A stretch of DNA of 62,124 nt, counting the filler. It is 4 parts of 4 records of this genome, joined end to end, with 100 filler letters (N's around TTAATTAATTAA, not from the genome) between each part and the next. Parts side by side here need not be neighbours in the genome. Positions count along the whole stretch, not along the records: positions 31,286 to 54,888 come from DRR723986_9745; 3 more parts are not named here. The stretch is one strand, 5' to 3'. The notes under the pieces were generated by a model that saw only the letters and a program-made list of their open reading frames with translations, had not been told where the DNA came from and did not search any database. This document shows, piece by piece, positions 1 through 62,124 of this stretch; the first letter of the stretch is position 1, and each line of letters begins with the position of its first letter. Made by a program: the position numbers and the translations under genes.

Positions 1-1451
1 TCATCGACACCCATCCGGCAGGTTCCGACAGGATGAAAAATGGTTGTCCCGATGTCGCCCGCAGCACACATAAGCGCTTCATCGGACTGGACGTCAGGGC
101 CCGGCAGAGCTTCCTCCGGCTCATATTTTTTCAAGGAAGGCATGGTCAGCAGGGTGCGTGCATGACGCAGGGACCTGAGTGCAACCGTCCTGTCACCAGG
201 AGCGGACAGATAGCGCGGTGTTATTTTCGGTGGGCTTTCAGGGCTGTCCGAAGCGATGTGCACGGTGCCACGACTTTCCGGCTGGAGATTGCAAACCGAA
301 ACGGTAACGGCCGGATAGGGATGCAAAGGCTCGCCGAGCCGGTCAGTCGACAGGGGCTGAATGTGATACTCCAGATCGGGCGTCGCCACATCCGGGCTGC
401 TGCGGGTGAAAATGCCGAATTGGCTGGGCGCCATGGAAAGCGGGCCTGACCGCGACCACAGATATTGGGCGGCCATCGACACTTTGCCTGAGAGCGAATT
501 GACGACCTGGTTCAAGGTCCGGGCATTGCGGACTCGAAATACCATGCGCAGTTGAAGGTGGTCCTGGAGGTTCTCACCGACGTCATCCAGGGCATGCTCC
601 ACATCTATGCCGGCCTTCCTGATGACCTCCGGCCGGCCGATGCCTGACAGTTCAAGCAGCGCGGGAGAATGAACGGCTCCCGCCGCAAGCAGGACTTCTT
701 TTCCGGCCGTGGCTATAAGCTCCTGTCCTGCGCAACCGAAGGCAACGCCCGTGGCGCGGCGGCCGTCCAGAATGATCCGCTCGACTGTGGCGCCGGTCAA
801 AAGCCGCAGATTGCCGCGTTTCAGCGCCGGTTTCAGAAAGCCGCGTGCCGAACTCCAGCGGCGGCCGCCTTTCTGGTTGACCTCGAAATAACCTGCGCCT
901 TCGTTGTCTCCTGCGTTGAAATCGGTCGTTCGGGGAATGCCCATTTCGCTTGCGGCGCTCTGGAAATCATCCAACAGGTCCCATCTCAACCGCTGCCGTG
1001 CGACCTTCCACTCTCCACCCGCACCATGCATCCTGCCATCCGCATCCGGTCTGTCCTCGGACCGCACGAAGTAGGGCAGAACGTCTTGCCAGCTCCAGCC
1101 GGTGTTTCCCATCTGCGCCCAGCCGTCGTAGTCGGCTGCCTGACCGCGCATGTAGATCATGCCGTTGATGGAGCTGCATCCGCCGAGAACTTTCCCCCGC
1201 GGGTAGGCGAGAGACCTGCCGTTCAGCCCCGGATCGGCCTCCGTTCGAAGCATCCAGTCCGTACGCGGATTGCCCATGCAGTAGAGATACCCGACCGGAA
1301 CATGGATCCAGGGGTAGCTATCCTTGCCGCCCGCTTCCAGAAGCAGAACCCTGTTGGCCGGATCTGCCGAAAGGCGATTGGCAAGCACGCATCCGGCCGT
1401 TCCGGCTCCTATGATGATGTAGTCGTATTCGCCGTCTAACCTGCGTCTCAT
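1..1451 (-). CDS. GMC family oxidoreductase (choline dehydrogenase-like), 3' end runs off the window
   Basis: Not in the ORF track because it is truncated. Manual translation from the ATG at 1451 gives [42 protein letters not shown], the FAD-binding start typical of GMC oxidoreductases. Confidence 0.9.
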
Positions 1452-1487
1452 GAGGTCGTCTCGATTGCCATTCTTGAGGGAAGTGCG

Positions 1488-2816
1488 TCAGTGCAGTGCG
1501 AGGGCCGGGAACATCACCAAAAGCCCTACCGCAATGACCTGAAGAGCGATGAACGGAACCAGGGACCGGAAGATCTCTCCGAGGGAAATCTCGGGTGGTG
1601 TCACGCTTTTCAGATAGAATGCGGCTGGTCCGAAAGGTGGCGTCAGGAAAGACACCTGCATGTTCATGGCAAACAAGACGCCGAACCAGACGGGGTCATA
1701 GCCAAGTTCCTTGATGATAGGCACGAAGATCGGCATCGTCAGAAGTGCGATCCCGACCCAATCCAGGAACATTCCGAGTATGAAGAGAATGAGCATCATG
1801 AACAGGATGATGACGGTCGGATTGTCGGATATGCCGGTGATGAGCTGGGAGATGAAACGGATGCCGCCCATCAGGTTATAGACGCCCACCAGGGCGCTGG
1901 CACCGATGCCGATCCACATGATCATGCCGACGGTTGCCAATGTGTGCATCGACGCATCCAGCAACATGGAGAAGGAAAACTCCCGCCGCAGGATGGTCGA
2001 CACGATCACGCCGGCGACCCCGATGGCCGAGGCTTCCGTCACCGAGGCGATGCCGCCATAGATCGAACCCAGGACCACCAACACCACCGCCATCGGCAAG
2101 ACCAGGCCGCGCAGCAGAGGCAGATGTTCTGAAAGCGAGATCCGTTTTTCAGGCGGGGGAGGCGCGACCTTGGGATCGGTGTACGAACGGAACAGGATAT
2201 AGGCGATATAAAGCCCCGCCAGCATGAAGCCCGGGACGAACGCCGCAGTGAACAGGTCCCCGACAGAGACGTTTGCCGTCAGTCCGTAGATGATGAGAAC
2301 GATGGACGGAGGCACCATTGTGCCGAGCGCACCACCGGCGCAGACAACACCGATTGCCAGGCGGCGGTCATAGCCAAGTCTCAGCATCTGCGGCAGGGCG
2401 ACGAGGCCCAGGAGCACGATTTCCCCGCCGATAATGCCGCTCATTGCAGCCAGGATAACAGCCACGAATATGGTCTGGACCGCCACGCCCCCACGCAGCC
2501 GTCCGCCGACGAGTTTCATCGCGTCGAACAGATCCCTGGCAATGCCGGACCGGTCGAGGATCGCTGCCATCAGCACGAACATGGGCACTGAAATGAAGAC
2601 GAAGGACGAGACAAAACTGTAGACGCGGCTGGTGATCAACGGAACGGCCATCGGTCCGAACCAGCCAACTGCAAAAAGAAGGGCAACCAGCAAGGTCACC
2701 ATGGCAAGAGGCATGCCGGTCAGAAGAAGTCCGACCAGAAGGGCGAACATCACCAATGTGCCCCAACCGATGCCGAGTGCCTTGAGGTTCAGACCAAAAT
2801 CGAGAAGGTCAAGCAT
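1488..2816 (-). CDS. dctM: TRAP transporter large permease
   Basis: 442 aa, highly hydrophobic, with DctM motifs GALGTMVPPSI and FLTPPFG. Confidence 0.93.
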   Translation of the reverse strand: MLDLLDFGLNLKALGIGWGTLVMFALLVGLLLTGMPLAMVTLLVALLFAVGWFGPMAVPLITSRVYSFVSSFVFISVPMFVLMAAILDRSGIARDLFDAMKLVGGRLRGGVAVQTIFVAVILAAMSGIIGGEIVLLGLVALPQMLRLGYDRRLAIGVVCAGGALGTMVPPSIVLIIYGLTANVSVGDLFTAAFVPGFMLAGLYIAYILFRSYTDPKVAPPPPEKRISLSEHLPLLRGLVLPMAVVLVVLGSIYGGIASVTEASAIGVAGVIVSTILRREFSFSMLLDASMHTLATVGMIMWIGIGASALVGVYNLMGGIRFISQLITGISDNPTVIILFMMLILFILGMFLDWVGIALLTMPIFVPIIKELGYDPVWFGVLFAMNMQVSFLTPPFGPAAFYLKSVTPPEISLGEIFRSLVPFIALQVIAVGLLVMFPALALH

Positions 2817-3405
2817 CGCTGTCTCCCCCTGTCCGGAGTGGTCGGCGCAGGTAATTCACCGTCAGGATCAGGAACTGGATGCTCATGGTGACCATCACCA
2901 CGAGCAGGAAGATCTTCAGGAGGGCCGGCGCGGGCGAGTTCCAGGCGCTGCCGCTGGTTTCCAGGAAGAAGGACCCATCCGGGCGGAACATCGCTTTCTT
3001 GACCATGAGCCAGGATGCCCAGGCAAAGAACAGGCACGCCAGCAGACTGGCCATGGAAATCAGCACATCCAGAACCCTGCGTGCACGCCGGCTGACCACG
3101 TCGTAAATCAGCACGACACGGATGTGCGAATTGCGAGCGACACAGAAAAGACCACCGAAGATGAAGGTGACGGCACTGAGGAAGGTGGTTGTTTCATGCG
3201 CCCAGATCGTGGGCGAGTTGAAGACATATCGAAGGAAGATTTCGACGACCAGCACCGCCATGGCGATGATGATTCCAACCGCGAACAATCGGGCAAGGCG
3301 GGTAATTGCCCAACCCAATCCGCCAGATTCAGGCAAATATTCCTGAGCCGGCACAAGAGGTTCGGCCTGATCCGGCACTGGGGCACGTTCTGGCGGCAGA
3401 GGCAT
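2809..3405 (-). CDS. dctQ: TRAP transporter small permease
   Basis: Four TM segments with RYVFNSPTIWAHE and HIRV motifs; overlaps dctM. Confidence 0.9.
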   Translation of the reverse strand: MPLPPERAPVPDQAEPLVPAQEYLPESGGLGWAITRLARLFAVGIIIAMAVLVVEIFLRYVFNSPTIWAHETTTFLSAVTFIFGGLFCVARNSHIRVVLIYDVVSRRARRVLDVLISMASLLACLFFAWASWLMVKKAMFRPDGSFFLETSGSAWNSPAPALLKIFLLVVMVTMSIQFLILTVNYLRRPLRTGGDSDA

Positions 3406-3636
3406 GGACAGCCACTCCAGTCTGAGAATGGGAGATCAACCACAACCACCGGGGACGTTACCGATCGTCCCCTGAAACAGGCCGGCAGGCGGCAGCGTGT
3501 CGGGGCCAGACACGGTTGCCCGGTTCCCGGGCGCATATGTCCGAGCCAACGCCCTCAAAGGGTTGCTTGCCGGTTGTGGCTTATCAAAAGTTCGAAGGAG
3601 GAATTCGGGCGCTGAGGCAGCGCCCGAAAACATGTG

Positions 3637-4653
3637 TCACTTCAACATGCCCTGACTGTCGAGATAGGAGGTCAGGGTCTCATAGACGTTCTGGGCATTG
3701 TCGGAGCGCGCTGCCACCTTGGCCCACTGGTCCATCGCGATCCTGCGGAACTTCGCCCGTTCTTCTGCCGACCAGTTGTGAACGGTGATGTTCGGGTCTG
3801 CGGTCGCTTCCGCATAGGTCTTCAGGTCGTTCATCGACAAGATGGCAACCGCATCCTGGGCAAAGTCACGAACGGAGACTGTCAGGATTTCCTGAAGATC
3901 AGAGGGAAGCGCGTTCCATTTGTCGAGGTTCATGGAAACTTCCACCAGAGGCATGGAATGGAACCCCGGATAGACCGGATGTTCGGCAACCTTGTGCAGG
4001 CCCTGCTGGTGATTGGTTGAAAAGACGGTGGAATCCGCAGCGTCGATAACGCCCTTGTCGAGCGCTGTGTAAACCTCGGAATAGGGCAGGTTGACCGGAA
4101 CCGCGCCGGCGGCCGCGAAGACTTCCTGAATGAGGCCTTCCGGGGCCCGTACCTTCAGGCCTTTCAGGTCATCGACCCCGTCCAGAGGACGTTTGGAAAC
4201 GAAACCTTCAAGACCCGTGGTGGTGGCGCCGATGAAATGAAGACCATACGGCTCCTCAAGCGCGTTCATCAGCTCATAGCCACCGCCGTAGTTGATGAAG
4301 CGGAACATTTCGTCGGGTGCCGCCCAGGCACCGATGGGGTTTGCAATCAGCCCGAACGCAGGATCCTTGCCGGAGAAATAGCTGACGTCGGTAATGTGGC
4401 CGTCCAGAATGCCATTGCCGACTGCGTCCTGGGTTTCATTGTATTCGACAACCGAGCCAACCGGCAGAAGCTCAATCGACAACCGGCCGCCGGACATCAG
4501 TTTTACACGTTCTGTCCAGGCCTGCTGGATGGCGAAGTTCGGGTTTCCGGCCGGATCGACCGACTGGAATGTCAATTCGAAATCCTGTGCGACGACCGAG
4601 GTGCTGCTGAGCATGCACGCTGCGATGAACGTCTTGAAAAACGTCACTTTCAT
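3637..4653 (-). CDS. dctP: TRAP transporter substrate-binding protein
   Basis: Signal peptide MKVTFFK after a GGAGG RBS; motifs DLKGLKVR and EVYTALDKGVID. Confidence 0.92.
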   Translation of the reverse strand: MKVTFFKTFIAACMLSSTSVVAQDFELTFQSVDPAGNPNFAIQQAWTERVKLMSGGRLSIELLPVGSVVEYNETQDAVGNGILDGHITDVSYFSGKDPAFGLIANPIGAWAAPDEMFRFINYGGGYELMNALEEPYGLHFIGATTTGLEGFVSKRPLDGVDDLKGLKVRAPEGLIQEVFAAAGAVPVNLPYSEVYTALDKGVIDAADSTVFSTNHQQGLHKVAEHPVYPGFHSMPLVEVSMNLDKWNALPSDLQEILTVSVRDFAQDAVAILSMNDLKTYAEATADPNITVHNWSAEERAKFRRIAMDQWAKVAARSDNAQNVYETLTSYLDSQGMLK

Positions 4654-4737
4654 ACTTTCCTCCCTGAATTGGACATGTTTGGTGATCCCATGTCCTCGGA
4701 TCATGTTGCGGGTTGCAGGTCCCGCAGGAGCTTTGCG

Positions 4738-5775
4738 TCAGGCCGCCCCGCTAAGTGCTGGCGTGACCGGTGAATTGACGAGGTTGCGAAGGCGGCCCTC
4801 GCGCAGGAACTGCATGGCCGTTTCCACTGAAAGGCGCCGCGCGTCGGCGACGCTTTCCGGGCTGGACCAGGCCGCATGGGGCGTCACGAACAAGCGCTCA
4901 CCGACGATCGGATCGGCGCCATTGGCATAGGCAAGGGCGATTTCATCGGATTTGGAAGGCGGCTCGACCGGAAGCACGTCGATCCCGGCACCTGCGATCG
5001 TTTGCAATCGCAAGGCGTCCAGAAGCGCGTTCACGTCGATGATCGCGCCGCGCGCCGTGTTGATCAGAATTGCGTGCGGCTGCATCATCGACAGTCGCTC
5101 GGCGTTGATCATGTTGCGGGTTTCAGCCGTCAGCGGACAATGCAGGCTGACGACATCGCTCTGGGATAGCAGTTCTTCCAGATGGTCGCACCGGTCCACG
5201 CCTGCGGCGATCTCGGTACCCCGGGACACCAACGGATCATATGCCAGAACACGCATGCCGAAGGCCTTGGCCCGAAGGGCCGTGGCAATGCCGATCCGTC
5301 CGAGGCCGATCACGCCGAACGTCTTGCCGCGCAAGCGCGCCAGCAGCGGTGCCCGGGCATGGTCAAAGCCGTCTTGGGGCGATTGCATGAGGTTGCGATG
5401 ATAGCTGGCGATACCGCGCCGCATGGTGAGCATCAGGGCTATGGCATGATCTGCAACTTCGCTGGTGCCGTAGTCCGGTGTATTGCACACCGGAATGCCT
5501 GCACTGGCGGCTGCCTGAAGGTCGATGTGGTCAAATCCGACACCGGCTCTCACAATGATCTTGCACCGGTCCAGCTTTGAAATGAGCTGGGGTGAAACCG
5601 GCATTTCATGCCAGACCACCATCGCATCACACAACCGCAGAACCTCTTCAGGCAACTGCTCGGGAGAGCGCTCGCGGTAAATATCCCAGTCCACATCGTC
5701 ACCCGCCGTGGCCCGTTCGATCAAGGCATCGTCTGGGTATTGGGCATCAGGGGTCAGGAGACGCAGGCGGGACAT
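4738..5775 (-). CDS. D-isomer-specific 2-hydroxyacid dehydrogenase (C-terminal-binding-protein-like)
   Basis: Motifs RAGVGFDHID, GLGRIG, SLHCPLT, INTARG, DVLPVEP and TPHAAW. Start placed at MSRLRLL. Confidence 0.9.
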   Translation of the reverse strand: MSRLRLLTPDAQYPDDALIERATAGDDVDWDIYRERSPEQLPEEVLRLCDAMVVWHEMPVSPQLISKLDRCKIIVRAGVGFDHIDLQAAASAGIPVCNTPDYGTSEVADHAIALMLTMRRGIASYHRNLMQSPQDGFDHARAPLLARLRGKTFGVIGLGRIGIATALRAKAFGMRVLAYDPLVSRGTEIAAGVDRCDHLEELLSQSDVVSLHCPLTAETRNMINAERLSMMQPHAILINTARGAIIDVNALLDALRLQTIAGAGIDVLPVEPPSKSDEIALAYANGADPIVGERLFVTPHAAWSSPESVADARRLSVETAMQFLREGRLRNLVNSPVTPALSGAA

Positions 5776-5822
5776 GAAATACCTCTTGAACTTCAAAGTG
5801 CATTTTGTGTTTGCATTGGCTC

Positions 5823-5838
5823 TTCTAGAATTCTAGAA
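5823..5838. promoter_or_regulatory. Perfect palindrome TTCTAGAATTCTAGAA, candidate operator of the divergent GntR regulator
   Basis: 16-bp palindrome, also two tandem copies of TTCTAGAA, in the AT-rich divergent intergenic region. Confidence 0.5.
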
Positions 5839-5950
5839 TTTACTCGAATGTCAAACAAATTTTTGAAACTATGAAAAAAGCAAGGTTTTTGGCGATTACA
5901 GGTCTGCTAGACCGTGGTGTAGTGAGCCAGGTGGATGCGAGGAGAACAGA

Positions 5951-6658
5951 GTGTCGCTAACCCAGGAAGCCAGCGAGCGCATTCGTGATGCGATCGTGTC
6001 CGGTAAATTTGAATTCGGTGAGCGTCTCTCGGAAGAGCAAATCGCAAGAGCGCTCGGGATGAGCAAGGCACCGGTTCGAGCCGCCTTCATGGAATTGCGT
6101 GACATGGGTCTGGTGACCATTGTCCCACAGGCTGGAACCTACGTGTTCACGCCTTCGCGAAAAGACGTCGAGGAAATGAGCCAATTCCGGGCCATGCTTG
6201 AAAAGGAAGCTCTCCAGATGGCTCTGGAGCGGAACCGAAGTGGGCTGGTGCAACAGTTGTCCGCCGCCATTTCGCAGATGGACCACGCAATAGAAATTGG
6301 TGACCGGCTGCGCTACAGCACGGCCGACAGCGCGTTTCATCGGGTCATTCTTCAGATTGCCGGAAACAGGTATCTTGAAAAGGCCTATGATCTGACTGCA
6401 ACTGCTCTGGCCGCGCTGAGAGCACGCCTTCAGTCAGGCGAGGGCGACTACTGGCACCGCTCCTACGCCGAGCACACCCGCATGCGCGACCTGATCGATC
6501 AAGGCGAATTCGACGCCGCTCACGCACTCCTGCAAGAGCATATCCTGATCATCAATCGATCCCTGGCCCTGCCGGATACCAACACCCAGATCCGCCAGAA
6601 GGCACAGCTGCGCTCGGACCAGGAGTGCCAGGAATTGCTTCTTCAAAGTCAGGGCTGA
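5951..6658 (+). CDS. GntR family transcriptional regulator (FCD domain)
   Basis: N-terminal wHTH (ERLSEEQIARALGMSKAPVRAA) and FCD motifs D..FH, N..L and EH. Confidence 0.9.
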   Translation: MSLTQEASERIRDAIVSGKFEFGERLSEEQIARALGMSKAPVRAAFMELRDMGLVTIVPQAGTYVFTPSRKDVEEMSQFRAMLEKEALQMALERNRSGLVQQLSAAISQMDHAIEIGDRLRYSTADSAFHRVILQIAGNRYLEKAYDLTATALAALRARLQSGEGDYWHRSYAEHTRMRDLIDQGEFDAAHALLQEHILIINRSLALPDTNTQIRQKAQLRSDQECQELLLQSQG

Positions 6659-6764
6659 CTGTCTTCGGTGAGTTGCCGCAAATTTTTGCGGTTAAGCGCT
6701 TGCAACAAGCCCGGCGATACTCGCGGCGCCATGACCTTAATGCGAGGATCTTTTTGGGATCAGA

Positions 6765-7409
6765 TCATTCAAGATCTGATCCCGGCCGTCGGACGACCAA
6801 CAGTTTTCCGGCACCTCCGCTGCCGCAGAAAAAACGATCACCGCCATCAGATTCAAGTCCCGAAACGCCGGAACCCGATGGCATTTGCAAACACTCCAGC
6901 ACATCTCCAGTTGCGGCATTGATGTGCCGGATATCGCTTTCGCCGTCCTGCCAGGTGCCATGCCAAAGCTCGCCATCCACCCATGTAACGCCGGTTACGA
7001 AGCGATCCGATTCAATTGTACGATGAACCTTGCCACTTTCTGGATCCACCTGGTGGATCCTGCGGCCGCGATGCTGTCCAACCCAAAGGAACCCCTCGGC
7101 CCAAGCCAGTCCCGACTGCCCCCCGTCGCCGGGGGTCGGTATCGTGGCCAGCACTTCTCCGGTTGTGGGGTCGATCCTGATGATTGCGTCATCGGCAATC
7201 TGGAAAAGATGAGTTCCATCAAAGGCGGTGCCGGCATCGGCGGCAGTCGCGATCGATCCCGTAATCTCTCCACTTTCCGGATCAAGAGCATTTAGCCTGT
7301 CTCCGGACGCGAACCAGACCCGCTCGCTATCAAAGCTGACCCCGGCAATGTCATCGATGCCGGGAAAGGGCCCGAACTCCCGGATGATCTCTGCTGTTCT
7401 GTGTTTCAT
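6765..7409 (-). CDS. Glutaminyl-cyclase-like / beta-propeller repeat protein
   Basis: Repeated G-[LVT]-x-[WF]-x-x-G blades and DP.SG/TG turns. Confidence 0.6.
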   Translation of the reverse strand: MKHRTAEIIREFGPFPGIDDIAGVSFDSERVWFASGDRLNALDPESGEITGSIATAADAGTAFDGTHLFQIADDAIIRIDPTTGEVLATIPTPGDGGQSGLAWAEGFLWVGQHRGRRIHQVDPESGKVHRTIESDRFVTGVTWVDGELWHGTWQDGESDIRHINAATGDVLECLQMPSGSGVSGLESDGGDRFFCGSGGAGKLLVVRRPGSDLE

Positions 7410-7418
7410 GTGGCAATT

Positions 7419-8639
7419 CTAACCGGTGGCGATTGCAAGGGGGAGTAACAAACTTGTCGGGAATCCCGGAACGCTCGATAGGGTCCAGCGGCAGGCCCGC
7501 CCTCGTCCAAAGGATCGAACCTTCCCGGCAAAGGCAAGGTCTTCAAGCTTCCTTTGAACCGTACGCGAACTTACGTCGAGTGCCATGGCCAGTGCAGAAC
7601 TCGACCAGGCCTCTCCGTCCGCGAGCAGCGCCAGCACCTCCGGGTGGTCGCTTTCCACCGGCGGCGCCAGCACGGCGACCTGGTGAGCGCCGTACAGCTT
7701 CAGAGCAAAACCCAGGCTCGTTGCCCTTACTGCGGCGACGGGTTTGATGACCTTGCGAAGGCGGGCAATCTCGACACGCAACCTCGCCCGGTGCGAGTCG
7801 TCCACATGCTTTGCCCCGAAGGCGTGCATGAGAAGGTTTTCGCGCGAAACATCTTCCGGCCAGACCTCTGCCAACGCCCGGGCCAGAGCAAGCAGGACAG
7901 GGCGGCGGTCGAGTGAGATCATCTTCTCGCCAAGCCGCACTGCATTTCGGCAGGTATCTACAATAAACGTATCGGAAGCGACCAGAGCCTCGACCCCGTC
8001 AAGCTGCAGCAAGTGTTGCCCGTCGCGAGAGACAAGACGGGCGGCCGGTGCCTCCAGCGCATGCCTTGCCTTTTCAACCTCGGCCTTGAGGGAGGGAATA
8101 CCGGCATCCCGGGCAGCACGCGCTGCCTGCTGGAGTGCGGCTCGTGCAGGCCCTGTCCGGATTTGCCGCATGGCAATGCCAGCTACCACAAGACCGTAGC
8201 CGGCTCGAGACGCAAGCGGCAAGACGCCAATGTCGATGCTCTCGAGTGTCATCTGGGCATCTTCAAGCCGGCCGATGAGCAGAAGCTGGCGGGCTTCGAG
8301 ATAGCCGGCATGTGCGGCATTCACCTGGTCACCACCGGCTTCGAGCGTCGCGCGTGTTGCACCGAGCGTTTGAAAGGAACGGCCAAGGTCGCGGCAGACC
8401 AAAGCGATCTCGGCTTCGGCAACCATGCAGCGTGCACGCGCCATCGGCTCATCCGCCCCGAAGGCGTGGGCCGCATCCTTCAGCAGCTCTCTGGCGCGCG
8501 CAAGGTCGCCGAGCTGGGCCATGGCAATGCCGCGCAACGCCAATGCCGGCGCGTCGTTGCGCAGTGCCACCCGTTTCAATACCGCCAGAGGATCTCCGGA
8601 CGAAAGGGCGCGCGCCGCCGCGGCGATCAGCATGTCCAT
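7419..8639 (-). CDS. Large HTH-containing DNA-binding regulator (helical N-terminus, two wHTH regions)
   Basis: Start at MDMLIAAAARAL; RLRVEIARLR winged helix and C-terminal HTH WSSSALAMALDVSSRTVQRKL. Confidence 0.75.
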   Translation of the reverse strand: MDMLIAAAARALSSGDPLAVLKRVALRNDAPALALRGIAMAQLGDLARARELLKDAAHAFGADEPMARARCMVAEAEIALVCRDLGRSFQTLGATRATLEAGGDQVNAAHAGYLEARQLLLIGRLEDAQMTLESIDIGVLPLASRAGYGLVVAGIAMRQIRTGPARAALQQAARAARDAGIPSLKAEVEKARHALEAPAARLVSRDGQHLLQLDGVEALVASDTFIVDTCRNAVRLGEKMISLDRRPVLLALARALAEVWPEDVSRENLLMHAFGAKHVDDSHRARLRVEIARLRKVIKPVAAVRATSLGFALKLYGAHQVAVLAPPVESDHPEVLALLADGEAWSSSALAMALDVSSRTVQRKLEDLAFAGKVRSFGRGRACRWTLSSVPGFPTSLLLPLAIATG

Positions 8640-8743
8640 GGAAATCCCGCCAAACTTGTAACTCTCACCCGCCCCGTCTCCGCATCTATGTCTTTGCTCA
8701 CCGGGCAATGGCCGCAAACGCCGGACCATACGGAGGACCTATA

Positions 8744-9037
8744 ATGACGATGTTTGCAGGAACAGGGAAGACACAAGCACCCTCTGGGCACCGCCGCGAC
8801 ACAGCAGGGTGCCTTCGGCTGGCCGCCGCGCCAACCTTTGGCTCAATGGCATGGATTTCCGCGACCGGAGCACAGGGGTGGGAGATCTGTTCATCCGTTC
8901 CAGGCTTCCTGCCTGTGAATGACATGACCCTGATGTACGTCCTGATGGGCCTGTTCCACCTGCCGCCCTGGCTCAGGCTGATGTCCACCCGCTCGCGGCG
9001 CTTCGATATCCCCACCACCCAAACTGAAGGAGAATGA
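8744..9037 (+). CDS. Small membrane protein
   Basis: GGAGG RBS, ATG at 8744, motifs LAAAPTF and MTLMYVLMGLFHLPPW; stop overlaps the next start. Confidence 0.7.
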   Translation: MTMFAGTGKTQAPSGHRRDTAGCLRLAAAPTFGSMAWISATGAQGWEICSSVPGFLPVNDMTLMYVLMGLFHLPPWLRLMSTRSRRFDIPTTQTEGE

Positions 9038-9732
9038 TCATGCAACACGCTGTTGTTACACATGAAGACTGGCTCGCCGCACGGCGGGACTTGCTGCAAA
9101 AGGAAAAGGAACTCACGCACCTGCGTGACAGTGTTGCCAACGAGCGTCTCGCCTTGCCGTGGGAACGCATCGAGAAGGACTATGTCTTCGATACACTTGA
9201 CGGCCCGCGCTCTCTTGCCGGCCTTTTCGAGGGGCGGTCCCAGCTCGTGGTGCAGCATTTCATGTTGGCGCCGGGATGGAAGGAAGGCTGTCCGAGCTGT
9301 TCTTTCATGGCCGACCACACCGACGGCATGAACCTGCATCTTGCCAACCATGACGTGACCATGATTGCGGTCTCCCGCGCACCGCTTGCCGATATCGAGC
9401 GCTACCGCAAGCGCATGGGCTGGACGTTCGGATGGGTCTCGTCCTTCGGCAGCGACTTCAACTACGATTTTCGGGTCAGTTTCACCCCCGAGGAAGTTGC
9501 CACCGGGCACATCGACTACAATTTCGGTGGCTGGAACATGACGGGCGAGGAATGGCCCGGCGTCAGCGCCTTCATCAAGAACGAGGCCGGCGAAGTTTTT
9601 CGCACATATTCGACTTACGGACGCGGTGTCGAAGTGATGATGGGCACTTATGCCATGCTCGACCTGACGCCCAAGGGGCGCAATGAGGCGAGGGGCATGG
9701 ACTGGGTGCGCCGACACGATCGCTACGAATAA
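9034..9732 (+). CDS. DUF899 thioredoxin-like protein
   Basis: Motifs LLQKEKELT, LPW, GCPSCS, RTYSTYGRG and LDLTPKGRNE. Confidence 0.88.
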   Translation: MIMQHAVVTHEDWLAARRDLLQKEKELTHLRDSVANERLALPWERIEKDYVFDTLDGPRSLAGLFEGRSQLVVQHFMLAPGWKEGCPSCSFMADHTDGMNLHLANHDVTMIAVSRAPLADIERYRKRMGWTFGWVSSFGSDFNYDFRVSFTPEEVATGHIDYNFGGWNMTGEEWPGVSAFIKNEAGEVFRTYSTYGRGVEVMMGTYAMLDLTPKGRNEARGMDWVRRHDRYE

Positions 9733-10106
9733 GCACCTGGGAATTGAGTGCGCAATGCATGCCGGCAGCGCCGGAAAAGGTAAGATCGCCGGGCCTGCAA
9801 AGGCCCGGCAAATTGCAGATTTGCCTCTAGGCCCGCCGGAACCTTTCCGGACGGCAGCGACCAGGGCGAACAGCTATTTGAGACTGCTCGCTCGGGACGT
9901 CTACTCCAACCATCTCGTCATTCCGGAAAGACATTGCCTGAAACACGTCGCTTCGGGCTCGGAAGTGCGTGTCATACCGACTGCGGATCAGACCGACCTA
10001 ACGTGTTCTCGGCCAGAAGCGCAATTTCCTGTTTCAATTGGTAATTCCTGCAGACATTATGTTCCTGGTGACGTTGGGTCACAGCACATCGGGTGGGGGA
10101 ACATTC

Positions 10107-10589
10107 ATGAGCACAACGGCAACGACGGCGCAGACACTGGACCCACCACCGGATTCCTGGGTCGCGCCCGGCGCCAGCGATGGCTTTGCCACAGCCGGGT
10201 TGATTACACTGCTGCTGCTCCTTTTCCTGGTGATCTACCTCTATGCCGTTTTCGACCGCTACGCGGAGCACAAGGGATCGAGGACGCCGATCCGCACCAC
10301 GATCCCGACCATGCTGGTGATCGGCCTTGCCTATGACCTGGTGCCGCCCTTGCGGGACGTGAGCCTTCTGTTGCCGTTGACCCTAATTTTTGCCGCCTTC
10401 GCCTATGACGTCGTTCTCTGGATGAAGCCGGAACCGGCCGCGGACGAGACGTTGCAGGAAGAGGAAACAGCAGCCGTCGAGAACGCGTCGCCTGCCAATG
10501 GAACGACCCCTGCCAAAGAACAACCGATAGCAGAGCAGTCAGTTGCGGATCTGCAGGCACCGGTCGAAGGAAAAGGAGCCAACGCATGA
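10107..10589 (+). CDS. Membrane protein with acidic C-terminal tail
   Basis: About three hydrophobic segments; ATGA-coupled to the HlyD gene. Confidence 0.65.
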   Translation: MSTTATTAQTLDPPPDSWVAPGASDGFATAGLITLLLLLFLVIYLYAVFDRYAEHKGSRTPIRTTIPTMLVIGLAYDLVPPLRDVSLLLPLTLIFAAFAYDVVLWMKPEPAADETLQEEETAAVENASPANGTTPAKEQPIAEQSVADLQAPVEGKGANA

Positions 10590-11797
10590 TCGAGCTCCTC
10601 ATCACCTGCTTTCCGCTGTTGCTGCGCATGGCCTATCTGCGCTGGCGGGGACGCCCCGTGACGCTCTACAACGTCCACCGCGCGCTGTTCGTCTGGATTG
10701 TATTGTTCGTCGCACTGATCTTCACGGTCGAGTATTATCATCCGGACACCCCAAATGCGCTGATCCCCTACCGTGTCGTGCCGATCGTCACCGAACGCGG
10801 TGGCACGGTTACCGAGGTGCCGGTCAAGGCGGGTCAAACCGTCAAGGTTGGCGATCTGCTTTTCACGGTCGATGACAGCAGCGAAAAGGCGGCGGTCGCG
10901 ACCGCCCAGACCGCGGTCGGCGAGGTCAACAGCCAGATCGATGTCGTCAAGGCACAGATCAAGGCAGCCGCGGCCGACCTCGCCCGGACGAAAGCGGTTC
11001 TCGACACCGCCAACCTGACCCTGTCGGAGCAGCAGGACCTCAAGGACAAGAACTCGCCCGCCTACACGCTGAACAGGTACGAAAACGCAAAGGCCGCACA
11101 GGAGCAGGCGGCCGCCAATGTGAACGCCGCCAACTCCAAAATGGAAGCGCTGCAAGTGCAGCTTGATCAGGTCCTGCCTGCAGAACTGAAGTCCGCAGAA
11201 GCCGCCCTTGAGCAGGCCAAGGTCAATCTTGCCAAGACAAAGGTGTATTCGTCGGTTTCCGGCAAGATCGAGCAGCTAACGCTGAATGTCGGCGCTCGCG
11301 CCGCGCAGTTCTCGGTTAACCCGGCAATGGTCATCGTGCCGGATCGCGACAAGACCGATCCCATCGAAATCGTCGCTGGTTTCAACCAGACAAACAGCGC
11401 GGTTCTGCATGTCGGCATGCCTGCGGAGGTCGCCTGCGAGAACAACATCAACAGCGGCATGGCAAACACGGTGCTGGCAGCGCGCATCGTCCGCATCCAG
11501 GACGTTATCGCGACCGGCCAGCTCGGTCCGACCGGTGTCCTGATGCAGCCGTCAGACCGTCGCGGCCCCGGTGACCTTGTCGTACATGTTCAGCTCGAAT
11601 ATCCCGAACAGAACGCTCTACTGGTTGATGGCGCCAGATGCCTGGTCCAGGCCTATACCACCCATATTTCCGGCTCGCTTCAAGGCACCTTCATGGGTGG
11701 CATCATCCAGGCCTGGGCGCTGGAAAAGGCGCTGATCATGCGGATGAAGGTCTGGATCATGCTCTTCGCTGGAACGGGACTGATCGGCGGAGATTGA
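10586..11797 (+). CDS. HlyD/EmrA family membrane-fusion protein
   Basis: N-terminal TM, lipoyl-like GTVTEVPVKAGQTVKVGDLLF, long coiled coil and KVYSSVSG. Confidence 0.85.
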   Translation: MIELLITCFPLLLRMAYLRWRGRPVTLYNVHRALFVWIVLFVALIFTVEYYHPDTPNALIPYRVVPIVTERGGTVTEVPVKAGQTVKVGDLLFTVDDSSEKAAVATAQTAVGEVNSQIDVVKAQIKAAAADLARTKAVLDTANLTLSEQQDLKDKNSPAYTLNRYENAKAAQEQAAANVNAANSKMEALQVQLDQVLPAELKSAEAALEQAKVNLAKTKVYSSVSGKIEQLTLNVGARAAQFSVNPAMVIVPDRDKTDPIEIVAGFNQTNSAVLHVGMPAEVACENNINSGMANTVLAARIVRIQDVIATGQLGPTGVLMQPSDRRGPGDLVVHVQLEYPEQNALLVDGARCLVQAYTTHISGSLQGTFMGGIIQAWALEKALIMRMKVWIMLFAGTGLIGGD

Positions 11798-12018
11798 GCT
11801 GGCAGAAAATCGTCAGATCCGTGACGCGATGATCGATGTCATCCGCAAGGACGGCGCAAATTCGACTTGTTGACCAACTGCGGGCATTCCCTGCTGATGA
11901 TTGCGTCCGGTTTCCGGATCCTGACGAGAGCCGCCGAAAGGCTGAAATGGGGGCGCTTTGCCGACTGGCAGGCGCCGATGGCGCCAACCGCGCGCGCAAC
12001 GAATCCTTTAGTGCAGTG

Positions 12019-12747
12019 TCAAATGTGATGCCGGTAAAGGTCCTGGGATCTGTTCAGGTGCGAGCGCATTGCGCTTTCGGCCTCTTCAGCAACGCCGCCT
12101 TCGATGCACTCGACGATTTTCGAATGCTCGGCAAGCGTGACGTTCTCCCGTCCCGACCAGATCAACAGGTCCGTATGATAATTGAACAGCCAGTTGAGCA
12201 TGGCGTCACTCACTGCTGCAAAAATCGGATTACCTGAGATCGAGGCGATCTTACTATGAAACGCGATGTCGGCCTTGATGAAGTCGGACGGACTGTCGAG
12301 CATGTCCTCTTGATGGCTGATGAGGTGCTTGAGCTCGGAAATGTCTTCGGGCGTTGCCATTTCCGTCGCGATCCTGACCATGCCGACTTCAAACAGTCTA
12401 CGCGCCTGCTTCAGGTGCTCCAGATTGTCCGAAGACGCAGACAGCAGCATGCGCGCCACCATATCCATCTGCCGAAACGCAAGATCGGCCGAAAGCTCAC
12501 TGACCCTGGAGCGCTCCCCCTGCGAGATCGAAATGAGACCCTGGGTGTGCATCGTCTGCATAGCCTCGCGCACCGCGGGCCGGCCGACGCCGAAACGTTG
12601 CATCAGTTCACGCTCAGACGGCATGGGGTCACCGGGTCCAAGCTCGCCCCGTACAATCATTTCACGCAATCGATCGAAAACCTGATCGGAGAGTTTTCGC
12701 CGGACAATCTTGTCGTCACCGGCCCCCAAGCCGTTCCAGTTTTCCAT
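12019..12747 (-). CDS. GntR/FadR family regulator (NanR-like)
   Basis: Motifs MPSERELMQRFGVGRPAVREA, DIAFH and EH. Start codon uncertain (12747 or 12771). Confidence 0.88.
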   Translation of the reverse strand: MENWNGLGAGDDKIVRRKLSDQVFDRLREMIVRGELGPGDPMPSERELMQRFGVGRPAVREAMQTMHTQGLISISQGERSRVSELSADLAFRQMDMVARMLLSASSDNLEHLKQARRLFEVGMVRIATEMATPEDISELKHLISHQEDMLDSPSDFIKADIAFHSKIASISGNPIFAAVSDAMLNWLFNYHTDLLIWSGRENVTLAEHSKIVECIEGGVAEEAESAMRSHLNRSQDLYRHHI

Positions 12748-12843
12748 GACCCGCCAATCTGATCTCTTCATTGTTGGGGTGTCTGAACGTTGCGACAAGC
12801 ACGGCGTCAAATTCGCCAGCCGCTTCAACACCCTTGGGAAGAC

Positions 12844-14673
12844 TTATAGCCGGATAACTTCAAATGGGCCAAACGTCCTGCGTTCCCCAAAGCCAATTTC
12901 CAGTTCCCGATTTGTCAGATTTGCAGCAAACCGCAAGACCTCACCGTCCTTCTCCACACAAAGGGCAGCTACGTTGGCTGGTGTTTTATCGCTGCAATCG
13001 ATGACATCCCCTTCGCCTAGCCCAGCAAGGAGCGAGACAACTTCACCGACAGGCAGAAGAGATCCGCTTTCTGTGTCCACGATTCCTCTCGGGCCCGTGA
13101 AACTGGCCGGGATCCATTGGCGGATATCAGCCGTGGCAATTGCAGACGCGTACCCCATCGTCCAGGCTGCGGCGAAAAGGCCGCGCTGACGCGGATCGTC
13201 GTGGGTCATGCAGATGCGCTCGTTCCCGGGATTGGCGAAAGTCTGCGAACCGTAAGGATTCTGGCGCATGCCGATGGTTGTCGGCCCCAGTCTGTATTCC
13301 TTGTCCTTACCGATGATCGCACGGGCAGTGCGCGTGATGTGCGGCAGGGTCTCAAGTGTTTCAAGAACACTCTCGTCATCAGCAGCATGGACAATCGGAT
13401 TGGTCGCGTGGGTCACGAAGTCAAGCAACGACGCAGGAGGTCGCTTGCGGTTCAACTCGGTGAAATAGCTGAACATGCCGCCCCCGAGCCTCATGCCGGG
13501 GAAACAGTACCTTGCGGCCGTATAGATGTCCGCCAGGGGAGGGCATTGCGGCCATTCGCTTCCAGGTGGTGTCGATTGTCGGTCAACGGAAGGACAGACC
13601 GCAATGGAAGCCAACTCCAGCCCGCTTCGATCAATCATATCGGCAAGGTTTTGAAACTCGGCCAAGAGGTCTCCTTTGCAGGAAACCACATATTCAAGTT
13701 CATAGGACGCCGGGAAACGAACCTGCAGCTCCCTGAAATCCTCGAGCGCCTCCTGCCCATGCAAAGCAGTTGGATCAAGGTGACACAGGATTGCTGGAGG
13801 GTTCACTTTCCCCAGGAGGTCAATGTGACTGATGGCGGACTTCAGGTCTTCCGGGCTGATCAACAAACCGATGCGCGGAAACCGGCTTTTTGTTTTCTTT
13901 CCCGCTTTAAGTTCGACATCCCTGGTGGAGGTGCTTAGCGGTGTTATGGTCGATGGGGCAGTCTCGTTTGCAAGATTTTCTATCTGAAGGGTAATCGACT
14001 GTTCGACCTCCTTGCCCGCTTCAATGACATATGGCCACGGAAGCGCCAGGGGTCTCACATAGGTCTTGTAGGAAGCGTCTGACCAGTTGCGCTGGTCCTC
14101 CATTTCGAACGTGTCGCCGTCCATCTGGCATCGGGCCTTCAAGTGCGGCGCAGGTGCGTGGGTCAGCGACCGGATCGACTTGAACGGTTGCCAGGGATCT
14201 ATGAGGTCTGGAAACCTGGTTTGGACGACCGAACCATCACAATGCTCCACTTCGACAGGTTCACCGGCTACTCCATTGATCGGATGCAGCACCGTGAAAC
14301 CACAGCGGTTGGTTTCGAAGGCGCTGTCGGCAACAGCCGAAGAGGCAAATCTCAAGGAACCGGTTTCCGTGCCGGTGATGCGTGCCGTGACGCTGAGACC
14401 CGCCCCTTGGTTTTTGTAGCGGGAAACATAGGAAATCTCGAACTTCCCAGGCTCTTCCAGGACAACGAGATCGGAGATGGCTCCGGCCAGCGTGCCCCAG
14501 TCCTTGTCACGCACCACGTAGGAAATAGCGCGCAGCACTTCGTGGCCCTCGAAACGGATGTAGCGCAGGTTTCCGTTTTCCGGCCGTACTTCCAACGGTC
14601 CTGCGCGCAATATCCGGAAAGCCTCCGGGGCACTTTCCGTTCCGTACAGGCGCATGCGGCTCACGGTACTCAT
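12844..14673 (-). CDS. apnL: Probable D-apionate lactonase
   Basis: 609 aa with LYGT..LRAGPL..GNLRYI..VRDKDWGT, FEMEDQRNWSDASYKTY and YFTELNR; recognised from memory of the family and from operon context. Confidence 0.72.
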   Translation of the reverse strand: MSTVSRMRLYGTESAPEAFRILRAGPLEVRPENGNLRYIRFEGHEVLRAISYVVRDKDWGTLAGAISDLVVLEEPGKFEISYVSRYKNQGAGLSVTARITGTETGSLRFASSAVADSAFETNRCGFTVLHPINGVAGEPVEVEHCDGSVVQTRFPDLIDPWQPFKSIRSLTHAPAPHLKARCQMDGDTFEMEDQRNWSDASYKTYVRPLALPWPYVIEAGKEVEQSITLQIENLANETAPSTITPLSTSTRDVELKAGKKTKSRFPRIGLLISPEDLKSAISHIDLLGKVNPPAILCHLDPTALHGQEALEDFRELQVRFPASYELEYVVSCKGDLLAEFQNLADMIDRSGLELASIAVCPSVDRQSTPPGSEWPQCPPLADIYTAARYCFPGMRLGGGMFSYFTELNRKRPPASLLDFVTHATNPIVHAADDESVLETLETLPHITRTARAIIGKDKEYRLGPTTIGMRQNPYGSQTFANPGNERICMTHDDPRQRGLFAAAWTMGYASAIATADIRQWIPASFTGPRGIVDTESGSLLPVGEVVSLLAGLGEGDVIDCSDKTPANVAALCVEKDGEVLRFAANLTNRELEIGFGERRTFGPFEVIRL

Positions 14674-14674
14674 C

Positions 14675-15700
14675 TCAGGCGCTGCCCAGTATGATTGTTC
14701 GGCTGTTCCCGGCGGCGGAAAGATACGCAGCCTCGACCAGTTCCAGCGTCTTCAGGTTGTCCGTTCCGGATGTCTCTGGCGTGCTGGCAGCATTCAGGCA
14801 ATCGATGAAGTGCCGTTGAATGTTGTAGACACTTTCCTGAATGTTGTGCCAGGGGCGCTCCGCCCAGGAAAGCAATGGGGGCGAAACGTCCAGTTCCCTG
14901 GTGCCGGACGCATTGTGCAGCACCAGCCTGTAATCAGGCATCAGCCTCAGCGTCCCTTCACTGCCATCCACTTCAAGAAGGCTTTCCGGAAAGCTTTCCC
15001 GGGACAGCCGTGATGCGTAGCTGCAGTCGACAACACTGGTGACGCCGCTTTCGTGAACCAGCATCATGGAGGCAACGTCTTCCGCCTTTATTGCCGGATT
15101 GACCCGCTTGGTGCTTGCCGAGATGGTACGCGCATCACCGAACAGGAAACGGGCGATATCCAGGATATGAATCCCGAGGTCCTGGATGATGAAACGGTCA
15201 TCTGTCGCAAGATACGGCTGGCTGGCATAGACATCATAGGCGGAGCGGAAACTGACCCGCCCCCAGAACGGCGTTCCGATGCTTCCCTTTTCGATTTCGG
15301 CTTTCGCCGCGCGGATTGCCGACTGCCAGCGGAAGTTCTCGTGAACCATCAGGGTCACGCCGGCCGCTGCAGTAGCATCGACCATTGCAGTGGCGTCTGC
15401 CAGTGTGTCCGCAAAAGGCTTCTGGCAGATGATGTGCACTTTCGACCTCGCCGCGAGTTCCACCAGGGGCCGGTGGGTCTGAACTGTCGTCGCGATGTCG
15501 ACAAAGTCGAGCTCTTCCGATTTCATGAGCTCGACCGCGTCGGAATAAGTCCTTTCAATGCCAAAGCGTTCGGCCGTTTCCTGCAGGCGTTTGTCGTCGC
15601 GGTCACACAGCGCGATGATGGCTGCTCCGTCGACATCGGCCCATGCATGCATGTGATTTTGGGCGAAAAAACCGCAGCCGATCAATGCGCCTTTCTTCAT
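14675..15700 (-). CDS. apsD: Gfo/Idh/MocA oxidoreductase, probable D-apiose dehydrogenase
   Basis: MKKGALIGCGFFAQNH start with CQKP and HENFRWQ; lies between a sugar ABC transporter and the apnL-like gene. Confidence 0.7.
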   Translation of the reverse strand: MKKGALIGCGFFAQNHMHAWADVDGAAIIALCDRDDKRLQETAERFGIERTYSDAVELMKSEELDFVDIATTVQTHRPLVELAARSKVHIICQKPFADTLADATAMVDATAAAGVTLMVHENFRWQSAIRAAKAEIEKGSIGTPFWGRVSFRSAYDVYASQPYLATDDRFIIQDLGIHILDIARFLFGDARTISASTKRVNPAIKAEDVASMMLVHESGVTSVVDCSYASRLSRESFPESLLEVDGSEGTLRLMPDYRLVLHNASGTRELDVSPPLLSWAERPWHNIQESVYNIQRHFIDCLNAASTPETSGTDNLKTLELVEAAYLSAAGNSRTIILGSA

Positions 15701-15710
15701 GAAATTCTCC

Positions 15711-16775
15711 TCAAGCTGCCGCGGCCTGCTGCTGTAGTGCCACACGGGCCTGCAGCTTTTGCTGCGCCTGGTCGACAACTACGGCGGCGATGATCACCAG
15801 GCCCTTGATAACGGTCTGCCAGAAGGAACTGACCCCCATCATCACGAGTCCGTCGGACAGAACGCCTATCACGAATGCGCCGACAATCGTTCCACCGATC
15901 CGTCCGCGTCCCCCCGACATGGATGTGCCGCCGAGGACCGCCGCCGCAATCGCATTGAGTTCGAAGGTCTCTCCCGTTGCCGGATGCGAAGCCACCAGCT
16001 GTGACGAGATGACAAGGCCGACAATGGCCGCGCAAAAGCCCGAGAACATGTAGACGAACATCTTGACGCGGTTGACCTTCACACCCGAGAGGGCGGCTGC
16101 CTTCTCGTTGCCGCCAACCGCATAGATGTGCCGTCCCAGTGGCGTTCGGCCTGCTATATACGCGGCGATCAATCCGACAGCTATCAAGAGCCAGATGGAC
16201 ACCGGGATACCGAGAAAGCTACCAGTGCCGAGCATGTCGAAACCCGTAGATCCATAGGCCTCCTTGCCGACGAGGTTTGGAAACGTCGCCCCGTCAGAGG
16301 AAAGCAGCGCTAGCCCGCGAGCCACGTAAAGCGTTCCGAGCGTCGCGATGAACGGTGCCACATTGAGACGCGTTATCAGCACCCCATTTATCGCTCCCAC
16401 GAAAACACCGACGGCAAGCGTGATGAGAATGATCTCGAAGATATTGAAATAGAGCGAGTAACCAATCCCCAGATCGACACCGTTGAGAATGAGATAGCCG
16501 GCCACCATTCCGCAAAGGCCGACAATCGACCCGACCGAAAGATCGATCCCGCCGGTAATGATAACGAAGGTCATGCCGATCGCCAGAAACGCGTTCAACG
16601 CCACGTGCTTGGACATGATGACGAAATTCGCGGTGCTGAGGAAATTCGGAGCCGCAAACGAGAAGAACGCAAACACCGCAATTAGGGCGATGAAGGTCCT
16701 GAGCTTCAGGAGCAGCAGGATCATCGGTTGTCCGCCGGAGGTGCCTGAAGGCTGCATGGTGGTGACTGATGTCAT
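15711..16775 (-). CDS. Sugar ABC transporter permease (RbsC-type)
   Basis: Motifs GGIDLSVGS, PFIATLG, AVGGNEKAA and ELNAIAAAVLGGTS. Confidence 0.92.
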   Translation of the reverse strand: MTSVTTMQPSGTSGGQPMILLLLKLRTFIALIAVFAFFSFAAPNFLSTANFVIMSKHVALNAFLAIGMTFVIITGGIDLSVGSIVGLCGMVAGYLILNGVDLGIGYSLYFNIFEIILITLAVGVFVGAINGVLITRLNVAPFIATLGTLYVARGLALLSSDGATFPNLVGKEAYGSTGFDMLGTGSFLGIPVSIWLLIAVGLIAAYIAGRTPLGRHIYAVGGNEKAAALSGVKVNRVKMFVYMFSGFCAAIVGLVISSQLVASHPATGETFELNAIAAAVLGGTSMSGGRGRIGGTIVGAFVIGVLSDGLVMMGVSSFWQTVIKGLVIIAAVVVDQAQQKLQARVALQQQAAAA

Positions 16776-18281
16776 CCGTTACTTCTCCCAATGAAATGAC
16801 CTGCTTCGGAGGCAGGAGCGTGACCGATCGCAGACGCCGCGATTATCTGTTCTTCCCGCACGTCGGCGCCCTCAAACTCGCCCGTAATGCTGCCGTTCGA
16901 CATCACGATGATCCGGTCGGACAGGGACATGACCTCTTCAAGATCCGAGGTGACGAACAGAATTCCCAGTCCTTCAGCCGCAAGCCGCCGCATGGTGCGA
17001 AAGACCTCGGCCTTTGCGCCAATGTCGATGCCGCGGCTCGGCTCGTCCATGAGCAGGACCTTTGGCGAGGTCATCAGCGCCTTGCCGATCACGACTTTCT
17101 GCTGATTGCCTCCCGAAAGAGAGCTGACCGGGTTTTCCATGCTGGCAATCTTGATGGCCAGGTCCTTCACGAACCGCTTCACCGTCTCCCGCTCTGCCTT
17201 GAGGCTGAGGTGAATGCCCTTCACGAACCTGCCGAGGCTCGACAAAGACATGTTCTCCCGGATCGGCAGGATCTGGATCAGACCTTCCGACTTCCTGTCT
17301 TCGGGGATTAGCGCCAGCCCGCGTCCGATACGCCCAGCAACGTCCGGTTCGTTCAGATGGCGTCCCTCGACGTAGAAGTCCCCTGTGCAATGGGGATGCT
17401 GGGCCATGATGCACTCGAACAATTCGGAGCGCCCCGCGCCCATGAGGCCATAGATGCCGACAATCTCGCCAGCCCGCAGGGACAACGACACATCATCGAC
17501 AACGAACTTTCCTGTCCGGCCCATCAGGCTGATGTTCTCGCAGCGAAACACTTCGTCGCCGAAGTCGTGCTCGACCGTCTTGGCGAAGTCCTTTGAGGCT
17601 GCACCGATCATGTTTTGCACGATCCAGGGCACATCGACGCCGTCCATGCTCCTGGCACCGGTTCGTGCACCGTCCCTGAGCACCGTGATGTAGTCGCCGA
17701 TCCGGATCAGTTCCTCCAGGCGGTGCGAAATGTAGACGATGCCGACACCGCGTTTCTTGAGGTCCGCGATGACCCGGAAGAGGATTTCGACTTCTGCCGC
17801 ACTGAGGGCGGATGTCGGTTCGTCCATGATCAGGATCCGGGCATCCTGGGCCAGCGCCTTGGCGATCTCGACAATCTGCTGCTCCCCGATGCGAAGGTCG
17901 GACACCATCGCATCCGGCGAAATGTCGTGCTCGAGACGCTGCATCAACGCTGCGGCTTCCGACCTCTGGTCGCTGGCGGCGATATCCACTCCGGCGCGGG
18001 TCTTTTCCCGTGCGATAAAGATATTGTCGGCAACCGACATGTTGGGAAACAGGTTGAGTTCCTGGAAGACAATGCCGATCCCGTGTGCCGCGGCCGTGCG
18101 CGTATCGGGGAAAGAGACCTTTTTCTCTCCCATCAGAATATCACCCGAGGTCAGCTGCTCGACGCCGGCGATCACTTTCATCAAGGTGGATTTGCCAGCG
18201 CCGTTTTCGCCAACGAGCACATTCACTGCGCCAAGCCGGACATCGAAGTCCACGTCCTTCAGCGCGTGTGTACCCGGATAG
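16772..18281 (-). CDS. Sugar ABC transporter ATP-binding protein (RbsA-type), 5' end cut by the contig end
   Basis: Motifs GENGAGKST, MDEPT and LSGGNQQK; the frame is open up to the N-run. Confidence 0.93.
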
Positions 18282-18381
18282 NNNNNNNNNNNNNNNNNNN
18301 NNNNNNNNNNNNNNNNNNNNNNNNNTTAATTAATTAANNNNNNNNNNNNNNNNNNNNNNNNNNNNNNNNNNNNNNNNNNNN
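18282..18381. other. Artificial contig linker
   Basis: N-run, TTAATTAATTAA (stops in all six frames), N-run. Confidence 0.98.
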
Positions 18382-18968
18382 GTGATCCGCTCGATCTCGG
18401 GCGCCATGGTGGCCGAGAAGAACAACGTTTGTCGGGTGAAGGGCGTGAGGCTGAAGATCCGCTCGATGTCGGGGATGAAGCCCATGTCGAGCATCCGGTC
18501 GGCCTCGTCCACCACCATGATCTCGATGCCGGTGAGCAGAAGCTTGCCGCGCTCGAAATGGTCGAGCAGGCGGCCGGGGGTGGCGATCAGCACGTCGACG
18601 CCCTTGTCGATCAGCACGTCCTGCTCCTTGAAGGACACGCCGCCGATCAGCAGGGCCTTCGTCAGCTTCACGTATTTGGAATAGGTGTCGAAGTTCTCGG
18701 CCACCTGCGCGGCGAGTTCCCGCGTCGGGCAGAGCACGAGGCTGCGCGGCATCCGCGCCCGGGCCCGTCCGCGGGCCAGCTTGCAGATCATCGGCAGGGT
18801 GAAGGAGGCGGTCTTGCCGGTGCCGGTCTGGGCGATGCCGAGTACGTCCTTGCCTTCGAGGGCATGGGGAATGGCGCCCGCCTGGATCGGCGTGGGCACC
18901 GTATATCCCGCCTCTTCGACGGCTTTCAGGACTTTGGGGCTGAGGTTCAGGTCAGAAAATTTTGTCAT
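18382..18968 (-). CDS. DEAD-box RNA helicase, N-terminal part (truncated)
   Basis: Q motif PTPIQ, AQTGTGKT, PTRELA, TPGR, DEAD and SAT. Confidence 0.95.
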
Positions 18969-19147
18969 GTGTGTCCGTGGTTTGCGGACACTGGTGGCCT
19001 GGCCCGCACATCTCTCAGGGGGTCGGACCCGGATGGCCCGGCGTGAAGTCGCTTGATACCCCGTGGCGGCGCTATAGGGAAAATTCGGGGAAAGGTCAAT
19101 CGGTGCGTGATCACAACCGGAAACCGGCGGTCCCGTGGGGGCGGGGA

Positions 19148-20095
19148 TCAGCAGGGGACGCCAAAAAAATGCTTGTCCCGCAAGGCGTCGAGAGCCATGA
19201 CGCGGCGCCGCAGCAGCCCGTGCCGGTCCAGATTGTCGCAGAGGCCGGCGCTTGCGGTGCAGACCTCATCGAAGAAGGCGCGCAGGGCCTGCTCTCCGCC
19301 GGTGGCCTCGATCTGGGCGAAGAGGTCGTGCAGGTTGACCGCGCCGTCGCGGCGGACCTGCGGTTTCAGTTCGGCCCGGTAGGACCCCTTGGCCAGTCGG
19401 AACCTGTAGGCGGCGATGAAATGCTGCCAGTCGGCGGCGTGGAAGTGGCCGAGTTCGAGGCCGGGCAGGTCGGTCTGGCCGGGGTTCTCGACTCCGTTCA
19501 GACTGACGTTGTGGATCTTGATCTGCAGCCCGGGCGTGCCCGCGCGGAAGAAAAGCTTGCCTGCCACATGGCTGAGGAACCCACCCGACAGCTGCGGGCC
19601 CCATGTGGGAAAGCAGTCCTCCGCCGCCTGCTGGCGGGGGCCTTGGGCAAGGTGGAAGGCCTTGAAGGCGGTCTCTCCGGGGGCGGTGCCGCTGCCCGGG
19701 GCCAGCGCCTCGACGGGACGCACGCGGGCGCAGAGGCAGTCTTGCGGCAATGCATGAAGGTGATCCGTTATCGGACTGTTGGACAACAGAAATTCGTCGA
19801 TGTCGATATGCGCGAGCCAGTCCACCTCTGGGCTGCGGTTGTTGGCGTGGCGGGCGTTCAGCCCCTGCCGCGCCTGATGCTTTTCGGGGCGGCCCTTGCG
19901 CTTCGCCCACCAGTCCGCGTCGGTGTGCCACACGCGGATCTTCGGATGCGCTTTCAGCACCGCCAGCGTCTGCGGCTGGTCGTCGTCGAGGTAGAAATAG
20001 AGCCGGTGCGCGCCCTGCTCCAGATGCCACGCGGCGAAGTCGAGGATGGCGCGCAGCGGCGCCTTGACCGTGGTGACGGTGCCCCATGTGGTCAT
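19148..20095 (-). CDS. Glycosyltransferase (GT-A fold, family 2-like)
   Basis: Start at MTTWGTVTTVKAP overlapping the upstream stop; DxD-type motif HIDIDEF. Confidence 0.8.
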   Translation of the reverse strand: MTTWGTVTTVKAPLRAILDFAAWHLEQGAHRLYFYLDDDQPQTLAVLKAHPKIRVWHTDADWWAKRKGRPEKHQARQGLNARHANNRSPEVDWLAHIDIDEFLLSNSPITDHLHALPQDCLCARVRPVEALAPGSGTAPGETAFKAFHLAQGPRQQAAEDCFPTWGPQLSGGFLSHVAGKLFFRAGTPGLQIKIHNVSLNGVENPGQTDLPGLELGHFHAADWQHFIAAYRFRLAKGSYRAELKPQVRRDGAVNLHDLFAQIEATGGEQALRAFFDEVCTASAGLCDNLDRHGLLRRRVMALDALRDKHFFGVPC

Positions 20096-21834
20096 GGCAG
20101 GCGCCCGAAGACGCGGGCCACGGCGCCGTCCAGATCGAGGTCGCGGGTCAGCAGCATGGCGCGGGCGGACAGGGCGTCGCGCAGGGTGGGCGTATCGGCG
20201 CAGACCTCGTCGAAGAAGGCGCGCAGGGCGTCCTCTCCATCCTCGGCGAGAAAGCGCAGAAGCTCTGCCTGACCCAGTTCGGGGCGGTCGGCGCGGGCGC
20301 GGTACGACCCCTTTTCCTGACGGAATTTCAGGTGGTTGCGGAAATGCTCCCAGGATGGCGCGTGCAGGTGGGCAAGGTAGAGCCCGGCGGGCTTGAAGCG
20401 GTTGGTGGCATCCTCGCCCAAGTGCTTCAGCGCGTGGATTCCCAGCCGCGTGTCGGGGATGCCGGTGCGGGCGAAGACCTTGCCCGAGGTGTGGGAGAGG
20501 AAGCCGCCGTAGAGGTGCAGCCCGAAGGTCGGGTAGATGTCCTGCAGCACGGCCTTCTTCACGCCGGCCTGCTTGTGGGTCAGCTTGAAGTGGCGCGGAT
20601 CGCCCTCGGCGGGGGCCAGCGCCTCGGCCGGCGGCAGGCGCGTGACGGCCGTTCCGGGCGGGACGGAGGCGAGGGTTTCCGGGATCGGACGGTCGGTCAG
20701 GATGAACTCGTCCACGTCGATATGGCCCAGCCAGTCGAGGTCTCCGGCGGTGGCGCGCAGGCTTCGCGTGGCATTGTGGGCCTGCCGCAGCTGATGGGCG
20801 TCCGACCGCTTCTTTCCGGTGCTTTCCCAATAGCTTGCGTCGCATTGTGTCACCACCACGCGAGGGTCTTGCGTCAGGTATCGGGCGGCGGCCTCATCCG
20901 GCTCGTCGAAGTAGAGATGCAGCGCATGGGCGCCGAGGTCGAGGTGGTAGGCCGCGAAGCGCGCGATGCGGTCGAGCGGTGCCTTGATGGTCGAGACAAG
21001 GCCCCACCGCAGCGTCCGCGGGTCCAGCGGCGCGGCCGGGACGGGGGCGATGTTGGACTTGCGCGGCTTGGCGGCGGGGTCGTCCTTTTCGCGCCGCGTC
21101 TTGCGCTGGCTCATGACCCGCAGGCGCCGGAACAGCGTGTTGGGGTCGTGGATCAGCCTGTCGAGCAGGTGATGCGCGAGGGGCTGGATGACCGCGTCGC
21201 CCTCGGCCTCTTGCCACAGACGGCCCAGAAGATTGACGTCGAGCCCGCCGTTCACCAGCGAATAGCTGTTCATCTCCATCGGCAGGGTGCCGCGAATTTT
21301 TCCATCGAGAACAAAGGCTTTGTCCGACGGGGTGCCGGAATAGAGCCGCTCCGTCTCGTAGAGTTTCATCATCCCGAAGAGCACGGTCAGCGCCAGCCCG
21401 ACAGAGCGCTGCACGGGGGTGGTGCCGTGATCCCCGAAGGTGGTGACAGAGGAGACCAGCCAGCGCGGGTCGAGCTCTGCCAGCAGATGCGCGCCCTGTT
21501 CGGCCCAGAGACGCTGGAACAGCACGGCGGCCTCGGGCGGGGCGCTGCGTTTGCGCAGGTGCGAGATCAGAAGCGCGTTGAGGGCGCAGAGATCCGAGGC
21601 GCCGGTCAGCTCTTCGCGGATCTGGAAGGTCTTGCGATGAAAGGCAGATTCGAACGGGGGCGCGTAGCGCGGGTCGTCCATGGGCGGGGTGATGCGGCTT
21701 AATGTGAGCGGAACAAGGTCGAGGTCGGCGGGGGGCAGGCCCTCGCCCTCGCGGTGGGCAAAGGGCTCGCGGCGGCCTTCGTACTGGGCGATGACGGCGT
21801 CCATGCCGCCCTTGTAGACCGGGGTTCTGCTCAT
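20092..21834 (-). CDS. Glycosyltransferase (family 2-like) with a large extra N-terminal domain
   Basis: The C-terminal half is a clear paralogue of the downstream gene (WGLVSTIKAP, HIDVDEF, SHTSGKVF). Confidence 0.75.
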   Translation of the reverse strand: MSRTPVYKGGMDAVIAQYEGRREPFAHREGEGLPPADLDLVPLTLSRITPPMDDPRYAPPFESAFHRKTFQIREELTGASDLCALNALLISHLRKRSAPPEAAVLFQRLWAEQGAHLLAELDPRWLVSSVTTFGDHGTTPVQRSVGLALTVLFGMMKLYETERLYSGTPSDKAFVLDGKIRGTLPMEMNSYSLVNGGLDVNLLGRLWQEAEGDAVIQPLAHHLLDRLIHDPNTLFRRLRVMSQRKTRREKDDPAAKPRKSNIAPVPAAPLDPRTLRWGLVSTIKAPLDRIARFAAYHLDLGAHALHLYFDEPDEAAARYLTQDPRVVVTQCDASYWESTGKKRSDAHQLRQAHNATRSLRATAGDLDWLGHIDVDEFILTDRPIPETLASVPPGTAVTRLPPAEALAPAEGDPRHFKLTHKQAGVKKAVLQDIYPTFGLHLYGGFLSHTSGKVFARTGIPDTRLGIHALKHLGEDATNRFKPAGLYLAHLHAPSWEHFRNHLKFRQEKGSYRARADRPELGQAELLRFLAEDGEDALRAFFDEVCADTPTLRDALSARAMLLTRDLDLDGAVARVFGRLP

Positions 21835-21997
21835 GCCCGCATGATTGGCCAAGCCCGCGCGCCGGGGCAAGCGGGCATTTCCTCGAAAGGGCGCTGCGCG
21901 CGCAGGCTGTCTCGTCGGGTGGCCTGCGGCCTTCTCCTCGGGTTGGCGCCTGCGGGGCCGTCGTGGGCCTTTTCAAACGCGGCGGGGTTTGCCATGA

Positions 21998-23131
<1,134 letters not shown>

Positions 23132-23522
23132 CGGTTAACAGGGTGTCGGCGCGGCCGATCCTTGCAGCAGCGCGCGCTGGGGTTAAGGCGCCGAACGGTC
23201 CGCCGCGCGCTAGCCCTTGTGGGTGAGGGCTTGCGGGACCACCACGGGTTAACGGCGGTTAACGGTTTTTCGCGATCGTTCAGGCGCGAACCGGCCGGGT
23301 TTCGGGTGAGTCCCGGCCGGTTCGGCCCGTGATTCTCTTGTCGCCGCGGATTTGGCCCGTTGCGCGAATTTTCTTTTCTTAACCTCTCGGGCGGGGCGCC
23401 CCTTGGCCGACGTTGGATTCGGTATTTGGGCCAAGAAGAAGAGGGGGTGTGGCCTGTGGTTTCGAGCGCGGGGTCTGCCTCGGGCCTTCGTGTTTCGGCA
23501 GAGAAGACGCTCCGGGGGGGCT

Positions 23523-24335
23523 TCAGGCCAGAAGGGTCGCGAGGGTCTGCCGGAGGAGGGCCATGCCGCCGGGTCGCCAGCCGAGGTCGGCGAGGCGGGC
23601 GCAGCGAAGTTGGCTGACCGGTGTGTCGGCCTTCGCCGGCAGCGGGTGCGGGCAGGCGGTGAGGCGGCGGACCTCGGCCAGCAGGTCGTGCCGGTCGAGC
23701 AGCATGTCGGAGAGGTGCACCGGGCCGGGGGTGGTTTGCGTCAGCAGCAGGCGGACGGCCTGCGCGAGGTCGGCGGTGTGGACCTCGGTGGCGCGGCGGG
23801 GCGCGATGGGTTTTCCCGCGCGGTAGTCGGCGAAGAGGTCCTGCCATTTATGCGCGCGGCCCGGGCCGTAGAACCCGGTAGCGCGCAGGCTCAGGCCGAT
23901 GAGCGGGAGGGTCGCGAGGTGGGACTCTGCCGCCCGCTTGGCCTGACCGTAGAAACTTTGCGGCTGCGGCGCGCGGGTTTCCGGCAGGTCGGTGCCGGGG
24001 GGCAGCCCGTCGAAGACCGCGCGGGAGGAGAGGAAGATCACGCGGCGCACCCCTTGGTGCGCGGCGGCGTCGAAGAGTCGTTTCGTGCCGTCGAGATTGG
24101 CGGCGAGGAAGCCCTGCGGGTCCGCGCCCTCGCCGCCGCGGTACTTGCCGGGCAGGTGGGAGAAGGCGGCGTGGAGCAGCGTCTCGACGCCGGACAGGTC
24201 CGGCGCGGGGCCGGTGAGGTCGAAGGGGCGGTGCGGCTTGCCCGGCACGGCGCGACGGCCCAGCGTGAGGTCCGCGAGCGGGGTCAGGGCCTCTCCGGCG
24301 ATGCCGGTGGCGCCGGTGAGGGCGATGAGGCTCAT
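23523..24335 (-). CDS. sqdC: NAD-dependent epimerase/dehydratase, sulfolipid biosynthesis protein
   Basis: TGATG and YxxxK (YGQAK) motifs; third gene of the sqdB-sqdD operon. Confidence 0.75.
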   Translation of the reverse strand: MSLIALTGATGIAGEALTPLADLTLGRRAVPGKPHRPFDLTGPAPDLSGVETLLHAAFSHLPGKYRGGEGADPQGFLAANLDGTKRLFDAAAHQGVRRVIFLSSRAVFDGLPPGTDLPETRAPQPQSFYGQAKRAAESHLATLPLIGLSLRATGFYGPGRAHKWQDLFADYRAGKPIAPRRATEVHTADLAQAVRLLLTQTTPGPVHLSDMLLDRHDLLAEVRRLTACPHPLPAKADTPVSQLRCARLADLGWRPGGMALLRQTLATLLA

Positions 24336-25126
24336 GCCGGGTCCTGCAGGGTCGTCAGGTCCGGCGTCCGGCCGGCGGCATAGGCGTGCCAGAGGTCGAT
24401 CAGCGGCTGCAGCCGGTCGCGTTTCGCGTGGTCCTGCCAGGGCTTTTCGTATTGGTAGTGGATGACCTTGACCGAGGGCCAGTGCCAGAGCCCGGGCAGG
24501 TTGAACCAGACGTATTGCAGCATGTTGTAAGTCACCGGCAGGCCGTGCCAGTCCGGGAAATGGCTTTCGAGGAAGGTCTGGTCGGTGCGTTTCCAGTAGG
24601 CGCCGGGGGCGTCGAGGCGCTGCATCATGGCCTCGAAGGTCCGGGTCGAGGGGCGGGCGGTGAAGACGCCGGAGTTCAGGCGGTGGAAGTCGGAGAGCCC
24701 CCCGTAGAGATTGGGGGCGGCGCAGAACTCGGGGTAGTCGAAGAGCGCGTCGATGTTGCGGATCGCCAGCGTGTCGGCGTCGAGGAAGACGACGCGGTCG
24801 TAGGGCAACTGCCAGAGGCGGAGCTTGCAGAAGTTGTCGAGCGGCGTGTGGAAGGCGGGTTTTTCGCCTTTCGTGAAGGGGTTGCGGCCGTGGATCCGGT
24901 CCTTGGCATGGGCCGCGACGAAGGCGTCTGAGACCGGCAGCGGGTCGACGTATACAAGCTGTGCACCAAGCGCCCGAAGGGGGGCGAGGTCGTCGTCCTG
25001 CACACCGCCTGTATGCAGGACGACGCGGTCCGCCGTGGTGCCGGTGGTCGCCAGCGCGTGGAGCAGCGCCCTTGCCCCCAGCGCGAAGTCCGCGTTGGTG
25101 ACAAGGGTGACATAGGCGTTTCTCAT
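24332..25126 (-). CDS. sqdD: GT8 glycosyltransferase, sulfolipid biosynthesis
   Basis: Start at MRNAYVTLV; motifs KLRLW, FLDADT, NSGVF and DQTFL; coupled to sqdB. Confidence 0.85.
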   Translation of the reverse strand: MRNAYVTLVTNADFALGARALLHALATTGTTADRVVLHTGGVQDDDLAPLRALGAQLVYVDPLPVSDAFVAAHAKDRIHGRNPFTKGEKPAFHTPLDNFCKLRLWQLPYDRVVFLDADTLAIRNIDALFDYPEFCAAPNLYGGLSDFHRLNSGVFTARPSTRTFEAMMQRLDAPGAYWKRTDQTFLESHFPDWHGLPVTYNMLQYVWFNLPGLWHWPSVKVIHYQYEKPWQDHAKRDRLQPLIDLWHAYAAGRTPDLTTLQDPA

Positions 25127-26340
25127 GAGACGGCGCGGAGGGCCTTGCCTTCGGGATCGTGCTCCACCGTCTTGGCGATGTCCTTTGTCCAAGCCGAGAC
25201 GGCGGGCACGCGCGAGCGGTCGATGCGGTGGGCGTATTTCCTCGCCACGTCGACGACTTCGGAGAGCAGCCCTTCGGCGAGGGTGGTCGGGTTCAGGCCC
25301 AGCGCGAGGAACTGGTCGTTGTTCACGATCAGGTCGTTCTCGGGCGCTTCCTTGCGGGGGTTCGGCAGGTTGCGGACCTCGGCCCCGGTCAGCCCGGCCA
25401 CGAGCGCTGCGAGGTCGCGGACGCGGTGGGTTTCGGTCATCTGGTTGAAGATCTTCACCCGGTCGCCGTGTTGCGGCGCGTCGCCGAGCGCCAGTTCGAT
25501 GCAGCGCACCGAATCCTGGATGTGGATGAAGGCCCGCGTCTGCCCGCCGGTGCCGTGCACGGTCAGCGGGTAGCCGATGGCGGCCTGGATGAGGAAGCGG
25601 TTCAGCACCGTGCCGTAGTCGCCGTCGTAGTCGAAGCGGTTGATGAGCTGCTCGTGCCGGCGGGTCTGGTCGGTGTGGGTGCCCCAGACGATGCCCTGAT
25701 GCAGGTCGGTGATCCTGAGCCCGTCGTTCTGGGCGTAGAACTGGAAGAGGATCTGATCGAGCGACTTGGTCATGTGGTAGACCGAGCCGGGCTTGGTCGG
25801 ATAGAGGATCTGTTGCTCTTTCGGGCCGGTGGGCGTGTCGATCTGCACGTCGAGGTAGCCCTCGGGGATCGGCGCGCCGACCGAGGAATAGCCGTAGACG
25901 CCCATGGTGCCGAGATGGATCAGATGCGCCTCGGGCGCGGCCTCGACCATGGCGGCCAGCAGGTTGTGCGTGGCGTTGGTGTTGTTGTTGACCGTGTAGA
26001 CCTTGTGGCGGTCGGTCTTCATCGAATAGGGCGCGGCGCGCTGCTCGGCGAAGTGGATGATCGCATCGGGCGCGTGCTCGGTGAGCCAGGCCTTCAGGCG
26101 TTCGTATTCCTTGGCGAGGTCGAGCAGGTGGAAGCGGATGGTCTCTCCGGAGGTCTGTTTCCAGATGCGGCAGCGTTCCTGGATCGAATCCATCGGCGTG
26201 AGGGACTGGACGCCGAGTTCGGTGTCGATCCAGCGGCGCGAGAGGTTGTCGAGGATGTGGACCTCGTGGCCCGCGTTCGAGAGGTGGAGGGCGGTGGGCC
26301 AGCCGACGAAGCCGTCTCCGCCGAGGATCGCGATGCGCAT
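25123..26340 (-). CDS. sqdB: UDP-sulfoquinovose synthase
   Basis: Motifs MRIAILGGDGFVGW, AEQRAAPYSM, HLGTMGVYG, YHMTK and TDLHQGIVWG. Confidence 0.95.
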   Translation of the reverse strand: MRIAILGGDGFVGWPTALHLSNAGHEVHILDNLSRRWIDTELGVQSLTPMDSIQERCRIWKQTSGETIRFHLLDLAKEYERLKAWLTEHAPDAIIHFAEQRAAPYSMKTDRHKVYTVNNNTNATHNLLAAMVEAAPEAHLIHLGTMGVYGYSSVGAPIPEGYLDVQIDTPTGPKEQQILYPTKPGSVYHMTKSLDQILFQFYAQNDGLRITDLHQGIVWGTHTDQTRRHEQLINRFDYDGDYGTVLNRFLIQAAIGYPLTVHGTGGQTRAFIHIQDSVRCIELALGDAPQHGDRVKIFNQMTETHRVRDLAALVAGLTGAEVRNLPNPRKEAPENDLIVNNDQFLALGLNPTTLAEGLLSEVVDVARKYAHRIDRSRVPAVSAWTKDIAKTVEHDPEGKALRAVS

Positions 26341-26525
26341 GAGGGGGGTCCTGTCCTGAACTGTCTCTTGTGTAGCGCGGTAGGCGCTTTCTGGTTCCCT
26401 GTACAATGAAGGTTTTGCGAAGATTGATACAGGGGGTTTTGAGGGGGTTGGCGAAGTTTGTCTTATAAGTCGCGGTGTCGTGGCGGATTGATACATCATT
26501 GGTTTTCGTTCGCGGCTCGGGGGCG

Positions 26526-26820
26526 GGCAAATCCCGTGGACGGGATTTGCCAATTCCATGGATGGAATTGGCCGCGCGAAGCTTCGGGAGGGGGCCTCAG
26601 GGTTTATGCGTGACCTTGCCACGGGCGTGCATCCCGTGGACGGGATGCGTCAATTCCATGGATGGAATTGGGGGCGTGGCGCGGGGGCGGTTCTTTGAGG
26701 CGTGCATCCCGTGGACGGGATGCGCCAATTCCATGGATGGAATTGGGGCGTGGCGCGGGGGCGGTTCCTTGGGGCGTGCATCCTGTGAATGGGATGCGTC
26801 AAGTCCATGGATGGACTTGG
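26526..26820. repeat. Cluster of four double-hairpin REP-like units (consensus GCATCCCGTGGACGGGATGCGyCAATTCCATGGATGGAATTG)
   Basis: Units start near 26526, 26629, 26704 and 26778. Each has two adjacent palindromes centred on TGGA; the first hairpin of unit 4 is degenerate. Confidence 0.9.
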
Positions 26821-26821
26821 A

Positions 26822-27052
26822 TCAGCGCAGGATGCGGACAGGCTCCGCGTTGCAGAAGATCACGGTCTGGCCGCCGTTCTGCACGGCCCGGAAGCCGCGC
26901 CGGTCCAGTTCCATCAGGAAGCGGTCGCGGCCCACGATGCGCTCGATGTCCCGGGTCTTGCGGCGGATCACGCCACCCTCAGACACCGCGCGGGCGGAGA
27001 AGACCGTGCGCAGCCAGTCGTCGGGACGGATATGATCGGGAACACCTGCCAT
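26822..27052 (-). CDS. Small conserved Rhodobacteraceae protein of unknown function
   Basis: WLRTVFSARAVSEGGVIRRKTRDIERIVG...VIFCN. From memory this family is often auto-labelled as phosphoribosylanthranilate isomerase, but it is far too short to be a TrpF barrel. Confidence 0.7.
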   Translation of the reverse strand: MAGVPDHIRPDDWLRTVFSARAVSEGGVIRRKTRDIERIVGRDRFLMELDRRGFRAVQNGGQTVIFCNAEPVRILR

Positions 27053-27074
27053 GGCCGATCCTTGGCACAGCATG

Positions 27075-27090
27075 GTTAACCGAGGCTTAA
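27075..27090 (-). promoter_or_regulatory. CtrA-binding box TTAA-N7-TTAAC
   Basis: The minus strand reads TTAA GCCTCGG TTAAC, about 25 nt upstream of the small gene. Confidence 0.65.
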
Positions 27091-27098
27091 TGTCGCTC

Positions 27099-28115
27099 TC
27101 AGCCCTTGCGGCGGCGGCCCCGGCGTTCGCGCTGCGGGCCGTCGTCGTCCCCGGTGCCGTCGTGGTCGGACGAGAAACCGCCCAGGGCCTGTGTGATCTG
27201 GTCCAGCGTCGGGCGAGGGCCCTTGGGCCGCGTCTCCAGCGCCTCGCGCATGGCCCTGAGGTGCACCGGCATGGTGCCGCAGCAGCCGCCGATGATCCGC
27301 GCGCCCGAATCGCGGGCGAGGCAGGCGTAGTCGGCCATCAGGTCCGGCGTGCCGTCGTAGTGGATGTGCCCGTCGACGTATTTCGGGATGCCCGCATTGC
27401 CCTTGGCGATGACCGGGCGTTCCGTGCCCTGCGCGACGAAGCCCAGCACGGTCCGCAGCAGGTCCGGGGCGCCGACGCCGCAGTTGGCGCCGAAGGCGAT
27501 GGGTGGGTTGGGCAGGCCTTCGACCATCTTCACCATGTCGGCGGAGGTCACGCCCATCATCGTGCGCCCGGCGGTGTCGAAGCTCATGGTGCCGCACCAC
27601 GGCGCGCCGACGTTCGCAAAGGCTTCGGCGGCGGCGCGGTATTCCTCGGGGGCCGAGATCGTCTCGACCCAGAGCACGTCCGCGCCGCCGTCCATCAGGC
27701 CCTTCGCGGTCTCTTCGAACATGGCCACCGCGCTTTCGTGCGAGAGGGTGCCGGCGGCGCCCATGATCTCTCCGGTGGGGCCGACGGAGCCTGCGACGAT
27801 CACGCGGCGCCCGGCGGCATCGGCGACCTCGCGGCCCAGTTCGGCGGCCAGCTTCGACAGCTCGTAGGCGCGGTCGGCGGCTTCGTGCAGTTTCAGGCGC
27901 GAGGCATTGGCGCCGAAGGAATTGGTCAGGAACAGGTCGGATCCGGCCTCGACCGCGCCGCGGTAGAGCGCGCGGATCTTGTCGGGCTCCTGCTCGTTCC
28001 AGAACTCGGGCGCGTCACCCGAGGAGAGGCCCATGTTGAACAGGTTGGTGCCGGTGGCGCCATCGGCCAGCAGCCAGTCGCGCGTCGAAAGCAGGTCGGT
28101 CAGTGCGTCGGTCAT
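27099..28115 (-). CDS. bmt: Betaine-homocysteine S-methyltransferase (homocysteine-binding domain)
   Basis: Motifs LADGATGT, GANCG, NAGIP and IIGGCCGT. Confidence 0.85.
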   Translation of the reverse strand: MTDALTDLLSTRDWLLADGATGTNLFNMGLSSGDAPEFWNEQEPDKIRALYRGAVEAGSDLFLTNSFGANASRLKLHEAADRAYELSKLAAELGREVADAAGRRVIVAGSVGPTGEIMGAAGTLSHESAVAMFEETAKGLMDGGADVLWVETISAPEEYRAAAEAFANVGAPWCGTMSFDTAGRTMMGVTSADMVKMVEGLPNPPIAFGANCGVGAPDLLRTVLGFVAQGTERPVIAKGNAGIPKYVDGHIHYDGTPDLMADYACLARDSGARIIGGCCGTMPVHLRAMREALETRPKGPRPTLDQITQALGGFSSDHDGTGDDDGPQRERRGRRRKG

Positions 28116-28186
28116 CGAAAAAAGCCCTTGTCTCCCACGGCGCAGGCGATAGCCCGTCCGGCGCTTCGGTGCAAACCGAATGCGGC

Positions 28187-28492
28187 CTAGGCGGGGTCCT
28201 CGTCCCCATCCTCACCCTCGTCTTCGGCGATCTGGTAGGCGCGGGTCATGCCGGCGGTCAGGCGACCCCAGTCCGAGGCTTCCGTGCGCAGCCGATGCGC
28301 TTCCAGCGCGGGGCGGCCGAGGAAGCGCTCCGCCACGGCGAAGCGCCCCGGATCGGCGGTGCTTTCCACGACGTCGAAGGACAGGCAGCCGGGTTCGGCG
28401 CGGGTCAGGGCGATGTGCTCGGGCAGGGCGGCCCGGACCTCTTCGAGCCTGTCGAGCGGAACGGTCAGGTAGCCTGTCAGGGTCACGGTCAT
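28187..28492 (-). CDS. ABM / putative quinol monooxygenase
   Basis: TRAEPGCLSF...F...E.F...ALEAH pattern. Confidence 0.85.
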   Translation of the reverse strand: MTVTLTGYLTVPLDRLEEVRAALPEHIALTRAEPGCLSFDVVESTADPGRFAVAERFLGRPALEAHRLRTEASDWGRLTAGMTRAYQIAEDEGEDGDEDPA

Positions 28493-28497
28493 GGCGT

Positions 28498-29124
28498 CTA
28501 CTCCAGCACCCAGTCGGGCAGGGCATCGGCCCGCCCCAGCGCGGCCGAGATCCCGTAGGCGCCGCCGCGCAGGATGTTCAGGCCCCAGGCTGCGGTCTCG
28601 CGCAGGCGGTCGCGGGTCCAGTCATAGGCGCCGGTGTCGCCGCGCGGCGCGGCGCAGACCGGAGAGGGGCGGCCCGCCACCAGGAACGAGGCGGCGCCGC
28701 GCAGGGCGTGGTAGGGTTCGGTCACGACGCGGATGGTGGCGTCTTCGGGCAGCATCGGCAAGGAAAACAGCGCATTCTGCAGGGTGGATTGCGACCGGCC
28801 CTCCCACGAAAGGGCGCTTTCCGGGACGCCATGCGCCATGGCGTGGCGGGCCATGGTCTCTGCGATGGTGGTGGTGCCGACGGCGCCGCCGCCGCTGAGG
28901 TGGACCGCCGAGACGAGGCCACGGGTATAGAGCGCGGCGCCCGCCTCGGTGCGGGTCGCGCTGTCGGGGCTGAGCGTGCCGTCCCTGCGGATGCCCGCGC
29001 CCAGCACCAGCGCCACGTCCCGCGCGCCGGACACGGAGGCGCAGGAGGGCACCACCATGGCCGAGCCGAAGCCCAGAGCCGCGCAGAGCAGCCCGTAGGC
29101 CGCCAGCATGCGCAGCAGGATCAT
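28498..29124 (-). CDS. YdcF/DUF218 family protein
   Basis: Motifs [17 protein letters not shown] and VTEPYHALR. Confidence 0.85.
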
Positions 29125-30683
29125 TCCCACTCGATGGTGCCGGGGGGCTTCGAGGTCACGTCGTAGGTCACGCGGTTGATCCCCTTGACCTCGTTGATGA
29201 TCCGCGTCGCGGTCTCGCCAAGGAAGTCATGGGTGAAGGGGTAGTAATCCGCCGTCATGCCGTCGACGCTGGTGACCGCGCGCAGGGCGCAGGCGTAGTC
29301 GTAGGTGCGCCCGTCGCCCATGACGCCCACGGTGCGGACCGGCAGGATCGCCACGAAGGCCTGCCAGATCTCGTCATAAAGGCCGTGCTTGCGGATCTGG
29401 TCGATGTAGACCGCATCGGCCTTGCGCAGGATCTCGAGCTTTTCGCGGGTGATCTCTCCGGGGCAGCGGATCGCCAGACCCGGACCGGGGAAGGGGTGAC
29501 GCCCGATGAAGCTGGCGGGAAGGCCCAGTTCGTGCCCCAGCGCGCGGACCTCGTCCTTGAAGAGTTCGCGCAGCGGCTCGACCAGTTTGAGGCCCATCTT
29601 CTCGGGCAGGCCGCCGACGTTGTGGTGCGATTTGATCGTCACCGAGGGGCCGCCGGAGAAGCTGACGCTTTCGATCACGTCCGGGTAGAGCGTGCCCTGC
29701 GCAAGGAAGCGCGCGCCCTCGATCCCGTCGGCGTATTTCTGGAAGACGTCGATGAAGAGCTTGCCGATGATCTTGCGCTTGGTCTCCGGGTCCGAGACGC
29801 CGTCGAGCTCACCGAGGAAGAGCTCCTGCTCTTCGGCGTGGATGACGTGCAGGTTCATGTGGTCGCGGAACATGCCCACGACTTCCTCGGCCTCGTTCAG
29901 GCGCAAAAGCCCGTGGTCGACGAAGACGCAGGTCAGCTGGTCGCCCACGGCCTCGTGGATCAGCGCCGCCGCGACGGAGCTGTCGACGCCGCCGGAGAGC
30001 GCGCAGATGACCTTGGCGTCGCCCACCTGTTCGCGGATCTTGGCCACCGCCTCTTCGCGGTAGGCGCCCATGGTCCAGTCGCCCTTGAAGCCCGCCATGC
30101 GCACGAAGTTCTCGTAGAGCGTCTTGCCGTTGGGCGTATGGTGCACCTCGGGGTGGAACTGCACGGCGAAGAAGCGGCGGTCGAGGTCGGCGGTGATGGC
30201 GAAGGGCGCGCCCGGCGAGGTGCCGTAGACGGCGAAGCCCGGCGCGATCTCGGAGACATGGTCGCCGTGGCTCATCCAGACCTGCTCGCGGCCGGAGCCG
30301 TCGAGGAACCAGCCGGTCAGCAGTTCGATGCGGTCCTCGGCGGGGGTGACGTAGGCGCGGCCAAATTCCGAGGTGCCTTCGCCGGCGACGACGCGGCCGC
30401 CGAGATCCTGCATCATGACCTGCTGGCCGTAGCAGATGCCGAGGATCGGCACGCCGAGGTCGTAGACCGCCTGAGGCGGGCGCGGACTGCCCGCGCGCGT
30501 CACGCTGTCGGGGCCGCCCGAGAAGATCACGGCCTTCGGCGCGAACTCGGCGAGAAAGGCGTCGGTGACGTTCTGGTAGGGGTGGATTTCGCAGTAGACG
30601 TTCAATTCACGCAGGCGGCGCGCGATCAGCTGCGTCACCTGAGAGCCGAAGTCGATGATCAAGAGGCGGTCATGCTGGGTCAT
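29121..30683 (-). CDS. guaA: GMP synthase (glutamine-hydrolysing)
   Basis: Motifs [33 protein letters not shown] and KPPGTIEWE. Confidence 0.97.
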
Positions 30684-30817
30684 GACAGCCGAATAGGCGC
30701 AGCCGACGCCCTGCGCAAGAGGCGGCTTCGCCGGAACCGGCGGTCGGCGAGGCCCGGCGCCGGGCGGTGCCCGGTGCATGGGCGGGGACCGGCGGCGATC
30801 CGTGCCTGTGGTGCGGG

Positions 30818-31081
30818 TCAGCGCGAAGGTGCAGCGGTCCGCTCTGCCAGGGCATCGGCCTTGCGCTGCGCCTCGACCTCGCGGCGGACGGCCCGGTCGT
30901 GTTGGCGCCGGCGGTGGCTGACGTACAAGCCGCCGATCAGCCAGATCAGGACGCAGGCGGCGATGGAAAGGCCGAAGATGAAGGCTCCGGTGAGAAAGCC
31001 CATGATGACGACGGCGATCCCGGCGGCGAGGACCGCGTACATCGCCCATTTGCTGGCCGGTTTCTTGTAGAAGGCTGTCAT
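30818..31081 (-). CDS. Small two-TM membrane protein
   Basis: AAAGGAG RBS and two hydrophobic segments. Confidence 0.6.
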
Positions 31082-31156
31082 GGTCGGGTCTCCTTTCAGG
31101 CAGAACACGGGCGGCGGGGCGCCGGTTCCATGGGCGCCTCGGGGCGGAGGGGGCGG

Positions 31157-31185
31157 GCATCCCGTGGACGGGATGCGTCAAATCC
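31157..31185. repeat. Further copy of the double-hairpin repeat, cut by the contig end
   Basis: GCATCCCGTGGACGGGATGCGTCAAATCC followed by the N-run. Confidence 0.85.
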
Positions 31186-31285
31186 NNNNNNNNNNNNNNN
31201 NNNNNNNNNNNNNNNNNNNNNNNNNNNNNTTAATTAATTAANNNNNNNNNNNNNNNNNNNNNNNNNNNNNNNNNNNNNNNNNNNN
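31186..31285. other. Artificial contig linker
   Basis: N-run, TTAATTAATTAA, N-run. Confidence 0.98.
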
Positions 31286-31287
31286 AG

Positions 31288-31353
31288 GTGCCCGGTACCC
31301 GGCTCTATCGGCGGGCGGACGTTGAGCGCTTAGCCAATGGAGGTGCCGAATGA
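31288..31353 (+). CDS. C-terminal fragment of an excisionase/MerR-like HTH protein
   Basis: Manual translation VPGTRLYRRADVERLANGGAE*; ATGA overlap with the next gene. Confidence 0.5.
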   Translation: MPGTRLYRRADVERLANGGAE

Positions 31354-31601
31354 CGCCCCGTGATCGAGCGGAACTGGCCGCCGACATCGCAGCGCAAGTC
31401 CGGGAGAGCTTGCCGATTGGTGTGCAGCTCGTCGATCGCATCGAGCTCGCCCGCCGACTGAGCTGCAGCCCGTCACTGGTAGAAAAGCTCCAGCGAGATG
31501 GGATGCCACGTGTACGGATTGGTACTCGGGTCGTGTATGAGCCGGGCGAAGTAATCGAGTGGCTGAAAAGCCGAAAGGGGACCGATGCCGCGAAAAACTA
31601 A
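31350..31601 (+). CDS. Excisionase/AlpA-like HTH protein
   Basis: RIELARRLSCSPSLVEKLQRDGMPRVRIGTRVVYEPGEVIEWL. Confidence 0.8.
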   Translation: MTPRDRAELAADIAAQVRESLPIGVQLVDRIELARRLSCSPSLVEKLQRDGMPRVRIGTRVVYEPGEVIEWLKSRKGTDAAKN

Positions 31602-31815
31602 ACGACGACAGCCGCCAAAACCACAGCCCCGACGGCCGCTGCCTAGTGATGCCGACCGACCCGTCAGCATTGAAATCGCCGCAAAGACATGTGACGTGAC
31701 GGAATACCGTCTAAGGCGGTGGATAGCGAACGGACTGGTGCCAACGATCCGAATCGGCGGTCAGCAAAAAGTGCTAATCGCAAGCTTACGCCAAGACCTC
31801 ATCAATTTACTATGA
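31585..31815 (+). CDS. Excisionase-like HTH protein
   Basis: SIEIAAKTCDVTEYRLRRWIANGLVPTIRIGG. Confidence 0.75.
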   Translation: MPRKTKRRQPPKPQPRRPLPSDADRPVSIEIAAKTCDVTEYRLRRWIANGLVPTIRIGGQQKVLIASLRQDLINLL

Positions 31816-31825
31816 AAGGCAACCC

Positions 31826-32407
31826 ATGCCAAAAAAACTAACGGTGGACAGCCCACAGAGACTGCCACTGCAGTGGCCAGAGCCCGCTGATCAAGTAATC
31901 ACCGCGATCTCGGTTGAGCAGAGAGAGGCCCTCTTTGCGATCCGAGAACGCTGGTCGCTAATCGCGTTTCGCGTTGGAAAGGCGGGTGTACTGCCCTCCG
32001 AAAACTCGTTGCCGGTCGGTGCAGAGATGCCGTGGCTTGCGTGGCTTAGCACGCAGGCATTTGTGCTCGGACGACGCCAGCACTCCGTCAGTCTGCAGAT
32101 TGCTCACGACGCCAAGATTCGATTGAGGACGATTCGGCCAGCACTCCATGAAACCGAGCAGAAACTCATCCCGCTCGTAGAGGAATCGATTGAAATCCTC
32201 GAAGGTGTCGAGCGCGAGGTTGCCGCTGCCTACCAGCGATTTCGGCAGTTGGGGCGGATGCCAGCTTCACCGCAGATTGACGCTGAAATGGCCTCGCTGT
32301 CGCGACTGGGGTCGTTGCACAAGCTTGACGCGACGAGCAGATACCGGGAGATCCTGGCCCGGTACGACGAGCTAACGCAGTCTGACCTAGCTGTTATCAA
32401 CGCGTAA
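31826..32407 (+). CDS. Hypothetical protein
   Basis: 193-aa helical ORF in the operon; no motif recognised. Confidence 0.6.
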   Translation: MPKKLTVDSPQRLPLQWPEPADQVITAISVEQREALFAIRERWSLIAFRVGKAGVLPSENSLPVGAEMPWLAWLSTQAFVLGRRQHSVSLQIAHDAKIRLRTIRPALHETEQKLIPLVEESIEILEGVEREVAAAYQRFRQLGRMPASPQIDAEMASLSRLGSLHKLDATSRYREILARYDELTQSDLAVINA

Positions 32408-32515
32408 AGAAAAAGTAGCAGCCAGATGAATCGGCTCATCTGGCTGCTACGCAAAGGACGCGGCATGGCTACGCCGCCCGACCCAAGGACCACGACAAAT
32501 TAGGCACAATCGGAG

Positions 32516-33877
32516 GTGGATCTCGTGTCATTATCAAAGACTACAGCAGCGGCTGCGCATGTCACAGATTGCGCGCTACTCGATGGAAAAATTTCCGTCG
32601 TGTCGAAAGCCTTCGGACCAGCCGGACTTCAAACTGCGATGGCAGATAAACTGGCAAGGCTAAACGAGAACCTATTGTTGCGCACAATAGCAGTACCTGA
32701 GCGTCGTAAAGGTCACTGGATACCTTTCGGTCGAGGTGACTGGTATTCGCTATTCGGAGCGAACTACACGAAGGTCAAGCAAGCCGGAGTAAAGCTTGGC
32801 ATGCTCGAAACTAACGAGCGTTATTCGTCGCGGTCGACAACCTCACGTCGCGCGTTTCGCAAGTCACTACGCTTGAGTGAGGCTTATCGCACAGGCGAAT
32901 TCTCCCTCTACAAACTCGCGCGAAAACCGCGAGTCTCGTACATCGTCGACGCTGACAACCTCCAAGATGCGGGCGTCTGGCTCGCAAACCAAATGCACAG
33001 TTTCGCGCTGACTGCTGAGCCTCGCGATGCGTGGGATGCCCTCACACTTGCTCTGTTTGCGCGAGGCATGCATCGGCCATTCAGATGCGCATATTCACGA
33101 TTTCATTCCCTGATGACCGCAACGCCAAAATACCTCCGCAGAGGCCTTACCACCCGAAATAACAAAACACATATGATATACGGGAAGAAGCCGGAGAGCC
33201 CCCCCTCCCTCCTGTCTTTCTTGGGTAGTCTTAAGCTCCAAGAGGCTCCAAATTTATATCAAGGCCCGCAGCACAACGAGCTAGTCGAAATCGACGTAAA
33301 GAACTGCCAGCCGCTCATACTCGGTAAATTGGCTGGTGACAGATTCGGTGTACGCAGTTGTCCTAGTGATATAAGCGAGTGGATCGAGCTGTCTGAGAGT
33401 GGCCGAATTTATGAGGCCATCATGGCAGAACTTCACTCTGGTCGTTTTGAGGCCGTGCGCGTAGAGCGCGAGGGGAGAAGTTGGCTCGATGATCCTCTCG
33501 CCTACACCCGTGACCGGACGAAGAAAGCAGTCATTACGGCCATGTTCGCGTCAGGCTGTGTATCTGAGCGCATGCTGGTTTGGCAGGTGATTAAGGCTCG
33601 CTGGCCAAGCATCGCAACGGTCGCGTCGGCAATTAAGGGCAAACAACATGAGGCTTTAGCGCGCGAGTGCCAGAAGGTCGAATCATCTCTTGTGATCGAT
33701 GGCGTTTGCGGTCATCTCGCCGAGCATCACGCAGACCTGCCGACGCTAACTATCCACGATTGCGTCATCGTACCGCGATATGCCCAGTCACTTGTAGAAG
33801 AACTGATCCAAGATCATTTCGAACGGGCTGGGATGCGGCCGCAATTGGATGTAAGTGACTTGGCCAAGGCTGCGTAA
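32516..33877 (+). CDS. Putative replication protein with family-A DNA polymerase-like palm motifs
   Basis: Motif A-like LVEIDVKNCQP, motif B-like RDRTKKAVITAMFA and motif C-like LTIHDCVIV occur in the right order. Confidence 0.6.
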   Translation: MDLVSLSKTTAAAAHVTDCALLDGKISVVSKAFGPAGLQTAMADKLARLNENLLLRTIAVPERRKGHWIPFGRGDWYSLFGANYTKVKQAGVKLGMLETNERYSSRSTTSRRAFRKSLRLSEAYRTGEFSLYKLARKPRVSYIVDADNLQDAGVWLANQMHSFALTAEPRDAWDALTLALFARGMHRPFRCAYSRFHSLMTATPKYLRRGLTTRNNKTHMIYGKKPESPPSLLSFLGSLKLQEAPNLYQGPQHNELVEIDVKNCQPLILGKLAGDRFGVRSCPSDISEWIELSESGRIYEAIMAELHSGRFEAVRVEREGRSWLDDPLAYTRDRTKKAVITAMFASGCVSERMLVWQVIKARWPSIATVASAIKGKQHEALARECQKVESSLVIDGVCGHLAEHHADLPTLTIHDCVIVPRYAQSLVEELIQDHFERAGMRPQLDVSDLAKAA

Positions 33878-34136
33878 AGACCGAATCGATTACGACGGCT
33901 ATATGTGAGCCTGCCTTCGTTTGATCCAGCAAAACGGAAGCCGTTTCCGTTTTGCCAGTAGCTTTCATGCTCGAACTGGCCCCCAAAAGTAAGACTTACC
34001 TTCATAACGCCGAGCCTGCCTTTAGCAAAAGCGGACACTGTGTCCGTTTTCACATCTCGTTGAGTTCTTGAGACGCAACGAATAGCGACGTTTTTGGTCT
34101 CCGACTCCGGACGCTAACTTCCGGAGTACAAAAATT

Positions 34137-35660
34137 GTGGATTCAACAGACCTTTTTCAAACGATATGCGAGCTGCCGCCGCTCGAACAACTCAAGCTCC
34201 TGCGAGCTCTCCATCGCGAGATTTGCGACTCGATTCCGGACACTGACATTCTGTTGGACGTGCCGGTCGACTCGCTGAAGCCTTCACCGGAAAACGACGC
34301 AATCTATGGTGCTGTCGGCGCAGCAGATGAAGCGATGGAGGCTCTGATTGAGTCCATCGCACACCGCGGCCTAGCCGAAGCCATCATTGTTTCGTCTGAT
34401 GGCTACATAGTGTCTGGGCACCGGCGTTACTATGCGGTCCAGCAGCTGGGCTGGGACACCGTTACGGTCCGGTTGAGCGATCTGCGGAGGTCCGAATGCC
34501 TTGACCAGTGGCCTGCAATCCTCGCGGAATACAACCCCCAGCGCATAAAGAAACCGGCCACGCTTTTGCGCGAGGCCTTGCTCCGGGGGGCAGACAATCC
34601 GGCCAGCTTGTTGAAAGAGCATACAGCGGCCTCAATGTCGGCGGCTTCGAATGGCGATTATCGGTCAGTGCTAGGCCACAAGCACTTAACGCCAATCTCA
34701 AAGAAGAAGCAGGAATTTCTTCGCGCAGCTCAACAAGTAGTCTTCGATCTGAAAGTGTATTGGCCGATCACCGTCAGAGCGGTCCACTACCGCCTTCTAA
34801 ATGCGCCGCCGCAAATTTCGACGCCAAAGAAACCGACGAAACCGGCAAGCCACTACACCTATCGAAACGATCTAAGGTCTTACCAAGCGCTCACAGCGCT
34901 GCTCCGGGACGCCCGATACATGCCAGCCACCGCTGTGACTAGCGATCGGTACCCCGATTGGCAGACTGAGATTCCTGTGGAATCGATCGATGACCCGACG
35001 AGACCGCAGTGGACGCACGAGGGCTGGTTTAGCGTCTCCGAATTCGTCACACAGGCGTTCGACGGGTTTCTACGCGGGTACCACCGCCACCTCCAAGAGT
35101 CACAACCACGCCACATCGAGCTGCTCGGTGAGAAGAACACTCTTGCGCCCATGCTGCGCCCGCTCGCGCAAGAGTACTGCGTGCCGCTTACTCTAGGTCG
35201 CGGCTACGGCACCACGCCCATGTGGCGGGATATGGCCGCGCGTTTCGAGCGTTCTGGTGCGTCGAAAATGACGCTAATCGTCGCCAGCGACTTTGATCCA
35301 GAGGGGCTAGATCTAGCAGACGACGCAATCCGCTCGTTACGCGACCTATGGGGCTTGGACGTTGAGTACCAGCGGGTGGGCGTTACTTTAAAGCAAATCG
35401 AAGAACTGGGGCTGAAGGCCAACTGTAACCCCGCAAAAGTGACTTCCTCGCGTTTCAAGACGTTTGTCTCATCGACGGGCGGCGCAGATACGTGGGAACT
35501 GGAAGCTCTTCCGCCGGAGTACCTGGTCAGCGCGACAGAAAGTGCCATTCGAGCGAACTTGGATCTTTCGATTTTCGCAGCGTCAAAACGACAACAGAAC
35601 GCAGATGTAGAGGTTCTGGCCGAAACACGCAGACAGCTAATTTCGGCCCTGGACCTTTAG
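34137..35660 (+). CDS. ParB/Srx N-terminal domain fused to a Spo11/TopoVI-A-like TOPRIM domain
   Basis: IVSGHRR (ParB), TVRAVHYRL, GEKN, SDFDPEG and WELEALPP. Confidence 0.65.
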   Translation: MDSTDLFQTICELPPLEQLKLLRALHREICDSIPDTDILLDVPVDSLKPSPENDAIYGAVGAADEAMEALIESIAHRGLAEAIIVSSDGYIVSGHRRYYAVQQLGWDTVTVRLSDLRRSECLDQWPAILAEYNPQRIKKPATLLREALLRGADNPASLLKEHTAASMSAASNGDYRSVLGHKHLTPISKKKQEFLRAAQQVVFDLKVYWPITVRAVHYRLLNAPPQISTPKKPTKPASHYTYRNDLRSYQALTALLRDARYMPATAVTSDRYPDWQTEIPVESIDDPTRPQWTHEGWFSVSEFVTQAFDGFLRGYHRHLQESQPRHIELLGEKNTLAPMLRPLAQEYCVPLTLGRGYGTTPMWRDMAARFERSGASKMTLIVASDFDPEGLDLADDAIRSLRDLWGLDVEYQRVGVTLKQIEELGLKANCNPAKVTSSRFKTFVSSTGGADTWELEALPPEYLVSATESAIRANLDLSIFAASKRQQNADVEVLAETRRQLISALDL

Positions 35661-35721
35661 GTTGTTGGAGTCTTCGGCCAGTTTTTCTTCATGGTGAGAT
35701 TTTGTTTTTGGAGACACAGAT

Positions 35722-36234
35722 ATGACCGCATCAAGAACGCTACGCACGGCTTCGCAAGCAGAGAGCGAAGCGAGAATTGACCGAATCGAGGCGACGATCC
35801 AGCTCGCCGAAGAAGAACGCAAATGGATGGCCCACGGGCGCAAGTCCGCAAGACTAGGTGACCGTGCGGGCATTTTGAGATGCTTGTTTCAAACCGCCTA
35901 TGCGAAAAAAGCGTATGCGAAGAAAATCGGTGATGACGCGCTCAGAAAAAGCATGGCGAACGACATGGCGGCCGTGGTTGAAATCGGCGAACGCATGGGC
36001 CTACGCCCGGAGTATGGCTCCGGATTCAGAGACCAAAAATTCTCGAAGAAACGCAAGGAGCTGCTGGAGCAGCTCAACATAGCGCAACGCGAGATCAACG
36101 ATCTGCTTCTGGAGTACGAGGGTGACGAACTGCTAACGCGTCATGCAGAGAGAATCAACACTAAGCTAGCGCAACACTGCCGTTCGCTGGGACTCGTCAA
36201 ACAGGACGGCCTCTGGCGCGACCCACACGCGTAG
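35722..36234 (+). CDS. Hypothetical protein
   Basis: GGAG RBS; 170-aa charged helical ORF. Confidence 0.6.
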   Translation: MTASRTLRTASQAESEARIDRIEATIQLAEEERKWMAHGRKSARLGDRAGILRCLFQTAYAKKAYAKKIGDDALRKSMANDMAAVVEIGERMGLRPEYGSGFRDQKFSKKRKELLEQLNIAQREINDLLLEYEGDELLTRHAERINTKLAQHCRSLGLVKQDGLWRDPHA

Positions 36235-36278
36235 GTGGCGGTTGTCTCACGTTCATCTTCTAGCCCCGGAGTCCATCC

Positions 36279-36950
36279 ATGTCGATTGTTTCGCGCGCTG
36301 ACCTATCAGTGACCTTGAGCCAGCACCAGTCGAGGGAGGCATTAGCTCATGTCATTGACGCTGCGGCCCTTCTCGAAACTACAGACATAGTCGCAGCAGC
36401 TAAGCTTCTGAACGAGGTCCTGCGGCACTGTTCCGCGCAAGAATGCTCGCCCGAATGTGCGCAAGAGCTTCGGCGAGTGTTCATTCGCCTCCACGCCGCC
36501 CACCAGTATTTGGACGGCAGCGAGTACGTCGACGGCGCTGTCGTGAGACATATGTCAACGATGCTCGACAAACGGATCGATGCCAGTTTCGAAATCGTTG
36601 GCATCGCACCGGACGAGTCGTTGCAACTCTTGCGGGAGCATTGGCTCCGCGACTCCCTGATGGCGTTGTCTGCGTGCCTGCAGTTCCCGGAGCTGTTTAT
36701 GGATGAACGTACAGAAATTCTCTTCGAGCAGATTCAGACGGTCATTGACGCTCCAGCAGAGGTGCGGCGTGCGCTCGAAGATCACGCAGAGTGGTTTGAG
36801 GCGGCCGCAGACCCTAGCGTCAGCGTCGGACCAGACCTCGTGCAGTGGCTGCGGAGGGCGCGGCTGGTAACGCGCTTAGTGCCGCCTGACACCGCTGGAC
36901 TACCCAGTCTTAACGCGGCCATAAGCCGAACCGAGGCAGTGGTCTACTAG
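36279..36950 (+). CDS. Hypothetical protein
   Basis: GGAG RBS; 223-aa helical ORF. Confidence 0.6.
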   Translation: MSIVSRADLSVTLSQHQSREALAHVIDAAALLETTDIVAAAKLLNEVLRHCSAQECSPECAQELRRVFIRLHAAHQYLDGSEYVDGAVVRHMSTMLDKRIDASFEIVGIAPDESLQLLREHWLRDSLMALSACLQFPELFMDERTEILFEQIQTVIDAPAEVRRALEDHAEWFEAAADPSVSVGPDLVQWLRRARLVTRLVPPDTAGLPSLNAAISRTEAVVY

Positions 36951-37133
36951 CCTTTGAATTTCGAGCCAGTTTTGGCACTCCTCCATCACAAAACGATCTC
37001 GACTATACTGCTAGCTTTCACATGGCATTGCGGCCGTTCTTCCGTTTTGGCTATGAAACCTAGTTGGGAGGGGTAGAATCAGTCCCTCTGACTTCAGATA
37101 TGGACGCCGCCTTCCCCGGTCAGTGCAGAAATT

Positions 37134-37829
37134 ATGCATAGTGAATTGCTGCAAAACAACGCAGATGACATTGTTGCCAGCCGCGCAATTCCAAGGAATG
37201 TATTGGAAGACTTTCTCCACGTTGCGGGCATTGAACCTGGAGCCTGCCGCCGCCTAATGGCTGGATTGGAGAAACTAAACGGTATCCCCACACCTGAGCA
37301 ACTTGGACTTCTTGCCTTAGATGTTATCGGCATCGAAAACGTTGCGCAGAGTTTGACGATGGTCCTGTGCACTATCCGCCCAGATGAACTCCATAAATAC
37401 ATTGAGTCGCTCCACGAATGGGTGGAATCGGACAAAAGACGAAGTGAAGTTTTTAGTGAGGCAGTCTTTTCTCAGCTGGAGGAGAACCTATCCATTCTGT
37501 TTGATCGGGAGAACACACCGGTCCACTTGCTGCAGAAGGCGATGAGGCTTCCACAAGTCACAGGCAAGCAGTTCTTGAATGCGAAAATCGTATGTGATCT
37601 TCGACCTGTGTTCGACCAACCAGGTAGTGAAGTAGCAGGATTCGTGATCGTGAATACGCTACGCTTAAACTTCCAGTCCGAACAGTCCGAGGAGTCTTCA
37701 ATTGAAGTTATTGTAAGCGACTCAGCCATTTCGCAATTGCGTGCTGATTTGCAGCGTGCCGAGCAGAAGATTCAGTCGTTGAGACGACTTCGTAACTCTT
37801 TTGGAGTCTCTCCGGAGGAAGACGAATGA
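37134..37829 (+). CDS. Hypothetical protein with a COMM-domain-like C-terminus
   Basis: Helical N-terminus, then the beta-beta-beta-alpha pattern AKIVCDLRPVF...VIVNTLRLNF...SIEVIVSDSAISQLRADLQRAEQKI. Confidence 0.5.
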   Translation: MHSELLQNNADDIVASRAIPRNVLEDFLHVAGIEPGACRRLMAGLEKLNGIPTPEQLGLLALDVIGIENVAQSLTMVLCTIRPDELHKYIESLHEWVESDKRRSEVFSEAVFSQLEENLSILFDRENTPVHLLQKAMRLPQVTGKQFLNAKIVCDLRPVFDQPGSEVAGFVIVNTLRLNFQSEQSEESSIEVIVSDSAISQLRADLQRAEQKIQSLRRLRNSFGVSPEEDE

Positions 37830-38629
37830 GTACTGCAATTAGCCCATTCGAACCCAACGCTCTAACCGCAAGCAAAACTAGTTGGTGGAAGCTGCCGTCC
37901 CCTCCCGCAACGGAAATCGCCACCGAGACTGCAGCCCCGTGGTTTGTGAGCCCCCTGGCAGCGAAGTCCATTGGGCATCCCAGTATCATTAGTCTTCCAC
38001 GCGCCGCATGGAAGGCAGATTGGCAGGAAGATCCGGACTTCTTACTTGAACGCCTCCACTCACCGGAGCTATCGGATCGTCGGAAGGCAGCGGTACTGTG
38101 TGAGATGGTGGGCTTTTCTGATGATCAAGTTAGGTTGCTGCTTGACGGTCTCCGCGATTTCATTTGTGGGCAACGGTTCTCGCGGGATGAAAGCACTTTG
38201 ACCGCAGTTTCTGCAAGCATCAGGAAATTTGCGATGTACATGCGCAAGAACGACCAGACAACTTTTGCGGACTGGTTCTATCCGTCCGGAATTCAAGCAT
38301 TGCCAAATTCAATAGAACTGGAATTGGCCAAGTCGCTTTACGCAAGATTTGCGTATGCCGAAAGTAAATTGGAATTTTGTGAAGAGTTGGTCAAGGCTGT
38401 TGCACAGTTGGCAACTGACTATATGTCGAGTCGTAGATTGATACTTCAGGAGAATTACGCAGCAATCGCTCTGAATGCCGCTGTTTCTACCGTACTGCTC
38501 TCCAGTGGTTCAGATCAACTCTTTTCAGATGCAGTTCGCAGTCAGCTAGAAGCCCTAAATCTTGACTGGTTCACCGAAATGTTCGAGCTTCGACTTGCAG
38601 AGGCAAGTGAAGCAATCTCGGATGCCTGA
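37826..38629 (+). CDS. Hypothetical alpha-helical (HEAT-like) protein
   Basis: ATGA-coupled to the upstream gene; amphipathic helices after a Pro-rich N-terminus. Confidence 0.55.
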   Translation: MSTAISPFEPNALTASKTSWWKLPSPPATEIATETAAPWFVSPLAAKSIGHPSIISLPRAAWKADWQEDPDFLLERLHSPELSDRRKAAVLCEMVGFSDDQVRLLLDGLRDFICGQRFSRDESTLTAVSASIRKFAMYMRKNDQTTFADWFYPSGIQALPNSIELELAKSLYARFAYAESKLEFCEELVKAVAQLATDYMSSRRLILQENYAAIALNAAVSTVLLSSGSDQLFSDAVRSQLEALNLDWFTEMFELRLAEASEAISDA

Positions 38630-38631
38630 AT

Positions 38632-39324
38632 ATGCCCGCATCAAAGCTGTCCGGAGTGCCAACTTCAGTCTCTCCTTTTGACGTGCTCGTTACGGAAGGC
38701 AATGAACCTGGTTTGTTGGCTCATGCTATGCTCTACGTGGGGCAAGACCGCACTGACGTGACCGCTGCTACGAAACTTGACACGTTCCACATGGGGCCCC
38801 CCCTTGAGACACATATTTCTGCGGCATATGCCTGCGGAAGAGCTGATTTAACGGCTGAACAGCAGTTGAAGATAAAGACATTCCTCGATGAACGAATGTC
38901 AGAAAAAGCAGCGTTGGATTCGCGCAGGAAGATTTTGGGGAAGAAGCGAAGAGACGCCGAAGAATATTGGTTGTTGCCAGATGCATTGCCTCCGTCGAGG
39001 GAGGTTTCGATATGGCGTTTTAGCTGTGTTGGCCTGGTTAAGAAAGCGTATCTTCAAGCTGGGATCAAGCTACTTGCTACTAACCTGCCAAAGCGTTCAC
39101 TCGCTGAATTACAAAGGTTCTATCCTGGTCGCTCGCAGCAACGAATCCTCGCGAGCCCTGAGCTGCGGAGCACGTTCCTCGGACTGACCGGGAACGGCCC
39201 ATGGGCGGTAAGTCTGGTAGGCTACGTCATCCATTCTTTAGCTCGGGAAGCCGCTTTGATCAACCCAGAACGCGGCAACGCTATCCCTTACAAACCGCGG
39301 TCTCAAGACTCACACTTTCCTTGA
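38632..39324 (+). CDS. Permuted papain-like (NlpC/P60, YiiX-type) enzyme
   Basis: N-terminal HAMLYVG precedes C-terminal FSCVGLVKKAYLQAGI, the His-before-Cys order of permuted NlpC/P60 proteins. Confidence 0.6.
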   Translation: MPASKLSGVPTSVSPFDVLVTEGNEPGLLAHAMLYVGQDRTDVTAATKLDTFHMGPPLETHISAAYACGRADLTAEQQLKIKTFLDERMSEKAALDSRRKILGKKRRDAEEYWLLPDALPPSREVSIWRFSCVGLVKKAYLQAGIKLLATNLPKRSLAELQRFYPGRSQQRILASPELRSTFLGLTGNGPWAVSLVGYVIHSLAREAALINPERGNAIPYKPRSQDSHFP

Positions 39325-39405
39325 AGAACGCCGTAGTCACTTGAATCTGCCCCTCCGCACGCCAGAATGCCCTGAAAGTTCCGGGGGATCTGGGGGCAGT
39401 ACGCT

Positions 39406-39804
39406 ATGGCTGACGAAGCAGAGGACAAAGTAAAGGCTCTGACCGGGCACGAGCTAACGCTCAGCTGTCGAGCCATCAACGAAGGGTGGGATATCAGTGA
39501 CGATGTCCGATCTGAAACCATTCGGCGGCTTCAAGAGACGATCCTAGCAAGCGACTCGACGAAGCGCGAGGTTGTTCGTGCGGCTACCGCACTAGCCACT
39601 ATCGAACGGCTGAAGCTCCAAGCTGTTTCTGCAGCCAAGGCGGCTATCGACACTTCTCCGCAGGTCGTCTACGTCCAAGCGCCTCAGGACGCTAAGGCGG
39701 ATCCCGTACGAGAGATGATCGAAAACGCCAACGAAGAACAGTTGGCTGTCATCGCCGAACTCTTACGAAAGCAGACGAGTGGATCCGAACCTGCTACTGG
39801 CTGA
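39406..39804 (+). CDS. Putative terminase small subunit
   Basis: 132-aa helical ORF overlapping the terL start; the call rests mainly on position. Confidence 0.5.
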   Translation: MADEAEDKVKALTGHELTLSCRAINEGWDISDDVRSETIRRLQETILASDSTKREVVRAATALATIERLKLQAVSAAKAAIDTSPQVVYVQAPQDAKADPVREMIENANEEQLAVIAELLRKQTSGSEPATG

Positions 39805-41467
39805 GAGCAAGCTCTACAGTGCAAACTTCTCAAGGTTCATCGAGGGCGCATGGGAACGGATCGAAGAGCACGAGTTCATCAAGGCACCTCACGTCGATCT
39901 GATGGCCTCACATCTCAGCGCAGTAGCAAAGGGCGAGATCAGTAGGTTGCTTCTGAACCTGCCGCCAGAATGCACGAAGAGCTCGGTAGTCGCTATCCTG
40001 TTTCCGGCATGGGTATGGACCTGGAAACCTGAGGCCCGGTTTATCTTTCAGTCGTACAGTGAACCATTTGTACTTCGTGATGCGACCAACAGCAGGCGTT
40101 TAGTGGAAACCAACTGGTACCGGTCACGATGGCCCCACGTGCAGCTGGTCGACGATGACAACAGGAAATCATACTACAAGACATCGGCGGGCGGCTATCG
40201 GCTATCGACCACGCGAGGCAGTCGAGCGACAGGCGAGCATCCAGACTTCATCATCTTTGAAGATCCGCTTTCAGTCGATCAATCCGCTTCGGCGTTGGAA
40301 CGTGAAGCTTGGCGCTCGTGGTACAACGAGACGATCAGTTCCCGCGGTGTTGCTCGCTCAGTGGCCCATGTCATCAGCCAGCAGCGAACGCACCCCGACG
40401 ATCCGAGTAGCGTAGCGCTAGAACAGAACGCATTGGCGAAAGCCTCCGAGGAAGAGCCACCATGGCACCACGTTTGCCTGCCGATGCGGTTCGATTCTGA
40501 ACGTGCGATGGCCGACCGCGGCTATGGATCAGACTGGCGGAAGGAAGAAGGCGAGCTGCTGTTTCCACAGGTCTTCACTGAGGACAAAGTCCGCAAGACT
40601 GAGCGGAGCATGGGCCAACGTGTAGCGCGGGCGCAACTCCAGCAGAATCCGGTGCACAGTGCCGGCCGATTCTTCGACGTCTCGCACATCAAGCTCGTGG
40701 ACTCGGTACCAGCGATGGATCATGTCGTAAGAGGTGTCGACCGGGCTGCAACGGCTGGAGGTGGCTGCTACACAGCTGGCGTACTGCTTGGCTTCGTCGG
40801 GGAGCAGGTCTACGTTCTGGACGTTTCCCGCGGTCAGTGGGCCCCGGATGAAGTCTTAGCGCAGATGCAGACTTGGTGCATCTTGGACGAAGCTCGCTAC
40901 GGTGGCGTAGGTGCGTGCACCATGGTCATTGAGCAGGAACCTGGATCAGGCGGCAAGGAGTCCGCTGAGAATGCAATCAAGCGTTTGAAGGGACACCGAG
41001 TGAAAGCTGTCCGCCCGACCACCAACAAAGAGGCGCGGGCCGAACCATTGGCGAATGCGATCGCTATTGGCGAGGTTTTCCTCCTCAAAGGCCGTTGGAA
41101 CGTGGACTTCCTTGAGGAACTTCGAAGCTTCCCAGGTGGGAAGTTCAAGGATCAGGTTGATGCAGCGGCTGGTGCTTACGTTGCAGGACTGAATCCTCAG
41201 GTGACTCGGAAGAGAGCCATCATGGCTGGCTTGCGTACCGAGCCCTGTGCTACACCGGGTTGCGAACGCCCAGTGGCTCCCGACAGCCAGTACTGCTGTG
41301 ACAAGTGCGAAGGCGCCGCGGCATTCGGTGATCCCGACCTAGTCAAGGCAATAAACCACACGCACCGATGTGAGATTCGACTTGGCAACGACCAATTGGA
41401 CAGGTCACCAATTGCAACAAAAGCCCGGCGACGGCGCGAACTATCGTTGGCTGCCCTGAGACGATGA
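39779..41467 (+). CDS. terL: Phage terminase large subunit
   Basis: LLLNLPPECTKS (Walker A region), IIFEDP (Walker B), QQRTHPDD, QLQQNP, GVDRA, IEQEPGSGGK and DQVDA nuclease motifs. Confidence 0.88.
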   Translation: MDPNLLLAESKLYSANFSRFIEGAWERIEEHEFIKAPHVDLMASHLSAVAKGEISRLLLNLPPECTKSSVVAILFPAWVWTWKPEARFIFQSYSEPFVLRDATNSRRLVETNWYRSRWPHVQLVDDDNRKSYYKTSAGGYRLSTTRGSRATGEHPDFIIFEDPLSVDQSASALEREAWRSWYNETISSRGVARSVAHVISQQRTHPDDPSSVALEQNALAKASEEEPPWHHVCLPMRFDSERAMADRGYGSDWRKEEGELLFPQVFTEDKVRKTERSMGQRVARAQLQQNPVHSAGRFFDVSHIKLVDSVPAMDHVVRGVDRAATAGGGCYTAGVLLGFVGEQVYVLDVSRGQWAPDEVLAQMQTWCILDEARYGGVGACTMVIEQEPGSGGKESAENAIKRLKGHRVKAVRPTTNKEARAEPLANAIAIGEVFLLKGRWNVDFLEELRSFPGGKFKDQVDAAAGAYVAGLNPQVTRKRAIMAGLRTEPCATPGCERPVAPDSQYCCDKCEGAAAFGDPDLVKAINHTHRCEIRLGNDQLDRSPIATKARRRRELSLAALRR

Positions 41468-41559
41468 TATTTGTCTCGGGCTAATGACCAAAGGTTGAAC
41501 GGTTCACTGCGGCAATTAAGATTGGACAGTTTTCTAGCTGGAAGCCGTGTAGGTTGTTC

Positions 41560-42642
41560 ATGGGTTGGACGCGAAAAAGACTCTCAGAACTGAGCGATGC
41601 AGACTACCGGTTCTGGTGTCGGATGGTATCCGAATCCGATGCCTTCCGTTCACCATTCTTTCGACCTGAATTGACCAAGGCTTGCGATGACGTTTTCCCG
41701 AACGTTGAAGTTGGTCTGTACCATGAGGGTGGTATTCTAAAGGGAGTGTTTGTCTATCGACGTGAAGGGGAGACGGCTCTTCCCATCGCCGGTGGTCTCA
41801 CCGACTTTGAAGGATGCATTGCTCCGGAGGGAACTCAGCTCTCGCCCAATCGGATGCTCGCCTCACTCGGACTATGCAGATGGGACTTCAGTCATGTCCC
41901 CAAGCTTAACAGCAGTGTCATCCACAACTGCTGGATGGAGAGTAGCTCTCCATATGTCGACCTGTCTCAGGGGTTTGAGAATTATCGCGATGAACTTTTC
42001 GCGCAGCACCCGAGTATCAAGAAGCACTTTGGAAAGAAGCTACGGCAACTTGCCAAGGCGCACGGCACAGCGGAGGCGCGGTTTGATGATTCGGGAGAAG
42101 ATTCTCTGCCGTTAATGCTGAAATGGAAATCGGAACAGTACGAGGCATCCGGTCGAGAACACCCCTTTCGCGATGTATGGACACGGTCACTTATGCGGCG
42201 ACTACTCCAGGAAGGATCGCGAGATTTCCAAGCGTTCCTAATCGTATTGAGCATTGAAGAACAACCCATTGCAATAGAGTTCATTCTCGCTTCTGGCGTT
42301 GTGGCCCATGCGCTAGTTACTGCATACGACCCAAGCTTTTCCAAGTGGTCGCCTGGAGTCGCGTTACAGCTGAAGGGGCTTGAGCGTCTAGTTGAAAGGG
42401 GCTTCAGGATCTACGACTTCGGAAAAGGAAAGGAGGACTACAAACAGAAGTTTATGAGTGGACAGACGATCGTCTGCGAAGGTTCCGCCGACAGGAACGC
42501 CGTCAGACAATTCTCAAGGGCGGCCTTTCATCGGGCGCGTTTCATGTTCCTAGAGAGCCGATTTGCGGACCCAGCGCGAACCGCAGCTCGACGGGCAGCA
42601 GCTCGATTCCCAGCCATCCGAAACTTACTTCGGATGCGTTGA
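41560..42642 (+). CDS. GNAT acetyltransferase, CelD/BcsL family
   Basis: Motifs SPFFRPE, SPYVDL, YDPSFSKWSPG and DFGKGKEDYK. Confidence 0.8.
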   Translation: MGWTRKRLSELSDADYRFWCRMVSESDAFRSPFFRPELTKACDDVFPNVEVGLYHEGGILKGVFVYRREGETALPIAGGLTDFEGCIAPEGTQLSPNRMLASLGLCRWDFSHVPKLNSSVIHNCWMESSSPYVDLSQGFENYRDELFAQHPSIKKHFGKKLRQLAKAHGTAEARFDDSGEDSLPLMLKWKSEQYEASGREHPFRDVWTRSLMRRLLQEGSRDFQAFLIVLSIEEQPIAIEFILASGVVAHALVTAYDPSFSKWSPGVALQLKGLERLVERGFRIYDFGKGKEDYKQKFMSGQTIVCEGSADRNAVRQFSRAAFHRARFMFLESRFADPARTAARRAAARFPAIRNLLRMR

Positions 42643-42783
42643 TTGCTCGGGCCGAACTTCAATTCCGTAGTTGTAATTTGAGCGCTTCTCGCGCCCTATC
42701 GATCCTTGATTGAGGCCATAACTGTTACCGGCCGAGCGGTTGGTAACACTCCGCTTTGATTCAATGATTGAAAAGGCAAGTTA

Positions 42784-43467
42784 GTGAAGGCAGTAGCATA
42801 CATCCGAGTCTCGACTGAGGGCCAAGCATCAGAGGGGGTGAGCCTCGAAGCTCAGCAAGCCAAGATACGAGCTTGGTGTTTGGCGAACAATTGTGATCCA
42901 CCGGAGGTATTCATTGATGCTGGTATTTCTGGCAGTCGGGCCGACAACCGACCGGAGCTTCAGCACGCACTGGAAGCTGTGATTCAAAGCAAGGGTATCT
43001 TGGTGGTCTACAGCCTATCGCGCTTGGCCCGCTCCACGAAGGACACGATTCTTATCTCCGAGCGTCTGGATAGGGCTGGCTGCGATCTAGTCAGCTTGAG
43101 CGAAAAGATCGACACCACGTCGGCTGCCGGAAAGATGGTGTTCCGAATGCTCGCCGTCATGGCCGAGTTTGAACGCGACCTAGTCTCCGAACGAACGACA
43201 GCAGCGTTGGCTCACAAGAAAGCTCAAGGCAAACGAGTTGGCGGAATTCCGTTCGGGTATGATCTGGCCCAGGACGGTGAGAGCCTCCTTCCGAATCCTG
43301 CGGAGCAAGACTCTTTGAGAATCATCCAAAGCCTACGGAACGACGGTAGGTCGCTGCGTTCGATCGCGAACGAGCTGGAAGTACGCGGTATCCGAACGAA
43401 GTCGGGCAAGTACCAGTGGTCCGCCAAGGTGGTAAGAGGCGTCTTGGCAAGGACAAGACAAACGTAG
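42784..43467 (+). CDS. Serine recombinase (resolvase/invertase family)
   Basis: Motifs YIRVST, DAGISG, RPEL, SLSRLARS and AEFERDLVSERT. Confidence 0.93.
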   Translation: MKAVAYIRVSTEGQASEGVSLEAQQAKIRAWCLANNCDPPEVFIDAGISGSRADNRPELQHALEAVIQSKGILVVYSLSRLARSTKDTILISERLDRAGCDLVSLSEKIDTTSAAGKMVFRMLAVMAEFERDLVSERTTAALAHKKAQGKRVGGIPFGYDLAQDGESLLPNPAEQDSLRIIQSLRNDGRSLRSIANELEVRGIRTKSGKYQWSAKVVRGVLARTRQT

Positions 43468-43491
43468 CGGGAAGAGAGCATAAGCCTCGCC

Positions 43492-43818
43492 TCACCGCAA
43501 GTTCTTCAGCTGCCCCTTCAGTTCTATGAGCTGCTCTTTAAGCAATCGGACTCTCGAATCACCTTCAAATAGTTTCTCGAGGCAAATCACTACCAGCAAT
43601 GATTCAGCTGCCTTCAGCCAGACGTTGGCTAGCTGCTGTTCGACTTCCCGAACGTCCTCAAAGTCTTGATCATCGATGTCGCCGTGTAGGTAGCTCGTAC
43701 GATTCGAGATGTCGAGTTGTTTAATCGTTTGGTAGCCAGACAAAGCTAGATCCAACGATCCACTGAGGCTGACAACAATGTCTCGGTATGTGAAGGATTC
43801 GGGATCCGGCATTTCCAC
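43492..43818 (-). CDS. Hypothetical protein
   Basis: 108-aa ORF with no motif recognised. Confidence 0.4.
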   Translation of the reverse strand: MEMPDPESFTYRDIVVSLSGSLDLALSGYQTIKQLDISNRTSYLHGDIDDQDFEDVREVEQQLANVWLKAAESLLVVICLEKLFEGDSRVRLLKEQLIELKGQLKNLR

Positions 43819-44268
43819 TACTCTGGAGGGTTGGAAGCCCCTATTCTACGTAGTTTCCACAGCAAAGCCAGCGAGTCTGCAACTTGCGGGAACGCTAATC
43901 ACAGGTACCGACAGCAAGTCAAAGAGCTCCAACGCCTGCTAAGGGACTTCCACGAGCCCTCATAACTCACCGTTTCGTCATCGAACTGCCCGAGATATTA
44001 ATGGGAAGGTTGATGACCTCAGGCACCCTTGCTATGCACGCCGACGCGTTCGTGCATGGGCTGTTATTTTTGCTCTACGGCATGAACGTCATCTCCAGCC
44101 AAGCCAGAATATTCACGAATCAGTCACAGCGTAACAATCGCTACAATCCGTCTGCCCTGCAACCCTGGACACCGCTTGGTGGATTCTTCGGAGCCGCTAG
44201 CTGGCATCATTACTACGAAGGTGCAAGTCTTAGCAAACACTTGGGGCGTGCAGAAGCAAGGTTCGGTG

Positions 44269-44739
44269 ATGATGTTAAGCAACTCACGCATTCGACGAGG
44301 TTTTTCGCTCATCGAACTGACTGTCGTGATTTTGATCATGGGAATTTCTGCGGCGATAGCCGTGCCGCGCATCAGCCAGTCTCTATCTTCGAGACGACTA
44401 AAGGCTGCGGCTGTCCGGCTGGCAAGTGATATCGCCTTTGCCCGTACTTCAGCGATGAACCAGGGCACCTCAGTATCCGTCGTCTTTACGGTCGGCGGAT
44501 CCTCATATTCGATGCCTAGTGTTCAGAACCCGAACGGGGGTGGTCCGTATTCAGTGGACCTACAGCTTACGCCCTATCCGGTTTCGATCAGTGACGCAGA
44601 CTTCGGTGGAGGTCAAACTTTAGTTTTTGACATGTTCGGCAAAGCAAATTCCGCAGGATCAGTGTCACTAGCTGATGCCGGTCAAACACAGACCGTCACA
44701 GTGGGGGAAATCTCAGGCCAAGCAGTCATTCAGCCCTAG
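44269..44739 (+). CDS. Minor (pseudo)pilin, GspH/FimT-like
   Basis: Prepilin site RRG|FSLIELTVVILI; LASDIAFARTSA and FDMFG. Confidence 0.85.
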   Translation: MMLSNSRIRRGFSLIELTVVILIMGISAAIAVPRISQSLSSRRLKAAAVRLASDIAFARTSAMNQGTSVSVVFTVGGSSYSMPSVQNPNGGGPYSVDLQLTPYPVSISDADFGGGQTLVFDMFGKANSAGSVSLADAGQTQTVTVGEISGQAVIQP

Positions 44740-44754
44740 AAAGAGTCCGGGAGC

Positions 44755-45813
44755 ATGAAGAACAGTGACAATCTACGTGCTGGAATTTCTCTAATTGAGA
44801 TGGTCGTTGCTTCAGCTTCGGCAACTGTTCTAATCAGCGGTATGGCAAGCAGCATCTACATCACATCGTTGGCGTTAAGTGACGGGGATGGAACAACGGC
44901 GCGCAGTCTAGATGTAAGTTTTGTGATTGACGAAATGCTGACTGATCTGCAGCTTGCAAAGGGATTTATAGATCGCACACCTCACGCGGTTGAGTTTACG
45001 GTTCCAGACCGCGACAGTGACGGTAACGATGAAATCATCCGTTACGAGTGGGGCGGCAACGTTGGCGATGCCCTCACGAAACGATTTAACGCCTTGCCTC
45101 CTGAAACGCTTTTGTCACGGATCGACGACGCAAACATCAAATATGAGGTTCAAACGGTAGCAGGCATACCTGAACCGACGATTCCACAAGTTGTCTTTCA
45201 AAGCTTCACTGAAGCCAAAGAGACGTCCAATTCAACTCAAATCGAAGTAGCTGTGCCGGGAGCGGTGCAACCCGGCGACTTACTGGTAGCGGCTGTGGCA
45301 GTGAGAGAGGATGTTGAAGATGACTTCGACGATGACATAGCAGGTTGGACCCTTGCTGGCACCGACCGCAATAGCGATAAGGTCACACTTGGCGTCTGGT
45401 ATCGCATCGCCGACGGAAACGAGCCATCGAAATACACATTCTCATGGGGCGAATCCGAAGAAGCGTATGCGTGGATAATGCACTTTGTTGGCAACCACCA
45501 AATTGCTCCTGTCGAGATTGCTGGATTTCGAAATGGCAAGTCGAGTCGACCTCCCGCACCAACTGCTGACGTCACGACCGAGTATTCTGCTGTTCTCGTC
45601 CTAGGTGCGTTCCACAAAGACGAAGTCTCACAAGATGATGCGGGTATTCCGAACTACGCAACGCTTACTCTTGATTCAGCTTCGGACCAAGTCACGGGAG
45701 GTGCCGCATTGAAGCCGATTCACTATCTCGGAGATGTTGATTCAGTGGATTTCGACCTTCAGAAGAGCGAAGAATACGTAACAGCTACCCTCTTACTGGT
45801 ACCGGCGAGCTAG
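44755..45813 (+). CDS. Minor (pseudo)pilin, GspJ/PilW-like, with an extra C-terminal beta domain
   Basis: Prepilin site RAG|ISLIEMVVA; C-terminal PGDLLVAAVA...VWYRIADGNEP. Confidence 0.75.
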   Translation: MKNSDNLRAGISLIEMVVASASATVLISGMASSIYITSLALSDGDGTTARSLDVSFVIDEMLTDLQLAKGFIDRTPHAVEFTVPDRDSDGNDEIIRYEWGGNVGDALTKRFNALPPETLLSRIDDANIKYEVQTVAGIPEPTIPQVVFQSFTEAKETSNSTQIEVAVPGAVQPGDLLVAAVAVREDVEDDFDDDIAGWTLAGTDRNSDKVTLGVWYRIADGNEPSKYTFSWGESEEAYAWIMHFVGNHQIAPVEIAGFRNGKSSRPPAPTADVTTEYSAVLVLGAFHKDEVSQDDAGIPNYATLTLDSASDQVTGGAALKPIHYLGDVDSVDFDLQKSEEYVTATLLLVPAS

Positions 45814-45816
45814 CGA

Positions 45817-46443
45817 ATGCATCTGAATGGGCCCAGCAGTCGACTTGGATTCTCATTGGTCGAGGTAGTAATTTCAACCTTAATTGTAGCGTTGATAATG
45901 ACAACGGCCTTGAGAACGGTCGCGGTGGCAACGCAAGCACGAATCAAGACAACTCAATCTCAAATTGGACCCTCACTAGCTAGGGAACTGATTAGTGAAG
46001 TACTTAGTAAGCCATACAGTGACCCTGATGAAGGTCTTGGTGCAATTGGGCTAGATGGCGGTGAAGTCTCCAGCAATAGGCTAGCGTTCGACGATGTCGA
46101 TGACTTCGACAGTTGGAGCAGCTCGTCGGCGATCAACGCTGACGGAAGCAATAATCCTATTGGTTTGGGCTGGAGTCGAATGGTCGATGTCGATTTTGTC
46201 GAACCATCCACGCTCGACATATCATCGATAGACCTCGGCCTCAAACGCATCACAGTTACCGTGACTTCGCCCAACGGAGCAGTTTCAATGCTTGAAACGC
46301 TTCGTTCGCGTCGTGGGGCCAACCAGCGTCTTCCGTACGCCGACCGAGGCTTTGTCACCAGTGCTTCAGTGTCAGTCGAAGTATCTGGTTCAACGGTCGA
46401 CCTCTCGCGAAGCCAAATCAAGAACCATGCTCAAGACCAGTAG
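45817..46443 (+). CDS. Minor (pseudo)pilin, GspI/PilV-like
   Basis: Prepilin site RLG|FSLVEVVIS; FDDVDDF and LKRITVTV. Confidence 0.8.
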   Translation: MHLNGPSSRLGFSLVEVVISTLIVALIMTTALRTVAVATQARIKTTQSQIGPSLARELISEVLSKPYSDPDEGLGAIGLDGGEVSSNRLAFDDVDDFDSWSSSSAINADGSNNPIGLGWSRMVDVDFVEPSTLDISSIDLGLKRITVTVTSPNGAVSMLETLRSRRGANQRLPYADRGFVTSASVSVEVSGSTVDLSRSQIKNHAQDQ

Positions 46444-47710
46444 CCACATGCGAAACAGGAGAGCCCAGGCCGGGCGACGACGCGGCGCGTTGTACATCAC
46501 GGTGCTTGGCGCATCACTTGTTGTTACGCTGCTGTCACTGGCGGCTATCCATGGAGTGCGCATCAACCTAAATAGAGCACTCTCAAAACCTGATCGTGTA
46601 ACGGCTTCCCTTATCGCCGATGCGGGAATCGAGCATGCTCTTGCAACAATAGACGCCGATCCTAATTGGAGGAGCACGCTGAATTCTGGGATTAGCTATC
46701 CTCCCACTCCGCTCTCGATCAGCGGAGGAACAGTGACGTGGAAGATTGTCGACGCAGATGGCGTGCTAAACGACAACTCCGCGGACTGTGCCGTGTTGCG
46801 AGCTACGGCAAATCTAGGTGGTGTAACCCACGTCGTCGAAGCGACGCTTCAACCGACAGATTCTGGAATCACAGCCTTGGAAAGTGCCTTCCATTGTGCA
46901 ACCAGTATCTCGCTCGGATTTAGCGTTAACTTCGAAACAAACACGTTCATTGGTTCGAATGGGAACATATCAGCGAGTGGATTGTTCACCAGTATCGAAG
47001 GAGATGCACAGGCGAGCGGTGCAATCTCCGGTAGCGTCTCCGGCAAAGCAACCATGGGGGTACCTGCTCGTCAGATGCCGGACGAAACCGTCTTCGACTA
47101 CTACACGCATATGGGAACTCCGATTGACATCGCGATGATTTCCACGAACCTTGAGAATGTCGTGCTTAGTCCAAGTAGCAACCCTTTCGGGGAAACGAAC
47201 GCGGCTGGGATCTATGTTGTTGATTGTCAGGGCGCAGAGATTAGAGTTCGCAATATCCGTTTACTTGGTACTCTCGTTTTACTTAATCCTGCCAGCAGCT
47301 CTCGAATCGAAGAGAGCGTTCTTCTGGAACCGGCAGTTTCTAATTTCCCATCTCTTCTCGTCGAAGGCTCTATACAGATTGAATTCGATTCGAATTCATC
47401 CCTCGACGAAAACACAGCGAGCTTCAATCCGCCCGGAACTCCGTTCGATAATGAACAAGATACCGATACCAGCGACTCCTTTCCGAGCATGATCCGAGGG
47501 CTTGTTTACGTTTCGGGGCAGATGAACTTCGTGGCGGATGCTAGAGATTCCGATTTTGAAGGATGTGTGATATGCGGCTCCACCCAAGGTAACTCGGACA
47601 GCAGCTTCACGTGGTACTCTCTGTTCAAGCATCATCCGCCGCCGGGCTTCGGCGCTGGCTCGCAGATGGAAGTGATCCCAGGTTCCTGGCGGCGCATTCC
47701 TACGCAATAG
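46427..47710 (+). CDS. Minor (pseudo)pilin, GspK/PilX-like
   Basis: RRRG|ALYITVL lacks Glu5, as PilX/GspK proteins do; ADAGIEHAL. Start is 46427 or 46448. Confidence 0.75.
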   Translation: MLKTSSHMRNRRAQAGRRRGALYITVLGASLVVTLLSLAAIHGVRINLNRALSKPDRVTASLIADAGIEHALATIDADPNWRSTLNSGISYPPTPLSISGGTVTWKIVDADGVLNDNSADCAVLRATANLGGVTHVVEATLQPTDSGITALESAFHCATSISLGFSVNFETNTFIGSNGNISASGLFTSIEGDAQASGAISGSVSGKATMGVPARQMPDETVFDYYTHMGTPIDIAMISTNLENVVLSPSSNPFGETNAAGIYVVDCQGAEIRVRNIRLLGTLVLLNPASSSRIEESVLLEPAVSNFPSLLVEGSIQIEFDSNSSLDENTASFNPPGTPFDNEQDTDTSDSFPSMIRGLVYVSGQMNFVADARDSDFEGCVICGSTQGNSDSSFTWYSLFKHHPPPGFGAGSQMEVIPGSWRRIPTQ

Positions 47711-48149
47711 TTGCGACTGCTTCGATGAAATCTTATGCTCGCTGCAAATCAGGTCGTATGATCTTGCTCTTTAGATTGGCACTCTGTACACGGAGCTTGG
47801 TGATCCAGGGATCCCTTTCAGACAGCTGGGCGAGCTACCTGCAAGCGGTTCATAAACCTCGTTAAGGCGGTTGAATTCGGCCAGCGTTTGGCGAAACCGA
47901 ATGAGTCCAACGCTGATGCCCGCGAGCAGAGCCAGCAATATGAACCAGTGCAAGAATCTACTCACTTCAGGTCCTTCCGCTCCTAGCCTTCGCATGCCAC
48001 TTAGCCGATTGCTGCAGACTGCTAGAATAGGCGGTCTCCTTTCCCGCGGTGGGCAACGCAGAATCGAACTCGGACGATTATAATGCGATCTTCATACGCC
48101 GGGTGAGGCTTGTCGAGTACTTTGCCCCGAAGCCAAGCGACCCCAAAGA

Positions 48150-49088
48150 ATGAAACAAATACTTGCGTTCTTTCTAGTGTTTTCAGTACTCGCGCAACCA
48201 GCTCAAGCTTGGTCGGAACGCGGGCACCACATCATTGCTGTTCTGGCTTTCGAGCTTCTTAGCCCACAGGAACAAGCACGGCTGGTGCAGGCCCTGAGCG
48301 AGCATCCAGACTTTGCCAGAATCAGCGAGTATGGCGACTCCGACATCCAGATTGTTGGCCGTGCAGCGTACTGGCCTGATATTGCAAGGAGCTCAGCAAA
48401 ATGGAATCGACCATCGTGGCACTACCAGTTGGGAGCTACCGAGATTAGAGGGGACGTCCCGAAGGTACCAGACTTTCCAATGAGTCTTCCTTTGACCGCT
48501 GATCTATCGACTCAGGAGCTCCACATTCAGCAAGCAGTTCAACTCTGTGTTGGAGTCGTCCAGTCTCAAGAAGCACCAGCACCGGACAAAGCACTCGCGT
48601 TGAGTTGGCTTCTGCACCTAATCGCGGATGGGCATCAACCCTGTCATGCTGGAAGCTTCTACGCAGCGTACGTTTTTCCCAACGGCGATCGCGGTGCAAA
48701 CAGCATTCCAGTAAAGCAGGGCCGGAACATGCACGCTCTTTGGGATGGTCTGCTTGGCCGGTCATATGACAAACGTAGGATTGAGAGAGAAGTCGAAGAC
48801 TTGCTCACGAGAGCTAGTCGCCTCGAATCGAGCGGCCTCGAACTCGGTGGTACAGCGGAGATCATATCGGGGCAATGGCTAGAAGAGAGCAGAACGGCCG
48901 CTAGAGCGGTTGTATACACCGAGCAGATTAGACGGCAAATTGACGTGGCGTCGAAAGCCAAAACCGATGTTTCGCCAATTGATCTACCTGAAGCTTATTT
49001 GAAGGAGGCTGGCGAAGTAGCCCGGATTCGGGCAACCATCGCAGGTGTTAGGCTAGCGCGAGTCTTGTCCGATTGTCTAGCTAAGTAG
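48150..49088 (+). CDS. Secreted S1/P1 nuclease
   Basis: Signal peptide ending AQA|W, then WSERGH, WPD, WHY, HLIADGHQPCH and HALWD. Confidence 0.92.
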   Translation: MKQILAFFLVFSVLAQPAQAWSERGHHIIAVLAFELLSPQEQARLVQALSEHPDFARISEYGDSDIQIVGRAAYWPDIARSSAKWNRPSWHYQLGATEIRGDVPKVPDFPMSLPLTADLSTQELHIQQAVQLCVGVVQSQEAPAPDKALALSWLLHLIADGHQPCHAGSFYAAYVFPNGDRGANSIPVKQGRNMHALWDGLLGRSYDKRRIEREVEDLLTRASRLESSGLELGGTAEIISGQWLEESRTAARAVVYTEQIRRQIDVASKAKTDVSPIDLPEAYLKEAGEVARIRATIAGVRLARVLSDCLAK

Positions 49089-49111
49089 CTACAAGCGCTG
49101 GTGGAGTTGAA

Positions 49112-50629
49112 ATGTCGGAAGACAGTGAATCAGAACTGCGGAAAGAGCTTGACCGCACCATATCTCTTGGACGCACACCGCAACTAGTGATATTGGGAAC
49201 GGCCGCATATTACTTGATTGCAATTTCTTCGGTCGCTTGGCCACTGATTACGGAAGCGGCACGAAGACGCCAGGCCGAAACTGATTTGAAGGTTCTCAGA
49301 GCCGCAGCTGAACTGGAGCTTGCCGCCTACCGCCTTCAAAAATCTTCCGCGGACAATTTGCAAAGCCTTGGTGCGCCGAGCTCAATCGACATGGCATACG
49401 GTGGACCACCTGCAAACTCCTACTACGGTTCCTGGTTGGCGGCGATCACTGGTACATCGGTACCCTACGGTTACGGATCGGAAACATTGATCAGGGTTGA
49501 ACCGGCGACCAGTGAGGAGCTCAAGAACAGCCAGCATCTATTAGATTTCGCGTATGCAGCTAGCTTTTCGTGCACTCCTACTGACCCGCGAATTTATGTC
49601 CCCGATCCTACGAGTGGTGTGTTTCGCGGACCGGACATTGAAACGCGTTTCTTGCCTCACACGCTTAGACGTGTTTGGTTCTATTCGCAGTCAAAGGACT
49701 TCATCGGGAAACTCGAACAAGAGCTCGCTGACACGATTGCTGCTGCTCGTGGCGACTTAGAAGAACGCGCAGCGAAAGAACCTGAGCTCGAAAATCCACA
49801 GGAGTCTCCAGCGTTTGGCAATGGATTCGGAGGGTTTGGATCGGGTGATGGCGACCCGTCAGTTGGTGGCGGTGGTGGATTCTTCCGTGTGCCCGACGAC
49901 AAACTCCCGACCGATTTTGTTAACCTTGCGCAAGGAGGGGGCGGAATGGCCGGAGCTACTTGGGAAAATGCCTCCGCTGCCCAGAAGCTTTATTGGCTCG
50001 ATAAAGCCCCCGAAGCAGTGCAACTGACCGACATACATGGCCAAATCGTAGCTGGCCTCGACGCGGATAAGCTAGAGCTAGTTGCAGCCAATCTCGGGTC
50101 AATCGTACGGTACGCGAGCACAGACCAGCCTCCGGAGTCCGTACAACTCCATACCGTCATTGCTAAGCTGGAGAAGGAGGTCGACTCGGTACCGGACTTC
50201 ATGTTGCCTGTGATCTCTTCATCGGTACCGGCGGATGTTGGCCTGATAATTGCCGGGCCTCTATTGCTTGTTCTCTTTCACTACTGGTTGCTCTGCTTCT
50301 TAAAGATTCGCCGCCTCGAAACTGAGTTAGTTCAGAAAGTGACGCAGCAGAGCCTTCCGACATGGAGCGGCAGGCTTTTCACGCAGCATGACTCGGGATC
50401 CATAAACGCAAAGCTTAACTGGTGGTTTGGGATCTTGATGCTGTTCGTCTTCCCGATAGCTATCCCTTTCGTTCTCGGTATTCTGATGACCTACGCATTC
50501 TGGGTTGGAGGGGTGCTAAACCTCGCGTGCGCCTGCCTTATGGTCGTTGACCTGGTTGTTACACATCGGGAATGCAAACGGCTGAACAGCGGAAGTGATT
50601 TGCTCTGCATCGGAGGAAATGCTTCGTAG
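49112..50629 (+). CDS. Hypothetical membrane protein
   Basis: One N-terminal and about three C-terminal TM segments; Gly-rich GGGGGFFRVPD motif. Confidence 0.65.
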   Translation: MSEDSESELRKELDRTISLGRTPQLVILGTAAYYLIAISSVAWPLITEAARRRQAETDLKVLRAAAELELAAYRLQKSSADNLQSLGAPSSIDMAYGGPPANSYYGSWLAAITGTSVPYGYGSETLIRVEPATSEELKNSQHLLDFAYAASFSCTPTDPRIYVPDPTSGVFRGPDIETRFLPHTLRRVWFYSQSKDFIGKLEQELADTIAAARGDLEERAAKEPELENPQESPAFGNGFGGFGSGDGDPSVGGGGGFFRVPDDKLPTDFVNLAQGGGGMAGATWENASAAQKLYWLDKAPEAVQLTDIHGQIVAGLDADKLELVAANLGSIVRYASTDQPPESVQLHTVIAKLEKEVDSVPDFMLPVISSSVPADVGLIIAGPLLLVLFHYWLLCFLKIRRLETELVQKVTQQSLPTWSGRLFTQHDSGSINAKLNWWFGILMLFVFPIAIPFVLGILMTYAFWVGGVLNLACACLMVVDLVVTHRECKRLNSGSDLLCIGGNAS

Positions 50630-50734
50630 GACCTGAGAGCCACTTTGCAAAGCTTGATTTGCTAGACTCCGGTTAGCCTCACTACATTGGCTAAGTCTCG
50701 GGTTGCAGTAGCACGCTTAAAATGAAGAGATGAT

Positions 50735-53371
50735 ATGAGCCACTACCGACCGACATTTGAAGCCCTGGAAGACCGTAGACTGCTTTCGGCGTCTCTTGAG
50801 TTTGTAAGCGGTTCTGGTGTAGGGCATGGAAGCGGAAGCGGACGTCAGTGTGCGCCCTTGTCAGACGGTTGGGAAAATCAAAATGAATCAGACTCTCAAC
50901 GAAAGTCCTTCGAGTATGAATCACACCCGCTGGCTGGTGGTGCCGCTGGATTTGGCTTCACCGGCGACTTCGGTTTGGCGGCGAGTAGCGTCACAAAATG
51001 GGGAGCTATCGCTTACGCAACAGTAACCCAAAACTTCGAAGGTGAAGTCAATTGCCCCATGCCTGGTTCCTTCGTCTTTTACAGGGAAGGACTATCCGCG
51101 CGTTCAAGTCTTGATGCGTCGATCAACCTTCGATATTACAACCCCGGCAACGAGGCGTTCGTAGACGCGGTCGTCAACGAACGCCAACGTGGGGTGGGGA
51201 CCGGTAGTGTTGTGACGACTCTTAATGGGCAAAGAGCACCGGTTCGGCTTCTAGTTAGAAGCGGCGATATTTTAACGATCCGTTTTCAACTCTCTGCACA
51301 GCAATCAACCTCGGCTCCGATCGAAGGGCCCTATTATGACACAGTTGCGGAATCGCAAGTAGAACTCTTCGTGCGTGAACTTGTGCAAGCCGCTTGGCTG
51401 GTTCATGGATACAAGCAGCCCTTCGAAGATTTTGACGACTTTATTCGTCCTTGGGTCAACGAATACAGTAGTTTCCTGGCCAACGCTTTGGAATTGAGCG
51501 GCCCGCGCGCTCAGGTAAACGTATTCGAGTGGCAGTCTAGTGAAGGATGGAATCTCGCTGCTGGACTCCTCGGGGCCAAGATCGCTGTCTTGGCTAGCCC
51601 GATTCCATCGAAAGTACCGCTAATACGCGCCTTGGACTCGCTAATGATCAACCAGTTGCAGCGAGCCAAAGATGTAAGTGTATTCGAGACTGATCGGCTG
51701 ATTCGGGAAATACTGATTACGAATTTGTATCAGGGGGTCGCTGGTGTCTCGTTGATTGGCCACAGCCGTGGTGGCGAGCTCATAGCGAGGGCGAATACCA
51801 TTTTGCGTAGAGGCTTGCTTCCTGAGATCCCGATTTCGAGCGTTCTTTTGGATGCCCATGGCACTGACTGGCCCGGCCTAGGTGGAATTCTAGGTTCAGA
51901 TCGTCCATTCCCAGCGGGGACTGCCGCGGATACCAACGTCCTTGTCGACGACGGGTTGGTGGGCTTTCTTGGTGACTTTACCCGACAGGCTATAAACTTG
52001 CTCGGAGGTCTACTTCTGCCTCCAGACGCGATCCCAGACATTGAGACATTCCTAAGCGCTGGAAATTGGAAAGCTCCGGAGAGAAGCAAGCGAGGATACA
52101 TCGATGACCGTTCATTGTTAGGTTTGGACTCGGATCACTTTAATGTTCACGAGCTCTTCTTTTTCCAGAGTGATGAGAAAATAGCGAGCTATTTCCAACC
52201 GCCGTTGAATGCATCCGGGGAAGAGAATAGTACACCAACAGCCCCCTTCGCACTGTCGCGCTTAAGTGGTGGCAGTTTCGAAGAATTTGAGAATTCAGCG
52301 CGGCAATTCGAAGCTTTCAACGACGATGAACTGCCGTTGTTTGCCAGAGAGCTCGTGAGTGCCTTGTCGAACGCTGAAGCTTGGTTCCGTCTCTCTTGGG
52401 ATGTCGACGGGGACGTTTGGCTTGACGATCGAGAGCGACTTATCGCAATTGGTCCAGAGGGCGTGCTTCGGCAGTCGATCGCGTTTCCGAATCCAGAGAT
52501 GGTATTCACGTTGACACACTCGCCAGACTCCTTGACTGACAATTCTTCACTAACGATATGGCTTGACGAAGATCCGATTGCGGTTCTAGGCACCGAAGAA
52601 TTGCAGCAGCCAACGATAGAGTTTTCCTTTGGTGAATCTCACGGAAAGGGCAGCTTGAAGCTTGCATATTCCGGTCCCGAGGGAAGTGCTTTCCAGCTTA
52701 GGAGTATTGAGGCGGAAGAGCAGTTCGCGGCATTCTCAGGCGAGGTGGTTCCCTCTGCGCAAGGAATAGTTGCCCAGGTTCGCGTCGTCGGGGATGAATT
52801 GCCAAGCGGAGAGGTTTCCTTTTTCACTGAGGCAAACGGTGTTGCAGGATTGCAACTAGGCGAGTCTGGTGATCGTGCATTGAGCAGCCAATACGCCGAT
52901 AAAGTGTGGACGCTAGAAGATCCAGCTTTGGCTGTAGGGGACTTTGTATATGCATCGTACGAGCATTCAGGTCAAAGGGTTGCGGAAGATGTTTACCTCG
53001 TAAGCCAGCTCACTAAGAATGTTCAGCAACCGCTCGACGTTTCAATGGATGGCTTCGTTACGCCGATTGATGCGCTAATTCAAATCAATATGCTCAACGG
53101 CGACGTTCCCTATGACGAAGAGCTCTTCTATCGCGCTGACGTCGATGCTGATGGCGTACTCAGCCCCTCGGATGTGCTCCGGGTCGTGAATTACCTTAAT
53201 GCGGACAGTTCTTCTGCCGGAGAGTCGGACGAACTATTTGAACCATTTTCAACTGATCATGACGACGATACTGCTTTCTATATTGAGGCGGAACGTCTGG
53301 CTCACTGCCTGGCTTTGGACTTCGCAAATGAGATTGACGATCTGCGCCGTAGGTCAAGTTTCGGTTGCTAA
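50735..53371 (+). CDS. Planctomycete extracellular protein with an alpha/beta-hydrolase motif and a dockerin-like C-terminus
   Basis: N-terminal FEALEDRRLLS; VHGY and GHSRGG; C-terminal DVSMDGFVTPIDAL and DVDADGVLSPSDVL. Confidence 0.8.
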   Translation: MSHYRPTFEALEDRRLLSASLEFVSGSGVGHGSGSGRQCAPLSDGWENQNESDSQRKSFEYESHPLAGGAAGFGFTGDFGLAASSVTKWGAIAYATVTQNFEGEVNCPMPGSFVFYREGLSARSSLDASINLRYYNPGNEAFVDAVVNERQRGVGTGSVVTTLNGQRAPVRLLVRSGDILTIRFQLSAQQSTSAPIEGPYYDTVAESQVELFVRELVQAAWLVHGYKQPFEDFDDFIRPWVNEYSSFLANALELSGPRAQVNVFEWQSSEGWNLAAGLLGAKIAVLASPIPSKVPLIRALDSLMINQLQRAKDVSVFETDRLIREILITNLYQGVAGVSLIGHSRGGELIARANTILRRGLLPEIPISSVLLDAHGTDWPGLGGILGSDRPFPAGTAADTNVLVDDGLVGFLGDFTRQAINLLGGLLLPPDAIPDIETFLSAGNWKAPERSKRGYIDDRSLLGLDSDHFNVHELFFFQSDEKIASYFQPPLNASGEENSTPTAPFALSRLSGGSFEEFENSARQFEAFNDDELPLFARELVSALSNAEAWFRLSWDVDGDVWLDDRERLIAIGPEGVLRQSIAFPNPEMVFTLTHSPDSLTDNSSLTIWLDEDPIAVLGTEELQQPTIEFSFGESHGKGSLKLAYSGPEGSAFQLRSIEAEEQFAAFSGEVVPSAQGIVAQVRVVGDELPSGEVSFFTEANGVAGLQLGESGDRALSSQYADKVWTLEDPALAVGDFVYASYEHSGQRVAEDVYLVSQLTKNVQQPLDVSMDGFVTPIDALIQINMLNGDVPYDEELFYRADVDADGVLSPSDVLRVVNYLNADSSSAGESDELFEPFSTDHDDDTAFYIEAERLAHCLALDFANEIDDLRRRSSFGC

Positions 53372-53610
53372 CACCGATGCATGACTCGTCTCGGGATGTC
53401 TCGAATTCTTGCCCGAAATGAGAACTTAGCTAGAGATTGCACTGCGTCGCACGAACACGACACAAACGACTCTCTTCTCAGTCGTTCTGTGTAGTGGCGT
53501 TCGACGACGCCGAAAACGCGGCGGGCTAGGTCATGCAAACCGAAAGCTGGTTACCCACCAGTTGCCCATGCCGCGCCATTTTGTGGGTAAACCAATGAGG
53601 GTGATTGGGC

Positions 53611-54873
53611 ATGGCATCTTTAAGCCAGCGCGTTCGGGGCAGTTCGAAAACTTGGGAGATCCGCCTCAGGATTGGCGATCGCCAGAAGACGATCGGCCTT
53701 GGTTCAGTCTCCAAACGCAATGCAGAAGGCGTTCTACGTCACGTCCAAGAGCTTCTGGTAGCGTCGAAGTTAGGCAATAGACCAGAGACCGCTACGGTCG
53801 AATGGCTGAAGACCCTTGCAGCGGATTCAAAGTTGCGAAACCGGCTTGTGGAACTTGGGCTGACACATGCCGGAGTGGTTGTAAAAATCGACGAAGAGCA
53901 TCGTAAGCTTAAGCCGTTTCTAGATGCCACGATTGCGGGAATGAACGGCAATTCACGCACAATTAGCAACTACCAGCAAACAGCGAATTGGCTTCTAAAG
54001 TATTTTGCAGATGACACTGCTTTAACCAGCCTGACGCCTTCAGATATGGAGCGATGGGGCAACTTTCTCAAGTCAAAGAAGCTGGCCTACAGCAACCGCC
54101 GGAAGCTTGTTCAACGCGCAAGAAAGTTCTTTGAGCTAGCGGTTGAAGCAAGGCTTCTTGATGTATCACCTGCCGGTAAGTTGCGGCTGGAGACCAAGCC
54201 ACGGCACGTCAGGAAAAAGCATTTTGTAGACGCTGAGACCTCAACCAAGATCCTTAAGGGGCTTGAGGACGACAATTGGCGTCTAGTATTCGCGTTGCTT
54301 CGATACGGCGGCTTTCGTCGCTGTGAAGTGGATGCGATCCGATGGGAGCATGTCGACTTCAACCGCATGGCGCTCGATATCCATTCCCCAAAGACCGGCT
54401 TCCGCAACTGCCCCATTTTCCCGGAGCTGCTTCCGTATTTGGAAGCGGTGCGAGCTGCCGAAGGGCGTTTGGTGCGGTGGAGCGGCGACGTCGATAGCCT
54501 GACGCCACTGCTTCGCAAGCGGATAATCAGCATTATCGGTAAGGAGCGTATGTGGCCCCAAACGTGCATCATGCTGCGTTCGACGAGGCGGACTGAGCTG
54601 GAAGACAACTTTGCAGGGCACGTACTAGACGATTGGTTGGGGCACTCCTCAAGTGTCGCTGATGAGCATTACCTGCAGGTAACCGACGAACACTGGTCAA
54701 GGGCCATCGCGCCGCACAACGATTCGCGTAACATCCCTGCACGTACACAGGCATACAGAGACACATTAAGAGATCCAGAAACGCAAAAACCCCTGCAAAA
54801 CAGGGGTTTCCGCGAACTTAATGGTGTTGAAAAGTACCCCCGCAAGGACTCGAACCTTGGACCCGCTGATTAA
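53611..54873 (+). CDS. int: Tyrosine recombinase / integrase
   Basis: GFRRCEV (R), PKT (K), LRSTR, WLGHS and EHY (catalytic Y). Start placed at MASL. Confidence 0.92.
   Translation: MASLSQRVRGSSKTWEIRLRIGDRQKTIGLGSVSKRNAEGVLRHVQELLVASKLGNRPETATVEWLKTLAADSKLRNRLVELGLTHAGVVVKIDEEHRKLKPFLDATIAGMNGNSRTISNYQQTANWLLKYFADDTALTSLTPSDMERWGNFLKSKKLAYSNRRKLVQRARKFFELAVEARLLDVSPAGKLRLETKPRHVRKKHFVDAETSTKILKGLEDDNWRLVFALLRYGGFRRCEVDAIRWEHVDFNRMALDIHSPKTGFRNCPIFPELLPYLEAVRAAEGRLVRWSGDVDSLTPLLRKRIISIIGKERMWPQTCIMLRSTRRTELEDNFAGHVLDDWLGHSSSVADEHYLQVTDEHWSRAIAPHNDSRNIPARTQAYRDTLRDPETQKPLQNRGFRELNGVEKYPRKDSNLGPAD
54785..54809 (-). terminator. Intrinsic terminator downstream of the tRNA, inside the int CDS on the opposite strand
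   Basis: AAACCCCTG-N5-CAGGGGTTT stem followed by a T run on the minus strand. Confidence 0.7.
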
Positions 54874-54888
54874 GAGTCAGCTGCTCTA
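54835..54888 (-). tRNA. tRNA-Lys(CTT), 3' two-thirds (5' end cut by the contig end)
   Basis: Reverse complement TAGAGCAGCTGACTCTTAATCAGCGGGTCCAAGGTTCGAGTCCTTGCGGGGGTA shows the anticodon arm CTGA-CTCTTAA-TCAG and the T-arm GGTTCGAGTCC. Confidence 0.9.
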
Positions 54889-54988
54889 NNNNNNNNNNNN
54901 NNNNNNNNNNNNNNNNNNNNNNNNNNNNNNNNTTAATTAATTAANNNNNNNNNNNNNNNNNNNNNNNNNNNNNNNNNNNNNNNNNNNN
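54889..54988. other. Artificial contig linker
   Basis: N-run, TTAATTAATTAA, N-run. Confidence 0.98.
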
Positions 54989-55015
54989 CACCTGTTAGCC
55001 TGTGGCTAACAGGTG
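54989..55015. repeat. REP-like palindrome CACCTGTTAGCC-TGT-GGCTAACAGGTG
   Basis: Perfect 12-bp arms; a related palindrome sits at the other contig end. Confidence 0.75.
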
Positions 55016-55130
55016 GTGTTTTTTTTGACCATCCCAAAACCTCCCAACCCCAATCCCAAAGACAAACAAAAATGCCAGGAAGCCTGCCACCGAATTCATA
55101 ATGAGGAGGCAAAGCGCTCAAACCATAATC

Positions 55131-56042
55131 CTAAAACCCCGCAGCGTCAAGTACCGCAGCCTCATAACGTCCGTCCTCCGCCGGATAACGCAACACAGCC
55201 TCAAACCCGCCGCGCTCCTTGGCCAAAGACCATACAATGCTCTCGCCCGCAGGGACAACATCCGGCACGCGCTGGTAAATCGGATCGTCAAAAACGTCAA
55301 CAGGGTCGATAAACTCCCAGCCGTGTTCGCGGAACATGTTAATTAAATCATCCAGAAACAATGCGTTAATAAGATTGTGATGCACGAGAAGTGAATGTTT
55401 AATCTGACGTCCCTCAACAGCATATGCCAAACTATCGTAGAATTGCGCGCGGTCAAGCATATGCGCCAAATATAAATCGCGAATTTTGCTAACGTCTCCC
55501 TGCGGATTTGATTTCAAAAATTTCACCAGTCGTCCATTGTAGTACCAGTCCGAAGCGTCGATGCTTACATGCCCATTGCGATAACCCATCTGCGCCAATC
55601 CGGCACGTACCGAGTCGCGCTTAAGCCGCGTTTCGCCCTCCTTAAGATATGGAAACCGAAAGAAACGCTCGAAGTTGTTAAAATCCGCAACAATTGAGTC
55701 GTTGCGCCGAATGTCTTCAACAAAGGTCTTAGCCGAAATCCGCGGACTGTTAAGAAAGTGGTGCGAATATGTGTGATTGGAAATCACATGGCCGGCCGCA
55801 TCCCACAAATTCAGAAGGCTGTCCCCCGCCGGGGAATCCACAGCCTTGCCGCACACAAAAAACAATGCGCGGACCTCGGCAGCCTGCAGCTTTTTTAACC
55901 ACATCGCATTCCATTCCCGCCAGGCAAAACCAGCCACCGAATCAACACTGCCGTCATCAAATGTCAGGCTTAGTTGGCGCTGCGCAGGCAACATCACACT
56001 TGAAGTCATCAACACTGCAAAAATTAACAAAAGAATACGCAT
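55131..56042 (-). CDS. Secreted polysaccharide deacetylase (CE4/NodB)
   Basis: Signal peptide; motifs LTFDDG, NHTYSH, FRFPY and LLVH. Confidence 0.9.
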   Translation of the reverse strand: MRILLLIFAVLMTSSVMLPAQRQLSLTFDDGSVDSVAGFAWREWNAMWLKKLQAAEVRALFFVCGKAVDSPAGDSLLNLWDAAGHVISNHTYSHHFLNSPRISAKTFVEDIRRNDSIVADFNNFERFFRFPYLKEGETRLKRDSVRAGLAQMGYRNGHVSIDASDWYYNGRLVKFLKSNPQGDVSKIRDLYLAHMLDRAQFYDSLAYAVEGRQIKHSLLVHHNLINALFLDDLINMFREHGWEFIDPVDVFDDPIYQRVPDVVPAGESIVWSLAKERGGFEAVLRYPAEDGRYEAAVLDAAGF

Positions 56043-56278
56043 ACTTAGAGCTTCCGCAATCTATTAAACAATACGAACTGTGGTGCAGAGTTAAAATGCG
56101 GATTAACATCTGAACAGAAAAAGAATTCTTGATGAATGTGTATTCATCAAAAACTCAGGCAAAAACTCAGGCAAATGCTCAAGTGAAGGCTCAGGCGTGG
56201 GCACGGGCAAGCACATATGCTCTGAATTTTGTATTTTCCAAAGATTCAACATCTGACCTTAAATTGGTGTGAGATTTT

Positions 56279-56869
56279 ATGCAGAGCGATGCAGGCAACA
56301 TTGCCGCGCAATACGACTTTCGGCTGCTGGAACCCGCTGATGCTGCGGAACTGGCGTCCTACTTCTGGCGCAACAAGGAGTTCCACGATCCCTGGTCCCC
56401 CGTGCGTCCGCCGGAATTTTTTACCAAAAAATATTTGCGCGAACTGCTTCTGGCCTCAATTCCACTGCGCCAGGGTATGCGTGAATTCCGGTTTGCAGCA
56501 TTTGCAGGTGTCGACGGCAAACGCGTCGTGGGTGCGATTAACCTTTCTGCAATTGAACGCGGTGCGTTTATGAATGGGCGCCTGGGGTATTCCGTGGATG
56601 CCGAATGGACCGGACGTGGACTGATGACGGACATGATCCGGCGCGTGAGTGAATTTGCTTTTGAGGGTCTGCAGCTGCACCGCCTGGAAGCAAATGTGAT
56701 CCCAGAAAACATTCCGTCTAATCGCGTAATGTTAAAAAGTGGCTTCAGCCATATCGGCATGTCACCACGCATGATAAAAATTAACGACAGGTGGCAGGAC
56801 CACAATATGTATGCCCTGCTCGTGGATGACTACCTTCATCAGAAAAGTGAAAAGCTGGAGGCCGGCTAA
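56279..56869 (+). CDS. RimJ/RimL family GNAT acetyltransferase
   Basis: Motifs LGYSVD...GRGLMT, LHRLEANVIPENIPS and WQDH. Confidence 0.88.
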   Translation: MQSDAGNIAAQYDFRLLEPADAAELASYFWRNKEFHDPWSPVRPPEFFTKKYLRELLLASIPLRQGMREFRFAAFAGVDGKRVVGAINLSAIERGAFMNGRLGYSVDAEWTGRGLMTDMIRRVSEFAFEGLQLHRLEANVIPENIPSNRVMLKSGFSHIGMSPRMIKINDRWQDHNMYALLVDDYLHQKSEKLEAG

Positions 56870-56871
56870 AC

Positions 56872-57672
56872 TCATTCATCCTTGATCTCTTCCAGCAGAG
56901 TAATTGCTTTTTTCTTAAAATCCTCGTCGCCCGGAAACTCGGGTGTAAGCTCTGCAATTTTTGTGAGTTGAACGCGCGCATCATCATATTCATCCTCGCG
57001 AATCAAAGCGCGCGCGTAGTCGAAGCGGTAGCGAATGTTGCGCGGCTGTACTTCGGCAGCTTTACCAAGATGTTCAATCGCATCGTCAATATCGGCAAAA
57101 CCCAGGCCCAGCGGCCAGCGCACCAGATAGGGCTTTTCTGAGACCTTCAAATGCAGACGCCCCAAAATGTAGTGTGAGAGCGAGAGTAAATACTTGCCAC
57201 CGTTATTGAGTTCGATCGCTTTTTCGCAGTCGTCGCGCACCTGCTCAATCAAACCACCAACAGAAAATACACCGCGGAAGAGGGCCAGTTTGCCATTTGC
57301 AATTGAGCGGCGCACATAGGCATTCATCCCTTCCTTGCGGATAAGAATCGCGGAATCGGCGACTTCGCGCGCGCGCAGGTACATCTTCTCGCGGTCGTCC
57401 TCCTTCTCCAGGCTGTCGGCGGCATCGGCCAGGCATTTGGAGAGACGCCAGAGAACGTCATAGTCGTTCGGTTGGGAGGCGTGTACCTCTTCAATTACAG
57501 CTTTGGCGGCGGCGAACTGGCCGGCTTTGGCGAGACTGTCCGTCAGGTGGATCTTGGCTTTGATTTCAGCGGACTTTTCCTGCGCAAGCGCTGTTGGCGT
57601 GGCGGCAGTCAAAGCGAGTATCAGGCAGGCCACCAGGGCCAAAAATGGGAATGTATTCTGCTGTTTGTACAT
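56872..57672 (-). CDS. Secreted TPR-like protein
   Basis: Signal peptide followed by helical repeats (VLWRLSK, HYILGR, YARAL). Confidence 0.75.
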   Translation of the reverse strand: MYKQQNTFPFLALVACLILALTAATPTALAQEKSAEIKAKIHLTDSLAKAGQFAAAKAVIEEVHASQPNDYDVLWRLSKCLADAADSLEKEDDREKMYLRAREVADSAILIRKEGMNAYVRRSIANGKLALFRGVFSVGGLIEQVRDDCEKAIELNNGGKYLLSLSHYILGRLHLKVSEKPYLVRWPLGLGFADIDDAIEHLGKAAEVQPRNIRYRFDYARALIREDEYDDARVQLTKIAELTPEFPGDEDFKKKAITLLEEIKDE

Positions 57673-57852
57673 GCGGTTCCTCCAATGTGTCGGCGAATCT
57701 TACGAGCTAATCTTGCCGGCTAATAAGTCATAAAGCAAGGCGAGCCGTCATTTGCTTCCAATTTTGGCTGCGCCGCGTTGGCTATCCGCCGGACTTAGCG
57801 TATTTTTGAGGTTTGCGAAAAATTTTTTCACGCACGGGCACAGGCCGGGCAT

Positions 57853-58845
57853 ATGCATACAATTACAGTTCAACGCGTAGAAGAATTAATCGGACAATGG
57901 GGCGGAAAACGCATCGCCGTCATCGGTGACGTAATGCTTGACCGCTACTTTTGGGGCAACGTTGGACGCGTTTCGCCGGAAGCCCCGGTCCCGGTTGTAG
58001 ACATTGAGGATGAGTCCTTCCACCTGGGTGGCGCATCCAATGTAGCCAACAACCTAAAATCGCTCGGTGCCGATCCGCTGATGCTCGGCATTGTCGGCGA
58101 CGACAATTCGGGCCGCACGCTGACCGACATTCTCTCAGCCTCCGGCATGGAGACCAGCGGCATAATTGTCGATGATTCGCGTCCCACCACCGTCAAAACG
58201 CGCATCATCGGCAACAATCAGCACATTGCACGCCTGGACCGCGAAGTCAAAAATCCGATCAGCCCCGAGGTGCGCCGCCGCCTGCTGCAAGCCCTGGAAG
58301 AACATGCCGACGAAATTTGCGGCATCATCCTGCAGGACTATAACAAAGGCGTCATCACTTCCGCCCTCATTTCTCAGACGATAAAAATAGCGCATCGCCA
58401 CGGGATAGCCGTCTTTGTAGACCCAAAACACGAAAATTTCTTTGAGTATAAAAGTGTTACGCTGCTCAAACCTAACATTAAGGAAACACAGGACGCACTC
58501 GGAATCAAAATTTCCTCCGATGACGACCTGCATGCCGCCGGCCGCGAGCTGCTCGAACGCCTGCAGTGTGAGCACGTGCTCGTGACGCTCGGCGCGCGTG
58601 GCATGATGTTGTTTTCGCAGCAGGGTGATCCTTCGTCCGTCAACGCACGCGCACGCCATATTGCCGACGTCTCGGGTGCGGGTGATACGGTAATCGCTAC
58701 GATTGCAGCGGCGACGGCCGGTGGCGCTCCCATGACGGAAGCCGCGACCCTGGCTAACTTTGCCGCCGGTGTGGTCTGTGAAGAGCCCGGCATTGTTTCG
58801 ATTGAAACTGGCGATCTGCTGCGCGTTGTGCGCCAATGTGAATAA
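57853..58845 (+). CDS. rfaE1: D-glycero-beta-D-manno-heptose-7-phosphate kinase
   Basis: Motifs GDVMLDRY, RVSPEAPVPV, DYNKG and DVSGAGDT. Confidence 0.92.
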   Translation: MHTITVQRVEELIGQWGGKRIAVIGDVMLDRYFWGNVGRVSPEAPVPVVDIEDESFHLGGASNVANNLKSLGADPLMLGIVGDDNSGRTLTDILSASGMETSGIIVDDSRPTTVKTRIIGNNQHIARLDREVKNPISPEVRRRLLQALEEHADEICGIILQDYNKGVITSALISQTIKIAHRHGIAVFVDPKHENFFEYKSVTLLKPNIKETQDALGIKISSDDDLHAAGRELLERLQCEHVLVTLGARGMMLFSQQGDPSSVNARARHIADVSGAGDTVIATIAAATAGGAPMTEAATLANFAAGVVCEEPGIVSIETGDLLRVVRQCE

Positions 58846-58880
58846 TAGCTGCCGCTTCGGCATCAGGAGTGTGAGTTGCC

Positions 58881-59354
58881 ATGATCTATTCCCGCGACAT
58901 CCTGGCACAGCTGTGCCGCGAACAGCAAAATCATGAGCGCAAAGTAGTTTTTACCAATGGCTGCTTTGACATCCTGCATCGTGGCCACGTCACGTATCTG
59001 CAGGCGGCACGCAACTTGGGCGATATTCTGGTACTGGGCCTCAACAGCGATGCTTCGGTGCGGCGCCTTAAAGGCCCCACGCGTCCCATCAACAATGCCG
59101 AGGACCGCGCCTTTGTCCTGGCGGGCCTGCGTTCGATAGACTATGTGACGGTTTTTGACGAGGACACGCCGCTGGAGCTGATCCAATTGCTGCAGCCGGA
59201 CATCCTCGTCAAGGGTGGTGACTACAGCGAAGAAAACATTGTTGGCGCCGACATCGTCAGGGCGCGTGGCGGGAGTGTCCGGACAATCCCCTTTGTTGAC
59301 GGCAAATCTACCAGCAACATGATCCAGGCGATCAATGCGCAGCACTCCAAGTGA
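58881..59354 (+). CDS. rfaE2: D-glycero-beta-D-manno-heptose-1-phosphate adenylyltransferase
   Basis: Motifs FTNGCFDILHRGH, GLNSDASV and KGGDY. Confidence 0.93.
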   Translation: MIYSRDILAQLCREQQNHERKVVFTNGCFDILHRGHVTYLQAARNLGDILVLGLNSDASVRRLKGPTRPINNAEDRAFVLAGLRSIDYVTVFDEDTPLELIQLLQPDILVKGGDYSEENIVGADIVRARGGSVRTIPFVDGKSTSNMIQAINAQHSK

Positions 59355-60048
59355 CATTCGCGGAAACGACGTGACGCTGGACGGTCGCGATGCGGCGCAG
59401 CTGCGGGCGCTGTTGCAGGCGCCGCAGGCCTATGTGACGCTGAACGCGACACTACCGGATGCCTCATTTTTTGCATCCCTGCCCAAGACATTCCACGTGG
59501 CGGCTGATGGTGCGGGGCTGCGGCTGCGGGCTTTGGGCGTGGAGCCGGACCTTGTGATTGGCGATCTTGACTCTCTGGGGGCGGATCATGGCTTTGCGGC
59601 TGAGCGGATCATCCGGATTGCGGATCAGGACTCCTGCGACTTTGAAAAATGTCTGGTGCATTGTTTGTCGCTCGGCTTAAACACGGTCATGGTTCTGGGG
59701 CTGCACGGTGGTGAGCTGGAACACACGCTTAACAACTGGAGCGTTTTTACGCGCTTTGCCACACAAATGTCCCTGTGCATGTACGACGCCGGACGCCTGG
59801 GATTTGCCGTCCATCAAAAACTGCGCCTGCCAACGCGCCGCGGAGAAATGATATCTTTTATTCCGCAGCCGCAGGCCAACATGACCAGCAGCGGTGTTAA
59901 ATGGCCATTAACACGCACCGACCTAAAAATTGGCGGACGCGACGGGGCACGCAATCGCGCTACGGATGATGCGATTGAGTTAACAGTCCACAGCGGTACC
60001 GTCTTAACGTTCTGCGATGCAGGCTACGACAGGTTTGGGACTGTATAA
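59335..60048 (+). CDS. Thiamine diphosphokinase
   Basis: Motifs AADGAG, IGDLDS, DQDSCDFEK and GVKWPL. Start uncertain. Confidence 0.85.
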   Translation: MRSTPSDIRGNDVTLDGRDAAQLRALLQAPQAYVTLNATLPDASFFASLPKTFHVAADGAGLRLRALGVEPDLVIGDLDSLGADHGFAAERIIRIADQDSCDFEKCLVHCLSLGLNTVMVLGLHGGELEHTLNNWSVFTRFATQMSLCMYDAGRLGFAVHQKLRLPTRRGEMISFIPQPQANMTSSGVKWPLTRTDLKIGGRDGARNRATDDAIELTVHSGTVLTFCDAGYDRFGTV

Positions 60049-60137
60049 TCCGCAGTGCTTCTGCAGGCAGACACGAAAAATTTCCTGACATAGAAGATTG
60101 TTCTAACATTTAACATCCTATTTTTCGGAGAGGCCTC

Positions 60138-60881
60138 ATGCAACGAGAAGTTCACTCCTGGTGGAGTCCGCGACTGGATCGCGAAATGGAAGTAGCTGTT
60201 TACGGGCACTACGGTTACGCCTTGCTGCTCTTCCCTACAGCTGCTGCTGACTTCCTGGAATACGAGCGTTTTCACATGATCGATGCAATTTCGGAAGCTG
60301 TTAACGGCGGCCGCTGCAAAGTGTTTTCGATTAACAGCATTAACAGTGAAAGCTGGTTAAATTCGGAAATGACGGGGCGCGACAAAGTCATTCGCCACCA
60401 GCAGTACAACGAATACATTGCTGAGGAAGTTGTTCCGTTTATTCACACGCAGTGTAACGGCAAAGTTCCGATTATCACCAGTGGTGCTTCGCTCGGTGCA
60501 TTCCATGCGGCCAACACGCTCTTCAGACGTCCCGACATTTTTGACGGTACGATTGCAATGAGCGGCATCTACGATCTTAAGTCCTACTCCAAGGGCTACT
60601 GGGACGAGGAATGTTTCTACAACTCGCCAACGGATTACATGCCGGGTCTGGAGGATCAAAAAATTCTTTCGCACTTACAGCAAAAGAAACACATCCACTT
60701 CGTCAGCGGCTCCGGCAACTACGAAGCGCCGGAAGCATCCGAGCTGATGGGCAAGATTCTGGAGCTCAAAGGTATTTCCGCCGAAGTTGATATCTGGGGC
60801 AAAGACATGCCGCATGACTGGCCAACCTGGCGTGCAATTCTGCCCTATTACCTGAACAACAAAATCTCCGACATTTTCTAG
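60138..60881 (+). CDS. Putative esterase (alpha/beta hydrolase)
   Basis: Motifs YGHYG, GASLG and HDWPTW. Confidence 0.85.
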
Positions 60882-60951
60882 TCAGAAGCTTAAACAGCAA
60901 AACTATTCCACGACTACTATATTTAACATACAATCAATCGGAACGATTAAC

Positions 60952-61803
60952 ATGCAGAAGATAGCAGTGATTGGCGCAGGTACAATGGGCAACGGGATTG
61001 TCCACGTCTTTGCACAGAACGGCAAAAATGTCACAATGATTGACATCAGCGAAGCCGCTCTGGAACGCGGTATGAAGACGATTAACAAAAACCTGGACCG
61101 CATGGTCGCCAAGGAAAAAATCAGTGCTGACGACAAGGCGCAGACGATCGCGCGTATTAACACCAGCACAGACCTTGCCGCCGCCGTGGCAGACGTGGAC
61201 CTGGTAATTGAAGCCGCTACGGAAGACGCCGACCTCAAGAATAAGATTTTCCAGCAGTTGGATGAAGCCTGTAAAGCCGATGCAATTCTGGCTACCAACA
61301 CTTCCTCAATTTCAATTACAGAAATTGCGGGCGCAACCAAACGTCCCGACAAAGTAATTGGCATGCACTTCTTTAACCCGGTGCCGGTCATGAAACTTGT
61401 TGAAATCGTACGCGGCCTGGCCACGAGCGATGAAGTGTTTCAGGCAACGTACGACGTCTCCAAAGACCTCGGCAAAGTTCCGGTAGAAGTTCAGGATTAC
61501 CCTGGATTCATCTCCAACCGCATCCTGATGCCGATGATTAACGAAGCCGTGTACTGTGTGATGGAAAACGTTGCAACAGTTGAAGATATCGACACGGTCA
61601 TGAAACTCGGTATGGCGCACCCAATGGGGCCATTGACGCTGGCGGATTTCATTGGTCTGGACGTCTGCCTCGCAATTATGGAAGTGCTGCACGACGGTTT
61701 GGGCGACGGCAAATATCGTCCTTGTCCACTGCTCCGCAAAATGGTTGCAGCCGGCCATCTGGGTCGTAAATCCGGCAAAGGTTTCTACGATTACAGCAAG
61801 TAA
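60952..61803 (+). CDS. hbd: 3-hydroxybutyryl-CoA dehydrogenase
   Basis: Motifs [24 protein letters not shown] and GRKSGKGFY. Confidence 0.93.
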
Positions 61804-61866
61804 TCTGGCGCCTGTGCAGACAGATTGTTAAGTCCGGTTCAAAGCCAACACTTAACAGATACAAAT

Positions 61867-61902
61867 AAACGGACGATGGCATTGTGCTGTCGTCCGTTTT
61901 TT
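61867..61902 (+). terminator. Intrinsic terminator after hbd
   Basis: AAACGGACGATGGCA-TTG-TGCTGTCGTCCGTTT stem followed by a T run. Confidence 0.75.
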
Positions 61903-62095
61903 GTTTGTTTAATGCATTTGAGGTGTTTTGACCGGCTTGATTTGGTCGCCCTTCTATTATTTTGGCGGGGCTTCCTTTTCCAGGCCATTTTGTTTGTCGT
62001 TGAGTTAGACGTCTCTGAGAATTTGTTGCTTAAGGCTTGTTGTTTTGGGGTTTGGGGGTTGGTGGGATTTTGGGTTTGTCCTACAAGTGTCCTAC

Positions 62096-62124
62096 AGGCT
62101 GTTAGCCCTAAGGGCTAACAGCCT
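62096..62124. repeat. REP-like palindrome AGGCTGTTAGCCC-TAA-GGGCTAACAGCCT
   Basis: Perfect 13-bp arms; shares the CTGTTAGCC/GGCTAACAG core with 54989-55015. Confidence 0.75.

Follow-up and report, generated by a model that had tools for sequence, protein, structure and literature searches.

In our assessment, in which we place slightly more than even confidence, contig DRR723986_9745 represents most of a mobile island at a tRNA-Lys(CUU) gene, pipolin-like in organization and equipped with a family-A polymerase, whose terminase is an accessory of a perhaps satellite-like subclade. The host is a planctomycete, probably one of the Pirellulaceae or closely related to them. The window (the whole stretch of DNA that was analysed, 62,124 nucleotides with filler) consists of four separate contigs joined through N44-TTAATTAATTAA-N44 linkers, and the stretches flanking each contig are therefore not its genomic context. 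Positions 31286-54888 are exactly one whole contig of 23,603 bp, preceded by an N-run linker at 31186-31285. It contains 23 ORFs, with 90% of the bases covered, and 22 of the 23 lie on the plus strand, in keeping with an earlier note on this DNA that had placed nearly all genes on one strand. The gene order listed in that note is largely real, except that a third HTH gene lacks support, the proposed terS has no family match and the tRNA is partial; the interpretation placed on it there is supported in part. The features are as follows.

31286-31349, no strand: left contig end, 64 nt before the first gene, adjoining the N-run linker.
31350-31601, plus strand: Xis/AlpA-type HTH protein, 83 aa (HTH_17, E 0.0087; phrog_57, phrog_597 and phrog_66 at 1e-7 to 2.5e-5).
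31585-31815, plus strand: second HTH protein, 76 aa, MerR-like by a weak match (MerR, E 0.0022; phrog_66, E 0.0046).
31826-32407, plus strand: ORF of 193 aa without a match in Pfam, PHROGs, PADLOC or NCBIfam.
32415-32450, no strand: perfect hairpin with 15-nt arms and a 6-nt loop (palindrome scan), located after the 193-aa ORF and before the polymerase gene.
32516-33877, plus strand: exonuclease-less family-A-like DNA polymerase, 453 aa (predicted fold).
33907-34050, no strand: two copies, about 100 nt apart, of a unit that combines an 11-mer direct repeat with a palindrome behind it (palindromes and fold).
34137-35660, plus strand: 507-aa fusion of a ParB-N domain to a winged-helix and Toprim core of Topo VI-A/Spo11 type (Mini-A-like), hereafter ParB-Mini-A (ParB_N; phrog_6247, E 8e-31).
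35722-36950, plus strand: two ORFs of 170 and 223 aa without a match in Pfam, PHROGs, PADLOC or NCBIfam.
37134-39324, plus strand: tightly packed cassette of three genes (231, 267 and 230 aa) in conserved order, GC 0.505.
39406-39804, plus strand: candidate small terminase subunit, 132 aa (by position), overlapping the start of TerL by 26 nt.
39779-41467, plus strand: large terminase subunit TerL, 562 aa, whose C-terminal tail is rich in Cys (phrog_38, E 2.6e-74; Terminase_6C; TIGR01630).
41554-42642, plus strand: GNAT-type acetyltransferase, 362 aa, cargo (Acetyltransf_6, E 5.5e-30).
42784-43467, plus strand: small serine recombinase of resolvase/invertase type, 227 aa (Resolvase, E 2.2e-43; phrog_95, phrog_125).
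43492-43818, minus strand: ORF of 108 aa, the sole minus-strand gene (homologue at L001:8283-8762, E 4.7e-8).
44176-47710, plus strand: pseudopilin-like operon of 187, 352, 208 and 472 aa, cargo (GspH, N_methyl; prepilin-like N termini in the translations).
48150-53371, plus strand: secreted or surface cargo (Pfam), comprising an S1/P1 nuclease of 312 aa, an ORF of 505 aa and a dockerin protein of 878 aa.
53519-53587, plus strand: int-alpA-like RNA motif directly 5' of the integrase gene (25.0 bits, E 0.24, below threshold).
53605-54873, plus strand: tyrosine integrase, 422 aa (Phage_int_SAM_5; phrog_1, E 3e-27).
54835-54888, minus strand: 3' 54 nt of tRNA-Lys(CUU), the tRNA-proximal attachment junction (Rfam RF00005, 39.1 bits).

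The right end of the contig lies within the tRNA-Lys gene, the 5' side of which is cut off. The RF00005 score compares with a gathering score of 29, and the match spans model positions 19-71 with CUU in the anticodon loop; ARAGORN called no tRNA on the contig. The last 39 nt of the integrase gene overlap the tRNA on opposite strands, which agrees with the proposal of an integrative element at a tRNA whose integrase the family matches identify, and the same integrase family overlaps tRNA-Glu, tRNA-Met, tRNA-Glu and tRNA-Val at four other loci (L245, L249, L258 and L259, respectively). A motif at the same position as the int-alpA-like RNA is present in the closest relative (L001; 29.4 bits, E 0.049), and compensatory changes between the copies affect seven of the 14 predicted pairs. 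No second att copy, as a repeat of at least 14 nt of the tRNA end, was found anywhere inside the contig, which speaks against an internal tandem array and for core and cargo being one element. The element continues beyond the left contig end: L001 has ∼8 kb of element beyond a homologue of the 83-aa HTH gene (L001:3803-4123), so that the left end is indeed missing, as the earlier note had cautioned, and structural genes off the contig are therefore possible for this island. On the contig itself, the reported lack of recognizable portal, capsid, tail, lysis and conjugation genes is matched by the absence of hits to such families (Pfam, 23 of 23 ORFs; PHROGs, 20 of 23 ORFs, namely all but the two pseudopilins at 44176 and 45817 and the S1/P1 nuclease), and these searches also revealed no pseudogene-like remnants of structural genes. 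Six ORFs upstream of the small ORF-TerL pair (31826-32407 and five from 35722 to 39324; 170-267 aa) could possibly hide a small or divergent structural protein.

Relatives were sought among 401 genomes of the order that holds the closest relative, and the polymerase is present in 25 of these. In 22 polymerase loci that were clustered, the same integrase family adjoins in seven and ParB-Mini-A in six. The integrase lies within ∼1 kb of the polymerase gene in other family members, compared with 18 kb on the contig, and their ParB-Mini-A gene is located 5' of the polymerase gene, an order that is reversed here. In one member (L264) the 3' end of tRNA-Met recurs 13.1 kb away as a perfect repeat of 18 nt (E 3.7e-5), which bounds the element; this 13.1-kb element carries integrase, polymerase and type I R-M genes between the repeats, and a second, partial integrase follows the repeat. 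On the contig behind L001, three copies of a 16-17-nt tRNA-Met core delimit elements of 10.9 and 17.6 kb. The 17.6-kb element (L001, from a Pirellulaceae MAG) has HTH, polymerase, small ORF, TerL and integrase genes in the order of our contig and is the only relative to share them all. Its additional ∼8 kb contains small ORFs, genes for a sigma-70 region-4 protein and another tyrosine integrase, and an ORF of 912 aa that matches nothing in Pfam, PHROGs or phage records; neither head nor tail genes were seen in this stretch, and portal and HK97-type capsid families (PF04860, PF05133 and PF05065) have no match in the whole 8.4-Mb genome. Since relatives do occur in planctomycetes, the absence of syntenic counterparts, which the earlier note had considered fatal to a new family of satellites or integrative elements, is not an objection. 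A tRNA-island family recurs, and on sequence comparison it is one of integrase and PolA-like polymerase, with or without ParB-Mini-A and with variable cargo; the terminase is found in two of the 22 loci and does not define it.

The product of 32516-33877 is, as predicted from its model, a family-A-like DNA polymerase. The AlphaFold2 model (pLDDT 86.3) consists of an N-terminal domain of ∼146 aa followed by thumb, palm and fingers, without a 3'-5' exonuclease domain, and superimposes on the polymerase domain of Bst Pol I with a VIA-align Z score of 14.2 (r.m.s.d. 3.4, 243 residues aligned). All 50 of the VIA-align matches listed are family-A polymerases (Z 12-14, ∼240 residues) and Foldseek agrees, so the fold bears out the PolA-like replicase proposed from the letters. 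Within the family D260, K336 and D415 are invariant and R332 and H414 nearly so; these acidic residues and the lysine presumably fall at the expected places of motifs A, B and C. The thumb-palm-fingers fold and the conserved acidic residues and lysine are common to Pol I, T7 DNA polymerase and Pol theta, whereas the present enzyme is short, lacks the exonuclease, has a distinct N-terminal domain and stands outside Pfam DNA_pol_A: none of 60 family members matches any Pfam family at E 0.01, and PDB sequences gave no match. The family numbers 7709 cluster representatives at E 0.001, has no Pfam model and has distant relatives on IMG/VR viral contigs and in virus-dominated protein-atlas clusters.

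The gap between the polymerase and ParB-Mini-A genes (33877-34137) contains the hairpins that had been noticed there, with a DNA fold z of -4.2 that none of 200 shuffles equalled. Its duplicated repeat-palindrome unit (33907-34050) is, from its sequence, a candidate origin or protein-binding site; a comparable palindrome pair with a GGACAC/GTGTCC core, 97 nt apart, occurs near the polymerase gene of another locus (L263). The AlphaFold2 model of ParB-Mini-A (pLDDT 80.6) matches KorB/ParB over residues 39-134 (Z 11.9) and Topo VI-A over residues 188-474 (1d3y_B; Z 11.0, r.m.s.d. 4.3, 223 aligned), with Spo11 (8uru_A) at Z 8.4. The earlier description of a ParB-TOPRIM protein thus holds, through the ParB_N domain, the match to a 'topoisomerase' PHROG (phrog_6247) and the Toprim core of the fold. 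Residues R214, Y218, E332, D385, D387, G390, W453, E454 and E456 are invariant in 36 sequences, giving the motifs Arg214/Tyr218, E332, DxDxxG and a WELEAL box. No Bergerat-fold ATPase family is among the Pfam matches of the 23 ORFs. Mini-A, in the account available to us, is a viral type IIB topoisomerase-like protein with a winged-helix 5Y-CAP and a Toprim core without a B subunit, in which an Arg precedes the catalytic Tyr, followed by E and DxDxxG and a C-terminal box xWELDAL (PMC7671362). The core of the protein described here shares the 5Y-CAP and Toprim without a B subunit, the Arg-Tyr pair, E and DxDxxG, has WELEAL in place of xWELDAL and is likewise encoded on mobile elements. It differs in that Mini-A is a stand-alone protein of ∼300 residues from phage genomes, with a clade of its own in a phylogeny, whereas ours has 507 aa, is fused to an N-terminal ParB-like domain and resides in planctomycete integrase-polymerase islands; the term 'ParB' does not occur in the text of that paper (PMC7671362).

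The element's own TerL, claimed from the outset, is confirmed by three family models. Among 14 relatives 56 columns are invariant, including D162, D321, E385, E387, D458 and D461, and K67/S68 are nearly invariant; judged by these residues, TerL appears intact. The 132-aa ORF has homologues immediately 5' of TerL in L001, L004 and L167. Family searches gave no terminase-small-subunit match and the protein atlas only viral hypothetical clusters; the terS assignment therefore stands as far as position and co-occurrence with TerL go and lacks a family match. Because the small ORF-TerL pair occurs in only two of the 22 loci holding the polymerase, and one of 240 TerL-anchored loci shares at least three genes with the contig, the element resembles pipolin-type islands more than PICI or P4.

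Of the three HTH genes that had been proposed, two are weakly backed, their HTH_17 and MerR matches both lying below the Pfam cut-offs, and the third (31826-32407) is not supported, as it matches nothing in the four libraries. The three-gene cassette was correctly recognized. Its middle gene has homologues in 12 of the 401 genomes, and in six loci examined the three genes are in order in L274, L277 and L278, with two of the three in L275, L276 and L279; these loci have other contexts, beside very large ORFs. H31 and C132 of the third protein are invariant. The serine recombinase, also foreseen, has no convincing inverted repeats flanking it, and the homologue of the adjacent 108-aa ORF sits within the core of L001. 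The surface and secreted cargo is real, with pseudopilins, the nuclease (S1-P1_nuclease, E 1.7e-30), the 505-aa ORF with its hydrophobic stretches and the 878-aa protein (Dockerin_1, E 1.7e-8). The best match of the latter covers residues 222-833 at 32% identity.

Pipolins are described as integrative elements with a primer-independent family-B polymerase and flanking sequences that act as reservoirs of defence systems (PMC11551731, PMC7385651). As far as those descriptions extend, the likeness lies in an integrative element with its own DNA polymerase, and the family here likewise has a tyrosine integrase, tRNA sites, direct repeats and variable cargo including type I R-M. Flanking repeats are seen in L264 and on the contig behind L001, whereas our contig has only the tRNA-proximal junction. 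The polymerase is of family B there and has a family-A fold here, ParB-Mini-A is often present as a partner and two members carry a terminase.

The earlier note had instead placed the element within the logic of PICI and P4-type satellites. P4-like satellites are defined by Sid/Psu/Delta capsid-size genes and an alpha primase-helicase, to which the 23 ORFs show no match (Pfam; PHROGs, 20 ORFs). The PICI core, as outlined in PMC10085698, comprises an integrase, an alpA/merR/stl regulation module, a primase-replicase module and a small terminase subunit; to that extent the element is similar in its integrase at one end, its candidate AlpA/MerR-type regulators, its replication module followed by packaging genes, its size range of 10-25 kb and its few or no phage structural genes. 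The regulators lie below the Pfam cut-offs and reach 2.5e-5 for phrog_66, the small terminase subunit is a candidate by position and co-occurrence with TerL, a primase/replicase family has no match in the 23 ORFs (Pfam; PHROGs, 20 ORFs; NCBIfam) and capsid-morphogenesis parts were not detected. In cf-PICIs, according to the parts of the reports at hand, capsid, protease, portal and head-tail connector genes accompany terL (10.1101/2022.09.08.507074, PMC10085698), whereas TerL stands here without capsid, head-tail adaptor or connector genes. The Streptomyces satellites MulchRoom and MiniFlayer, similarly, are characterized by small and large terminase, portal, major capsid, scaffold and adaptor genes without key replication genes (PMC10690885, in the portion available); both terminase subunits are common, but the present element is the reverse, with replication genes and no head genes. 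A tailed prophage has portal, major capsid, tail and lysis genes beside the terminase, and none were matched on the contig.

It is unlikely, in our view, that the contig is a decayed prophage in which TerS-TerL and HTH genes are relics left after loss of head and tail, with the polymerase as a phage's replication gene. TerL relatives of 42-44% identity do lie in or near true prophage genes (in L008 a portal domain is part of a 1299-aa ORF after TerL; the L003 genome has a portal gene 17 kb and a capsid gene 48 kb from TerL), distant polymerase relatives lie on viral contigs and in virus-dominated clusters, and the element neighbouring L001 has a head-decoration gene and a tape-measure gene, each isolated; given the last, phage fragments seem to be commonly scattered at these sites, which also fits decay. 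Yet two elements whose TerL proteins share only 66% identity keep the compact order and every TerL motif column, the integrase-polymerase backbone is found again free of phage structural genes, once in a bounded member with type I R-M, and the contig shows no structural-gene fragments.

To a non-transducing island, with the terminase pair as cargo for anti-packaging defence, for instance, or for processing the products of its own replication, we assign the same low probability. The type I R-M cargo of other members, the conserved cassette that elsewhere adjoins very large ORFs and the lack of a portal match in the relative's genome and of any known helper would suit it; against it, no PADLOC model matched the ten ORFs tested, all of them other than TerL, a full ATPase-plus-nuclease TerL with an upstream partner is what DNA packaging requires, and no defence system with a full TerL at its base appears among the papers listed in literature searches.

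A composite, in which the integrase-tRNA end with the secreted cargo and the polymerase-terminase core are two elements, or one element and trapped host DNA, is very unlikely. Tandem arrays at one tRNA (the contig behind L001; L264), the 18 kb between integrase and polymerase genes and the serine recombinase at the core-cargo border speak for it; but the arrays of the relatives keep perfect 16-18-nt att copies, of which the contig has no internal counterpart of 14 nt or more, GC is similar (core 0.55, cargo 0.525, integrase 0.533) and the dockerin protein is not encoded by a chromosomal gene conserved in the order (matched in five of the 401 genomes, none full-length and three over the dockerin part only). 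Least probable of all is a complete temperate phage with structural genes beyond the left contig end: the contig does begin 64 nt before the first gene and L001 does extend ∼8 kb further, but neither those ∼8 kb nor, for portal and HK97-type capsid families, the relative's whole genome showed such genes, and a phage map on which cargo, integrase and att stand between terminase and portal would be unusual.

We thus favour a pipolin-like island at tRNA-Lys with an accessory terminase. The family backbone is an integrase running into a tRNA and a small family-A-like polymerase, often with ParB-Mini-A, the remainder being variable cargo, which here comprises the three-gene cassette, acetyltransferase, serine recombinase, pseudopilins, secreted nuclease and dockerin protein. 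We infer that the integrase and the Xis-like HTH proteins would excise the island as a circle, that ParB-Mini-A would bind the paired palindromes beside its own gene and cut through its conserved tyrosine to leave a 3'-OH, and that the polymerase would extend this end, so that the island copies itself. We know of no family-A polymerase that starts replication at a topoisomerase-type nick, and the replication model is speculative. The subclade of this island and its closest relative has added the small ORF and an apparently intact TerL, without portal, capsid or tail genes. We infer that, most likely, the terminase enables the island to pack its DNA into the empty heads of a helper phage, whether infecting or resident, a satellite-like form of transfer. 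A bolder reading, tentative and in our estimate well short of even, is that these are undescribed self-replicating tRNA islands of planctomycetes, in which ParB-Mini-A nicks a palindromic origin and the exonuclease-less PolA-like enzyme copies the circle, and that the terminase-only subclade is a new kind of satellite with its own packaging motor for helper capsids; on the same tentative footing, such islands would stand beside pipolins and casposons as their family-A counterpart.

The mobile elements of Planctomycetota are poorly described. A satellite with terS and terL but without a capsid gene would represent a hijacking route outside the four SatelliteFinder families, as these are presented in the consulted part of PMC10085698. 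If the family is real, polymerase-bearing integrative elements would extend to a third type of polymerase, orphan Mini-A proteins would gain a testable role in the start of replication, and an integrase over a tRNA together with a small PolA-like gene would be a marker pair for planctomycete defence and cargo islands. Characterization of a single polymerase member would annotate many of the proteins in this large family.

Three N44-TTAATTAATTAA-N44 linkers (18282–18381, 31186–31285 and 54889–54988) join four contigs of the window in an artificial concatenation, and the island corresponds exactly to the third of them (31286–54888; 23,603 bp, GC 0.536). Since it is one whole contig between linkers, its neighbours in the window are not its genomic context. 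The first and fourth contigs have GC contents of 0.588 (1–18281) and 0.521 (54989–62124). The second (18382–31185), at 0.676 versus 0.52–0.59 in the other three, may come from another organism as a binning impurity. It carries a long ORF (29121–31181, minus strand) whose C-terminal two thirds look by eye like a GMP synthase; the Arg/Pro-rich stretch ahead of this part is probably non-coding.

The 23 ORFs of the third contig, all but one of which lie on the plus strand, cover 90% of its length. Families were assigned with Pfam for all 23 and with PHROGs for 20 (every ORF except those of the S1/P1 nuclease and the two pseudopilins). The principal features are as follows.

31350–31601: Xis/AlpA-type helix-turn-helix (HTH) protein (weak Pfam match; PHROG E values of 1e-7 to 2.5e-5)
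31585–31815: weak MerR-like HTH protein (MerR E value of 0.0022, under the cut-off)
32516–33877: small polymerase
34137–35660: ParB_N domain and 'DNA topoisomerase' (phrog_6247, E value of 8e-31)
37134–39324: three-gene cassette
39406–39804: small ORF (132 aa), candidate small terminase subunit
39779–41467: large terminase, TerL (phrog_38, E value of 2.6e-74; Terminase_6C; TIGR01630)
41554–42642: GNAT acetyltransferase (Acetyltransf_6)
42784–43467: small serine recombinase (Resolvase)
44176 and 45817: pseudopilins (GspH, N_methyl)
48150–49088: S1/P1 nuclease (S1-P1_nuclease)
50735–53371: dockerin-domain protein (Dockerin_1)
53605–54873: tyrosine integrase (Phage_int_SAM_5, phrog_1)

Portal, capsid, protease, tail, lysis and conjugation families gave no match among the 23 ORFs searched with Pfam and the 20 searched with PHROGs, and PADLOC and NCBIfam added no match for the ORFs without a family. 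The ORF at 31826–32407 was considered as a third HTH gene and rejected, as no family supports it. The gene content given in an earlier note, made from the sequence alone, is largely right; what has to be amended is the nature of its coordinates, which are those of a contig, the tRNA gene, which is truncated, and the third HTH gene.

ARAGORN found no tRNA, since the contig end truncates the gene. Nucleotides 54835–54888 (minus strand) match positions 19–71 of the Rfam tRNA model with 39.1 bits, above the gathering score of 29; CUU in the anticodon loop corresponds to lysine. The end of the integrase ORF overlaps this fragment by 39 nt on the opposite strand. No att repeat, defined as a copy of at least 14 nt of the last 108 nt, was found elsewhere in the window; a 13-mer match to the tRNA end in the GC-rich contig does not extend further and was taken as chance. 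Directly 5' of the integrase lies a sub-threshold match to the Rfam int-alpA RNA motif (53519–53587, plus strand; 25.0 bits, gathering score 35.8). The closest relative of the island, locus L001 from a Pirellulaceae MAG, has such a match in the same place (L001:11960–12024, plus strand; 29.4 bits, gathering score 35.8), and the consensus fold of the two sequences keeps 14 pairs, of which seven are maintained by substitutions in both partners.

The 453-residue polymerase has no match in Pfam or NCBIfam, and sequence searches of the PDB returned nothing useful. A word-based search found four relatives only; when a profile was searched exhaustively, 7709 cluster representatives were retrieved at an E value of 0.001 and 1339 at 1e-30, and none of 60 sampled members of this family has a Pfam match. 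An AlphaFold2 model built from a 60-sequence alignment (pLDDT of 86.3) gave best Foldseek matches exclusively to family-A DNA polymerases. With VIA-align, residues 147–453 superimpose on the polymerase domain of Bst Pol I with a Z score of 14.2 and an r.m.s.d. of 3.4 Å for 243 aligned residues, and family-A enzymes make up all 50 matches listed. Asp260, Lys336 and Asp415 are invariant in the family and Arg332, Gln265, Pro266 and His414 nearly so; these would correspond to the catalytic positions of motifs A, B and C. Residues 1–146 form a separate domain and an exonuclease domain is absent. The designation 'polymerase-like' proposed earlier is thus borne out by both the fold and the invariant residues. 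A profile from a six-sequence alignment detected 10 distant loci on viral contigs, which indicates a wider family common to phages and integrative islands. These loci (L280–L289) are on IMG/VR contigs of 15–385 kb, some of jumbo-phage size, with 25–29% identity over the palm.

The protein encoded at 34137–35660 has 378 homologues that are 45–54% identical over their full length, and all source names shown are planctomycete. Those shown for P0274–P0393 include Crateriforma, Roseiconus, Blastopirellula, Fuerstiella and Phycisphaera. Pfam recognizes just the ParB_N part. The structure model (pLDDT of 80.6) was compared in an all-against-representatives search, with which Foldseek was concordant. 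Residues 39–134 match the N domains of KorB/ParB (Z = 11.9, 86 residues aligned), while residues 188–474 match the topoisomerase VI A subunit 1d3y_B (Z = 11.0, 223 aligned) and 2zbk_A (Z = 9.8, 228 aligned), and residues 188–473 match Spo11 (8uru_A; Z = 8.4, 204 aligned). The invariant residues comprise Arg214 and Tyr218, four apart, Glu332, Asp385-X-Asp387-X-X-Gly390 and Trp453-Glu454-Leu-Glu456-Ala-Leu. They agree with the features listed for the virus-borne Mini-A subfamily: an arginine before the catalytic tyrosine, a glutamate with DxDxxG and a C-terminal xWELDAL (Takahashi et al., PMC7671362). Together, the structural matches and invariant residues identify a ParB-N domain fused to a Mini-A-like core, which is probably cleavage-competent. 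That paper, the only one compared, does not mention ParB and describes no such fusion. A profile search of viral contigs with the patterns used found no relative of the fusion.

The intergenic gap between the polymerase and the fusion contains, twice and ∼100 nt apart, a unit in which a palindrome follows an 11-mer. Folded as single-stranded DNA, the gap has a z score of -4.2, equalled by none of 200 shuffles. Near the polymerase gene of L263, another member of the family, lie two palindromes at a spacing of 97 nt whose core is similar. Additionally, a perfect hairpin is located at 32415–32450. Strong hairpins just 5' of the polymerase are seen here and at L001:6211–6238 and L267:4558–4593; the loops of the latter two have the run ACGACTCC in common and that of the window is different.

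With a profile, the polymerase was detected in 25 of 401 sampled genomes from the order to which the genome of L001 belongs. Twenty loci fetched from 17 genomes were clustered with the window and L001. Among the 22, the polymerase adjoins the integrase family of the window in seven, in most cases separated from it by a single small conserved ORF, and the ParB-Mini-A fusion in six; TerL, the small ORF preceding it and the HTH gene occur in the window and L001 only. Relatives at tRNAs, for which the earlier note suggested a search of planctomycete genomes, include a syntenic island (L001) and loci with recurrent tRNA junctions: the integrase end overlaps an opposite-strand tRNA in L245 (Glu), L249 (Met), L258 (Glu) and L259 (Val), by 39 nt in two of the four, like the window. 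In three further loci other integrase-sized ORFs abut tRNAs. Exact repeats of at least 12 nt were found in none of eight loci in the DNA first fetched; with more DNA, one of five, L264, showed a repeat of 18 nt. These repeats of a tRNA-Met 3' end (E value of 3.7e-5) bound a 13.1-kb element (L264:610–13699) that encodes the integrase, the polymerase and relatives of type I restriction-modification M and S subunits (tblastn, phage-record annotations). A 1036-aa ORF is counted with these restriction-modification genes, and a partial second integrase is located beyond the bounded element.

The cassette, the dockerin protein and the serine recombinase are treated as cargo. Homologues of the middle gene of the cassette are found in 12 of the 401 genomes. 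In the six loci examined (L274–L279), three have all three genes in the same order and three have two of them. The surroundings differ among these loci, several of which have the cassette beside ORFs of 1200–1300, about 915 and 438 aa; the neighbours suggest a defence-island-like setting. Invariant in the third cassette protein are a His and, in an FSCxG context, a Cys, a combination reminiscent of permuted NlpC/P60-type enzymes; a profile search of the PDB gave no match. The 878-aa dockerin protein is matched in five of the 401 genomes and full-length in none, and is thus no conserved chromosomal gene of the order. Inversion of an adjacent segment by the serine recombinase was considered, and no convincing inverted repeats were found.

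The best homologues of TerL are 72%, 66% (Pirellulaceae MAG) and 57% (Aureliella MAG) identical. Genome contigs scanned with TerL alone gave no relative, a later profile scan succeeded, and PDB sequence searches gave nothing useful. In the C-terminal tail of the TerLs of this planctomycete clade (41236–41467 in the window, residues ∼486–562), Cys490, Cys495, Cys506, Cys507, Cys510, His527 and Cys531 are invariant in 14 sequences. Judged from its sequence, the tail looks like a zinc-binding extension; we know of no such C-terminal extension in other terminases. Among 240 TerL-bearing loci from genomes, viral contigs and metagenomes, L001 alone shares at least three genes with the window. It keeps the order HTH, polymerase, small ORF, TerL and integrase, and also has a homologue of the sole minus-strand ORF. 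The polymerases are ∼33% identical, the integrases 27.5% and the TerLs 66%. L004 and L167 have the small ORF and TerL in common with the window. A ParB fusion (P0355, 47% identical) and a TerL (P0001, 72% identical) are carried together by one 10,940-bp Logan contig, which may represent a further relative. More distant TerLs (42–44% identity) lie partly inside real prophages, and the ORF directly after TerL in L008 contains a portal domain. Around four planctomycete TerLs that are more distant, 101 ORFs were searched with PHROGs, and ParB-like, terminase and integrase families were recurrent among the 25 of 73 matched families listed; an isolated weak match to a portal or capsid family may lie among the others.

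In the L001 contig, two further perfect copies of a tRNA-Met 3' end, 16 and 17 nt long, are found 10.9 and 28.6 kb away from it, so that the three copies define a tandem array. The proximal element (10.9 kb) encodes an integrase, an Xis-like HTH protein, a tape-measure protein, a DnaB helicase, a replication initiator and a head-decoration protein. It corresponds to G001:C18:1–12113 (L241 and L001:13424–21608), with a tape measure of 674 aa and the same tRNA-Met. The distal element (17.6 kb) is the relative of the window. Its integrase overlaps the middle att copy and is followed by TerL, the small ORF, the polymerase, the HTH gene and ∼8 kb more, containing a 912-aa ORF that matches neither a family nor a phage, a sigma-70 region-4 protein, a second tyrosine integrase and small ORFs. 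The portal and capsid families PF04860, PF05133 and PF05065 have no match in the whole 8.4-Mb genome. By comparison, the contig of the window is probably short of several kb at its left end.

The earlier proposal of a planctomycete phage satellite family would apply to the window and L001. It is favored by a TerL that appears intact and is accompanied, at the same place in two otherwise diverged islands, by a conserved ORF upstream, by head and tail genes being undetected in either, and by a size of 17–24 kb or more. Against it, the members number only two, the left end of one is absent from its contig, and isolated phage genes also occur in the neighbouring element of L001. In published accounts, the terL-carrying cf-PICI satellites (PMC10085698; PMC10690885) and the Streptomyces satellites with terL (PMC10690885) all encode capsid and portal genes as well, so a satellite with terS and terL only would be a new variant. 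The earlier interpretation is supported in part: the integrative element and its recurrence as a planctomycete family stand, and satellites would be at most a rare subclade, TerL being present in two of the 22 loci.

A non-exhaustive survey of the literature returned pipolin and unrelated papers only, with no description of integrative islands bearing a family-A polymerase. The clustered and bounded loci indicate that what recurs is an island that targets tRNAs, encodes a family-A-like polymerase of its own and carries cargo that differs between members. Compared with pipolins as outlined in the literature, a pipolin-like island bearing a polymerase is the description that suits the family best.
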